A stretch of 64,000 nucleotides of DNA, filler included, from Sphacelaria rigidula (Eukaryota): NCBI GenBank assembly GCA_964200075.2. It is 9 parts of 9 records of this genome, joined end to end, with 100 filler letters (N's around TTAATTAATTAA, not from the genome) between each part and the next. Parts side by side here need not be neighbours in the genome. Positions count along the whole stretch, not along the records: positions 28,492 to 35,513 come from CAXNAA020016915.1; positions 35,614 to 42,635 come from CAXNAA020016916.1; positions 42,736 to 49,757 come from CAXNAA020016917.1; 6 more parts are not named here. One strand, 5' to 3'. Both the position numbers and the translations under genes were made by a program. Below, piece after piece: positions 1-64,000 of this stretch (the stretch's first letter is position 1; each line of letters begins with the position of its first letter). The notes beneath the pieces were generated by a model, which was not told the DNA's origin, did not search any database, and worked only from the letters and a program-made list of their open reading frames with translations.

Positions 1-190
1 CCTTTCGAGACGAAGCACCGTCCCGCCTCCTTATAGAGACCCCTCCAACATTCTGGCGCTCATTACGACGGCGGGGGGGGGGCGGCGTACTCCTTTGTTG
101 CTTGCCTTAGTCGTGCGATCATTGACCACACATCCCTCTCGAGACGGAGCACCGTTCCTACTCCTAATAGAGACACTTCCAACATTGAGG
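1..190 (+). repeat. Dispersed G-run-associated repeat, ~1.5 tandem units
   Basis: (G)n-CGTACTCCTTTGTTGCTTGCCTTAGTCG...CCCTTTCGAGACGGAGC motif also at ~4608-4745, ~31940-32030 and ~34915-35200. Confidence 0.8.
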
Positions 191-848
191 TGCTCAGGGG
201 TGCTCAAGGATGGGTGGGGGTAACGAAGATAGAGGGAAGGACAACAGTGAACTGAACCAAAACGAGATAAAGAACAACTGCAGTATGACAATGAAAAGTG
301 GTTTCTGTGTGACACCATCATCAAAGCTTTTTGCCGGGCACTGATTCAGCAAGTTCTATACGGGGTATAGCACACCCCCTACTGGAGAGTTGGGAAGGGG
401 AGGATGAGCGTCGGGTCAGGGTTAAAAGACATTTGGAATGTAGGAAACCACCACAACGTCACACCAAAGCTGGTAAATGGTGGTGCCAAACAGCCTGGCG
501 AAAAAAAAGAAGTCGAGTGTTTGACTCAGCACATGACACAACGGTGACGAGACGGGGCCAGAAAAATCCAAGTGACGTGTTTATTTCGATACGCTGCGGT
601 AGGAAATGACCGACGACTTTCCGCCCCGCGCCCCCCCTCCTCATGGAATAAGGGGTAGGTACGGGAGCGGTAAGAAAAAACAGGGTTCACACAACAGGCT
701 CGCGAGTAAGGAAGTGTATGAAGTCATGGAGAGCTTGTGCAGAGGTTATATTGTGTGTAAGTGTGTCTTACTGTGTAACATCATTCGCTTGAAATGTCCA
801 CGAAAAAAGATAACTGACTCTGATTTCTGCTTCACCACAGCAGTGCTA

Positions 849-1751
849 CAGTAGTCAGCGTCAGAGGTATGCAGAATCCGTAATTTCTTAGTTTCTCAAA
901 GCTTGTCCAAATTTGATTTGCTTGCCACCACTCATCACAGTAACTGTTGGAAGCCAAAAAATGGGAATCTGGAGATATTATATACCTCTTGACAAATATT
1001 GAAGAAGAAAAAATCTGCGATCAATAATGAGTGACTTACGGGTTTGACCGATCTTCGGAGGTCCTGCGAAAATACGACTCCAGGATCTAGCTTTTCGGTA
1101 TTTTTGGTGGACCGACTCAATCCGGGTCATGTAAATGAAGACTCGAAAAGGATTGTTTTTTATAAATTCCACCTAGTCACTGCGCTAGAGCAGGTAAACA
1201 ATGTTTCTTGGACCATTTACGGTCAGTAACACCCTCCTGATAAACGGGGTCTTCACCCCGTATCGCCCCCACGACAGCAACTTGGGCGATTGTGATTTGA
1301 GCACGGTTTGCTCATTTTGCCGAAACTATCGACGCTAGCACCTTCGAGTGCTCATGGAGAATGTTATGCGAAAAAAAACGAAAATAGGCCATCCGCAGAA
1401 AATGCTACTGAGGTCTGTGCAGTATAGGAGGGAAACGCGGTCTCGATCGTTTTTGTGAAGAATTTTATACGTATTCATTTATCTGAATATTTACTGTTTC
1501 GTCGCTGAAGAGCGGGAAAACTGCTTCAAATGAACCAAAAACGCTCAATAACACCCTCCTGATAAACGGGGTATCAAGTCCGTATCGCCCCAAAAACACC
1601 AACTTGAGCACTGCAGTTTGAGTGCGGCCTACGCTTTCTCCCTAAATCTACCGGCGCTAGCACTTTCAAGTAGTAGTGAAGAATAGTACTGCAGAAAAAC
1701 TCCAAAAATAGAACAACTACGAATTCTGTAAACTTCTGACGCTGACTACTA
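849..1751. mobile_element. Non-autonomous pogo/Tc1-mariner-like element (~900 bp)
   Basis: TA-flanked ~45-bp TIR beginning CAGTAGTCAGCGTCAGA (849) and its complement ending at 1751; interior similar to 10007-10745 and 43800-44754. Confidence 0.75.
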
Positions 1752-2216
1752 TAGTGCAGAAAAAAAGACCGCTCTGGCACGAGAAAAAGTGTCAAGATCA
1801 GCCGAAACACTACCTCCGTACTAGGGAATAAACGCCCGCCCTTCCCTACACAAAGAGGTTCATAGGACATGAGAGGAACCAGACTTCAAATCACAGTCTA
1901 GCCCGCTTGGGACACGGGTTAGCAAAGTCACCGCAGAATTTCTGCTGAAAAAAATGACGTGTGTAGAGATGTCAAAAAGCTGTCCATTGAACTACAGATC
2001 TCTCCATGTTCTCGTGTGAGATAAAATACAGACGGCGGCTCCCACCTCCAGACCTGCAACCAATGTATCAGCCACATGACAGACAGTTATAGCCCCCTCC
2101 CTTCGGCCGGGGGCGTAAATGAGTACGCCCCTCCCCCTCCCTTCGGCCTCCCCCATCCCGGCACGCCGCCGCCCCGCCCACGAGACCAGGCACATTCAGT
2201 TGCCTCGTCGACTCAC

Positions 2217-2401
2217 CAGCTGCAGTGGTGGTCGAACCCCTTGACCGTCTTCCTGCAGAAGGAGCAGTAGTGTGGCGTATCGGCGCTCTTTCTTCGTAGC
2301 TTGCATCCACCCTCCCCCGCCGGGTCTGTCAAACTCACGTAGCCCCAAAACCCGGCTAACAGGGCCTCTAGAGGCACGAACGGCGCTAGAATTATCGCAA
2401 C
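2217..2401 (-). CDS. DHHC palmitoyltransferase, internal exon
   Basis: Translates VAIILAPFVPLEALLAGFWGYVSLTDP...HYCSFCRKTVKGFDHHCSW; acceptor CTCTCAG, donor GTGAGT; TM-DP and CxxC...DHHC motifs. Confidence 0.9.
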
Positions 2402-2806
2402 CTGAGAGGTCAACACACCGTCATTGGAAGGTGTGGATAACAGTTCAGATAACCCGTACAACGGCCGAGAGCGAGAGCGGAGAGCAACGGGAGATCGAAC
2501 ACAGTGCGCACACGGAGAAGCGACGATGAGACGGCAGGGAGAAGACAAGAGGAATCACAGACACAGGAGCGGAAACAGATGGTGGCAGGGTATCCCAGCT
2601 TGGTCAAAATATGGTCAACAGTTGCAATAGACAAAAATGTACTGCGTGAAGGACAGACCTACTGCAACTATTGTCGGGATGCTGCACTGCTGCTGAAATG
2701 GGCTTCGGATAAGATACATGACGATCACGGGCACTTCAGACTGTCGGTATTCTCGGTGCTCTGGTGTACCCAGTACTTCGGAAGAGTCAAAATACACCAG
2801 GGACTC

Positions 2807-3170
2807 TAACCGGTCGCCCCGGTGGCTCAGTTGGTGACCTCTAAGGCTTCTGACAATTGGGTTGTGGGTTCGAATCTCGGTGCGATCACACGATCTGGGA
2901 TTTTTCCTCACGCTATGCCCAACAGAGGAGAGAGACTATGCCGTGGGTTCACAAAACTCAACTGCACGGTCGGCGAGGAAATGGGACAGCTGAACCGCCC
3001 TTGCAATTGAAATGAAATGAATGCAAGCACCGCAGAAGGAAGATGGAGTACTAGAACAAGAGAAAAAATAAAAAGCCGTGTGTCGGTCTTTGTCCTGTGT
3101 GGCCCCGGTTGATACGCCCACAAGTATCGAAAGGTGTAGACTGGCGTCCAGAAAAAATGGGATGACAAAA
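2807..3170 (+). mobile_element. tRNA-derived SINE, copy 1
   Basis: A-box TGGCTCAGTTGG and B-box GGTTCGAATC followed by a ~280-bp body colinear with 20417-20785; no acceptor-stem pairing. Confidence 0.75.
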
Positions 3171-3889
3171 CGCATCCACTCTAGAATACGCAGCTTTGTT
3201 TTCGACCAGGCGACATACACTAGGTGCCCTTGACTACCCAAAAACTTTCCGGTGTCGATCCTCCAGCGAAGGTGCTAGGAAACACTCGGTGCCTTAGACA
3301 GTCGATCCCATGCGTAACTCTCGAAAACCCGATATTTCAGAGAGTCAGTGCTACTGGGTGCTAGAGAGTGCCGAGTCCTGGAAAAACTCAAGGCCCATAG
3401 TACCTGGAATACCGTCCTCCATCCTGAACACGTGCGTCGTTGGAGAAATCTAAACAAATACGCACACACATTCCACCTCACACGACGAAACAGAGGTACA
3501 CCTACACAAAGAGGCAAAAAGCCCGGATCATGGCAGTTGGCTGCAATCACGTGTGTCTCATGACCAAAAACATTTCATAACACACACCGATCGACCGGCC
3601 CGTGCTCGTTTCGCCCACGACTTCAATCGCGGGAAACCCTTCTCATGATTTTGGGCCAACAGCCGGGAAGTTTGGGAGGAAAGTCATCGCCGCCTCAAAC
3701 TTGATATGATGCGTCCAATCACAGTGTCACATTTTCGTTACAACACTTTTATGGCGGACCGCGCGGTGCCGAAAATCGGTTATTTTTCTCAAATCCTCGA
3801 CGTAATTATTTATACCAGTCGATCGAAATATTTCAAGTGACATTGAAATTCCACAAAATCAACGTCTGAATACGATTAATGCCGCCCTG

Positions 3890-4043
3890 ACTCCACCCAC
3901 CCCCCCCCCCCCCCCCCCCCCACCCCCCCCCCCCCCCCCGCCCCCACCCCCTCCTCCTCTCACAACCCNNNNNNNNNNAACCACAAAAATAACTATTTTT
4001 AAAAAAAAATAACAACCCAAACACCCCCCAATATAAAATAATC

Positions 4044-4080
<37 letters not shown>
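3890..4080. repeat. Poly-C tracts around a 10-N gap (3969-3978)
   Basis: Homopolymer runs seen directly; probably low-quality sequence. Confidence 0.85.
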
Positions 4081-4082
<2 letters not shown>

Positions 4083-4139
4083 CCCCCCGTCCTCCTCTCT
4101 CCTTGCCAGTGAAGATCCCAAAATTTCCGCCGCACTCAC

Positions 4140-4181
4140 CGTGGTTGGCGCCAGAGTTAGCGCACAAAGCGCCACAAATGC
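4140..4181 (-). CDS. Probable 42-nt upstream exon of the DHHC gene (AFVALCALTLAPTT)
   Basis: ATACAG acceptor and GTGAGT donor; phase 0 joins in frame to exon 2217-2401; hydrophobic. Confidence 0.6.
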
Positions 4182-5188
4182 CTGTATGTGTTCGAAGATG
4201 CAAAATGGTGACACGTCCAAAACCGCCAAGTGTTGCGGTAGAGAGGAAGATTGAAGCGCGAATCAGGGACCAGCATGGCAAGGAGGCAAAAAAAGAAAAC
4301 GCAAAACCGACGACCGGGGGTTGAGGGTGAAGGCGTGAGCATGTGCAATGAAAGTACGAGGTTAGACTTTCGGTTTCCCCGGGTGGGTGAACTCATGATC
4401 TTGCACGCCCTAGTTGTGAGAATGTTGACCTCTCATCCCTACAAAGCCGGGACGGAGCACGCCGGGTTTTCGTCGGACCAGATTTGCATTCACCAAGCGC
4501 CAAGCGCCGTGATGTGTTCGCCGAAGTCTTACAAGGGGTGACCTTCATCCTGCTAAGATTGCTAGGCACGAAGCGTTTTATTTACCTTGCATATGGATGA
4601 CCCCGGTAGGGGGGGGAAGGGGGAGGGGCGTACTTATTTGTTGCTTGTCTTAGTCATTTGACCATTGACCACGCATCCCTTTCGAGACGGAGCACCGTTC
4701 CTACTCCTCATAGAGATACCTCTAACATTCCGGCGCTCATTACGCTTCTTCCATACATTTTTACACAAAAACCCTTCAAAGATATTATCCCCGTCCTGTT
4801 TCGCCGTCTGTGGCCACCATCTGTCTCCTAGTAAAGCCATCATTTTCTCCCTACTGTCTGATGCATCAAACTATTCATGCGACCACGGATCGACCACGGT
4901 TGGACCCATGGGTGGTCAGTTAAAGTGCAACATCAATTAGGACCCCCGGAAGCCGGTAGAGAACGGAGAAACTTTGAAATCTTGCCAAGAAAGCAATTTT
5001 TTTCTTTTTGGGGCATCAATACCCAAGAAACTGCCAAGTTTGAGGGTGATCTGAGCTTTTCTGCAGCAGATATGAGGGAAACCGTCACGAGGCTTGCTGG
5101 GCCTTTTGTGCGTATCATAAGTGGAAAGTAGAAGACGCAAAACTTCTCGTCACCGAAACATCACGTTTTCGAATCTGTTTCTCCCGTT

Positions 5189-5575
5189 AGGCCGCTCCTT
5201 TCAACAGACAAAAACAAAAATCTGGAAAAGTACCTTTCTGGAGCTTTTACGCCGTTTTACGCCCCAAAAGAGAGCTAGGCGGAATTTGACACCTTGGAAT
5301 GACTTCCTCTACTAGTTGAGGCGGTTCCAGGACATCTTCCCGTTTTCCGGTGGCCGCAGTCCTCATTTTGGCCAAACAAGAATTTCTGTCCAAGAACGGT
5401 AAAAAAGAGTCAAGTCCAGAGGAAAGTGGCGATTTTTTCGAGATTTGACTGTTTTTTACCGTTCTTGGACACTACTTGTTTGGCCAAAATGAGGACTGCG
5501 GCTACCAGAAAACGGGAAAATATCCTGAAACCGCCTGAACTAGTAGAGCTAGTCACTCCAAGGTGTCAAACATTC
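5189..5575. mobile_element. Fold-back Tourist/PIF-like MITE, right end truncated
   Basis: Starts TTA-GGCCGCTCC; palindromic about ~5420; same family as 11015-11489. Confidence 0.75.
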
Positions 5576-5817
5576 GATCGAAATGAGGCTTGGAATCCGT
5601 ATGCTCAATCTCAGAACAATTTGAAGGACGCTGATTGGTCAAGACACATTTCGTTCATAGAGCCACCATTAAAGACTTGAGGGAAAATGTGGCTATGTAA
5701 CCCTCCTAGTCCGTTCATCGCGGTCAGTATGGTACCATGAATGCGACTATTGGGTGCGTATTGCGGAAGGCATTTACTGATGACGGAATTTTGGGTTTTA
5801 TGCGTGAACCAGCCGGT
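5576..5817. mobile_element. Terminal fragment of a Tc1/mariner-like non-autonomous repeat
   Basis: Colinear with ~28840-29085; both end GCGTGAACCAGCC(T/G)G-TA. Confidence 0.55.
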
Positions 5818-6160
5818 ATTTTCCACATCCTGGACGAAAAAAATCGTTGTCAGAAATTGCACTGCGAGCAGTACGGAATTTGTGATGTCTATTGCAATAG
5901 ACGCAATAGTCTATACTGTACGCAGTACACTTTTGACCATGTTGTCTATCGTCTGTGGGATGCAGTAAATTCGGCAGTCGACGCCTCTGGTACCAAGTGT
6001 GTGCAGAAAACTGGAGTACGGTACTCCATGCTAAGCAGCTTTGAACCAATTGACCACCAGGGTGACCCATACACTCGTATAAATCATTGAATCATCTCTG
6101 TACGTCTCGAAAAACGTGTCCCGAGACCTGTAGATATGTCCTCGGACAGTGTTGCGCCAA

Positions 6161-6190
6161 AACACACACACACACACACTCACACACACA
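6161..6190. repeat. (CA)n microsatellite
   Basis: Seen directly. Confidence 0.9.
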
Positions 6191-7023
6191 TTTTTCGGAA
6201 CAGAATCTGACCGCTTCTCCCTTTAGTGCGCACTCCTGCAGCGCACAGTACCAGATATGGCGACGTGGAACTGTTGACTGTGGTTCACACAACATATGAG
6301 CAAAGTTTCAGCGCCTCGTAGCGGCTACAGCGCGCATAGGGCCGTGAGTCATGAACTGCGCAGATTTGCGGACTGTATGCCAATCGGTACACTACAGATG
6401 GTCATGATCCAGAGAGGGTTGAAGTACAGACCGGTGTCAGTTTTTCACCACACTGGCCCGCCCAGCCGCGCTAAATGTCCAAGTTCGTGCATCTGCGCGT
6501 GCACATATGCATCCGCCTGTAGTGCGCAAAGACTGGGCTGCTGAGTGGCCGATTTGAGAGCGCATGGACGACATTCCCCAAAATCGCTTGGGGCCATGTT
6601 GTACGGAAGTCTCCGGCCCAATTGGGCGGATGCTTTGAGCACATGCTGCCTGTGTTGTGCCCAATTAGTGTGCAAAGTTTAATGAGAACACGCAGTCACA
6701 GGCGATAAATCCACAACCCAAGTTGCACTGAAAAATGGTGGTTTACCGTGGGAAAGTACTCAAATAAGGATGAGATGCGGTTTCGCCCTAATTACGCCGC
6801 ATATCAGACGCGGTTGCGTAGTATTATGGTACGGGTACTGTCTGTAGACCGTACACTACGTCAGCGTAAAATACTGCACTTCATCTTCTCTCTTCCTTCC
6901 TTTCGGTGTACACTTCTGACGGATCTGGCGTTTGTTGTTTGTTTGTTTGTTTTGTCTTTCTTTCTTTTCTCTCTCCGTTGAACTCGGGGGAGATACTTCT
7001 ATCAGGTTTTTGTGGCGTAGCTA

Positions 7024-7123
7024 NNNNNNNNNNNNNNNNNNNNNNNNNNNNNNNNNNNNNNNNNNNNTTAATTAATTAANNNNNNNNNNNNNNNNNNNNN
7101 NNNNNNNNNNNNNNNNNNNNNNN
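7024..7123. other. Artificial contig linker N44-TTAATTAATTAA-N44
   Basis: 100-bp spacer with stops in all six frames; an identical copy recurs every ~7122 bp. Confidence 0.98.
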
Positions 7124-8524
7124 TGTCCCCTCCCCCCCCCCCCCCCCCTAAGCCCGGAAGAATTCTCACAGGTCTAAGAAAAGGAACACATGAAAAGTCC
7201 CCCCCCCCCCCCCCCTAACACGCGTAGGGGTCATGCGCGGTGAGCACTTTTTTGTCATACGGGTGGTGATGCCGCTGAACACCCAGGAGGCATCGTTGAA
7301 CAGTACTCACCCCACCCTACTGCTTCATAAGCCTTGTTTCCCCCCGCCCCTCCTCCTCGGGGATGATCCGTGCGGACCTTCTCCCCAAACCAATCTCATC
7401 GACAGGGGGTGTCATCCGACGTGTGCACCATTCGAGGCCGGACAACGAAGAATCTGAACATGTGACCGGTACCAATAGAAAAATTACAACCTACCCCAAC
7501 CATCGTACTTCCCGTTCTTCTTAGCGGGCCTACCGTCGTCAGAGCCTCTTTTGAATACAAATGGGGGTGCCCCTGAATACGCGAGTGGTCACTAGAAACC
7601 AGAATGCTTGCATCCTACTTGCTCATTCGAGACCACCCTCCACCCTTTCCCCGACGACGAGATGAGCCTCTCTTCTCCCCGAACACCCTTACCCGGGAGG
7701 GGTGTTCTTTGACGCATTGTCTGTTTGCAGGCGGACTACGTGATGTCTTGGAACGCATTCCGGGTATCTTCAGAACACCGACACCCTTAGGTTGTACCCA
7801 TAGGATAACCACCACCGTTCATTTGCGCAGGACAAAATGGTGGATACCACCTACCGGGACTCTACTTCCCTATTCCCGGAGGAACCACGGGCCTGAGCTC
7901 CACATGAGAAATCATCCATGCAATGAAGATGTTTTCCATGTAGTCGTCAAGCAAAATACAAAAGCTAAGCGAGCCAGACTTCACCACTTCCGGCATCTGT
8001 TGCATTCGAAATTTCAGAAGATTCGACGAATAATGCTGCATCACGTGTCAGGCTGCACACTTAGCGAACACACGACGCAACGATGATGAAAACAAACTAT
8101 TTGATGATGCAGTTTGGATATCCTCACGGATTCCTCCACGACAACACAACTTGATCTCATTCCGGTGAAGCCCAGGTATACCATCGGTCAAGTGGCGACG
8201 TGAGCACACTAGAATCAAGCGCTTTCCTACACACAAGCAGCACGGCGTACAATGGACGCCGTGCAATGGTGATTGTCTCTGATTATCTGACGCCATTTTG
8301 TTTTAGTCCGCCATCCAACAAACAACGTGGACTACGCAACATAGCTCTCGCCATGAAGTAGCCATCCAACACACGAAAATCGCAGAGAAAATTCGGTATC
8401 CATCAAGGGGAAAATGTAAAAGCACGGTAGAGTGGACTTTACTGCGGCAAACCTATAATAGCGATACAAGATGAGGACTGACGACACCACCGGTGAACTC
8501 AAGTCAACGGGCAAAAGTCAGCGT

Positions 8525-8634
8525 TCAACTGCGCTTCTTGAGTGACGTCGGATGCGGCGCGTGTACCCCAAATGGTGTGGCGTCTGCCGCCATGACAAGC
8601 ACCAACACAAGCGGGATGATCACCCACGGCATGT
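8525..8634 (-). CDS. TMEM97: TMEM97/sigma-2 receptor-like (EXPERA) protein, last exon
   Basis: Acceptor ATCGTCAG; phase-1 join gives YMPWVIIPLVLVLVM...SLKKRS*, matching the last TM helix of the family, with a KKxx ER-retrieval end. Confidence 0.88.
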
Positions 8635-9408
8635 CTGACGATAGGGAAACGAGAACATGACGGCAGGCAGGTCACACGGGAACGCAGGAGAGAGCGGTCG
8701 ATAAGCACAGTCAACGAATGCACGCGACTGAAGCGTTCCCTCTGGTTACAACGACGCTACCTCGAGAAGAAAGAAGACGGCGTACTGTCGCACTTATTGT
8801 GCAACTGTCGCCACGTGCGTCTCATAACCGGTGAGACTTCGTACACTGGCAGCGAGGGTACCAGCCCCCGGGGTATCAAAATACTGACTGGACAAAAAAA
8901 GAATGAATTTAATCTCGCATGCAAGTCGGCGCAACATCATCGTCGAGGACCACATCATCAACGGCGCCATGCCGCGACTTCACCTCTTTGCGAGGAACAG
9001 AATCGACATGACGTGCTCATTTGTTTGTATTCCAACGTACATTTCCTCTAGCACCCTACCCCCTGTCGCGAACAGGAATCAACGGTGTCAGCGAAAATGC
9101 CACTTTGACGTAAAGGTTGCCATCCTCCGTCAACATGGGCTGAAAATATTGCGACCGCATGGAAGGACAAATTATCGGTCCGTTGGGAATGACCGTGTCT
9201 AGCTTGCAGAGCTACGAAAAAACGGCTCAAGCAGCTACTCGTGCCTCGACAGCAATGCTCTGTGGCGTGCCCATCACACAATCGGTGTTGGACTGACGAG
9301 CTTCTTATTGCCGTGATCCAAACCAAAAATGATTAAACTGAACAACCGACAACTATGAGAACACTTTCAACGATTGTGCATATACGTCATTATTCTCTTG
9401 GTGCTCAC

Positions 9409-9670
9409 ATATGCCGACGAGTTTGCAGCGCTGGGAGTCCGTGACTTTGTCCGAGGCCATAATATCCCCAATGATGGGCACGACAGACGTAGCTGCGCTA
9501 GAGCCGTAGATGATACACGGGATTCTCACTGTGTTCCACCTTTTGATGAACCCAACTGTTGCAAACGCGAAAAATGGAACTTGGAAAAACAACTCCAGCC
9601 ACAAAAGCGCCGCAAACCATGGGCGCGTGGGCGGGGTCATGAAGTAGTCGTGATTTGTCTCCACGTGAAA
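9409..9670 (-). CDS. TMEM97: TMEM97/EXPERA protein, exon 2
   Basis: FHVETNHDYFM...PWFAALLWLELFFQVPFF...VRIPCIIYG; acceptor TTGTCGTAG, donor GTGAGC. Confidence 0.92.
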
Positions 9671-10006
9671 CTACGACAAAATATGCACGATGTTTTTGGC
9701 AGGGGCGGCGGGAAGGAGAAGGGGACGTAAGGGAGGGGGGAGTTAGCAGAAAAAATATTTCATTCAAGGGGTTTTTATTAACAATCATGTGGGGCATCGT
9801 AATGCACACCAGGTTTCGGAGTTGGGTGCGCCATTCGCGTGGGAAAGGGAAAAAGCTACCAGTACTCAATAGGCTGAGGACATGTTGGAGCTCAGGGGGC
9901 CTGCAGTTGAGACACATTGTCAAGAAACTTAGGCTCGTTTCCCGGCGGAAAATAAGAAGTATTGAGGAAACAACAAAGGTCAACCCGGGCAACAACACAT
10001 GAAATA

Positions 10007-10745
10007 CAGTAGTTTACATCTGAATTAGGAGGTTTTCGTAGTTTGCTTGTAGTCGAGGATACTCGAAAGTGTTTTCTCGTGCCATTTCTCATCCCAGTAA
10101 ATGTTTGATCCCAAACTTGAGAGATCGGGGGATACTAGGCATCCTCTCCATATTCCAGAAAAAAATCACATCTGCGCTCATTATTGGACGACGTAGGGGC
10201 TAACCGGTATAGGGGGTCCTGAGACTACCCCACCGCGGGTTCTGACGCGCGAGTATTTTCGCTCGATTGAAGTAATCCCAGTCGTTTTCGTGAACAAATG
10301 AAAACGGCTGCTTTTTTCATGTCCACTTATTTATTTATTGCGCTAGAGCCGAAGAACTGAGTGTTGTTTTTTTATGACGGTCGATAACACCTCCTGATGA
10401 ACAAGGTACTTACTCCGTACCACCCCGAAAAACCCAATTGAGGATTGTGTTCTGAGCACGAAATGCTTCTCTTCCCAATATCTATCGACGCTAGGCCTTT
10501 CAAGCGCCTAGGACGAATACTACACGAGAAAATTTAGACAAGTACCCTTTAAACGAAAATTGTCCAACCGAACTCTGCATAGCACAAACAGGGATGAACC
10601 AGTTCCGATCTGTCTTATGAATGATTTTACGGGCCCCTATCTTTTATTTTCACTTATTCACCGCACTAAAGCCGAAAAGAAATATGTTTTCCGCCAAAAA
10701 CGATCATGAACACGCCCTGTCAATTCAGCTCGGAAGTCGATCAAC
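10007..10745. mobile_element. pogo-like non-autonomous element, truncated, in TMEM97 intron 1
   Basis: Begins TA-CAGTAGTTTACATCTGAA; colinear with 43800-44570. Confidence 0.7.
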
Positions 10746-11014
10746 GTAAGGATGAAGCCGAATACGGACCAGTAACGATCAAGGTAAGGATGAAGTTGCC
10801 GTTAAGATCGTGCAGCAGGGATGAGGGCGCAGTCATTTAGGCGTGGTTGTTGCAAGATGCAGCCAGGGTGAGGAGGTTGGGGGGGGGGGGTTCTGACCAC
10901 CAACGCAGAGCTTTCGGCACGAAAAGGGGCGGGCTGTTCCGTGGTGATAGCTATGGGTACCTTGAGGGATATTTCCTGCGGGCGGATTGCTATGCTGCGT
11001 TTTGTGTCGCATTA

Positions 11015-11489
11015 GGCCGTTCCAGACAAGAATATGAATCTGGAAAATGCCTTTTTGGAGCTTTTACGTCGTTTTACGCCCCGAAAGAGAGCTAGGCGGA
11101 GTTTGACACCTTGGAATGAGTTGCTCTACTAGTTGAGGCGGTTCCAGGACATCTTCCCGTTCTCCGGTGGCCGCAGTTTTCATTTTGGCCAAACAAGAAT
11201 TTTTGTCGAAGAACGATAAAAATAGTCAAATCTAGAAAAAATCACCACTTTTCCGTGGACTTGACTGTTTTTTACCGTTCTTGGACAAAACCTCTTGCTT
11301 GGCCAAAATGAAAACTACGGCCACCGGGAAACGGGAAGATGTCCTGGAACCGCCTCAACTAGTGGAGCAAGTCATTCCAAGGTGTCAAACTCCACCTAGC
11401 TCTCTTTCGGGGCGTAAAACGACGTAAAAGCTCCGAAAAGGCACTTTTTCCAGATTTTTATTCTTGTCTGATTGATATAAGGAGCCGCC
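11015..11489. mobile_element. Complete fold-back Tourist/PIF-like MITE
   Basis: Near-perfect ~470-bp palindrome, GGC-starting termini, TTA on both flanks. Confidence 0.85.
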
Positions 11490-12014
11490 TTAGTCATGGA
11501 ATTAGCGTGCAGTGATTTTCTCGGGTCGCCGATACGGCCTGGAAAGAAAGAGGAAGGGGAAGAGAGAAGAAAAAAAGAACGGAAGGAATAATGATAACAG
11601 CACACGAGGAAGTTACAAATGCAGAACAAAGAAGCGCGCCCTGGATATTTTACTTGCCTGCATCCCATCTGACATGGACTTCAAATGTTTCCCGAGAGCT
11701 GTCACCAGCATATACAGAGCGTATGGTTTGACTACCTGGTCAACTTCGCAATGCACTTATTGTCAATGCGCTGCAAGAGGGTTTGAATGCACACCCCGCC
11801 GTCGCAGGCCATCGTTCGGCAGTCGACCGTCAGAGTGAAGCACATGCACCCCAAGGGACGATCAAGCATCTATTCCGAGACAAGCCAAGCGCACCATCAT
11901 CACCGCAAGGTGCCGTAGCAGCACTCGTCTTTTGCTCTCAGCCGAGGGTTGCGTACAAAATTGGCACTACCTGTACTGGCACGACAAAAATCACGAGTGC
12001 CAATGTCACCTCAC

Positions 12015-12146
12015 CTTCATGATTCCTTTCAAAACCTCCGGAAAGTTATCGCCAAAGGGAAGAGACTGCATGTCCAGTAGAAGCGTAATAAGTAGGTGGG
12101 AAGCAAAAAAGGCTGTGAAGCCCCATCTTGCGTAGGGCGGCAGCAT
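12015..12146 (-). CDS. TMEM97: TMEM97/EXPERA protein, first coding exon
   Basis: MLPPYARWGFTAFFASHLLITLLLDMQSL...GIMK then donor GTGAGG; the three exons total 504 nt = 167 aa + stop. Confidence 0.9.
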
Positions 12147-13842
12147 GCTCCCACCTAACAGCAGTTCTGGACAAGGGTCAGCATAGCAGAGCAACAGCAA
12201 CACGAAACAATGTACGCCCACGATATGAGACACGCGAACCGCACGGATGAATCCAACACACCTTCAAAGATGCTTTCGTGAGATTGAGTAGAGCGTTGAT
12301 TGAAAGTGGGTCTCATCATTCGTTTTGACTGACCAACTTTTCATTTTTGTGTGTGCTTTCTGTGCCTGTAACATCGGCGTGTGCTTACAGCTACATGTCG
12401 ATATTTTACTCATGGATATCAAGGGCTTCAGTGGCAAACCAACACAGAAAGCGCATCTGGCCTTGTGGAGGGGCCTTTCGGAACTGAAACGTTTCATTCA
12501 TTAAACGGTCTCTTCTCGCTCTCAATCGTATCCTCTACTCTCAATCTCTCACGAAAAAACATTGTTATTTGCAGGCTTCAAATGATGCCAACAAACAACA
12601 GCATTTCATTGCATTACTCTCAGCAGACAACACTTACATTTTTTCAGTGAAAAAAAATACGTCGAACGCAACTTCATGTGGAGCGACACAAGGTGTTCAC
12701 CTTCCCTGCCGGATCATGTCGGAATAAAAGTGTACGCATATATGAAACGGGGAGTGGGAGGAATAACAACCAAACGCCTCCTTACTCCGTGTGGATGTCA
12801 AGACTCTCTTTTTGTTCACAACCGATCAAGTGCTACTCTCGGCGTAATCCTGCCAAATCCGGTGACGATTTAACCATGACATCAGTAGCTGCTGGATGTG
12901 CAGAACAAGTACCATAAAACCAATATGGGGTCTGTCAAAAGTCGGGGAAAGTTCTGGCGTGTTAGCTGCTAATAGGGAACGAACTTGTGGTTGCCATACA
13001 TGCCTATAGGGTATGTCATTTCACGTACGTTCCCACTAAACGCAGCGATGCTAACAGGTGGACATCTGACCTTGACATGAGCAGCTCTCACCACGCTCAT
13101 AATTTGTCCGTGGCTAGTGGGTGTCCACGTTATTCGCCATGAGCACGATGCGGTGAGGCAGGGGAGGCACCATAGGTGGGTGAGGAGGCGATGTTTGACG
13201 TGCGCATTCATCGCATGCAAGAACACTTTTTGCTTTTGTTTTGTTTTGTTTTCATGTCACGAAAAAGACGATACCCTCCTGTCCGAACACGCAGTGGATG
13301 ACAGGGCCGTACGAGAAAGGATACTCACATGCACAACAAGTACGAGAGAGGTCCAGGCGCAGTGCAGCTGACTCTCAAATGCGCCTGTGCATCGACCGTT
13401 GTATGGTTGGGTATCGTACCATCACTGCTCGGATGTATTGCCCGGGGTATTATACCGTGCCGTGCAATAGTGTCCTTTATTTCGTGAAACACGGCAAAGA
13501 GAGTTGTGAAGCGATAAAGCCTTGAAAAAAAAAGGTGTTTTTCAAACGAAGGTGTACCTCGTGATTTACCGCTACTTGAGGATTTAGTACGAAGCGACGT
13601 CCACATCCTTTTTTACCGCAAAAGGGTATACAAGTGGCCCCGAAAAGGTAAAGTGGCCAGAGTCCGGTAACTCGTGGCCTAAGAGCATACACAAAAATGC
13701 TGCGACGGGCGAGTATACCTTGCCGTCTTTGGATAGGTCAGGGTACAGGACACTGTGGTGAACTGCCGCTAACTTTGCAGCTGTTCTGAGCACCATCCCA
13801 CATATTCTTCATCGGTTTTCATGCGGCCTGGTCAGGCCGCTC

Positions 13843-13882
13843 CTTATTATTATTATTTATTATTTATTATTATTATTATTAT

Positions 13883-13950
<68 letters not shown>

Positions 13951-14001
13951 TTATTATTGTTATTATTATTACTACTATTATTATTATTTATTATTATTAT
14001 T
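13843..14001. repeat. Compound (TAT)n(TAG)n(TAT)n microsatellite
   Basis: Seen directly. Confidence 0.95.
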
Positions 14002-14146
14002 CATGTATTATTAGGGAAAATGATCCCCCCCTCCATACTCGGATCAAGTAAGCAAAATGATCCGCCGCTCCATACTGGAATCAAGTAAGCGTGTGATCCT
14101 TCTCGGAACACTAATTTACACTAAAAACCACGCGGTCAAGAGCAGC

Positions 14147-14246
14147 NNNNNNNNNNNNNNNNNNNNNNNNNNNNNNNNNNNNNNNNNNNNTTAATTAATT
14201 AANNNNNNNNNNNNNNNNNNNNNNNNNNNNNNNNNNNNNNNNNNNN
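14147..14246. other. Artificial contig linker
   Basis: Same 100-bp N/TTAATTAATTAA/N spacer. Confidence 0.98.
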
Positions 14247-14407
14247 CGCGAAGGTAGAAGAAAGGCGGCCCCACAGGTTCCCCCGGTCCCCAAAACTTAC
14301 AAGCTTTGAAAGCGGGGGCCCCCCCCCCCCCCCCCCCGCGCGCCCAATATTTCACTACATGCGCAGGTGAACTCCACCAACAGGTTGGCCTTTTGCCGAC
14401 TGACAGT

Positions 14408-15953
14408 CTGCCGCGAAAGCCTCTCGGTGATACTGTGGCTGACAAAACTGCTTTCCGCCACCGCGTCCCATCACCCGCCGTTGGGGCCACCCCGTGGGCC
14501 GCCGTGCACCGGCCTTGACAACCCCGAAACGGTGGCCTCCACCCTTCTCTCGGACGAAAAAAATGCGGAGAAGGCTCTCATGCATGACACGATGCGACCA
14601 TCTGTGATGAAGGCAGCGGCGGTGGCGGCTGATTCGAATATCTTGCCCGTAGGCGCCAGCGGATTGAGTGTTCATGACAGGTCCCTTCCGGGTGCGGCAA
14701 CAGCAGCGGAATCGCATATTTCTGGAGAACACAAAAGCGGGAGCAAGCATGAGGGAATGGTACAGAATCGTGGACTCACTGTAGGTGGTTGGCGTGTCGT
14801 TCGTCTAGCGTACGCGGCTTCTTTTGAGGTTGGGGGAACCGATCTCGTGATCAACGTGGATTCTCAGACCGCCGCAAGCGGTGGGCAGGACAGGCAAGGG
14901 TTCCAGATGGCAGGAAAAGACGTCAAGGAAGGCCTAGATGGTGAGGACATCGCCTCGGCCTCGGACCGTGACTCGCGCGTTGGTCGTACACCTGCGAAAC
15001 AACGGGTGCCGTCCTTTGCAAGCACTCCTAGTTCTCATGAGATGTTTTCTGCTGACGGCACCCATAGTGCGGGCGGTCAGGTCATGGAAATCGGACATGG
15101 CAACGCACAGACCAGGCTCACCGGTACCTCGAATCGTCTGCGGTTAACCATCCCTAGGATCGAGATGCACGCCTGCTCACCGCTTGCGGGAAATGCAGCA
15201 ACCGTCGAGCCTCCCGAATGCCCACCGGCCGGCAGCGGCGGCTCCGGGGGAGCAAGTTTAGACGTTGATACGAGCGACCAACTGAATCACGGACTTGCGG
15301 TTGGATCAGCGCTTAGCGGCGGAATGCCTTCAGTCACGGTAACGGCCAAATGGATGGAAGGCCACTTAGTGATGGAGGATTCCCGCTCCATGGCTTTCAC
15401 CTCGCAGGCGGAATTAGAAGTAGAACAGCCGTTGGCGGCAGCTACCGTTAGCGCTACCCACTCCAGCACCACATCCGCGCCGGGATTATCATCGGCAACT
15501 TCAGCCGCGAGGAACGTCGAGCGAGCGTTGCCATCTCCTGCGCTGTCTTCCCCTCCGTCGCCGCCGCTGTCATCAGCAAGAGGGACACACAATCACCTTC
15601 TCAGATGGTTATCGGTACGCAAGGTATCCGTTGAAATGAGTCCGAGAAGGCTGCTGGAATCGACCGGGAAAACTCCCGACCTGCCGTTGGAACTTGACGA
15701 CGGCGGTGAGGCTGTGGCGGTAGATGCTGGCGATGCTGAGGGCACTACGGCTGCTGTGACGATGGGTGTCAAGGTTGGCCATGACGGCGGCTGTGGCAGC
15801 GGTAGCTTGTCGGTAGCATCGAGGCGCGGCCGGTTGGAGTCTCTGGAAGAGGCAAAACGGACGCGGCAAGGGCAAATTGGGATAGAAGTAGACGATGTGT
15901 GGGCGGAGTGGAGTCCACCACTCTTTTTCCTGGCCGGCAAAGCCGGTGCTACG
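14408..15953 (+). CDS. Large exon of a very long protein (possibly BLTP2/Hobbit/SABRE-like)
   Basis: 534-codon open frame, donor ACG|GTAAGC; ends IEVDDVWAEWSPPLFF; 5' boundary (CTGACAG) tentative; product call weak. Confidence 0.75.
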
Positions 15954-16226
15954 GTAAGCGCTGAAACGTGAATAAAACTTACCCAGAGGAGAGAGGGAGA
16001 GTGAGGGCGTGTGCCTGGTATCATGCACGTCTTACATGCTTCCAGCCTTGTGTTTTGGTGCCGAAAGGTAGCCGTACTGCAGCCCTTTGTGGTATCGAAA
16101 ATGTGCCCCCTTCATTTGCATACCCTTCCATGACCTCAAGCGAAATGTCACCCAGCCTCCAATCAACAGGGATACCTAACCCAATAAGACAACAATGCAT
16201 CCTCGTGCGCTACTTCTTCCACACAG

Positions 16227-17752
16227 ATAATATCGTGCCTCATTCACTCGGGCCTGATTCCGGCACCATCCTTCGAGTCCAAGGCCCGCTATGCACCTCT
16301 CACTCATTGGTCACCACCTTCTCGAGGCCAGCCGCCACCGCCCCATCATGCGAACAGTAACACCGTGGGCTCATCGACTGAATCGCCAACGGCGGCGGCT
16401 GAGACGGCTCATGCCACTAGGCGTACGGCAGGACCATCTCCGGGTTTCCCGGGGTTGGTACTTGGGCTTCCACCCGTTGGTCTGCAATCTCGACTAACGG
16501 CCTGCTTTGATAACGCAATTCTGACACAGGGGACCCCGAATGATTCGCCGGCAGCGTCAATGCCACACAATCGTCCGACAGACTGTGACGGGCTGTCAGA
16601 AAAAGAGGTTGGCTCGGCCGCCGTCGGCGACAGCGCAGCAACCGTCGAGGCAACTGCAGGCGATCGGGTCGATCGTGAGGATGCTGATGGTGGCGTTGCT
16701 GCCGCAGGAATGAGCGGAGATAATTACGATCTTGCTCGGCCATTCGCGGAAACGGTTGGTCACGAGCAGGAAAAGGGCGAGGGTGGGACAGGAGGACAAG
16801 ATGACGAAGCGGGCGAACTCCGGCGGACGGAGATGGAAAAGCGGCAGGTTTTGATGATCTGGGCTAGAGATATCAAGGTTGAATTTCCTTATGTGGCGAC
16901 GGTGTGCACGGGCGACATGGAACATGACGACGTACTCCGATGGCTGCAGCGCTTTTGTTCGGTCGCACTGCCGCAAACGCGAAACGAGGTCAATATTCAT
17001 GCACCGCGTGGCGTCCCGAAGAGGCGTGCAACGACGGTGTGCCAGACTCCCGACATGGTGTCGCCGGAGCTTCGACGGCCCGGGTTGATCAAGAGGCCGG
17101 CAGTCTGGTCATGCCAGTTCGTCGAGGCCAAGAAATTTGGCCTCAGTGCTGTCCTCCCCGACGCCGACTTGGCCAGCGGCGGAGGTGGCGCCAAAATGGC
17201 GCCGGATCTGTGCTGCTCCGTGTCCGATGTTTCTGTGTCCACAGCGACGTACGCCGCCAAATCGTCCAACGCGAACCTCAGACGGGATTCTCGAGGTGGT
17301 GGCGGCGGCCTGCAACCTGTCGTAGGCCTATCTGATATCTGGCGTTTCCCGCCTGTTCCTCAGTCTGCAGTGGGAGGGGCGGCGGGAGCTCTTTCGTCGG
17401 GTTCCGACAGGAGTGGCATGGGGACGGTGACAGGGGCGCAGCAAAGGCTGTTGTTGCAGCACCCAATCCGCCGGCGCCAACCGCTCGGCGAATTGCGCTC
17501 AACGACAAAAGCTTCGCAACTGCCATCCGAAGAGCGCTTGGACCGCACATGGTTCGCGAACAACAAGAGTTGTAATCGGAAAGACAGGGTCCGGGCGGAA
17601 GGGTTACACGATGGAGCACGTGGCGGCTGCAGCGACTTTGGCAGGAAGGGGCCATGTCCAGAGAAACCGGCGGAGGCGGATGTTACCACAAGGGGCACAC
17701 GGTTCGCTGTGGCTGTGGGGGTCACAAGACACTGCCCTAGAAGCCGGCGCCG
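16227..17752 (+). CDS. Second large exon of the same gene
   Basis: Acceptor CCACACAG, phase 0, open to donor CG|GTGAGA. Confidence 0.8.
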
Positions 17753-18010
17753 GTGAGACCGTGTGTGTATTTGTGTGCTCCGCAAAATCGACTGCTTCTG
17801 TTTCGCTCGAAAACGATATCTTCCAAAAGTTCGCGGTGATATGTATGCCGACAGCGTGGTGGTGGATACGCGAACACCTCACTGCATCAAACGCTGACCC
17901 TCTCTTTCCCTGATATTCCGCGTTGCCAACCACCTCGACATCATGTTCTTGTTACTGCCTCCACTCTGCTGCCGCCCCTGGGCCTTGTTCTGCACATTTG
18001 CGTGTGGTAG

Positions 18011-18200
18011 ATTCTTGCGCGTAGCTCGATTTGCGGTGTTGCAGATGTCGTCCGCGGAGGGGCACGACGGAGGAGCTTCAGACGAGCGCAACGATGATGG
18101 ACGTGGAAATGTACCTCCAGACGGACCGCGGGCGGTGGACATCTTGGCCGAAGGAGTGGAGGGCGATTGGGCCCCTACCACACGCCTTCAGATCATCAAG
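18011..18200 (+). CDS. Third exon of the same gene
   Basis: Phase-2 acceptor TGGTAG gives FLRVARFAVLQ...VDILAEGVEGDWAPTTRLQIIK; donor GTATGC. Confidence 0.7.
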
Positions 18201-18577
18201 GTATGCGAGGGCTTCCAGGGTGCCACCATAGGTGCTGATGGTTGCAGCTGCGTTTTTGGGGTCGTCGCAATTCATCCCATGGCGATAAAGTGTAAACCTC
18301 CCTCCGTAAGAGTGCACCGAGGTGGGAACGATTTATGAACACGGCTTATCTCAACAACCACGGTGATTTTGGAGAAGGGGTGATGGCGCAGGTTGGGATC
18401 ATGTTGACGTCGTTGTTGTGGTTGATAACGATAATTGTTTTTGCCGTGTATAACGTTGTCGCATTTTTCAAGGTCAAATGAAACAACCACGGTAATACGT
18501 CTACCTCCGTTTCACGCAATGTTCCCGTCGATGATCTGTCGACCAATTTCGTCTCGCAAATTTTAATCGCCGACCAG

Positions 18578-18960
18578 CCCGTGCGCGAGGTAACCCTAAG
18601 CGTGTGGAAGGTCATGCTTCACCTGCGCCGAGCGTGGATGCTCGTTCCTCCGTCGTCGCAGCAGCCGCCCTCGACAAGCCAACGGCGTACCTCTTCCGCT
18701 GCATATACCGCCGAGCCCGGTGCGACTCCTTCTCCCCCCCGAGGAGCAACAGCGTTGAGGGATGAACTAGAAGCACCCATACCGCTCAGCAGCATCCACA
18801 ATGGTGGCGGCGACGACAATGGTAACGGCGGAAGTTATGCCCGCAGTAGTCGCGACAATGCGAAGAACCCGCCTTGGGAAGATGCTGAAGCATTGGAGTA
18901 CTGGTTGAGGGCGTGGGCCGCGGGCGGACCCGCCGGACCGTCGGGCGACACGCTTCACAG
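18578..18960 (+). CDS. Fourth exon of the same gene
   Basis: Acceptor GACCAG, phase 0, PVREVTLSVWKVMLHLRRAW...; donor CAG|GTCTGT tentative. Confidence 0.65.
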
Positions 18961-19399
18961 GTCTGTTGTTCTGTTGTAGAGACGATGGACACGATCGCGT
19001 TTTCGGGGCGGTTGTATGTGGGGGTTGGTGTGAGGGAGAGACACCGCGGTAATATCTTCACGAGTCGTGTTCGCCCTGTCTGTCGCATCGGGCTTGTTTG
19101 TCGAAGAGATCCCTGTTTTTTCCTCCGGTCGTTGCGATTCCCTTTCTTTTTTTTCGCAGCTGTGGTTTTCTCCTTCAACAGTTGTAGCGAGGGAGTGTGA
19201 AGTGATGAAGTCCACCCCGTTTTGGTTATTACGGCGTGTTCCATAAAAAGAACGAACGATATGTTCGGAGGGACGTTTCAAAATGCAAAATGCATAGGAT
19301 GACAATGAAGGCGTGGCTGGTCCTGCTAGAAAGCTGTAAAGAGGAGCTGTGCGGAAATGTACGCCTCGCGTTCACGAGGACAGCTCCGCTCGTGATATA

Positions 19400-20200
19400 T
19401 GACTGAGAATATCTCAGGAAAACTGTTTAAGGCGAGTTGCCAGAACCAACTAGTCGAACACTAGTTTCGCAGGAAAGCGTGGAGAGTTATTCACGTGCGA
19501 GACACCAAACTCTGTGGTCAGATCTTCGAGCTCCTTCCCTCTTCGCACTAAAGACACGGATCTTCAAAATGTGGGAGCAGAAGACTCTGGCTCATGCAGC
19601 TAGATACTGAAATTCGTGTGTATTTCATTGGACACACTCGAAATCAGCTGCTGTGGGTAAGAATAACTCTTGTTGCGCGACGCTCTTGTCCATGCCATTC
19701 AGATGCTCCATCATTCTCTGAGAAGTCAGCAAAAGAAACAAATTTGCAGCAATCGGTCCTCCGGAATAACGCCAAACGTTGGAGAAACCGCTCTTAAGAT
19801 TATGGAGAGTTTCCTACAGTGAAACAAGGCGTTCTCGATGCCAGAGCGATATTAATATCATCAACACATGCTTTGGTCGGCACCCGACCGTCATTCTGTT
19901 GTTTTTTGTTGTATTCAATTCAATATTGAGCGAGGAAGCCCCGAGTCAATTCCTGCAAAATCAGATGACAAGATACAACCTGAGACCCACCACTTATTTT
20001 CGGATAGAGCTTCGGGGCTGTGACGCGCCTGTCCACGAATTCCATCAAATGTTGGAGAATCTGCTCCGAAAATATGCTTTCGACAGCACGTATGATGAGT
20101 AAATGGACGAAACTCGGTGCCACAACATGTAATCCGATCCCATCCTCGTCGTCGTTTTGCGCCGTAATGCAACATTGCACGGATCTCCGTATTGGACGAA
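19400..20200 (+). pseudogene. Highly degenerate hAT-like transposase relic
   Basis: Ordered motif echoes IRVYFIGHTRNQLL (CxxHxLNL), FSEKSAKETNL, NNAKRW...MESFL (TRWNS..M..R) with frameshifts and stops. Confidence 0.4.
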
Positions 20201-20416
20201 CGAGTGGGGCGGATTCTAGAGTTTCTGGTGAAGAATTAGGCTCTGTCCGCATTAAGCCTCACGATCTGGGGCAATAAAACCAGATTCGGATAGTCACAGG
20301 CTTTTACTTATTTTTCGGTTTGCTCACGGCACGCTACAGGCGTTCCGCGACGCGTGTTGTCTCACCAGCGCAACAGCAATGGACATGGTCACTATGGAAC
20401 AATAATACACCTGCAC

Positions 20417-20785
20417 TAAACCGGTCGCCCCGGTGGCTCAGCTGGTAACCTCGAAACCCTCTGACGATTGGGTCGTGGGTTCAATTCTCGGAGTGATCTG
20501 GGATTTTTTCTCACACCATGCCCAGCAGTGGATAGCGATTATGCCGTGGGTACACAAAATTCGACTCAACGGTCAACGAGGGAAAGGGAATGCTGAACCC
20601 CTCTCGCGATGAAAAATAAAAGGCAAGCACCGCAAAAAGAAGGTGGGGTACTGAAGACATGAAACAAAAAGTTCCTGTGTTGACCTTCCTCCCGTGTGAC
20701 CCCGGCTGGTGCGCCCATATATACCGAAATGTGATGACCGGCGTCCAGAATAGATGGGACGACAACACACACACACATACACACT
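20417..20785 (+). mobile_element. tRNA-derived SINE, copy 2, with (CA)n tail
   Basis: A-box TGGCTCAGCTGG, B-box GGTTCAATTC; body colinear with 2807-3170. Confidence 0.75.
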
Positions 20786-20870
20786 GCCCGAGGGTTCACG
20801 GCCCGCCTCCGTTGGGGTTAGGGTTGCGGTTAGCGTTATGGTGTAGGGTAAGCGTCGAAAAAAACTGTTT
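20785..20870 (+). repeat. Fragment of second telomere-repeat-bearing family
   Basis: TGCCCGAGGGTTC...GGGGTTAGGGTTGCGGTTAGCG matches 62566-62630. Confidence 0.6.
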
Positions 20871-21114
20871 TGAACAAAAAAGCGTCAAGGAACGCATAAG
20901 AAAAACGAAAGAAGGATCGGGGACACGGTGGGCTTAGGTACCTCAACTTACAGCACAGAGGAGGTAATAGAGAACCCCACTCTTCGCGGTTCAACAGTTG
21001 AGATGCAAGGACACCTTCCTACTTTCGTCTTCTCGTTGTATTAGCCCGCGTCTCGTTACTCCATTTTTCGCCCTTTGTATTTCAACTCAATCGAACCTTT
21101 TTCTCATCTGCTGC

Positions 21115-21269
21115 CCCCCCCCCCGTCCCCCCATGAGGCAGAGTATAAGGTTTGATTGAGCTGTCTCGGGAAGTGGCGATACCAAAAAATAAAGCAACTC
21201 ATTGTAGGCTGTCATCCAAATGCGAGATAATCAGTACGCTTCGGGCCGAACAATCTTAGCAGGATGCAG
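21115..21269 (-). repeat. Dispersed repeat at contig end
   Basis: Reverse complement of 56980-57145; partial copy at ~4545-4600. Confidence 0.8.
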
Positions 21270-21369
21270 NNNNNNNNNNNNNNNNNNNNNNNNNNNNNNN
21301 NNNNNNNNNNNNNTTAATTAATTAANNNNNNNNNNNNNNNNNNNNNNNNNNNNNNNNNNNNNNNNNNNN
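21270..21369. other. Artificial contig linker
   Basis: Same 100-bp spacer. Confidence 0.98.
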
Positions 21370-21419
21370 ATATATTTTCTACCACCCCCCCCCCCCCCCC
21401 CCCTCTATCGTAGGATGAC

Positions 21420-21965
21420 TCAACTTATGATGCGCCTTTCCAAATTGCCGAATAATAGCGGCGCTGTTTGCCCGTTGGCACAATCTTGATCCATTGCGGC
21501 GAAGAAGGAGTCGCGAATCTGCGTCAAAGAAGCAGCGACGTCAGGGAAGCGACGGTTGATTGCGCGATGCAAAGCCTTGTGTAATGGGGTTTGCCATCCA
21601 TCAATGAAGTCGGAGAATTCGAAACATTGTTGCCCAGTTGCATCGGCCAACTCAAGGATGTTGCGCATTATGCGACGCATTGAGGAAATGAGAGCGGATG
21701 TGAACTGATCAGAGTCCTCATTGTCTGCAGCAGGCATGGTTTTGATATGCCAAAGTTTCTTGACATCCATCTGTAAGTACTCACGCTTGATTGCAGCGAC
21801 ACGATACGCTTTTCTACGAGTATCGGAAGCGACTTTATCAGCGGCAGCTTGTTGTTTGGCTGCGGCGGCGGCAGCTAGTGACCGAGCCGAGGTAGAAGAC
21901 AAGGGGCGAGCCAAATTGTCACTATCACTATCAGTAAGACCTAGGAGGCAAGCAGACGCAGCCAA
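21420..21965 (-). pseudogene. Conserved gag (capsid-like) segment of retrotransposon copy A
   Basis: QMDVKKLWHIKTMPAADNEDSDQFTSALI...GWQTPLHKA nearly identical to the translation of ~52820-53050. Confidence 0.7.
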
Positions 21966-22369
21966 AAAGGGGGCGTTACATGCCTGACGGCCGGTGAGGG
22001 CCGTACGGATCGCGTTGAGGCGTGTTGGCGGTGCCTGGCAGTCGATGAACTTGAAGATTGAGTACCAGACCGTTTGTGGCTGCCCCGGGTTGTGCGTCGA
22101 CCGTTGTTGTTGTTACGGTGGGCCCCGTGACCACGGCGTGGTGCGGCCCCGGGAGGGTCGACGTCAGAGTCATCATCATCACGACGGTGGTGAGGGGGGT
22201 GGGGTGTGATCCAGGCCCCATCATCGTCGGGCGACAGCGTGTTATGAGCTGCACGCATAGCAGCGAAGAGGGCAGCGACGGCGGTCTCATAAGCGGGGCG
22301 ACTGTCCCCGGTACCGATCGTTAGGTACAGTACACAAGTCGCTCGATAGTGAGAGCGCCCGGGTCGTTG

Positions 22370-24787
22370 TTAGGCAGTTGTCCCCATTGCTGAAGGAAAG
22401 GGACGATCATGCTGTTGATCGGCAGAGTAAGCGAGCGCCAAGCCTCCTCGGAGGCGCGGAGAACGTTCTTGCGGTTGTACTTTCCCGAGCGTCCAAGAAA
22501 GCCAAGACCGTTCGCTGCCCTGAAGGCGGAGCCAAGGTGTGAGGGCAGGGGGCGCCGAGGCTTGAAGGTCCTGCGGTGACGATGGTGGGGTGCGCGCAGG
22601 GAAGGCGGTAGGAGCCGCAGCAGCAGCGTATTGGCGCGAGGGTCGGCGGGCCTCCGCCGAGCCTGAATTGGCAGAAAAAGGTGCAGGCGCTGGCTCTGTC
22701 GGCGTGGTCCTCAAAAGAGGAAGATGGTGCTCCTTTTCCAAAGATCGGAGAGCCGAGGTGGCGGTGGCCGTGGCCGTGGTGTATTGGCGCAGGCGGTGTT
22801 CATTGCGCCGGATGATGTCGCGCATCTTGTCGAACGCTGCGAGGCGTTTAGTCAAAGTCTGTTGAACCACCCGCTGGCGGCTGGTCGCCGAGTCGACTGC
22901 CTGGCGTTGGCGCGTTAGACGTGCCGTGACGTCGTCATGAAGGAGACGGTGGGCAGCGTCGTCCGCCGTTTGGCGGAGCGAGGGTGGCGCAGGGTGCGTG
23001 GCTGGGTGCATGGCGCGGTAATCCTCAAGGATTTGCTCCTGATTGGAGCGGGGTCCACGCAACCAGAGTCGGGGAAGAAGGCCCGGCGGGCAGTGCTCGA
23101 CGCCCAACAGGGGGCGGTCGTCCGTGAAAGCATCTGGCGCAGGCGCCCAAGCCGATTTCGTGGCAGGAGTATCTTGTGGCGAAGGGTCGGATCCCGCCGG
23201 AGCGACTGTGGCAGGGTTGTCACCCTGATCCGCCGTGGCGGGAGCCGTAGTTGTCGCCGCGTGGGGGGCGGAGGGCGTGGCACGGGTGCTTTCTGCATCC
23301 GTATCGATGTCAGCCGCAGTAGGTGTAGGGGCTGCGATGGGGGCGGTAGTCGAAGGTGCCGGAGCGTCAGCCATGACAGAAGCAGATCGCAGGTATCGCC
23401 GGAGATCTGTGATTTGTCGTTCCACCGCACGCACGGTGGCAGCATCGGGATGGGGCGGAAGGCCACGGTGAGTGCTGTGTTCATCGCGTACGGGTTTGTG
23501 GATGTCAGTCAACGAAGCATTCGTGGGCAACCGTGAACTCACGCGGGTTTGATCGACAGATTTGGGTCGTGAGGATCCCGTGGTTGATGATAATCCTGAT
23601 AGCAATGCACGTACGTCATGAACATGAGTGGTACGATCACCATGGTGGACAGTGTCGTCACCATCCATATCCGAATCAAAGGGAACATCTGAGGTCGAAT
23701 GTTCGTCATCATGGTCTGCATTCGGTGGTACAGAGGCCTGATGGTTCACACTACTGTCAAAGCGAACACGATTTGAGGACGTTGAGTGTTGAACGGTTGT
23801 GTGAAACGCGACCGCAAGCACTTGTGAAAGGGCAGTTGTCGCCGGACCGTCAGAAATGACAGCGGGTGATGAACAGAGCAAGTTCTCAACAGCCGTGACT
23901 AAAGGCAGGTGCCCTGTGGAAGGCTTTTCTGAGCGGCCAAGACGCGAGGAGGATGCTCGGCGCGAGGGCTGGTGAACAGAATTGTCCTCACGATACATAC
24001 CGTATCGTCGCGGGCGCTGTAAGGCATCGGAACCCTTGTGCGACGTACCGAAAACGTCGGCAGGCATGGACGGATGCCGTTCATTAAGACGGTGAGCGCG
24101 GAGTGACTCGATAACCGCGGCGAAAGCCTGGAGCGGTTTGCGTTGCACAGCAGTGGAAACGCGTGGCGACTCGGCAGATATGTTGGAACTCCGAGACGGT
24201 GTGAGTTTCTCAACAGAGCGAGCGCATAACGGCTCGTCGATCATGTTGGAACTCCGAGACGGCGTGTGTTTCACAACAGAGCGAGCGGGTAGCGACTCGA
24301 CGATCATGTTGGAAGTCTTGAACAGTGGACGGTCCGCGACAGAGCGAGCGCGTAGCGACTCATCGTTCATGTCGGGAGTCTTGGACGGTGTGCGTTTCGC
24401 AACAGAGCGAGCGCGTAGCGACTCGACGATCATATTGGAAGTCTTGGACAAATGGCGGTCGTGGTCACCAGTAGCAGCCAAGTCTTCAGACGTGTAGTCG
24501 CCAGAGTGGAGGGCCGAAGCTCTGTCGAATTTTACTTCTTCGTGTACAGGGGAAGTAAGAGTGAATGGTTCTGAAGGAAGTGATGAAGGGAAGCACTGAC
24601 GGCGTAAAGATTTGAAAGGAGGAAGGGACGAGGGGAGAAATATTTTCTGTGGTTGCGCCATATTAAATTGAAGAGGTAGAAATGGACGCCAGACACCAGA
24701 GTACAATAGTTCTGGTGTAATAATAGCAAGTAGTGTATGCTCGACAGGAGGTTGTAAGTATCGAAAAATGAGCAGAAAAGACTGCAC
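22370..24787 (-). CDS. 805-codon N-terminal gag-like ORF (low complexity, coiled coil, 21-aa tandem repeats)
   Basis: Long open frame; segment PRSNQEQILEDY...ADDAAHRLL aligns with PRAEQLQLIDDY...ADAAAARLL at 53690-54460; downstream continuation frameshifted. Confidence 0.65.
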   Translation of the reverse strand: MQSFLLIFRYLQPPVEHTLLAIITPELLYSGVWRPFLPLQFNMAQPQKIFLPSSLPPFKSLRRQCFPSSLPSEPFTLTSPVHEEVKFDRASALHSGDYTSEDLAATGDHDRHLSKTSNMIVESLRARSVAKRTPSKTPDMNDESLRARSVADRPLFKTSNMIVESLPARSVVKHTPSRSSNMIDEPLCARSVEKLTPSRSSNISAESPRVSTAVQRKPLQAFAAVIESLRAHRLNERHPSMPADVFGTSHKGSDALQRPRRYGMYREDNSVHQPSRRASSSRLGRSEKPSTGHLPLVTAVENLLCSSPAVISDGPATTALSQVLAVAFHTTVQHSTSSNRVRFDSSVNHQASVPPNADHDDEHSTSDVPFDSDMDGDDTVHHGDRTTHVHDVRALLSGLSSTTGSSRPKSVDQTRVSSRLPTNASLTDIHKPVRDEHSTHRGLPPHPDAATVRAVERQITDLRRYLRSASVMADAPAPSTTAPIAAPTPTAADIDTDAESTRATPSAPHAATTTAPATADQGDNPATVAPAGSDPSPQDTPATKSAWAPAPDAFTDDRPLLGVEHCPPGLLPRLWLRGPRSNQEQILEDYRAMHPATHPAPPSLRQTADDAAHRLLHDDVTARLTRQRQAVDSATSRQRVVQQTLTKRLAAFDKMRDIIRRNEHRLRQYTTATATATSALRSLEKEHHLPLLRTTPTEPAPAPFSANSGSAEARRPSRQYAAAAAPTAFPARTPPSSPQDLQASAPPALTPWLRLQGSERSWLSWTLGKVQPQERSPRLRGGLALAYSADQQHDRPFPSAMGTTA

Positions 24788-26539
24788 AATTTATAAATGG
24801 AGGTACACCGAAGTAGAGTAAATTGCGGTGATAATAACAACAAGCGTAATCGCGGCAATTTGTTCATGTACCGAAAGGGAACACCGCAAAGCAAAATATG
24901 AAGAGCTAAAGCGAAACGCCGAAAAGAGAGGCAGTTGCGGTAGAAATACGACACCTGTATATGAAACCGTGTATGGGGGACCGCAGGAAGGCGCACTGAA
25001 GGTGTACCACAGGTATTGATAGTCGTCGAGGAACAAACTTACAGACAAAACCAATAGTTGTCGCAAGAGAGGTGTGGTGCAGGAGCGAAACCTAGCAACG
25101 AGATAACTGTGAAAGGAGGCGGACACTTGGACAGATATCCGACGGCGCACTGTACACGTCAAATATAACAGGGGTACTTAGTGGCCAGGCACACACTGAA
25201 CAAGGGTACTGCAGTGGTGCAAGGAGGTCACCGCACATACTAAGTGTAGGTAAACACACCTCGAGACTGCGAAAATAGACACCAAGACTAGTGTGGATCA
25301 CTCGGCCAAGGTGAAGGCGAGGTGTAAATAGTTGTGAAATTCAATACAGAAAGAGAATCAAAAACGCGGCAGCGAGGGTGCGAAACACTGGAGTCAAGTG
25401 CAGGGATCCAAGAGGAGACAGCTGGAGCAGCCAACGGAAACGCAAATGTTGGGGCAGATCAGGCGCCAACCAAAAAGATTACAGGGGAATACGAAATTTC
25501 GAAAAATAACAGTAAATCGTAATACGAACCAGGTAGTACAGCGCCAAAGAGGAAAAAGGTGGATAACGTAGGATACAACCAAAGGGAGGATCACGCAGTA
25601 CAGAACCAAAAGAGAAAAGTGTATCCCGTAGTACACACACAGAAGATGAAATGCGCGTCGCGTAATACAAAACCCAAAGGTAAAGGTCGATCGCGGAGTA
25701 CACACCCGGCAGAAAGTATGAGAAGCGGGGCTGGGGTGTCGTTTAAGCCCGAGGGGGTACGCGGTGACAGAAGTACAGCACCGACACGAGGGAGTAATCG
25801 GGGAAGGTGTCGTGTAATTGGAAGAACAATGTGCGTAAGGATAAATAATGTGCACTACAGTACTACAAGACGGTGGAGCGGCAGATGCTACTACACAATT
25901 GTCGCACCGCAAAGATGAGCGTGTGGGTTGTAAGCGGTGAACTAAACACTAAAGCAGTCAGGGTGAGGGGACACCGCACGATAGACATAGCAGCGGTATA
26001 CAAAGGCCAACGTCCAGCAAAGATAGAAAGGTAGTCGCTCGTGCCGTAGGATGAAAGCGGCGAGTGCTGGATCTGTCCAGTAAGGTAATAATGTCAGCTG
26101 TCCGCAAGGGTTTACAACAAGCAATCTGACACAGCGCTGGGCGGGATATTTGGCGAGCGATATGGGGCAGAAAGGGCGGTGGCAATAGAGCAGGGGCACT
26201 ACAAATCAAGAGTGCGACTCAGCAAAAGGAGCGACCAAAGCAGGAGACGGACAAAGACCGAGTGCGCCAGCGGCGGAGGCGAACTTTTGGCTGCTGCGGG
26301 GAAAACGTAACTGCAGGAATGAACTACCGTACTGTAACACAGCAAAAAGAAAGCATTCTAAAACCAAAATAAAAGCCAAGGACTGTTGAAACTGCTACTA
26401 GCGAGGGGAAAGTTACAGGGTGAACCAGAAGTGAGGGGCAGCAAACGTGGGCTACAGAAAGAGACAGCTAGGCAAGGCAACAAGGCTACAAGAATACGCG
26501 TGAACGGCTACTGAAAAACCAAGCAAGACACGGCCAAAT

Positions 26540-26551
26540 ATTCGAACGCCA
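26540..26551 (-). promoter_or_regulatory. tRNA primer-binding site
   Basis: ATTACA-C-TGGCGTTCGAAT on the minus strand; same arrangement at 55630-55648. Confidence 0.7.
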
Positions 26552-26888
26552 GTGTAATGTGGATAGGGATGAACAGGATTCCACACACCTTCCTCCACAG
26601 TAGCAAATGAATAAAGGAGCTCGAAGGCTCATTATCTTCCAATTCTCACTTGTTATCCTCTTGCTCGCCTAGCGTACTATTCTCACCAAAGGTAAGCAGT
26701 AGGAGCAGAATGGTCCAGCTCGGTGGGCAGCTCAAGAGTGAGCGAGGGTGCATGAGATACATACAACGCAACCTATCTGAACTCGGCCCGAGAAGGCGTT
26801 TTACCTTCTCGGGTCTAGGGTACAGCAATCTGCACACCAACCTTCCCAAAATCATGGAACTAATCCTCATGGACAGATCAGATGATCT

Positions 26889-27400
26889 GTGAGCCAATCT
26901 GCCCCAAAATTATCTGTAGGAACGAATAACGCCTCTCTATCTTCCTTCCTCATGACATATCCCCCCTTAGTAAGGCACATCGATATGCTTGCGAACCCAA
27001 GCCAAGCATGGGATTACATCGTCAAGTACTACAGGATTCCAGCAGCCACGGAAAAAGCCAAGTGGGAGTACGGGTGGCAAACGTTACAGATGGCGGACGG
27101 TGAATTGCCGATGAAGCTTCTCTCGCGGGCACAGTTCATTCGCAGGAAGCGCGCAGAATTCGATGTAGTTCTCTCGGACTCTGAGGCGAACAGGAACATT
27201 TTCCGATGCCTTTCGTCATAATACGAGCACGAACGTAGGAATTTATAGGTACAACCTTAGATAGGCATAGAAGAGGTCAACCGCCAACTAGAAAATGCTT
27301 ACGCTGAAGCACAGTTGTTGAAAGAGAGGGAAAAGACAACTCTGAATCATGCACTTTCCGCTACTAGTACTCACGGTGGAGTGGTCATGGCTCACCAGGC
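26889..27400 (+). pseudogene. Ty1/Copia-type gag (Retrotran_gag_2/UBN2-like) relic
   Basis: AWDYIVKYY...LQMADGELPMKLLSR...VLSDSEANRNIFRCLSS*YE...IGIEEV pattern with in-frame stops. Confidence 0.7.
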
Positions 27401-28391
27401 ACAGAGCAGAACGGGGGGGGGGCGAAGATCCCACAATTCCCTAAACCAATACAACTACCACAACATCCCACCAAAACGCATGAACTCCCCACAACAACCC
27501 AGTTTCCATTCCCATCATGGCCCACAGCAACACTTCAGCGATGGTCATGGTGGTCGAGGGGGTGGTATTCACCGAGACAACAGCAATGGCGGCCACATAG
27601 TCCGTGGAACCGGTCGGGACCTGGCCGTGGTATGGTAAACCAAACCAATCAATGAGCCTACCAGATTCGTTGTCCATTCAACCGTCCTAGCTGCCCTTCT
27701 CGCCAGCACCACACCCAGCAGCACTACACTTACCAACCAACAAACACAGGCCCAGATCACCACCGTTCCTCAGGTAATCAGGGCCCAACACATCACCAAC
27801 AACAGTCCAACCACACAACCAACCACACATCATCACAATCCCATTACTCGCATCCACAACACCAAATCCACAACCATCCACCACAAGCCAACACCGTTCA
27901 GCGGACTGATCCCGCACACCAACATCATGAGAGCATCGATAACTTTGTCTATGAGGACGATACTTTCAACAATGCCGGTTTTGCCCACACCGTACCGTAC
28001 CATACGTCTCAACATCAACTGCAGCCGCAACCTACCACCATCACCGAACATTTCCCCTGCTGCACATCACCTCCATCATCCTATCACCACCCACCACCTG
28101 ACAAGCACCAGACAACTGCCTGTATCATTCCCCCTCTGCACCACCGCCATTTCATCCACCACCGTCTTAACAACAAAACCGATCTCAACACCATTCTTAA
28201 ATCGACCGCACTACAGACCTATCACCCATCACGACCTCCACCGCCAGACCAATCCCACCATGATCCTAATCGAGTATACTCACACTCAATGTTGGATACA
28301 CGCGGACAGGCCTGGATGAGTTGGAAATAGATATAGTGATTGGATTATGACATATGGGTGAAGGGCATATAAGAGATACAGTTCTGTTATT

Positions 28392-28491
28392 NNNNNNNNN
28401 NNNNNNNNNNNNNNNNNNNNNNNNNNNNNNNNNNNTTAATTAATTAANNNNNNNNNNNNNNNNNNNNNNNNNNNNNNNNNNNNNNNNNNNN
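28392..28491. other. Artificial contig linker
   Basis: Same 100-bp spacer. Confidence 0.98.
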
Positions 28492-28589
28492 TCACTTAAA
28501 GCGAATGATCAAAGCCACTCTCAATCGTATCATCTACTCTCAATCTCACAACAACATTGTTAACTATACAGAGATATATACTGTGCAAA

Positions 28590-28830
28590 AGGACCTTTTC
28601 GCCTCGATATCGGGGCGAAAAAGGGGACCTTTTTTAGCCCGAAATTGGTGCTTTCGCATATACACTTGGGGAGAACGGAAGACGGGCAACCCCCGACAAG
28701 AGTTTTAATGAGGTTGGGGGGCATGAGGTTGTCTATATGAAATTCATTGGTCATGACTTCATGTCAGAGAAAGCATTGTTTTCGAGTTAAAACTCATCAT
28801 ATGTTGAACCTCAAAATCGGATCCAGGCTC
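28590..28830. mobile_element. Half copy of fold-back MITE family 2
   Basis: Matches 33201-33622; ends GGATCCAGGCTC-TTA. Confidence 0.75.
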
Positions 28831-29100
28831 TTATTATTGGGTGGAAATTGGGTTCGAAATTCGTAACTTCGATCTCGGAACAACCTGATGGGCGCTGATT
28901 GGTTGATATACCTTTTCGCCCTTGGCGCTACCACTATGGCCTTACACACAAATCCGGCTATTTCACGCTCTTCACCTATCCATGGCGATCAGTATGATAT
29001 CATGCATGCGACTATTATTGGGTAGGTATTGCGAAAGACATTTGCTGATGACACAATTTTGGGTGATCAGCGTGAACCAGCCTGTAGTAGTTAGACCGCC

Positions 29101-29298
29101 TGTAACGCGTGAGAGGATCGCGTGCTTAGAGCACCGCGCCGTGGTTCAAAACACCTCAGGATCGACGTTTTTCAAACCCAATCGGGCCAGTCCCTGCACG
29201 CCCCTGACCATAACCCTGACACCAACCCTAACCCTAACCATAGGGATGTTGAAATTTTGATGCAGTCTTCTGAGCACGCGGTCCTCTCACGCATTTTA
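29101..29298 (-). mobile_element. Telomere-repeat mini-element
   Basis: TIR TGTAA.GCGTGAGAGGA.CGCGTGCTTAGAG; internal CCCTAA tract; CCGCC on both flanks. Confidence 0.88.
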
Positions 29299-29389
29299 CC
29301 GCCCACTACTGGACCTCATGCTCTCCTCTTGTGCAACAAAAGCATATCCCGTGCGGTCACAGCCGGAGAAGAAGGGGAGTAGGGGGGTC

Positions 29390-29468
29390 TGTAATGCGTG
29401 AGAGGACCGCGTGCTTAGAGGACCGCATCGGAATTTGAACATCCCCATGGTTAGGGTTAGGGTTAGGA
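29390..29468 (+). mobile_element. Telomere-repeat mini-element, truncated in the TTAGGG tract
   Basis: Left TIR plus (TTAGGG)n only. Confidence 0.85.
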
Positions 29469-30122
29469 TGCTTGAGAGCTTCATGAACCTTCTTCGTAAT
29501 GAAATGATGACATGAGAGCAGGCTACAACAAACAGCTGTAGTGGAGGCCATAGCAAACCCTAGCGACTACAATAGCGACACCGCCGGACCACGCTGTGCT
29601 AGCTGCGACATAAACGTGTTGCTTCTTTTTCGGCAATGTGCCTTCGACTTGACTCACGTTTGTTTTGTGTCATGACATCACGACTTGTTTGGTTAACACT
29701 CAGCAGCGCCTCCTGCATCTCGCTCCCCTGACTTTTCCCTCGCGTCTATTTCCCCTGATCGAACTACGTATTTCCATTAATAATGCCGTTCTTCAGGGCC
29801 TCAGCTCTCTAGACGATCTTCGCCATCGTCAAAAAGGACTCAACAGACACTATCCCAGCACGTATGAGGGCGACAACTGCATCAGTTCTGCTTCTGGCTC
29901 TTTGCCTTGAACAAGGCACGTAGTAGGCAGAAGGGTCTCGCTATGATAGGGGGGGGATTTAGGGCCGTTTTCTCTCACAAGTATTCCTCTTGTGATCGCC
30001 ACTGATAGCAGCGACGGTTGTTCGAACGTGCTTATTTCCGATTAATAAGGCTCATTCACACTACTTGACATCGTCTTTACCCAAATACAAGCGCACCGCT
30101 AGTAGGCCATTTGCCGAGAGGG

Positions 30123-30330
30123 TGTAATGCATGAGAGGACCGCGTGCTGAGAGGACCGCATCGGAGTTTGAACATCCCTATGGTTAGGGTTAGGGTTAAG
30201 CTTAGTGTGTGTTAGGGTTGTGGTCAGGGGCGTGGTTTCTGCAGGGACTGGCTCGATTGGTTTTGAAAACGTCGATCCTGAGGTGTTTCGGACAATGATG
30301 CGGTCCTCTACGCACGCGGTCCTCTCATAC
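30123..30330 (+). mobile_element. Telomere-repeat mini-element
   Basis: Colinear with the other copies; right TIR eroded. Confidence 0.85.
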
Positions 30331-30434
30331 TCAAGCACTTTACTGCGGACAGCTCCCTCTCCGGCAACGTGGTAAATGAAAATTGATTGTGGAACGTCAT
30401 CTCTCGTATAGCTGGGGGGCAACGGAGTGATGCC

Positions 30435-30645
30435 TGTGATGCGTGAGAGGACCGCGTGCTTAGAGGACCGCATCGGAATTTGAACATCCTTATGGTTAGG
30501 GTTAGGGTCAGGGTTAGTGTTAAGGTCAGAATCAGGGGCGTGGTACCTGCAGGGACTGGCGCGATTGGTCTCGAAAGACATCGATCCGGAGGTGTTTTGA
30601 TCCACGGCGTGGCCCTCTAAGCACGCGGGCCTCTTATGCACTACA
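30435..30645 (+). mobile_element. Telomere-repeat mini-element
   Basis: Both TIRs; flanks ATGCC/ATGCT. Confidence 0.88.
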
Positions 30646-31214
30646 ATGCTTTTCTCTGTTAGTATTTCCCCTCTTTTACCCGTCCCTTCTCATACTCTGT
30701 CGGTTAGCTGAATCCCAATGATTAAACCTGAAACGTGGGTGAAGGTTCTTCTGCTCATACTGGGTCATACGTTTTTGGCGCATGTTGCACACATCTGATA
30801 CCGTGCCGGCAAGTCTACATAATCCGCTTGGAAAATATGTTCATAAAAGTGTGATCCAATCCTCTGCTCTAGTGTGATGAAATACAAAATATATGTGAGG
30901 TGCTACTTGTGGGCTTATCATGTGAACCCATTTTCTATGAGATGATCTACACGTGTTGCGTCGTGTACGGGTGTCACCCTAGGGCTACACTAGTGCAAAG
31001 AGAGGTACCTACTATAGAAAGGGTAGAACCCGGTCGACCTGGAACGTCGATGCCCCAGGTTTTTCGAAAGATGGTGGAGTCCTCGATACTGCAGGTGCTC
31101 TGGAATTCTCAGTACTTTCGATACCCGCGGTACATTGAAACACCCAAGATATATATATATATATATATATATTTAAGAGTTTCGAGAGTCTGCAGCCTGG
31201 TGTGGGGAAGATGC

Positions 31215-31402
31215 TGTAATGCCTGAGAGGACCGCATCGGAAGTTGAACACCCCCATATGGTTAGGATTAGGGTTAGTGTTGGGGTTGGGGTCAGGGGCG
31301 TGGTCTCTGCAGGGACTGGCCCGATTGGTTAAAAACGTCGACCCTGAGGTGTTTTGGACTACGATGCGGTCCTCTAAGCATGCGGTCCTCTCACGGATTA
31401 CA
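31215..31402 (+). mobile_element. Telomere-repeat mini-element
   Basis: Both ends present; one AGAGGACCGC unit deleted on the left. Confidence 0.85.
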
Positions 31403-31548
31403 GGAGGTGCATGCACACGCCAGACCGAACGTTCTGAGTTCGTTTCGGCTATATTATATCGCTCTGCCACCCGACCTGAGCACGTTCCGGTACGACCATG
31501 CGTCCCGCACCCGCACCTCGGGTCTTTTAGGTATAGTGCGGTCCATAG

Positions 31549-31773
31549 CGGAGTCCACCTGCAGCGACGGAACTGAGGGCGTGGAAGGATTCGACATGTG
31601 TTGCGTGAGCGACTGCGGAGAATGCGGCGGCGCGGGTTGTAGGACGCGGGCCGAGGAAGCGGGACTCACAGCCCACGACTGCTGCAGCGGGAGGATCGAG
31701 GAAGCAGGGGTTTACTGTGACGACTCCGGAACAGCACCGTGCATACTCAGCGGCGGTGGGAGTAGTTACAGCG
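31549..31773 (+). CDS. Symmetric phase-1 exon encoding a Cys-rich extracellular module
   Basis: TCSDGTEGVEGFDMCCVSDCGECGGAGCRTR...DCCSGRI...CDDSGTAPCIL; CCATAG acceptor, G|GTAAGC donor, 225 nt. Confidence 0.85.
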
Positions 31774-32800
31774 GTAAGCGTCGGATACTGTATGTTCCGG
31801 ATGTATAGTACTTCAATCAACAGGAATAATACTCCACCTCGGTGTCTACAGGAGTTTTTTTCTTCGTGATTTTTCGGGGGGCTGCGCAGGAACACATGCC
31901 GGACACCTGGACCCCGAGGATCAAATTTTGGAGTTTTTTAGGGGGAGGGGGGGGGCGTACTCATTTCTTGCTTGCCTTAGTCGTTTGACCATTGACCACG
32001 CATCCCTTTCGAGACGGAGCAGGGGGGGGGATGCCCAGCATTCTGTCCCCTAGTTTACGGCGCTGTTGGATGCGGTCAGCTGCCGTGTGCAGAGATCCTT
32101 GGCATGGAGACCACTGAGGTGGTGGACACGCCGCCCTCCCCAAGCTCATCAATTATCATGATTACCTCTGTGGGATCATGCTCTCCGTGTCGTGTGCTTC
32201 GAGTACCAGCAAGTTATCCGGGCGGGTTCGGCGAGGCGTGAGATAATGTTGTTACTTTGGCTACCGGCTGTCGCTGTTCGTACCGTGCGCTCGTTTAAAA
32301 TATGCGAGTGAAGGTGGCCGGCATCAGAGGTCATCGGTAATACTGTGTTCGTGAGATTTAGAGTGTAACATTGGATTCAGAGTGAAACCCGAAACAATTG
32401 ACTTTCCCATCGAATTTGACATCCCCACAGTTCGAGGAGTCATGCGCCCAGCTAGTGAAGCGGTGACTTCAACGAAAGCTTTCACCGACACGATCGATTT
32501 GATTCATCACTTGATCGCAACGACGTGGTCAGTCCATTGCAACAAAAGATCCCCTCTTTCAGGAAAAATCAATTAGTACCCGAAACAGTTTCAGTTCCGA
32601 AATGCCTCCCCAAGCGTGAAGATGCCTTGTGCGGTATCTCACCAACCAGATCGCCGAATTCCTCTAATTGGGTACTGTATGGTAGCTGTATGCACAAGAC
32701 GTGTGCTCACGCGAAAAAAAACAAAATGCCTGTAAGGAACGCTAGAGCACCCATTGTGAATCCGATATTACGCTGTGAATCTCACGAATATGTTGTTCGG

Positions 32801-32988
32801 TGTGATACGTGAGAGGAGCGCTTGCTTAGAGGAGGACCGCATCGGAATTCAAACATCCCTATGATTCAGGTTAGGGTCAGGGGCGTGGTCCCTGCAGGAA
32901 CTGGCCCGATTGGTTTCGAAAAATGTCATTCTGAGGTGTTTCGAACTACGATGCGGTCCTCGAAGCCCCGGTCCTCTCACGCAGTACA
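32801..32988 (+). mobile_element. Telomere-repeat mini-element (diverged, short tract)
   Basis: Colinear with the family. Confidence 0.8.
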
Positions 32989-33200
32989 GAAGCAACGATA
33001 CAAACTCCGCAAAATCCACCAGACTTTCCGGTTCCTGTCAGTGCTATTCGATCGAGTTTTTTTGCGACAAAATAAACGAACAAAAATAATGGCGACTCTC
33101 GGCAAAATGCCCTCTGAAGGGGGGGGGTGGGGGGGGGGTTCGTGTCCGAAAATCTTCTCCGTGGAGTCCACTCAATATTCCCATATTTTGACCAAAAAAA

Positions 33201-33622
33201 GGGCCTGGATCCGTTTTTGAGGTTCAACATTATTTTATGAGTTTCAACTCGAAAACAGTGCTTTTCCTGACCTGAAGTCATGACCAATGAATTTCATGTA
33301 GACGACCTCATGCCCTCCGACCTCATTAAAAATTCTTTCGGGGGTTGCCCGTCTTCCGTGCCCTCAAAGTGTATATGCGAAAGCACCAATTTCGGGCTAC
33401 AAACGTCCCCTTTCTCGCCCCGATATCGAGGCGAAAAGGTGCTTTCGTACATACGCTTTGGGGGCGCGGAAGACGGGCAACCCCCGAAAATAGTTGTAAG
33501 GAGGTCGGGGGGCATGAGGTCGTCCATGTGAAATTCATTGGTCATGACTTCCGGTCAGGGAAAGCACTTTTTTCGAATTGAAACTCATTGAAGTGTTGAA
33601 CCTCAAAAACGGATCCAGGCTG
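33201..33622. mobile_element. Fold-back MITE family 2 (~420-bp palindrome)
   Basis: Arms GGGCCTGGATCCGTTTTTGAGGTTCAAC... pair over ~190 bp; G(G/A)GCC termini suggest Tourist/PIF. Confidence 0.85.
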
Positions 33623-33827
33623 TTGAAATGTTATGTGGCAGAGTGCTCTGTCATGAACTCTTTTTCTGCCGGACATAGAGTGGAGGTTTTGCGGCTGTTG
33701 GCGTCGCAGTTGAAGATTCGCAAGCGTAATAGCGCCGTCGATGGACTGTTGCGCACATTGTATTGCTTCGTCATTATTTTCGTCCATCATTGGCAATCTG
33801 ACCAAGACAACATCCCACCTTGATCTA

Positions 33828-34533
33828 CCTTGGGGGCTCTCAGTAGTGCCGGTTGAATAGTGCCAACGACCTATATAATGCCGGTGAAATCTCCGGGCAC
33901 AGCCAGATCTTGCAGTGGTACCGGTTTGAACGGTTTTGTACCCTTAACAGTGCCGGTTCCGGACACACTCACGCACGCCTTATCACCCACCAACCAAGCA
34001 CCAGTAGGGGTACAGCAGGGTACGTGCTGGTGCAGACCTCGCAACGTAGGGACACAACATGCCTTGTGCGGAGGGTGACCTGTGCCTGGTGCAGGCCACG
34101 ACGCCAGAAAGCCGTCATGGGCACGGTTGCCAGGGCACATGTGGCGGGTGGCTCCACGGTATTTGCGGCAGCATGTTCGGCGACAACGAAATGCACCGCA
34201 TCTGCAGCAAGTGCCTTCTCAATCAAGTTGAATGTGAAAAACTAAACAACATCGGGTTTAGTTCTGCTACCCCGAAATCATACGTGACATATCCTATCAA
34301 AACCACTTGAAGCAAAGGTCCTCGTCCGTTTTGTGCTTCTGTTGGTCCCACGAAGAGCAAGCGTAGCAGTGTCCGAACGGACGGTCGTCAGTAGTGCCAG
34401 AACCGACACTACTGAGGTATTCAGAGCACCCAATTGCACCTGCTTTGGCACTTTTCAGAGCAGTGCCGGGCTTTCTGAGTAGTGCCGGTTTCCGTGGTGG
34501 GCACATACCGGCACTACTGAGAGTCCCCCACTG
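33828..34533 (+). mobile_element. pogo-like non-autonomous element carrying a Cys/His-finger remnant
   Basis: TA-flanked TIR ~CAGTGGGGGACTCTCAGTAGTGCCGG; repeated AGTAGTGCCGG subterminal motifs; internal CAEGDLC...HGHGCQGTCGGWLHGICG...RICSKC at 34059-34215. Confidence 0.75.
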
Positions 34534-34576
34534 TATTTCGAAATCTCTACTCAATGTAACTTGGACGCCAGTATGG

Positions 34577-34788
34577 TGTAATGTGCGAGAGGACCGCGTG
34601 CTTAGAGGACCGCATCGGAAATTGAACATCCCTATGTTTAGTGTTAGGGTTGGGGTTAGTGTGAGGGTTATCGTCAAGGGCTTGGTACCTGCAGGGACTG
34701 GCCCAATTGGTCTTGAAAACCGTCGATCCTGAGGCGTTTTTGAACTACAGCGCGGTCCTCTAAGCACGCGGTCTTCTCTCACATTACG
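34577..34788 (+). mobile_element. Telomere-repeat mini-element
   Basis: Both TIRs, degenerate TTAGGG tract. Confidence 0.88.
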
Positions 34789-34965
34789 CCCACAACACCT
34801 ATCAGGGGATTCTATAAAATGAGGTTGATCAATCAAATGAGGTTTGAGGAGGCTGGCCAGTATGCGACAAAAACCCGAGGGCAGTACCGTCCGCAAGTGC
34901 CTTTGATCACTTTCGGGGGTGGGAGGGCATACTCCTTTGTTGCTTGCCTTAGTCGTTTGACTATT

Positions 34966-35176
34966 TGTAATGCGTGAGGGGACCGCGTCCTTAGAGGACC
35001 GCATCTGAGTTTGAACATCCCCAGGGTTAGGGTTAGGGTTAGGGTTGGGGTTGGGTTAATGGTCAGGGGCGTGGTACCTGCAGGGACTGGCCCGATTGGT
35101 TTTGAAAAACATCGATCCTCAGGTGTTCTGAACTACGGTGCGGTCCTCTACGCACGCGGTCCTCACACGCATTACA
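34966..35176 (+). mobile_element. Telomere-repeat mini-element with perfect 5-bp TSD
   Basis: CTATT on both sides; splits a G-run repeat whose uninterrupted paralogs carry the 5-mer once. Confidence 0.92.
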
Positions 35177-35435
35177 CTATTGACCTTTCGCGACGGGGCG
35201 TGGATAGATGGTTTCATCCTTTAAATTATTTGGAGAGTGCCTTGACGGAGTCGACCCTATGATAGAGGGATCAGATGTGGAGTGCGCTCAGGTGGCAGCA
35301 ATAGCAGCCGGCCTGAGCGTGGTACTGTAGTCACACACACTTGACTACCAGTACCCGTGCGTCAGCATAGATATATCCGCGCATGTACATGTTTACTCAG
35401 TGTACCCGTTCACATGAACACCCCCTCTGAGTCGG

Positions 35436-35513
35436 TGTAATGCGTGAGAGGACCGCGTGCTTAGAGGACCGCATCGGAATTTGAACATCCCCATGATCAG
35501 GGTTAGGGGTGGG
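35436..35513 (+). mobile_element. Telomere-repeat mini-element cut by contig end
   Basis: Left TIR and start of the tract. Confidence 0.85.
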
Positions 35514-35613
35514 NNNNNNNNNNNNNNNNNNNNNNNNNNNNNNNNNNNNNNNNNNNNTTAATTAATTAANNNNNNNNNNNNNNNNNNNNNNNNNNNNNNN
35601 NNNNNNNNNNNNN
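35514..35613. other. Artificial contig linker
   Basis: Same 100-bp spacer. Confidence 0.98.
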
Positions 35614-36006
35614 ATGGTCTTATGACTATGGCAAGCATGATCATGAGTACACCCCCCCTTCCCCCCCCCGCGACACCCCTTATATTTAGGTATCACGGGT
35701 TGGATCATGACTATTTATATTTAGGTATCGCGGGTTGGATCATGACTATCACTTCTACTCCCGCAACTGCGTCGACTGTCGTTGTATATATATTCCTTTG
35801 CGACTGAGTTCCTGACGTTTTCAACGGCGGGAATCATATAATTTTTAGAGAGAAACCCAAATTAATCTGCCGGGAATCGAATCCGCAATTTTCCACCCCA
35901 CCAAGTCTCAAGTGTGCCGGTTACTCTATCGAGGCGCGGTGGCGAATAGTAGTACGTACACATAGATACACATATCGTCAAGAAAAACAACGGTTCAAGC
36001 ACTCAC

Positions 36007-36703
36007 GTTCGCTTTCCCTGCGCTCTCGCGACCGCACCAGCCCCCGTCTCTGTTGTTTCTTTTTCGATAGCGGCCGCCTTTACCTTTGCCCCTGCGGCAG
36101 CGGCTGCCTTCACCTTTGCGGCAGCGGCTGCCTTCGCCTTTGCGTCTGCGGCAGCCGCAGCCGCCTCGAGTTTTTTCTTCCGATATATCTTGCGCTCAGC
36201 GCGCGTCCCGCCGACGCCGGGATCGTATCCGGTAAAGTCGATCTCGAATTCAAAGTTGAAATCTTCGTCCGGTCGAGTGCGTTTACCCGTCCTCCGATTC
36301 TGGGTGGCTGACTGCTTTATGCTTGGATTGTGGTTGTGGCGACCGCTGCAAGTGGTATTGTCTTTGCCGTCGTTGTTGCCCAATACGTCACATTCCCCTG
36401 GTGATGTGTCGATTTCGCCCGCTTTCGTGGAGTTTGTTGTTGCTTGCGCCGGCATCACTCTTTCTCCTGGCAGTCCAGTCGATGTTGTTGTCCCCTTGAC
36501 GAAAGGTGTAGAAGCTCTGGCGGTAACATTGTCTAATGAGGTTCTTGCTACCTTTGATGGAGGGTGATCGATACCTTGAGTGGTGACGATACCACCCATC
36601 ATTGAGGCACTTGTAGCTCCGGCCTTTTCGTAGTCTTTCGCCTCCATTTTCGCTATAACAGCTGCGCGCTGATTTCGCCGTTAATATTGGTTTTTTGAAG
36701 CCC
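36007..36703 (-). CDS. Exon of an unknown low-complexity, Lys/Ala-rich protein
   Basis: Open frame >214 codons, acceptor TTGTGCTGCAG, donor GTGAGT. Confidence 0.65.
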
Positions 36704-37603
36704 CTGCAGCACAAAATACACGTGACGGTGATGATGACAAAGTGACCACCTTATCATCGTTGTTGCCCCGGTTGGATTTGTGGCTGCGTATAGTGAGGTC
36801 CCCACTTTACGGCGGAAATGTGCAATGGGAAACGGATCGCATTCCACGACTCAGCCTTGAAAAGGGTTGGGCCCTATTGACCGGACGACTATTGGCGCGA
36901 GTCAATTTTCATCGCTATAAAAGAGGACTCGCCGTTGAAAGCCTTGAAACGGGGACACTGTATTACACGAAGGTAGCAACAAAGCTTTGACGGTGATCAT
37001 CGCCGAAAATTACCCCTAGGTTTCCTTTGTTCTTGTAAGCGTGCCCACGCACGCGCGCGCATAGTGCACACGAAAGCAGACTCGATAACCATCTGCTGCA
37101 GGAAGGTGCCACGCCGTGGTGCACGGGAATAAGTAATGTGCGGCCTAATTCTTCTTAATTTCTTTCTGGGTCAACTCTGTCTGCTTTTCATTTCTGTTTC
37201 CTCCACTTTTCTTCAGCTAGTATTTCCGCTTTTTTTTTCATCTCAGGTACGTCCATCATGTGACCACGGCTGGACGCCTGGGGGATCAGTAAAAGTGTGA
37301 CAATCAATCAATCAATCAACCAATCGGAGGCACCCAATTTAAATCTTGTCGCTAGCTGCCTGTGCAGGCATGGTAGGGGTTGCACATTTGACCTAAAATT
37401 ATTCTCTTTCAGGGTCTACTAACGATAGGAGCTGGACAAGAGTATGGGTCAGGACACTTTCGTTTTCGAATTTAATCGGGATATCCCCAGCCCATTGAAA
37501 TGCTAATCGTGGCGTACTCTCACATATTCTTGAGGTCGTTTTTCTGATGAGATAGAGGACTCTCAGCAAATCCAACCTCGGGAAATATTTGTGCACCTCT
37601 ACC

Positions 37604-37859
37604 GACTATCCCGCGATAGCCCCCCCCCCCCAGAAAAAAAAGTCGCTGGTTCGAGGAGGTAGAATCTTCGTGTAAATCAAGCTGACAAAAACCGAGTATA
37701 CCGAGTAGCTGGGAACGCCCACGCTTGGAATTGGTTTCGCCAATTTCACCTATATCAGGCGCTTCGTGCAGTGTAAAACCAGCTATCATGTGCTGTATGG
37801 TCATCTCCTTCGTCACAGTTTCGGGGCTGGTTTGAGGGAGACCTATCGCGGTATCACTT
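37604..37859. mobile_element. ~255-bp TIR element with 4-bp TSD (Sola-like), subfamily 2
   Basis: GACTATCCCGCGATAGCCCCC terminus, TACC on both flanks; left-end fragment also at ~38899-38975. Confidence 0.6.
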
Positions 37860-38216
37860 TACCGTAGCATCACTTATCAATATGTCTTGTGTCAAACGAG
37901 TATTTCACTCACGACAGTTGCAGCGAGTCGAAATCGACAGTTCTGATTTCCAAATATGTCGCATTTGCGTGATGGTGCGGCGGGTTTGAAGCGGTCATGC
38001 CAAGCGATCGTGTTCCTTCACCTGTTGAGGAGAGAACCTACACGATAGCGGTAGGAAACTCATCTCCACTACCGCGATCTTCCTGGAGAAGACATGGCGC
38101 GTGTGTGTATCTACGGGTACTGGAAACAGGTTATATTGAGTAGATTGATACACCACAAGTATCGAATGATAGCGAGAGCATCGTGAGGAGTCGCAATAAC
38201 TATCCGTAGAAAAAAG

Positions 38217-38836
38217 CTGGCTGGCCACCACTAGCTATGACACCAAAGCGTGAACCACTGTCCGGTGATGACGCCGGCGTTTCTTCGCTGTCCAGATTGC
38301 GAACTTGTACGCTATCCCGCACTGTTACACATCCATGTGTTGCCGCTACTTTCGAGTCATTCGAGATCATCTCGCACTCACTCGGCGGGAAAATTCTACG
38401 CTCTCTCTCGAGTGTGTGCTTCCCTGTGGTCCTCGCCGAGCGGGAAAGGTTCCCCCTCTACTCGTATGGTCAAGGAGGACCTTTCACGCTCAGCGGGGAC
38501 TACAGGAGGGTATAAATTCGGGAGAGAGCGAGGAAACTTCCCATCAAGTGAGTGCAAGATGACCTCGAATGGTTCGAGCGCAGTCTTTGGCCAAAGAGGG
38601 CATTTTCCACTCGGCGAGGACTATAGGGATGCGTACATTCGGGAGGGAGAGCAAGGAAGCTTTCCCGTCAAATGAGTGTAAGATGATCTCGAATGGCTGG
38701 AGCGTATAGTGACAACACATGAACATGTAAAATTGTGAGGTAGCGTACAAGTTTGCAAGCCGGACAGGGCAGAGACGCCAGCGGCATCACCGGACAGTGT
38801 TTTACACTTCGGTGTCATAGCCAGTGCCAGCCAGTA
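38217..38836. mobile_element. ~600-bp fold-back element
   Basis: Arms CACT(A/G)GCTATGACACC...CACTGTCCGGTGATG pair over ~170 bp; internal ~120-bp duplication. Confidence 0.75.
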
Positions 38837-39875
38837 ACCTTATTTCTACTAGTAGCCAGTGCGATTCCTTACGATTTTCTCGCCATCATATATGTGGTGA
38901 CTGATGTCGCGATAGCCCCCCCCCCCCCCCCCCAGAAAAGTGGCTGGTTCGAGGAGGCAAAATCTCCATGTCAATTATATAAAGAGGTTGGCGCAGAAAC
39001 CCAGGCATCATAGAAAAAACCTTCGCTGACAGTCTCTAGATAGAAAGTTGAACACTTGCGTGTTGTTCACACGTCCGCTACAATCACCCATCTACGGTGC
39101 TTACCTCTACCTCGCTAACAACTTGACCTACCTCAGCTGACGGTGGCGCTGTTGTCCATGTATACAAGTGGATATGCTGGTAGAATTAAGTATCCTTTTA
39201 GGAAGGGCCTTTTGCGATCGATGAACCCGTGTACCGCTGGTGGCAATGGTATGATCGATGAGCGTTGTGTTGCTTCGGCTTGGATGTGAATATAATCGAT
39301 AAGTGAATAGACAGGTGCAGAATGCGGTTACGAACTGAGGGAGATTCGGATCGAGCTCGACCAAATTGCTCCGCCTCATCTCTACATCGAAGCATTCCAT
39401 TGGTCACAGTCTCGCCGCAATCAGTCAATCAATCAATCAGTCTCGCCGCATCTTGTTTGAGGAGCCCTGGAGACATGTCAAATACTGTTGTAGCATGCAA
39501 TATTCAAAAACCTTCTTCGCAAACAACTAAAAAATGCATACACTGCGGCTAGTGAGTATGCTAGTACATTTTGTGCTCGCGTGGAGATCATCCGAGTCTT
39601 GACAACGTAGCTGGAGTTTCGGTCTGGGGTAGAGATAGGGTGATGATATTGAGGTACACAGCGGTCGATCACCGCATGATTTGGCCAGAGCGTTTCGAAC
39701 CACGTCAAGATCACACAATCGGTCATTATTCGAGTACTGTAATTCATACAAAAATGCTTGCAACCGCGGGTCTGAAGGTCTGAACTGGTATGATGGGCGA
39801 GACATCTTTGCTTGTGTGACCAGCACCACGGCCGTTGGCGAGGCCAAGCTGTCAAGGTTCACATACACGACGGAG

Positions 39876-40071
39876 ATGACAACCCTGTACGATGATTTCG
39901 AGACGGTAGTGGTCTCTGAGTCTAAAGCAACGCCACATGTTCTTCATGTGGAGATCAACAGGCCCTCGAAGAGAAATGCCATGAATGCCAAGTTTTGGGT
40001 TGAATTTCGCGAGTGCTTCGAGAGGATAGCGGAGGATTCTGATGCGCGTGTGGTGATCGTCTCAGGAGCAG
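39876..40071 (+). CDS. ECH1: Delta(3,5)-Delta(2,4)-dienoyl-CoA isomerase / enoyl-CoA hydratase family, first exon
   Basis: HVLHVEINRPSKRNAMNAKFWVEFRECFERIAEDSDARVVIVSGAG, crotonase N-terminus; donor G|GTACAG. Confidence 0.85.
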
Positions 40072-42148
40072 GTACAGCATTTACTCATTTGTCTTGTCGG
40101 TCCTGTCACACTTAGTGGGTGGAATCTGCTTTGGTTGTGTTGTCTACATGCTGTGGAGTGCAAATGAGAGAACGCACAGCGCCGTGCGGATTGAACGCTG
40201 CAACGTTTCAACGTTTGATTGCACTTGGTTGAACTACAAGAACAGCATGCACATGTACTTGAATACATACTGTTGTTGTACAAGTACTGTCTCCGTCCGC
40301 GGTCCGTGCCCGTGTCGGAGACCCTTGGTTTGGCGCATAAGAGTCGCCGAGATGAACGCCACAATCCGCCTTGGTTGATAAGACGGCAACAGGTCGAGCA
40401 CAACATCAGGGGGTGAACGCCTGATAACTGTCCACACCAGTGACGGTTACCATGTGTTGATAGAAATACATGAGGACAACATGATCTTCCCTGGTTCGGA
40501 AAATCAAAACGGCATGCTCCAGGAGGCGATCGAGCCGCAGGTGCCGATTTCGACAAAATCACGTTCTGGACGAGCTGGGTCCACTGCTCACCTGCCCCAA
40601 ACCATAATTTTTTTCACAGCTTTCTCAAGTCTAAAATCAAGTAGTGATACGGTCAGCCATAGATATACGCCCAAAGCTATAGCCCTGCGCCAAAAGAAAA
40701 AAAAACAATTATTTCGGACTATAATTGGAGCTCTTTTCATCCCCTCGCGCACTGCTGCAACGCCCAACCCCAGATCTAGACGCATGGACTTGTTGGTTGT
40801 CATCTACATGAGATGTCAGCACAGTTTCAGGGCATGGAAGCGACGACAGCGCGCGCATGACCGTGCCTCCTGCCCTGAGCATCTCTACAGTCGATACCGG
40901 AATGGGTTTGTTACAGATTGTCATTATCCACAGGCGGCGGCAGACATGATTCATGTTCGTTTGCGAGTACTTCAGCCTCCCAGGTGGTCACGATGCGGAA
41001 GTGAGTGCGCTTCCACGCCCACATGTGCATTCACTCACGTTACACAGCATCTCGGCCGCCAGGTAATCGTTTTGAAGGCATACAGACGGTATTGCCCAAA
41101 AGTAGAATTCGCTTCGTTTAATTTGCTCGGGGAAGGCAAGTGACTGTGCTCCGGTACATACACTGGGTGTGGTGTGCCCGACTGGTGCACCGAGTTTCAC
41201 GCTGGTGCCTGCAGCGGCGGTCGAAAACTTAACAATAAAAAATGAAGTGCAAAAGTCGAAATGTCACCGGTCAAGCGTGGAAAGATACACCAGCTGCAGT
41301 TACGCCGCATAATCCTCGTACGACAACATACTGCATCCGTAACCGCTGCGCCCCTGCGGCAGCACAGAAGAAATGAGGACAAGCGCACAACCGTACTCGC
41401 CAGCACTGCGGATTTGGCTTCGCCACATCACCCGCCAACCGATATGTCTTCAATCATGTCGGCATCAGCAGGGCATCTAGTGTTGTGTTCTTAGAATCAA
41501 TGCTCTACACGATTGCACTGCCGAGCACGGTAGAGACAGTAGCTTTGTACACCAGTCAAACATCAAAAAAAGGGATGCAGCGCATCACACGTTTTCATAC
41601 TACTGTAATTTATGTGAAGTTTTCAGTGTTGGAGGCGGCGCAATTGGCTGTACAAGGCATGCATGCACAAAAGTGTGTCGTGTTACTTGCTCGTTTAAGC
41701 AAATTACCTACTTTTTTTTCATGTGGATTGAATACACCATGCACTAGCCGAAGCGCGTTCTCTTGGCCTGGTGCCCTGAGCGTGTTCGCCACCTATCGGC
41801 GTTGCATTGTGTACGAGATGCACCAATGAAGAGCACCTCTATTCAGACCACCCCCCGCGGGAAATCATCACTTTCTCAGCCAAAAATCTACACCGACGAT
41901 CCCGCCTTGAGCAAAGCTTGCCACCGATTCCACGCGCTGGGCCGATATTCCTTTGTGTGGGGCCCGCCGCTCGTGTGAACTGTGTCTACTTCACAGTTGA
42001 TATCAGCCGAATGCTTGTCAAATGGTTCTTCTATGCGGGCATTCCGGTACTCGATTGTTTTTATTTTACTTTGGCGCAGGACTGTACTGCGTTCCAGTGC
42101 ACGATGCATGTTCAACGTGGGTGCAGCGATCGCTGAAATCAAATTTCC

Positions 42149-42529
42149 AAGTTGTGTTGTGTAGGGTACCATTTTTGTATACCCCGGGTATTTACTATAC
42201 TCGGGTATTTTACACGTGCTCGACAATTCTGTGAATTCAGTACGCCTCTCGTACCTTTGCCCGACAGCTATGTGAGTTCTGTAAGCCTCCCATATCGGTA
42301 CCCGATAGTTGTGTGAAACCTGCACGAAACTCTCACCTTCTGCCGGGGCACGGGTATGCCTTTAGGGAGAGATTCGATTGCGGGTAAGGGTTTATGTACA
42401 ACCTCCATATCGTATCCGACAGGTTCTGTAAGTTCCGCAAGACGTGCGAACCGGTACCCGACATTTGTCTGAGCTCTGTAAGAATTTCATACCCCACCGA
42501 ACATACCTCTACCCTACAGAACACAACTT
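42149..42529. mobile_element. ~380-bp TIR element with internal GTACCCGA/TTCTGTAAG subrepeats
   Basis: 20-bp TIR AAGTTGTGTT(G/C)TGTAGGGTA at both ends. Confidence 0.7.
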
Positions 42530-42635
42530 CGGATGACAAATTCTACGATAGCCCGCCCCCCCGCAAAAATGGAAATCGTTTGATGCACTAGACAGTAGGG
42601 AGACAACGATGGCTATAGGGGATAGGTGGTGGCCA

Positions 42636-42735
42636 NNNNNNNNNNNNNNNNNNNNNNNNNNNNNNNNNNNNNNNNNNNNTTAATTAATTAANNNNNNNNN
42701 NNNNNNNNNNNNNNNNNNNNNNNNNNNNNNNNNNN
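42636..42735. other. Artificial contig linker
   Basis: Same 100-bp spacer. Confidence 0.98.
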
Positions 42736-42943
42736 AAGTGCACGGAGGCGATGATCATAAATGCCGTCAGAGCTGGTTTTGTGCTGTACGACGCGACTCA
42801 TTTGGGCGTTATAGCTGATTTCGGAATGCTGCACGCCTCCATGTGGGCGAAGTTGCTGCAATCGAGCCCAATAGTGGGATCGCAGCCGGTTTGTCGGGCG
42901 ATCTCCGGTGCACTTTTTGTGGGGGGGCTCTCTCGGTATTAGT
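42736..42943 (+). mobile_element. Sola-like MITE subfamily 1, cut by contig start
   Basis: Colinear with 54496-54745. Confidence 0.8.
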
Positions 42944-43301
42944 CATTCAATGAAGAAAACTACGAAGGTGCTGATATGTCCAGCGCATCATACGCAGTCA
43001 TTCGCTGGTTGAAAATCGGTAGAAGACCGCAAATCATCGTCACACAGAGTCAGATGCCGAGTATCTAGGAGCAGCAGCCGCCGCCCACCAACGCGCGGCG
43101 TTTGCCAACAAAAAGATGTATACGGGGCCAGCAACAACAATCGATTAACAGAGCAGTATCGAGTTACACCAAGGTTTTGAGCCATGTACAGATAGTACAT
43201 ACTCACATACTAGCGCGCACAACATACACACGTGCGGACGCGGAACACTTCTACAAGCGCCGCGTCACCCGTTTCGTAATATTTCCTTCTCAAGAGCTCA
43301 C

Positions 43302-43543
43302 TTCATCGCATTGTCCGCACCGCTGCCGGACGACGGTGCCCAGAACCGGTGGGTTGCATGGAGGTTTTGGAGGACCTCTTCGATCCTCGGGTCGAACGCT
43401 AGCTTTTTTATGTGGGCAAGCGACCACCCGTCTTTCGGCGTTCTCCTGTTGCCGTGCTTCATGTCGTTTTCCCCCGAAGCCAGCCACAACAGCACCGCTG
43501 TGATCACAAGCACAAACCATGGTATACCGAACGATCGGCCCAT
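43302..43543 (-). CDS. Possible first exon of a secreted or membrane protein
   Basis: MGRSFGIPWFVLVITAVLLWLASG signal-peptide-like start, donor AA|GTGAGC; no recognisable family. Confidence 0.45.
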
Positions 43544-43799
43544 GGTTGACACCTTCCACCTGCGTGAGGTGCAATCGAAACGTATGCACAGTGAACTTGA
43601 ATGTAGATATCGACGGGGTTGATTTATTGGTTCGCTACAGAAGAAGGGCGTGCAGCTCCTCCGAGACACCGCGTCTTGTAGTCCTATCCGTGCACAATGA
43701 TGTACCGGTTGAAGAGGGCTAACATCACTGAAACCCAACGCAGGCAGTGTTCATGCTGTAGGGAGACGTGCGAACCGTCACCTCCGCACATTTGATTTG

Positions 43800-44754
43800 C
43801 AGTAGCTCACATCTGAAATAGGAGATTTTCGCAGTTTGTTCTGTATAGTCGGGAATATTCGAAAGTGTTTTCGCGTGCCACCGTTTATCCCCGTGAACGT
43901 TTCATTCCAATGTTTGGGGATTGGGAGATACTTGGCATCCCCTTCATTTTCCGAAATTAGATCACATCTGCGTTTATCATTTGAACGACTTACGGGCTGA
44001 CCGTTATTCGGGGGTTGTGAGACTACTCAGGCCCGGGTTCTGACCCTTATTGAGTATTCCTGCTCATTTGATTGAAAACACTCCAATCATTGTCGTGAAG
44101 AAACGAATTTTCATTCTTTTCAAGCTATATCTATATTTTTTGGGCCAGAGCCGAGATCTGTGTTTCCTGGACCAGTGACGATCGATAACATCCCGTGAGG
44201 AACAAGGTACTTACTCCATATCACCCCAACAACACCAATGGAGGATTGTGCTCTGAGCACAACCTGCTTCTCGTCTCAATATCTATCGACGCTAGGACGT
44301 TTGAGCCCCAAGGACGGATACTACGCGAGAAAATTCAGCAAAACACTCAAGGACATATTCAGGAAAATACCCAAAAACGACAAGTGCCCAACCGAGCTCT
44401 GCATATCACAGGCGGGAGTGAACCAGTTCCGATCACTCTCATGGATGGTTCTACGAACGTTCATTATTTTACACTATTTGTACCCATTCATCACCTGGAG
44501 CCGAAAGAAGCACGTTTTGGAACAAAAAGTGTCAATAACACCCCTGTCCATGAAGCTCGGAAGTCGTTCAATATTGAGCGCAAAGACGATGTTTTTTTCG
44601 GAATGTGGAGCGGATGCCCAGTATCTCCGGACTTTCCAACGTTGGCATCAACCGCTAGCCAGCATCAGCGGTGGCACGCGAGATAACCGTTGAATATCGC
44701 CGACCACGAAAACAGTACACAAATCTCCCACAACATTTCAGATGAAAACTACTG
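43800..44754. mobile_element. Complete pogo-like non-autonomous element (~955 bp)
   Basis: CAGTAGCTCACATCTGAAA at left, TTTCAGATGAAAACTACTG-TA at right. Confidence 0.8.
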
Positions 44755-46016
44755 TATACTAAAAATAGACACCATACGGAAGGTTTCTTCTACGCAGCTG
44801 TTTGTTCTCGACAACGTTGTCGATGGGAAGCACCGCCGGTACACTAAAAAGCACGAAATGTGCGACGAGAGCAAACCTCTCTCTCCTGCAAACGACACTG
44901 TCAAGGTCGCGCAGACGATATTGTACTCTCCCATGAAACACTGAGGGCTTTGAGTTGCTGCTTATAGGAGACGCAGCCGACCGCTAATCTTGCATGGAGC
45001 CAGCAAGCGCACACAGCACGGGTGGATGCGCTCAAGCGTGAAATTCGAACCGTGCTGTATATCGACGCAACCAACCCTAGCCCACCGCATAGTTAGAGGC
45101 AGCATGCCCCTTCCTTCCTTGCTACTGTAAGGACAAGCTGTGGTCTTTCATTTGTAATCCAAATAGGTCCCATGCATCGTCACCTACTGTGTACACTTGA
45201 GTATTTCACTTCAAGAATAGATTTAGAGAAGAAGTCCTCCATTTTTTCGGAGCTCCAAATACGGCCAACAGCAGTATTATTATTATCGAGTGCTGCAGTT
45301 GCTGTTAGATATCTAATCGCGGACATGGGGCTGATTTCATTGTTGGCCTGCCTTCGCCGGCAAAATGGAGGACAGAATGATGCTGCCTGCCCCTGTATGG
45401 CGTTCCAAACTACGCTCAACATGTTCCTTGCAACCTCTGTCAAACGGGGGAGCAGTCGGAAAGGCAAGGGCGTGATCGAGCGGCCATCCCGGAAGCGGCA
45501 CACACAAAAAATAAAGATACCGACTGTGGAAGGCTCAGTGCAAAGTTTACAGCACGCCTGCTTTCTGTCAGTTTTATGCGCAGATACATACACCCACCAC
45601 ACCACCAGCTATAGACTTTGCAGGCGGTGCGATGGCATACACTCGCAGCAGCACTGCAGGCAAATAGGTTGCTGTTGGATTGTTTCTTCTCTTTACTTCG
45701 AAAGTGCGTATTTCCGCAAAAGGCGACCACCTTACTTGAACCCAACAGCTCAACATCTGCTGCCGACGCACACACCGTCTAAGAAGATGGACACCGCTAA
45801 CCCACGGTGCTTATATCACTATGCGACATGGCCCAGGTGGTCACTAGCAAGGTTGCTGCTGACTCCGCACGCTTACGAGCGCCACGGCGAGCTCACAGGG
45901 CAGCTCTGCAAAGTTTTGCGCTGCAATCCGAAGTGTTCAAATTTGTCCCAAAGTTGAGTTTCGGAGAAAAGATTAGGCCGCTTCATTCTCGGAGAACGCT
46001 GAACGTCGGGTGTTAA

Positions 46017-46110
46017 CCCTTAGACCGCGAGGTTAGTCTTCTGTTGAATCGGCATCAAATTCAAGTGGAAGTATGCATGATCCAGAAAGACTAATCTCGC
46101 GGTCTAAGGG
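46017..46110. mobile_element. 94-bp piggyBac-like MITE, isolated copy
   Basis: TTAA-CCCTTAGACCGCGAG...CTCGCGGTCTAAGGG-TTGA. Confidence 0.85.
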
Positions 46111-47396
46111 TTGAAACGCCATAACATTTCAGGGATATCGGATGAAACAGTGTGTCGATAAGTAGTGATAATGAGCCTTACAGGGAAGACACAACGAGCC
46201 AACACAGTGAACGCGGTGCAATCTATCTGAGAGATCGCATGTAGATTTGACACATGATAAACTTGAAGTAACGCCGGCAACAAGGGTCACAAGAATATAC
46301 CAAGACCAACTTGATAGCAGCAGCTCCTCACGCACGAAGTCAAAACCGGCACCTGCACAATCGGAGGCACCCAACACTCGAACACGGATTATTGGGTAGG
46401 TGCAGTAGTATTGACGGAGGGCAAACACAACCACACACACCGCTGCAAACACCTCAGCCGCTGTTGCAGCCGATGCAATTCGACCAACCAACCGTCTTGT
46501 CGCCTGTCGCCCGCACCCATATCGGGGGGCGCTACAAGAAGATCATCCTGTGCAACGAAAAGGGCATACAGGCGAGCGCAGAATCAAGCGCGCCGCCCCT
46601 GGTTCGGGCGCCACGCAACGATAGAGCCGATCCAATGCTATTCACAACAAGCCACGTACTGAATCAAACGACGAACACCCAACGAAGCATCCCAAACGGT
46701 ACGGTATGCCGCGAGAAGGGAAGACTGCTCGTGTTGGGAAGTATATACGTGATCGGCTGCTGTTACCAGACCCAAGCCGAGATTTCCAACACCATCCATC
46801 CCCATACGGAAATGGGATAGCTTACCTGATGCGGGGTGAACAAGTTTCTGTACTGTGTTTGCAATGCAGTCTTGTATGTGAGCCGGGCGTCTTGATGGTT
46901 GTGAATGGGGAGAGACGGTGGCAGCTTTATCAATACGAAAAGCAGTACAGTAGCTTGAGTCGATTTGGTGATCGATGTGCGGTGAAATTGGGAAGTGAAA
47001 CGGTGAGAGGTGCCTCCTCACATCACGAAACACGAGAACGCCTCACCTGCCTCAACGAATAAACATAATAATAAAATAAAAAAAGCCCTGGACAAATGAA
47101 GAACGCAAGAACTCCTCAACACATACCCGCAAAGCTGTTATTTATCATTACTCCGGAGTATATTTGATCGAGTAAACACACGACCAACTCCTCGCTGTCA
47201 TCACCTGGTTATGGGTAGAACTCATCAAATACAGCGGGGGGAAATAGACCAATCAAAATCGTGGAAACGTCAAAGATATTCTTCACCAGGGTTGCATGTC
47301 GGACCGAGAGTAAAGTTCGATAGATATTCTTAGGATATCGAACCACAACCGCTGATACCGATGTTGTTGTCGATATTCCGAAAATGACACGGTGCG

Positions 47397-47487
47397 TATC
47401 GAGTATCGAGTATCGAGTATCGAGTATCGAGTATCGAGTATCGAGTATCGAGTATCGAGTATCGAGTATCGAGTATCGAGTATCGAG
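47397..47487. repeat. (TATCGAG)13 perfect tandem repeat
   Basis: Counted directly. Confidence 0.95.
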
Positions 47488-48254
47488 TATCGATATGCGA
47501 TACGATACGGCTGTTTGGTATGGCCGCAGTGTACAAAAAACCGAGCAGTACACTGGCACACTGACACCTTTACTCACTACTGTAGTTCGCTTAAGATACC
47601 TCATCCCCTCGACAGATTTTCACTGACTCCTCACCAGAAGCGATGTCAGGGCTTAACCAGGCGGCGTTGCAACTATCTAGTCCAGAGAAATTAATCGAGC
47701 TTTGGAAATCGCTCCTGAGGGTGTGGTATCTCAAGCAACCTACGGTAGTTTCCAGTAGACAGCAGTGGACACATGATGTACAGCAGCGGGTACAGTGCAA
47801 ATTGACATCATAGCAGCGGCGGCATGCGGTGATACAGCTGTCTTGCGAATATATCTTTCGTCGTGCAAGAAGAGGTAGTTGATCACAGCGGGCCGGGTGT
47901 GGTATTGATGATACTGTTTTCATTTCTACGGTCACCATTCCGTGTGTTTCCATCGAGTGAGCGCATACCTCGACTCTGCACATTCATTAGAAAAGGAAGA
48001 GGTTTCAAACCTCGAACATGCATAAACTCAAATGCGAGCTCTTTTTTTCAACGTTCTTCAATGCCAATGACAGGAAACGTCGGCAGCACGCGTAAAGTTT
48101 TAATTTCGAATTCCAAAAACATATATGTTTGTACGTCACCAACCAAGAAGAAAAAACACTAAACTCGAAACAATTAGAATGTCCAGACTAATGGATGGAG
48201 GGGAAAATAAACCCAACACTCGTCAAACATGAAAGAAAGGCAAAGCGACAGTAC

Positions 48255-48465
48255 TGTAATGCGTGAGAGGACCGCGTGCTTACAGGACCGCATCGGCATT
48301 TGAACACCCCTATGGTGAGGGTTAGGGTTAGCGTTAGTGTTGGGGTTAGGGTCAGGGGCGTGGTATCTGCAGGGACTGACCCGATTGGTTTTGGAAAACG
48401 TCGATCCTGAGATATTTTTAACTACGGCGCGGTCCTCTAAGCACGCGGTCCTCTCACGCATTACA
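48255..48465 (+). mobile_element. Telomere-repeat mini-element on a different contig
   Basis: Near-perfect 37-bp TIRs TGTAATGCGTGAGAGGACCGCGTGCTTA(G/C)AGGACCGC. Confidence 0.92.
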
Positions 48466-48744
48466 TAACCATGTCCTCATTCTCCGAAGGACAGCTGTTT
48501 TCTACTGTTATCTGCAGCTCTGCATTGATGGTGACCTCATATCTACTCCGCCACGCCACCCATATGTTGCCGTTGGTGAACACCCCCGCGGGATCATATC
48601 ACTAAACCCTAAACCCACGAGGTGTCAGCGGTGTGTGGTGTGTGAAGGGGACCTTGTGGAGTGAGGGATGGGGGGAGCAGGGTTTCACATCCACCGGGGG
48701 TCTGCCGTTCGAGAACTGCCACCGCCCCTGCGTTTACTGTGACG

Positions 48745-48932
48745 ACGGTTTCGAGAAATTGAGCTAATGTGACGAAAAATAGACAAAAATATCGAGCGTA
48801 TCGATATTCGATATTGATATTCGATATTGATACATATCATATATATCGGTTTTCTACGCTCCGATATCGATATGGCATATCGCCGATATTTGTCGAAATC
48901 GTATCGATTTTGGTATCCAATGTGCAACCGTG
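48745..48932. repeat. ATCGATA-rich element with hAT-like end
   Basis: Many CGATAT/ATCGAT motifs; end TGCAACCGTG resembles the complement of CAGGGTTGCA at 47287. Confidence 0.45.
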
Positions 48933-49757
48933 TTCTTCACATCCCCAGCCTGTCTCATCTCCGTAGATTTAATTACTCATCATGATATCTATCGGGCACT
49001 GATTCAACTATCTCCATGATTTCGCGTTGTAATCCAGCTCTGGGATACTTGAGAACGACCCGGCGTCTGATACATCAACTAGAGACCATAAGTAGCGAGG
49101 TTCGTCTGCTGCTGAGCCGTTCCATCCGACTCGTGTACATACGAGTCATGAACCCCGCCGAGGTGACGACGTTGAGTTGTTACTGCTGCAACAGCGGCTT
49201 GGACGTACTGCTATCATCATCGACAGGCTGGTTCAGTCAGGGTGAATGCTCAAAACAACCAATTCCCCACTAAGATACAGAACGCAAAACTGGCCCGCTA
49301 GAAACGTATTTGGCGTCATAGTGCGACCCCCACGAGCAAGCTCACTGTGTGTGACATGCAGTAGCCAGTATTTTCTTGTCTTGCGCGACCCTTCTTTCTT
49401 TGCTGTGGTCTATAGCGGAAATGCTCCTCGGCCAATATCGCAGGGGGAGTCTTCAAATTGTTCTGAACTTGAAAATGAATGCGAATTTCCGACACAGTTT
49501 GTACCCAAGCTTATGAATTTAAACTTAGTAACCGTAGGCTTCGTATGCGCATTTTGTTTCGTCAAATTCAGTTCCGTTTTGTCTTTTTTACAAGCTTCCC
49601 CCGTCCACATTTTAACCCTTTTGGGACCAGGCCTCCAGAACGACCAATGAGGCTGGTCAGGAACGACGTGTCTGGCGTCTAAACGAAACAGTGGCGTGTT
49701 GCTGAAAATCCGCATATGTAACTGCAGGGTTATGACGAAGACCGAAAGTTTCATCTA

Positions 49758-49857
49758 NNNNNNNNNNNNNNNNNNNNNNNNNNNNNNNNNNNNNNNNNNN
49801 NTTAATTAATTAANNNNNNNNNNNNNNNNNNNNNNNNNNNNNNNNNNNNNNNNNNNN
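49758..49857. other. Artificial contig linker
   Basis: Same 100-bp spacer. Confidence 0.98.
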
Positions 49858-51683
49858 AATCTCGTTCGACCTTTATGCCTTTTATCAATTGTTTTGGCTA
49901 GGTTATTTCACTTTAGCTTTGGACGTCTGCAGTGGCGTGCTGATGAACCATCCCGGATGAGCTCGTGCATAAAGCCGTTGGTGGCGCACTGCGTGAATTG
50001 CATGCAACGAAGTGCAATGCGGCGGGTACGGAGCACAGGGCACCAGCGGGGCGAAACAAACTACATAGCCCACGCTCAACTATTTATGCTCAACGTGCGT
50101 ATGGTAGGTAGACAGAACAAAAGAGTGCGAAGAGCCGAAGCAGCATACCATCGTAGTACACTGTACATGCTCTCATACTACAATTTGTGAACAGGCACAC
50201 TATTTACTCTATGTAAAAGAAGTAACATTTTACCTGATCCGACCCACACGCCAGCGAACCCTCCCCTCCGAAGGTTTGTGGTCGGAGCATGCCAGTGTTG
50301 ACTATACACAAGCAGGGGTTGGACACCATGTCATGGTACGATACTCACCACCTAGGTAGAAATATGCCAGTTCAGTGGGCACCGGGGCTAGCAGGCCCAA
50401 ACACTATCATTAGTATCGAAGCCATTGAGCTCGACGTTACATAGTGTAAAGTCAGCCACCGCACCAGTGGTCAAGTGGCATGCCATGAGCCGCGCAGGCT
50501 GCACCACAACATGTGTTGCATGAAGGTCAGGCTTACATTTGTGAAGACCAGAGAATCCTCTGAGATAGCAGTCCATGATGGCGTAGATGCTCTTGTATTG
50601 TTGGCGTACAGGCTAACTTGTGCTTTGCTAGTTAAGATGCATAGTCCAAAACGCTGTGACCCAAGGGGAGCGGCCAAGTCAATCCAATCAAACAATGTAG
50701 TATGACCCATCAGGTACCAAGCATGACAACGTATAACAAATGGAACCCAGTCGACTGGAACATGACCAACAAATCTGTAACCATTTTGTTTCTTCCGGGA
50801 TACTTGGTGGAGCCGTCGAACTCAAGGTCGTCGCATTTTGGAGAGATTGAGGTCGAGGATTTCCGCTCGAGAGAGGTGTACGTAATGATGCGCGCGCGTC
50901 CTTGGGGGCATGCTTACGGGGCTTTCTCTTTCGCCGTGACAAAGGTCGGGGAACTTCCAAAACATTTTGGGATGAAACCACAACTGCGTCCAGTTGCGTA
51001 GATGGGGTCAGCATCGGGATATGACGGAGCAAAACTTGTGGGCTGCTTTCCGTAGGCAAGCTTGGCTGTTGGGGCATAGCCGAAGATATGTTGGGGCGTT
51101 TGTTAGTAAAACCGGCCGAAGGTAGGTCCGTGCGTGTTAAAAATCGCGGGGAAGGAGCTCGATCCAACTGATTGGAAATTACATGATCCGATGTGGTCAA
51201 GTTCAAATCAGCAACACTTGGGTCAGCTGAAAAAGGCTTGCTACTACCTGTGCGTGCCGTCGCTGAGGGAAGCCTTTGCCCCAGGGACTGGCGGTTGATC
51301 TTCCCACACCTCAGACTTATACTCGGCACTGAAGGACCAAGTTCAAAGCCGGGTGTAGGTCTGAGTCGCGGGATGACACAACTGTTACGCGGTGTGTGAA
51401 GGGGTGAAGACGGGGGTCGATGTGAACGGCCGTCAGATGCACTCCAGCATAGTGCCGGGGGAGCCGGGTGGACAATCTTAGTCGCGGGCTCTGCGGGCTG
51501 TGTTGAAAAAGGTGGGGAGGTAGGAGACGGAGGTCGATATGAACGGCCGTCAGTTACGCTCCTGGATAGTGCCGAGGGGGTCGAGTGAGCAATATTAGAC
51601 ACGGACTCCGCGGGCTGTGTTGAGAAAGTCTTCACTCGTGCTATAGGCGGCGTGTAAGACCGAAGAACGCCGGCGTCGGCACG

Positions 51684-54460
51684 TCATGGATCTAGGCGAT
51701 CCGTGGTGAAGGTACCAGGGTTTCTGGTGTTGGGATTAGAGCTTTGTGTCGGTCCCGTCCGCTGGTGTCTATCAGCGGAACGTTTGTTGTCGCGAGAATT
51801 TTGATCGTTCTGGCGAGGGCTTCTGTGATTATTGTTTCGTCGGCGACCGCAGTTAGAGCTTTTGTTGCCACGTTGGTTCGAATTGTTACTGTAATTTCGA
51901 TTAGGCGGGCGGTAGTCGCGCATACGTTTTTGCCATCGGCACCACGCGGGTTCATTGTCCTGCAATTCAGGATTCATGAGATCAAAGGCATTGATGCATG
52001 GATTGTCGCAGTCGCGCATACTGTGGCCTTGAACACTACAGTTAATCCAACTGTTGGCATGACTGATGAAGGCATTGCGTCTAGCGGAAGACGAAAGAAG
52101 TGGGTTCCACAAATGGGGGTCATCGGTTATGAATGCCGTTGTTGAAGTCAAATAAACATCATCCGAAGTTTCCTCGGAAAACGGCCAACCATCAAAACTC
52201 ACGCTAAATGCATCTCTGGTACCCTGAAGATGCATGACTGAACCGGCGAAAGAGTCGGGGGTCCATGAAGCGCGAGACGAGCTTGAATTCCTGCCGCGAG
52301 CCCCTTGGGCATGAGCGGAGGACACAACCGTAGGTTGTGAACGCACAGACGTAAAAGGTTTGCCACGTATGGCGGGCGTTAGATTATCCTCTCGGTGTAC
52401 AAAAACAGACCACATAGTATCAGCGGAGGCGTAAGGCATCTCGCGATGCGCCAAGACACCCGGAAACAACGACGGCATCAGAGCCGGATACTGTTGAGCA
52501 ACGCTATTGCGAACGTAAGTCTGACATTGCATCGCTCGGTCCGTTCTGGCGTCCGATACCCGTCGTACCCGAAACCAAAAGCATAAATTCGCGGAGATAA
52601 TCCGCGAAGGGGACATCAGATGCGACGACAAAATAACTCAGTCTCTGGATGGCACTGGCCTGGTCACTTTTATCGAAGTAACCGATCAAACGCCTCTCCA
52701 AATCAGAGAGTAAGACCGGGCCTGTCTTCCCCTTGGCACGGTCCGGGTCCATCTCGGCGAGGAAGCCGTCGAGAATCTGCATTAAAGAAGCAGCGAGGTC
52801 GAGAGCGGCTAATCGATCGAAGCATTGCTTTGTGCAAGGGAGTCTGCCAGCCCTCTACCTAGTCGGAATCTTCGAAACGTTGTGTGCCAGTCAGATCCGT
52901 CAAGTGAAAGATGTTACAAACAGTGCGGTGGATGGACGTGATAAGGGCAGAAGTAAACTGGCCCGAATCTTCGTTATCCGCAGCAGGCATGGTTTTGATG
53001 TGCCAGGGTTTTTTCACATCCATCTGAATATATTGTCTCTGTATTGCAGCTACTCGGGCAGACTCAGCTCTATCGGAAGCTGCTTTTTGCTAGCTTCGGA
53101 ACGTTCTTTGTCAGCCGCAGCGGTTGCTATGGCACGGGCTGCAATAGAAGACAAGAGGCGGTCAGGTGTGTCTGCATCGGATAAATCTAAAATGCGGGCC
53201 GAAACATCAGCCAATTTAGGGATCACTTGCCTGAGGGTCGCTGAACCCGAGGGGGAAGGTCTGTACAAGACCGGTTCCAGCCCGTTGCGGATGAACCGGA
53301 ACAGTTACCTCCTGAGTTCGTGCGGTGCGGTTTGCGAGGCGGGCGGTTCGGTCCGCAACCGCCCGAAGAGAATCCTCCATCGCCATGGCGGCGGCGTGAA
53401 TTCCCGCCATCGTTGTCGTCGTCATCGCGCCTGTGATTCTTCTTCTAGCCATGGCAATGGGATGTTGCGGGGGTCCACGCATCTTCATCTTCGTCTCGGT
53501 CGATGGTGGCGCCGGGATGAGTGTTGTAGGCGGCGCGAAGCGCCGCAAAAAGTTGGATGACCGCGGCGACGTAAGTTTGGTGTTTCTGGTGATTGCCAAT
53601 GGTTGTTTGAAGAACCAGTTGGCCCGAGGTGAGCACCGGGACGCCCTTTTCGGGGATGAATCGTTCTGGTCGACGTAAACCCCCACAGCTTAAACCATTC
53701 GCTGTGAGATTAGGGCCCATGCGTCGCGGGAGCAATAGAGGTGATTTCGGCATTGAAAGGGACCGGTATAGATGGCCACGGGACGAGAAAGCCACTCTCG
53801 TTCGTGGGACACCAGTTGCAAGTATTGTGCAGTAACGACATTCGCCGCCGAGCTAGCTCCATGAGGTGGCGGTGTTGGAGCCGTCGTGGTGGTAGCAACG
53901 GCCGCAGCAGACGACGTTATGTCGGACTTGCGTGGTATGACGTAAGTAGACCTGTTGGGCGTTTGCGGGCGAGGCTGGCGGGCGCTGAGCAAGTGACTCG
54001 CGGAAGACGGAGAGGCTTGGTGGTTAGACAAGCGTGCCACCGACGAGTCCGCTTCTTGAGCCGTTCGCCGGACATGGTCTTCGAGCTCGCGCACCCGTCT
54101 CTGGGCCGCCATGGCTGCAGTACGGCCCTCCTGCAGCGCTCGTTGCGCCGCCGTGCTCGTGCATTGAGCATGGGAGGCCTGCCGCTCAAGATCCTTGAGC
54201 TTCTCTGCGTGGTCCTCCAGAAGGAGGCGGGCAGCGGCGGCGTCAGCGTAGCGTTGCTGATCAAGGATGTGTTGTGCTAGTGCAGGCGCCTGTGACGCGT
54301 AGTCATCAATTAGTTGGAGCTGTTCCGCACGGGGGCGGTTGTACGTGAAACAAAGGTGACGTTGTGCACAACACGGGCAACGCTGAGGGCGGGTGCCGAA
54401 AAAATGTAGTGCACAGGCAAGGGGCACTGATTTCGAGTGCTGTCTGCTCCAGGTGAGCAC
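51684..54460 (-). pseudogene. Frameshifted gag-like region of copy B
   Basis: ORF pieces 53690-54460, 53050-53268, 52504-52782 and 51684-52631 are colinear with copy A and end in a CCHC-like knuckle and basic tail. Confidence 0.7.
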
Positions 54461-54495
54461 GTAACGTAGGTTTGGAATGTTTCAAACGAATATTA

Positions 54496-54745
54496 GACTG
54501 CTGCCGAGATAGCCCCCCCCCCAAACGGACCAAAAACGTGCACGGAGGCGATGATCATAACTGCCGTTAAAGCTGGTTTCATGCTGCACGACGCGATTGA
54601 TTTGGGCGTTATAGCTGATTTCGGACTACTACACGCCTCTGATGTGGGCGAAATTGCTGCAAACGAGCCCAATTGTGGGATCGCAGCCGGTTCGTCGGAT
54701 GGGTGCCGGTGCACTTTTTGTGGGGAGGCTATCTCGACATTAGTC
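54496..54745 (+). mobile_element. 250-bp Sola-like MITE inserted in retrotransposon copy B
   Basis: TIR GACT..TG(C/T)CGAGATAGCC.CCC, ATTA on both flanks. Confidence 0.85.
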
Positions 54746-55629
54746 ATTATCGCGACGAAACCGTCTCGGAACAATAAATTTTGTTCATTCGAGAGGGGGT
54801 CAAATGAAAAAAAAAACTCACAGTTCGTTGTGCTATGTATTGTTACTTACCACAGGGATGTACCGCGTTGCTCTACGGCTGTGCGAAGTACAGAAGAGGA
54901 CAACAACAATAAAGTAGCTACAAGCAACGAACTTAAAGTGCCGGAACGGGTCCAAATCTCGTGTACAGATGTCCGCGGTCACTTTGTGGGAGCACGGGTT
55001 GTACTTGTTCAGTAATTTCGTGAAGGAAAGATACAACGGTCGCGTACAATCGATACTAAAAATATAAGAGCAACAGAGCGATGACTTGGCTAGGAGCTCA
55101 GGTCAGGGACAGCGGCTGACTATGAGCAACAGTGCGCCTTTTGCACTGGTGTTCTGTGCAAACCTGTAGTAGAAGAATTTTCCTGGTAGAAGGAAAGTGG
55201 GCAACAAGGCCAAATACGCGAGCCAAGGATGGCTTGGCGCGTGTCCGTGCCGGACTGAATCACCGAAGGATTTACGTCGTGCAGTCGGAACTTACACCGT
55301 GCAGCGTGCAGATGTATATGCCACAAAATGACAGCAAGGCGAGACTGGCAAGCGGTGTGCGTTGACCCAACGTAGCACAAGATTTGCGGTCAAGCGCTGC
55401 AGCAAGTCGCGAGCAGCAGGGCACGAATAATCTTTACCAGGGGACACACAGGGCAGAAGTTTTGCAGTAGCTACTGACTATCGAGAAGCGATAGGTTCGA
55501 CTTCTTACCGTACCGAAGAAAAACACGAGGGGGCAAAAGTGATTATAAAGCTGGGGTCACGCAGCTCGACGGGAGGGGATACAAATCGGTATCAAGAAGG
55601 AAACGCAATTGCCAAAGAAAAAGCTCCTT

Positions 55630-55641
55630 GGTCAAACGCCA
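55630..55641 (-). promoter_or_regulatory. tRNA primer-binding site
   Basis: ATTACA-T-TGGCGTTTGACC on the minus strand. Confidence 0.7.
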
Positions 55642-56119
55642 ATGTAATGAAGAGCTGTTGTGCAATATTGCAAGGAAACAGCTTGCAATCCAAGGGCACA
55701 GCATCACGAGGCATTTGGATAACAGTCAGGCTGCCACAGCTTGCAAGTGCTGCACACAGGCTCAGCAATCAAATGTCAGACGACTTTTCACGCGGTGATT
55801 CTTAACTTTTACTTGATTGTCTTGTGTCTTACCCCAGTATCCAATCAATCAATCAATCCAACCCGAATATGTCTCACCGATGCTTAGACTTCTTTCTGCT
55901 GCACACGTGGACAAATAGCACACTGTAGGACGAGCTGCACAGGGTTCTCCACAGTCTTTGTGAAAACCCCTGTGTAGCATTTGCAAACCCTAGTACCTGT
56001 AATAGCCTTTTGCGTAGCGTTTTTGTCGAAACCCTGCAAGCAACCCTGTGGAGAGGCCTTCCCAATTTGGAAAATTCCAAATTATTTTGGTACAAAATCT
56101 TTAAATTTATTTCTTTGGG

Positions 56120-56207
56120 ATAGCTTCTCCTGCTGTCGGAGATAGATTCCTTTTTGCCCGATTTGAATCAGGCAAAAAGGAATCTATCTCGGACAGCAGA
56201 AGCTATT
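56120..56207. repeat. Inverted repeat / hairpin
   Basis: CTGCTGTCGGAGATAGATTCCTTTTTGCC pairs with GGCAAAAAGGAATCTATCTCGGACAGCAG. Confidence 0.85.
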
Positions 56208-56879
56208 CGAAACAGATCCTTTTTTCGCCCAATATAAATGGGCGAAAAAAAAAAACATTTCGAACAGCTTCTTCTGCTGCGCAAATCCCATGCACACTCA
56301 CTACTTGCAGATTTGGAATTTGAACAGCAGAAGAAGCTCGAAATAAATCTTCACTTTGCCCCCCATTTCATCCGGAGATTGGGGGAAAAGATATTTATTG
56401 CGAACAGCGTCAGCTGCTGGGCAAATCCCGCATACTGCATCGGTACCAGTGCATGGGATCCGACAAGCAGAAAAAAATGTTGAAAGATTCATCCTTTTGC
56501 CCCCCGATCCATGCACACAGGCTAAATAATTAATAATTATCAACAGCTTTTGCTAAATGGAGATCCGACACACTGATTACGACCGAGTGTATGTCCACAC
56601 GCCAGCGAGTTTCGATACTAAGCTTGTGCTCAAGACGTGAATACTGGGAGAGATGTGTACACCTTGCATATCAGTGCACATTGCTTTTGAAAACCCCGTG
56701 GTCCGCAGTCTACCAAAATCACTCAACCGAGTATGCTTTTGTTTAGAGAGTTTTTCGTTTGATAGTTATTACAAGCACAAAATGATTTTTCCATGTACAC
56801 CAACTCAGAACAGCCAATCATCTATGTTGAGGATGGTGCTTTTGATTGAGGATGAGAACCCGGAGGATTAAAATCTTCG

Positions 56880-56979
56880 NNNNNNNNNNNNNNNNNNNNN
56901 NNNNNNNNNNNNNNNNNNNNNNNTTAATTAATTAANNNNNNNNNNNNNNNNNNNNNNNNNNNNNNNNNNNNNNNNNNNN
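56880..56979. other. Artificial contig linker
   Basis: Same 100-bp spacer. Confidence 0.98.
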
Positions 56980-57145
56980 TGCATCCTGCCAAGATTTCTC
57001 CGGCCCGAGGCGTACTGATCATCTTGCATGTGGATTACAGCCTACAATGAGTTTCTTTATTTTCTGGTATCGCCACTTCCAGAGACAGCCACGGCTTATA
57101 CATTGCCTCATGGGTGTCTCACCATGGGGGGAAGGGGGGGGGGGC
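56980..57145 (+). repeat. Dispersed repeat at contig start
   Basis: Reverse complement of 21115-21269. Confidence 0.8.
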
Positions 57146-57808
57146 GCAAACAAAAGCGCATACAGTTCAGGACTCATGTACAGAGTCGTGCCAGGGGACC
57201 CCAAAAAGGGGGTTCACTCGGTGCAATTCCGAGACTATCTGCGTAGGGAAGGGATGTACCCTGCCTTGGTGCCTGCCCCAACAAGGAACCACCGCGAGGG
57301 CGGGTCAGCTTTAAGGCAGGCCCCGAAACGGTGGGAGAGCGGAGTGCACCGGTCTCGACCGTCAAACGCGCTGTACTACACTTATTGTGATCAAACGGAA
57401 CATTATATATGGACGGGACTCGTTTTTCTATTTATTCTATTTTTTCGTAAAATTGAGAGTTTTTTCCGACCTCTCTCTCTCTCGATAAAAAAAAACACGC
57501 TGAAATAAAAGATCCGACACTAGTGCAGGGTTCTCGGAGTGTGAGTCTGCACGTCGTTAGTCTGGAATATATTTATATTGCTTGGCCTGGATAAAAAAAA
57601 TGCTTTCACATTTTTCGGGGAAGAACCTTCTTATACCCCCCCGAAAAAGTGGGAGATTTCGTCTGATGTGAAAAAACGATCCCGTGAACAATGCCCCTGA
57701 GAGCGAAGCACACAGCACGGGTTCCTTTCTGTTTCCTGGGGGACGCAAAAAAAATAAATAATAATAAGGTATCTTGCTGCCACTCGCCCATCGTGGCACT
57801 CGAGACCA

Positions 57809-58056
57809 GACTAATGCCGAGATAGCCCCCCCACGAAAGTGCACCGACGACCGTCCGACAAACCGGCTGCGATCTCACTTTTGGGCTCGTTTGCAGCAAT
57901 TTCGCACACATGAGAGGTGTGTAGCAGTCCAACACCAGCTATGACGCCCAAATGAGTCGCGTTGTGCAACACGAAACCAGCTCCAACGGCATTTATGATC
58001 ATCACCTCCGTGCACTTTCTTGGCCAGTTCGGGGGGGGGCTATCTCGGCACCAGTC
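57809..58056 (-). mobile_element. 248-bp Sola-like MITE
   Basis: TIR GACTAATGCCGAGATAGCCCCCC; flanks ACCA/AGCA. Confidence 0.85.
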
Positions 58057-58144
58057 AGCACTGGTAAGAACGCACCTCCTACCGAGAGCGTGTTGGGTAG
58101 AGTATTTCCTCTATTTTTGGGCATTTTAAAAAATCGTACTTTAA

Positions 58145-59080
58145 GGCCGCTTGTTCAATGGTGAACTAAACAAAGTCCTCCAAAAATGCATTATTGATCC
58201 TTCTTCGTCGTTTTACGCGCTAAAAGAGAGCTATAAAAGGCTGAGTTTGACACCTTGCTGGAAGGAATTGCTCTGATCGTTGAGACGGTTCCAGGACGTC
58301 TTGGCGTTCTCCGGTGGCCACAGTTTTGTTTTGAGCCAGACTTACATTTTTGTCCAAGGTCCCTTCTTATAGACTGGAAAAAAAAATCTCGGAGAACTGC
58401 CCTTTTAAACCTGTCATCACGGATTATCGGCGGAATATGGGCCTTGGCGGATTGGGCCTCTTCGGAAAGATTGCTATATTTTTCTCGAGGATACCAGCGC
58501 GCTTGTCCGATCTTATGTACGCCCAGTTTTACTTCTGGCCGGATTCTAGATTTTTTCAGTCGTCCCATAAAACTTCGAGTTGCCGGGGAAAATTACGCAT
58601 TTTCCCCGACAACTGGACGATTTGGGGGCGACTGAAAAAATAAAGATTTCGGTCAAAGGTAAAACTGGGCGTACAAACAATCGGAAAAGTGCGCTAGAAT
58701 CCTCTTGAAAACGACAGCGAATCTTTCCTAGGAGGCAAAATCCGCCAAGGCCCGTATTCCGCCACTAATCCGTAATGAAAGGTTCAAAAGGGTAGTCCTC
58801 AGAGAGATTTTTTTTCAGTCTATGAGAAGCCGCCTAAGAACGGCGAAGAACGGTCAAATTTAGAAGGAAACGCAATTTTTCTTCGGACTTGATTGGCCGT
58901 CTCTGGACAAAAATGCTTGTCCGGCCAAAATAAAAACTGTGGCCACCGGAAAACGCGAAGACGTCCTGGAACTGTCTCAACGAGTAGACCAGTAAGTCAT
59001 TACAGTGAGGTGTCAAACTCTGCCTAGCTCTCTTTTAGAACGTAAAACGACGAAGAAGGGACTAAAAAAGCACTTCTTTT
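58145..59080. mobile_element. Tourist-like fold-back MITE (family of 11015-11489) interrupted by a second fold-back
   Basis: TAA-GGCCGC start; arms match the 11015 family. Confidence 0.8.
58358..58834. mobile_element. Nested ~475-bp fold-back MITE
   Basis: Palindromic about ~58595; ends CTTCTTATAGACTG / CAGTCTATGAGAAG; flanks CAA/TAA. Confidence 0.8.
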
Positions 59081-59283
59081 ACAGGATAATATTCTTTGCT
59101 TGCCGTAAAAAGGAGCTGCCCAAGAACACAAAACGCGGGTCGAGTATTCAGATCATACTCCACAATACCCAGATATGTTTGGGTAGAGTGCATGCGATCT
59201 GCGGCAGCACCGGATCCTTTGAGGTTAGCCATATATGTTCTCTTCATTATCTCCTTTATTACTGAATTGCTTGTATCGCGTCT

Positions 59284-59287
59284 GTGA

Positions 59288-59337
<50 letters not shown>
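59284..59337. repeat. (GT)n microsatellite
   Basis: Seen directly. Confidence 0.95.
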
Positions 59338-59340
<3 letters not shown>

Positions 59341-59670
59341 TTTTGTTCTGTTTTGTTTGTTTGATTTCCTCATACCTTAATATAGGTAGCTGTAGCCTGT
59401 GACCACGGAAGGCGTCCGCATCAGATGCCCAGTACGGATGTACCGCGCAGATATCGGAACCGTTTTCGTTGTGAGGACAACAACAACAACAACAACAACA
59501 GTGATCGTACCTAACTTGACCCAACATTTGGGTAAAGTTCGTAGATCGGACCATGGTAACACGAAATTGGGGAGATTAAACACCCGCGTATTTACCCTAC
59601 CCAATAGACACACCCTTGCTTCCAATTAGAGGTACGAGCTGGGCCAGCCTGGAGGCGGATTTCAAGTCTG

Positions 59671-59941
59671 CAGGCCCATGCGCCGGTCAATATTGAGAAT
59701 TGGAGCGTAAATTTTGGTATGGGCAATGCATATGGCATAAAAAAAAAATTACGTCGGCACCATTTTTTTTTTTAATGAGTTTAGGGCAATAATTAGTTCT
59801 CAGGTATCAGTAAAATACCTTCAACTCATGATAGAAAAAGGAAAACCTTTTGGTGCCGATGTGACTGTTTTTAAAGCCCTATGCATTGTCCACACCATAT
59901 TTTACGCTCCAACTCTGAGTATTGGCCGGCGCATACGCCTG
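59671..59941. mobile_element. 270-bp fold-back with CAGG...CCTG termini
   Basis: Arms of ~90 bp pair (ATGCGCCGG.CAATA...TTGGAGCGTAAA). Confidence 0.75.
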
Positions 59942-60961
59942 TTAAAACCGGGTCGGTAGAAATTTGGAACAGTATTTCGCAGGCCACTTACCGGCCCACG
60001 TTTGGTTGTTGTGTATTGGAATTTTGTGCGGGTGCTCGCTAGGGCATACTTTACAAAAGTCAGTGGGTCAGGTTGATTTTAGTTCATTTTTTTCGCTGGT
60101 TTACGGCGTTCTAGTATGGTAAAGACCACTTTTTCACGAGAATGCCCTTACCTCTATGAAAAAAAAAAAAGCCCATTTTTTCATTCCGCACACCTCCGTG
60201 GTTCAATATGTTAAGTTTCAAATCACAATTCTAAAAATCGAGCTGAAAAATTGAGATCAGGCGTAAGAGCAATGTTCATTTCTCCGCAAAACCCCACTAA
60301 CAACACGAAAAAAAAAAAACGAAATAAAGGTAAAACGCGAATTTCTTTTATTTGATTATGCAGTAGCGGTTCTTCATTCGAAATTTCACAACACAACTCT
60401 CAAAAACTGAGACGCGATATCCAGATTTGGGGCATTGCGTGCCTCTGCTCGTAATATATTGATTTTAGTATATAAGCTTATGTGTGCCATATCTCGAGAT
60501 AGATCACGAAATAGGTGAAGGTGAGGATATCTATCGTCTCCCCGTGCTCCAGGGAATGTCCACACCAAAATTCGTCGTCATCCGCTGAATGTATCGTTCG
60601 GGGTTTCATATAGGTTTTAGTGTGGATGCTATGTCCGTAAGGTATAGGAATTACTGGACATGGGGTTCAATCAACGAGAAAATATTGGCCCAGATTTTTG
60701 AGCAGATGAGCAACTTCCCCTCGATTACACAATTAATGCGATATGTGGATCACGGCCCAACTCGTCTGTGTCGATGAGATCTCGCTCTAAAAGGAGCTTA
60801 ACCCCTAGGACGCGAGATTAGTCTTTGTGGATCAACCCTTAGACCGCGAGGTTAGTCTTCTGTTAAATCGGCATCAATTTCAAGTGAAAAAAATATGCAT
60901 GATCCACAAAGACTTATCTCGCGGTCTAAGGGTTAAATGCGTTCTTAGCCTGACCCGGCTC

Positions 60962-61168
60962 GTATCTCAAACGCGGCTCCCGGTTTCCTCGTTTGTTCGC
61001 TGCGGCTCTGAGTTTTGTACTATCTTCGTCAAGTGAAAGTTATGGCGATTCATAGGAGGACCTGACCTGGCGGTCAAAGGGTCCCATCATCTGATGGATC
61101 GTAGTCACTTTCACTTGACGAAATAGTACAAAACAAACCAGGAAATCGGGAACCGAGTGTGAGACACC
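60962..61168. repeat. Imperfect ~200-bp inverted repeat
   Basis: GTTTTGTACTAT..TCGTCAAGTGAAAGT pairs with ACTTTCACTTGACGAAATAGTACAAAAC. Confidence 0.7.
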
Positions 61169-61719
61169 TCGATGAAACACTTACTGCATGGCGTGGACTG
61201 ACTACTGTTGTGGCTACACATCTGCAGGGGTCACAGGTCTACTCGTGGCGTTGGTGTCCGTTTCGAAAGTGCTGATGCAACGCATTCCCCGAGCACATCA
61301 CAGACCATGCACGCCACGGAGCAAAAAGAGGAAGGATGGGAGCATATTATTCAGCGGGATCTGCTGTTTAGGGGTAAATATTAACGGATTTTCTTTAGCT
61401 TTTTTGTAATTTCTCCGAATTTGCCGGGAAGGGGAGGGGGGGGGATCCGAGACATATGAGAGTAGACTTGTTCACCAGGTCAGCTGGCAATAGATCAACT
61501 AACCCTTTTGGGACCGGACTCCCAGATACATGGTGCTTGCACGCAAGGGTGTTTTTTGTGAATCGGCATCATTTTTACCTTGAACCTTAGACCGCGAGGG
61601 TAGTCTATCTGGATAATGCATACTTTTTTCGAATAAAAGTGATCGCGATTCAACAGATGACGCACTCTCGCCGTCCAGGGGTTAAATCGACTGACGATGA
61701 TACCGAGTACAGGGAGGGG

Positions 61720-61885
61720 ACCTATAGCTTTGGGCGTATATCTGTGGTTGATTTTTTCGAACAAACTAATAATAACACTAACCCTAACCCCGACCCAAGG
61801 CGTACGAGATCCTCGGGCAAGGGGGTGGATAAGTTTGCCTAGACAGAGTGTGCGTTAGCAGACCTCAAATCAACGCCGCAGGCAC
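61720..61885 (-). repeat. Second telomere-repeat-bearing family
   Basis: CTAACCCTAACCCC.CCCAAGGC...CCTCGGGC.AGGGGGTG...CAGACCTCAAATC; also 62358-62640 (inverted) and 63690-63845. Confidence 0.7.
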
Positions 61886-62787
61886 ATTCTGGACGATCGT
61901 CATCATGCAGATTGCTTACAAGTGAAATTGATGGCGATTCAACAGATGACCCACTCTCATTGTTTTAACCCTTGGACCGCGAGGTTAGTCTTCTGTTGAA
62001 TCGCCATCAATTTCAAATGAAAAAAAGTATGCATGATCCAGGAAGACTAATCTCGCGGTCTAAGGGTTAAGCCTGACACCGCGAGGGTAGTCTATCTGGA
62101 TCATGGATACTTTTTTCAAGTGAAATTGATGCCGATTCAGCAGATGACCTACTCTCGCTGTCTAGGGGTTAAGGGTTGCCCCATAGACCGCGAAGGCAGT
62201 CCATCTGGACCATGCATACTTTTCTCAAGTGAAAATTTATGCCGATTGACCAACCCTCGCGGTCAGAGGGTCAACTCTTGAACAACGAGAGTAGGTCATC
62301 CGTTGAATCGCCATCAATTTCACTTGAAAGCAATATGCATGATGATCGAGCTGGCAGTATAGGTCACCACTTAGGAGAGTGCTACGGCTGATTTTTAATT
62401 CGACTTGATTTTAGTGTCGAAAGCGAAATCCGGATCTTTATCGGGGCTGTGCTCCACGCGTGCTCCTAGCGTGCGCAGAACGCGTTTTCATTGAAATCGG
62501 CTCCTGGGGCGCCGATCTGAGGTCTGGCAACGCACACTTTGCCTAACGACCACTTTTCACCCCCATGCCCGAGGGTTCTCGGTGTGCCTTCGTCGGGATT
62601 AGGGTTAGCGTTAGGGTTGGGGTTATAGTTAGTGAGGTAAACTAACCTCCCAGCTGGACTACCCCCGCGGCCAATGGGTCAACCCCTGGATCGCGGTGCG
62701 GATAGTCCATCTGGATCACGCATAATTTTTTCAAGTGAAATTGATGCCGATTCAGCGGGTGACCTACCCTTGCGGTCGAAGGGTTAA

Positions 62788-62957
62788 TTCTTTTGGGACG
62801 GGAGCGGACAAACCAGTGGTAAGGGCATTTTGTAAATCGGCATCACTTTCGCTTGAGAACGAGTGAAAAACATGCCGATTCACAAATGGCCTGTGCATGC
62901 AAAACCAGGGGTCCATCCATTCCACGCTATCGTAGTGGGAGTCCGGTCCCAAAAGGG
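62788..62957. mobile_element. 170-bp piggyBac-like MITE family 2
   Basis: TIR CCCTTTTGGGACCGGAC, shares its TTAA with the neighbouring MITE; single ends also at 49617, 61503 and 63892. Confidence 0.7.
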
Positions 62958-64000
62958 TTGATAAGAATAAGACTCCTGACACTCTCGCAGATCGCGACTG
63001 AAAGTCACTGATTGATTCGGGTGACGCAAGAGGACATGATCACACGCGGATAGCGATGAATTTGTTGGCTACAGGCGGAAACACTGACATTGAAGCTGGA
63101 ACAGGGCACATGTGCGCAACGCGGTGTGTTTGAACAACATGAACAGTAGCAGCGCAATCAACCCGTTGACCGCAAGGTAGGTCACATGCTGAATCGGCAT
63201 CAATTTCACTTGAAAAAAAATATCTGTGATCCAGATGGACTACCCGCGTCGCGGTCTACAGGGTGAACTCCGGCGGCGCTTTTTGTTTTCCCGCCTGACA
63301 TCCTGGCCCTTCTTGTCCGCCTTGGTTTTACTTCAAAGCTCGAAAAAAAACGAACGGCTTTATTTTTTTTCGGACCCTTTCCGGCAACACGCAAGGAATC
63401 TTACATACAGAGAAATACTGGTGAAGAGAACTGCTGTAAACTGAAAAAATAACAGAAATGAGGTGGACCTCACTCAGTCGGACCGGGTTTTCGTTCTTCT
63501 CCACGCATATTTCCAAGGGTCGGACAAATCATGATTCGTCTGAAAATTACTTGTTCTTAGTACGATGAGTCGACTCGTGACGAATCAATCCCTAGCCTTT
63601 ATTTCGGCGTTGCAACCCGTTGACGGCGAGAGTAGGGAGGTGTGTTCACCACTTGTTCGATGAAGAATTTTCTCGGAAACAAATAATTTTGAACTAACCC
63701 TAACTCTGACCTTAACCCTAACCCCAGCCCAAGGCATACCGAGAACCCTCGGGCGAAGGGGGTGCGAAGCGTCCGCTGGGCAAAGTGTGGCGTTGGCAGA
63801 CCTCAAATCGCGGCGATCTTGACGAAAACGCGTTTTGTGCACGCTGGAGGCAGTTAGGTGGCTGTCAGCCCCACTGAGGGCTCTTCTTGACCCTTTTGGG
63901 ACCGGACCCCCATCAACATAGGGTTGATCCACACGCAGCCCAGACACGTGAAATGGCGCAAAAGTTGCGTGGATATCCCTTGGATCAGCGATCAACTTTT

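Follow-up and report, generated by a model that had tools for sequence, protein, structure and literature searches.

The window analysed here, a 64,000-nt stretch (filler included) of the Sphacelaria rigidula assembly GCA_964200075.2, is not a single locus: it joins nine pieces of ∼7,022 bp through 100-bp linkers (N44-TTAATTAATTAA-N44), and the span of interest, 29101–48465, runs across two of these linkers. Using blastn, alignment and an nhmmer profile, we recovered all ten copies of the short element that a preliminary description of this DNA had claimed, about 187–212 bp long where not partial. Nine of them fall within a single piece (piece 5, 28492–35513), and the tenth lies elsewhere. The profile search of the window yielded no further copies, save one weak fragment on the plus strand at 31039–31100 (nhmmer E = 0.0065, 11 bits; profile positions 136–199), a possible eleventh member that is very degenerate and was not counted. 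The genome around the element is repeat-rich.

The first copy, c1 (29101–29298, minus strand), has both ends, measures 198 bp and begins at its 5′ end with TAAAA instead of TGTAA. It stands head-to-head with c2 (29390–29468, plus strand, as for all copies that follow), at a distance of 91 bp. The latter is a genuine truncation comprising the first ∼79 bp of the element, i.e. the 5′ terminal repeat and the start of an internal hexamer tract; its first 37 bases (29390–29426) are identical to the majority terminal repeat, and it breaks off right after the tract, with unrelated sequence beyond. The 3′ terminal repeat of c3 (30123–30331) lacks the last ∼8 bp. Both ends are present in c4 (30435–30645, 211 bp) and in c5 (31215–31402), where 16 bp have been deleted from the stretch separating the two direct copies of the motif in the 5′ terminal repeat. 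The most divergent copy, c6 (32801–32988), has lost most of the hexamer tract to a 28-bp deletion. Two further copies with both ends, c7 (34577–34788, 212 bp) and c8 (34966–35176, 211 bp), follow, the second of them within another repeat family. Only 78 bp of c9 (35436–35513) are seen, which is not a real truncation as the piece ends there and the linker starts at 35514; the element is not continued in the next piece. The sole copy outside piece 5, c10 (48255–48465), is the best preserved, differing from the majority sequence by 6.2%.

Terminal inverted repeats and target site duplication

As the preliminary description had it, the aligned copies have in common a terminal inverted repeat of 37 bp, in which the AGAGGACCGC motif is doubled, and the ends read TGTAA...TTACA. 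Searching the window with a 27-mer from the terminal repeat (up to three mismatches) gave 14 matches where none was expected, every one inside the ten copies. Ungapped complementarity between the 37-bp ends was highest in c10 (36/37), followed by c7 (34), c8 (33), c4 (30) and c1 (29); the three indel-bearing copies scored lower. When folded as DNA, the ends form a long stem (z = −10). In the profile, weaker inverted similarity extends to about position 55–67, which is typical of MITEs.

Seven copies retain both ends, and three of them are flanked by a 5-bp target duplication, with exactly the flanks reported previously: CTATT/CTATT for c8 (5/5 positions matching), GGCGG/GGCGG in element orientation for c1 (CCGCC on the plus strand, 5/5) and ATGCC/ATGCT for c4 (4/5). 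The probability of at least three out of seven flank pairs matching at four or more of five positions by chance is 1.3 × 10−4. The flanks of the remaining four agree at 0–2 positions (c5, GATGC/GGAGG, 2/5; c6, TTCGG/GAAGC, 1/5; c10, AGTAC/TAACC, 1/5; c7, 0/5), in line with the earlier remark that several copies lack a duplication. This absence in four of seven copies is more than ∼8% per-site point decay should yield.

The element is mobile, and for c8 the 5-bp duplication is proven because in three empty paralogues of its host repeat the 5-mer occurs a single time, preceded by ...TTTGA and followed by GACC.... Two of these sites, all on the plus strand, had been placed at ∼31985 and ∼4660, and we found them near 31987 and 4660: one spans 31943–32000 with a single CCATT at 31989–31993, the other 4621–4680, likewise with CCATT once. 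The third, at 72–130, extends the earlier list and has TCATT once, near position 115.

The internal telomere-type tract

All copies that reach it carry the tract at a fixed internal place (about positions 63–107 of 211), and its origin is common to them. The preliminary description of a variable (TTAGGG)n tract was right as to fixed position and variable length. The tract itself consists of about seven mostly degenerate hexamers, with only 1–3 perfect TTAGGG units per copy; the longest perfect run is three units, in c8, and the majority sequence is degenerate after the third unit. Eight copies extend across the tract, and indels in four of them (c1, c3, c5 and c6) account for the variation in length. 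Substitutions amount to 39/365 (10.7%), the highest value among the five regions of the element (5.1–8.9% in the others), and gap cells number 89 as against 0–19 elsewhere. The tract is thus the least conserved part of the element.

Searching the window for TTAGGGTTAGGG with up to one mismatch returned 26 matches at 14 places, 10 in the element family and 4 in a second, unrelated repeat family. The four tracts of this second family have no element copy nearby, which argues against insertion directed by the tract.

Coding content and family history

Among 351 stop-to-stop ORFs of at least 70 aa in the window, we found no transposase, integrase, reverse transcriptase or gag domain; the only domains were those of DHHC, enoyl-CoA hydratase and EXPERA exons. 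Four of the 20 matches listed for the EXPERA exon are named proteins, with 79% identity in Hapterophycus, 78% in Scytosiphon, 74% in Laminaria and 67% in Ascophyllum; all four are from brown algae, and these matches support a most likely brown-algal origin of the DNA. An autonomous partner was likewise absent from the window, all terminal-repeat matches being accounted for by the ten short copies. Of the earlier proposal of an integrase-mobilised, non-autonomous element, the mobile and non-coding nature, the inverted ends and the 5-bp duplication stand, while, given these absences from the window, the enzyme is inferred from its footprints alone.

Pairwise identity is 81–89% among the eight copies that extend past the tract. 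Copies in piece 5 are no nearer to one another than to c10, and the spacers between copies lack homology. We therefore reject segmental duplication as the source of the copies and regard them as independent insertions. Nine of the ten share the same orientation (two-sided P = 0.02), which is not predicted for a cut-and-paste element.

Discussion

On balance, we consider it probable, if only somewhat so, that the element is an old miniature non-autonomous cut-and-paste DNA transposon (MITE) with Ginger2/TDD-like footprints, and that its tract is a passenger microsatellite. A 10–11-bp motif occurs twice in each 37-bp end, and the pair would presumably be bound by a transposase provided in trans, as a double site. 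Movement would take place at the DNA level and be catalysed by a Ginger2/TDD-like DDE enzyme, one of retroviral-integrase type, each insertion duplicating 5 bp of target next to the ends TGTAA and TTACA. The copies would stem from one burst, since when each has decayed by 6–11%, and their founder would have held about seven telomere-type hexamers, three good TTAGGG units and then degenerate ones. These hexamers appear to have been copied along as a passenger, because the tract exceeds the other regions in substitution rate and, by a wide margin, in gap cells.

The assignment to integrase-type enzymes, already proposed in the preliminary description, agrees with published duplication lengths. 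TGTNR...ACA ends together with 4–5-bp duplications have been tied to such enzymes, the duplication being 4 bp in Ginger2, 5 bp in TDD-4/5 and 3–6 bp in LTR elements (PMC2836005, PMC10045372). Tc1/mariner is excluded as there is no TA duplication, and the earlier rejection of hAT and PIF/Harbinger is borne out, in that the 5 bp seen here differ from the 8 bp reported for hAT (PMC1131882) and the 3 bp of Harbinger in Ectocarpus (PMC12477816). Like our element, TDD-4 and TDD-5 of Dictyostelium and Ginger2 have TGTNR ends, inverted repeats and 4–5-bp duplications, and the Ginger2_NA MITEs of insects are non-autonomous derivatives (PMC3845634). However, terminal repeats are described as 50–180 bp in Ginger2/TDD as against 37 bp here, and their targets as AT-rich (RTATAY/TATA; PMC2836005), a preference that the target sites CCGCC, ATGCC and CTATT do not fit. 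The group is also defined by an integrase-like transposase, of which the window contains none.

A close likeness is with DNA5-N1_Ec32, the sole 5-bp-duplicating DNA family in a manually curated Ectocarpus table, where it is annotated as ‘possible Ginger?’ (PMC12477816, supplement 1). By its table description it is brown-algal, non-autonomous and without a known autonomous partner, and it has a 5-bp duplication and TGT...ACA ends. It differs in length (502 bp versus ∼211 bp), inverted repeat (9 bp and imperfect versus 37 bp) and terminal sequence (TGTTG-CAACA versus TGTAA), and its curated entry mentions no telomere-type tract. Microsatellite-associated MITEs of pineapple and DTC84 of the clam Donax trunculus also copy an internal simple repeat along (PMC8449440, PMC3879986), although they belong to other superfamilies and the repeat unit here is the presumed host telomere hexamer.

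Such hexamers are found in mobile elements of other kinds too. In TBE elements, telomere-type repeats sit at the extreme ends. Host telomere-type repeats are carried, as here, by these Oxytricha elements and by telomere-associated Penelope-like elements (10.1101/2025.03.17.643836, PMC4522978), the repeats of the latter being 3′-terminal and used in priming (PMC4522978), whereas ours are internal and decayed. A subtelomeric satellite of Ectocarpus (∼98-bp monomer) likewise has telomere motifs, three TTAGGG per monomer, within a non-telomeric brown-algal repeat, but is described as tandem and restricted to chromosome ends (PMC11541908), in contrast to a dispersed transposon.

The main rival traces the units to a Copia-type retrotransposon, of which they would be solo LTRs or, alternatively, the terminal repeats of a miniature LTR element. 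Its integrase would make the insertion, and its two LTRs would then recombine to leave a single one. We consider this rather unlikely, even though length (about 200 bp), TG...CA ends and 5-bp duplication fit nearly as well in a brown alga. All nine Ectocarpus Copia rows listed in the curated table give a 5-bp duplication, some of the LTRs begin with TGT, and among these rows they measure 191–1130 bp, the shortest being those of Copia-11 (191 bp), Copia-8 (205 bp) and Copia-10 (220 bp; PMC12477816, supplement 1). The Ectocarpus census has 35 Copia and 32 Gypsy families and lists no Ginger transposase (Table 1, PMC12477816), so that an enzyme fitting the element is not known in the lineage. A purine-rich run is also present just upstream of c2 (29364–29389). 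Terminal inverted repeats of LTRs, however, are usually under ∼20 bp. A near-perfect 37-bp inverted repeat with a doubled motif and weaker similarity out to ∼55–67 bp is unexpected in an LTR, and this long, internally doubled repeat sets the element apart from Copia LTRs. None of seven 3′ flanks starts with a primer-binding-site-like TGG, and the window contains neither gag, reverse transcriptase or integrase domains nor a retroelement interior, a primer-binding site or copies in a paired arrangement. The three copies with a duplication each inserted as a single unit, and the spacers between the direct neighbours c3/c4, c7/c8 and c8/c9 are unrelated, that of c7–c8 being part of another repeat family. 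Moreover, to arrive at nine solo LTRs within 7 kb, nine multi-kb insertions would be required, every one of which later collapsed.

A MITE from another or an undescribed 5-bp-duplicating superfamily, such as the RAG1-like Transib, is in our view unlikely. Transib shares the hallmark 5-bp duplication and has a terminal repeat of ∼38 bp, similar in length to that of our element (37 bp), and the GC-rich CCGCC target is in line with its preference (PMC1131882); end bases 4–7 (AATG) are also the same as in its heptamer, and 51 Ectocarpus families are classed as ‘DNA/Unknown’ (Table 1, PMC12477816). Yet our element has TGT where Transib ends have an invariant CAC (positions 1–3), GGACCGC-type sequence takes the place of the A-rich nonamer at positions 30–38 (PMC1131882), and Transib is missing from the Ectocarpus superfamily table (Table 1, PMC12477816). 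That the tract is instead the purpose of the element, which would spread sites for telomere-protein binding, telomere healing or telobox-type functions, seems very improbable to us. The Ectocarpus telomere repeat is TTAGGG, and the motifs of its subtelomeric satellite have been proposed as healing seeds (PMC11541908). In the window, all TTAGGGTTAGGG matches are confined to the element or the second repeat family, a G-quadruplex-type pattern is kept in four of eight copies examined, and the break in c2 falls exactly at the tract. Against this, few perfect units are left in any copy, the tract decays fastest by both substitutions and indels, c6 does without most of it, and the window shows no telomere array or chromosome end. 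The dispersal of telomere seeds or telobox sites suggested in the preliminary description thus finds no support other than that the element takes its tracts along when it moves; they were degenerate already in the putative founder.

Taken as a MITE with integrase-type footprints, the element would be an ordinary miniature transposon that carries a microsatellite as a passenger, rather than a telomere-related device. It would represent a further case of a known kind, of the same sort as DNA5-N1_Ec32 in Ectocarpus.

Ten copies of a short inverted-repeat element

By blastn, alignment and profile searches, we found ten copies (c1–c10) of a unit of 187–212 bp in the window, nine of them (c1–c9) in the fifth of the nine joined pieces (28492–35513) and the tenth at 48255–48465. 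Because linkers separate the pieces, the reported span of the family, 29101–48465, spans two joins. A profile built from the ten copies detected no further copy in the window, with one doubtful fragment at 31039–31100 (E 0.0065). Both ends were kept in seven of the ten; c3 (30123–30331) lacks the last ∼8 bp, c9 (35436–35513) is cut by the end of its piece and c2 (29390–29468) breaks off after ∼79 bp, just past the hexamer tract described below. The eight copies neither truncated nor cut are uniform in size (187–212 bp).

The terminal inverted repeat (TIR) is 37 bp long and AGAGGACCGC is present twice per end, 16 bp apart. The ten copies with doubled-motif ends of the preliminary description were thus recovered. 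Complementarity between the TIRs was 29–36 of 37 positions in the five copies without indels there, and a weaker inverted similarity extends beyond the well-conserved 37 bp to ∼55–67 bp; folded as DNA, the best copy forms a long stem (z = −10). The deletion in c5 comprises exactly the 16 bp between two motif copies. The 5′ ends read TGTAA (7/10), TGTGA (2/10) or TAAAA (1/10), and five of seven 3′ ends read TTACA or CTACA.

All ten copies carry TTAGGG-type hexamers at one position, about 63–107 of 211. Perfect TTAGGG units number only one to three per copy, with a longest uninterrupted run of three, and Tandem Repeats Finder scored tracts in five copies (6–7 units, 71–90% match). Differences in tract length are indels, present in four of the eight tract-spanning copies. 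The preliminary description was therefore right about the fixed internal position and the variation, whereas its (TTAGGG)n tract is in the copies a run of largely degenerate hexamers. In the majority sequence of the copies, three good units are followed by degenerate ones; since this majority tract is itself degenerate, the founder must already have had a partly decayed tract. Substitutions relative to the majority amounted to 5.1% in the 5′ repeat (19 gap cells), 8.6% in the next 22 bp (0 gap cells), 10.7% in the tract (89), 8.9% in the internal part (13) and 8.3% in the 3′ repeat (6). The tract, with the highest substitution rate and the most gap cells, is thus the region of lowest conservation.

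Insertion duplicates 5 bp of target

Copy c8 (34966–35176) was inserted within another repeat. The filled site reads TTTGA-CTATT-element-CTATT-GACC, and three empty paralogues, near 31987, 4660 and 115, read TTTGA-CCATT/TCATT-GACC, with the 5-mer once and no element. This comparison proves directly that c8 was inserted with duplication of 5 bp at the target site. The comparison also bears out the flanks and the two empty sites (∼31985 and ∼4660) noticed previously and adds the site near 115. The host repeat has three uninterrupted members (72–196, 4613–4744 and 31941–32021) and the split one (34915–34965 plus 35177–35200), which also has an 8-bp deletion directly after the insertion site.

Matching flanks were also present at c1 (29101–29298; GGCGG/GGCGG in element orientation) and c4 (30435–30645; ATGCC/ATGCT). 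The duplication is therefore visible in three of the seven copies with both ends, and the remaining four flank pairs match at 2, 1, 0 and 1 of five positions, in line with the earlier remark that several copies lack one. The chance of at least three of seven pairs matching at four of five positions or better is 1.3 × 10−4. The two bases preceding the element vary (GG, TC, CC, GC, TT and AC) and hence lie outside it. A TA duplication of the Tc1/mariner type, including at c8, was ruled out, as neighbouring bases differ between copies and c1 has no TA; the earlier rejection of Tc1 stands. A candidate empty site for c1 (5748–5818) was uninformative, its homology ending 14 bp short of the insertion. 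With ∼8% decay per site, a match at four or five positions would still be expected for most flank pairs, yet four copies have no duplication. Recombination between same-direction copies of the fifth piece would be a candidate source of such duplication-less chimeras.

Age, clustering and orientation

Pairwise identity among the eight copies extending past the tract was 81–89%, and divergence from the majority sequence ranged from 2.5 to 10.8% over all ten copies, with a transition:transversion ratio of 97:52. Copies of the fifth piece were no more alike mutually than to c10, and their flanks and spacers were unrelated, from which we infer nine separate insertions rather than local duplication; segmental duplication as the origin of the cluster was ruled out by the same unrelated flanks and spacers together with the star-like identities. 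The clustering itself is pronounced: nine of ten copies in one of nine equal pieces has p ∼2 × 10−7 under uniform insertion, and nine of ten share the same orientation (p = 0.02). The regions of c1 and c6 share an apparent inverted match of 730 bp, which breaks down into the element and, ∼270 bp from it, a separate palindromic repeat; the sequence between the two is not homologous. This palindromic, MITE-like element of ∼420 bp (33203–33620, arms 81% alike; partial copy at 28640–28832) is the source of the misleading match.

Composition and gene content of the window

The nine pieces of ∼7,022 bp (1–7023, 7124–14146, 14247–21269, 21370–28391, 28492–35513, 35614–42635, 42736–49757, 49858–56879 and 56980–64000) are separated every ∼7,122 bases by eight linkers of 100 bp, each composed of 44 N, TTAATTAATTAA and 44 N (7024–7123, 14147–14246, 21270–21369, 28392–28491, 35514–35613, 42636–42735, 49758–49857 and 56880–56979); piece 1 has an extra 10-N gap at 3969–3978. 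Several repeat families common to the pieces indicate a single source genome, in which the pieces are not neighbours, as the element cut at 35513 is not resumed past the linker. G+C content is ∼49%, and internal repeats make up about one quarter of the window, with ∼16 kb matching elsewhere in it.

Other repeats include dispersed families across pieces (5182–5571, 11007–11490, 58144–58358 and 58836–59123; a second set at 847–1561, 9995–10744 and 43788–44763), some of them palindromic, as well as a perfect GTATCGA heptamer array of 14 copies (47396–47493) and a TTA array of 55 copies (13844–14013). A C-rich run of 56 bases at 3896–3951 matches pure C at 85%, 33 pure C follow at 4045–4077, and many shorter G or C runs lie beside repeats elsewhere in the window. 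The segments 21422–21908 and 52680–53160 are 68% alike, pointing to a common repeat or gene family across pieces 4 and 8.

Among 351 stop-to-stop ORFs of at least 70 aa, only three recognizable exons were found: a DHHC palmitoyltransferase exon (2216–2554, −), an EXPERA/TMEM97-like exon (9356–9670, −) and an enoyl-CoA hydratase/isomerase exon (39639–40112, +; first exon given as 39876–40082). For the EXPERA exon, the best of 20 matches had 98% identity, and all four named organisms among them are brown algae (Hapterophycus canaliculatus 79%, Scytosiphon promiscuus 78%, Laminaria digitata 74% and Ascophyllum nodosum 67%). We therefore assign the source to the brown algae, probably close to Ectocarpales, and the matches led us to drop a coccidian origin. 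The enoyl-CoA hydratase exon had one protein match, and only generic bacterial clusters in the Atlas. Two long low-complexity open frames have no Pfam domain (50691–54481, −, and 22373–24790, −); the latter, of 806 aa, includes a 63-bp tandem repeat of 4.6 copies (24160–24449), and a protein search found no relatives of it. Rfam gave no match in the whole window at the gathering threshold and two chance-level matches in piece 5 at E ≤ 1, and a tRNA search of the window found none.

Class assignment

Inverted ends with doubled motifs, small uniform size, absence of coding capacity, a duplication of fixed length and a burst-like tree make a MITE the most likely identity of the family; ORFs crossing the copies had no Pfam domain. 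Its ends and duplication length would fit the integrase-type group, a reasonable but unproven assignment in which the enzyme class is putative. The excerpts of PMC2836005 and PMC10045372 give TGTNR...YNACA as the rule for Ginger2/TDD ends (PMC2836005), TGTNR being common to Ginger and most Gypsy LTRs, and list duplications of 4 bp (CCGG) for Ginger1, 4 bp for Ginger2, 5 bp for Dictyostelium TDD-4/5, 3–6 bp for LTR elements and 6 bp for Polinton. Ginger2-derived MITEs occur in insects (excerpt of PMC3845634). The element resembles Ginger2/TDD in its TGTNR-type ends and matches TDD-4/5 in its 5-bp duplication. However, its targets, CCGCC, ATGCC and CTATT (three sites only), are not the AT-rich RTATAY, a preference that the excerpt of PMC2836005 reports for the 4-bp Ginger2 group. 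Terminal repeats of Ginger2/TDD measure 50–180 bp; the TIR here is well conserved over 37 bp, with weaker similarity to ∼55–67 bp. The integrase-type reading of the preliminary description thus agrees with ends and duplication, although the window holds no enzyme: no autonomous partner with the same ends was found in its 63 kb, no long element with these TIRs encoding a DDE integrase, and no ORF resembling an H2C2 zinc finger plus DDE integrase.

TG...CA ends and a 5-bp duplication are also what solo LTRs of a Copia-type retrotransposon would have; in the curated Ectocarpus rows shown in PMC12477816, nine of nine Copia entries have a 5-bp duplication, some LTRs measure 191–220 bp and some start with TGT. 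We nevertheless regard this origin as unlikely, given the doubled 37-bp inverted repeat with its weaker extension, the single-unit insertions with their own duplications (c8 and c4) and the lack of retroelement domains in the window ORFs. A TGG of the primer-binding type follows none of the seven copies, and adjacent pairs have unrelated spacers, with no direct pair around PBS, PPT or gag-pol in the window; the paired copies flanking PBS/PPT envisaged earlier were thus not encountered. A miniature LTR element made of c3–c4 or c7–c8 was likewise rejected on unrelated spacers, individual duplications and the flank test. Transib shares the 5-bp duplication and has an end of ∼38 bp, close to that of the element, but in the part of PMC1131882 covering these ends, positions 1–3 are an invariant CAC, where the element has TGT, and an A-rich nonamer occupies positions 30–38, where the element has GGACCGC-type sequence at 30–37.

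For the putative integrase-type MITE, the closest counterpart by description is DNA5-N1_Ec32, in the curated table of PMC12477816 (supplement 1, in part) the sole Ectocarpus DNA family that duplicates 5 bp: a non-autonomous element of 502 bp with TGTTG-CAACA ends and a 9-bp imperfect inverted repeat, annotated 'possible Ginger?'. Our family is an orphan of this kind by description: its footprints are of integrase type, and no enzyme accompanies them. In the part of the table covered, KDZ, MuDR and unclassified DNA families duplicate 2, 4 (TTAA), 8 or 9 bp; in the same paper Harbinger duplicates 3 bp, and Ginger and Transib are both missing from the superfamily table. The 217-bp Ectocarpus Tc1/mariner MITE TcMar-N1_Ec32 (same paper) differs in its TA duplication, a feature absent from our element. 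Short element motifs did not occur in the portion of the PMC12477816 supplements covered. A degenerate 23-letter element pattern had four bacterial matches in prokaryotic genome contigs, about as many as by chance, and in one of these just 25 bp aligned to the profile.

Telomere-like tracts and their meaning

Every telomere-like tract in the window sits in a repeat, at fixed positions in at least two unrelated families. A TTAGGG dimer with at most one mismatch had 26 matches at 14 places, ten in the element family and four in the second family, of ∼165 bp (20785–20861, +; 62463–62641, +; 63687–63849, −; 61755–61871, −). The latter has 4–5 TTAGGG-like hexamers near one boundary, after a conserved GCCCGAGGGTTCTCGG, and a large palindrome (61773–62613) has two of its copies as outer arms. 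A common origin of the two families was rejected, as only the tract matches. A palindromic unit of ∼105 bp, single or in head-to-tail and head-to-head runs (46010–46125, 60829–60941, 61580–61688, 61962–62277, 62650–62792 and 63157–63291), carries the telomere-like half motif AGGGTTAA and is a candidate relative of the Ectocarpus subtelomeric satellite of ∼98 bp.

Telomere-bearing elements (TBEs) of Oxytricha have telomere repeats at their extreme ends. The tract of our element is, unlike theirs, internal. In a search mostly of literature outside subscription journals, we found no inverted-repeat element with telomere repeats described, whether from brown algae or from other organisms.

A functional tract, acting as a telomere seed or telobox-type site, would draw on the Ectocarpus telomere repeat being TTAGGG and on a subtelomeric satellite with three TTAGGG per monomer that was proposed as healing seeds (excerpt of PMC11541908). 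The decay pattern, however, gives no sign of upkeep of the inserted tracts, and the four second-family tracts have not attracted any nearby element copy. Of the earlier idea that the element disperses such seeds, the travelling of tracts with transposons holds, whereas function is unsupported. In other respects the element is an ordinary decayed MITE. It seems very improbable to us, although it may be so, that mobile elements are the main source of interstitial telomere repeats here and that master-copy tracts are kept by recruiting telomere-repeat-binding proteins. If true, such recruitment might anchor the integration machinery or direct it to its targets, and so account for the nine insertions within 7 kb; alternatively, a retained tract might serve at breaks as a seed from which telomeres are healed.

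Should the mobilizing enzyme be a Ginger/TDD-type integrase, its superfamily would be a new addition to those shown in brown algae. By comparison of filled and empty sites, a 5-bp duplication is demonstrated cleanly at the sequence level for small brown-algal elements of an orphan class. Transposition can give rise to interstitial telomere-type tracts in this genome, and such a tract is not necessarily the mark of a chromosome fusion; this matters wherever such tracts are taken as signs of karyotype change.
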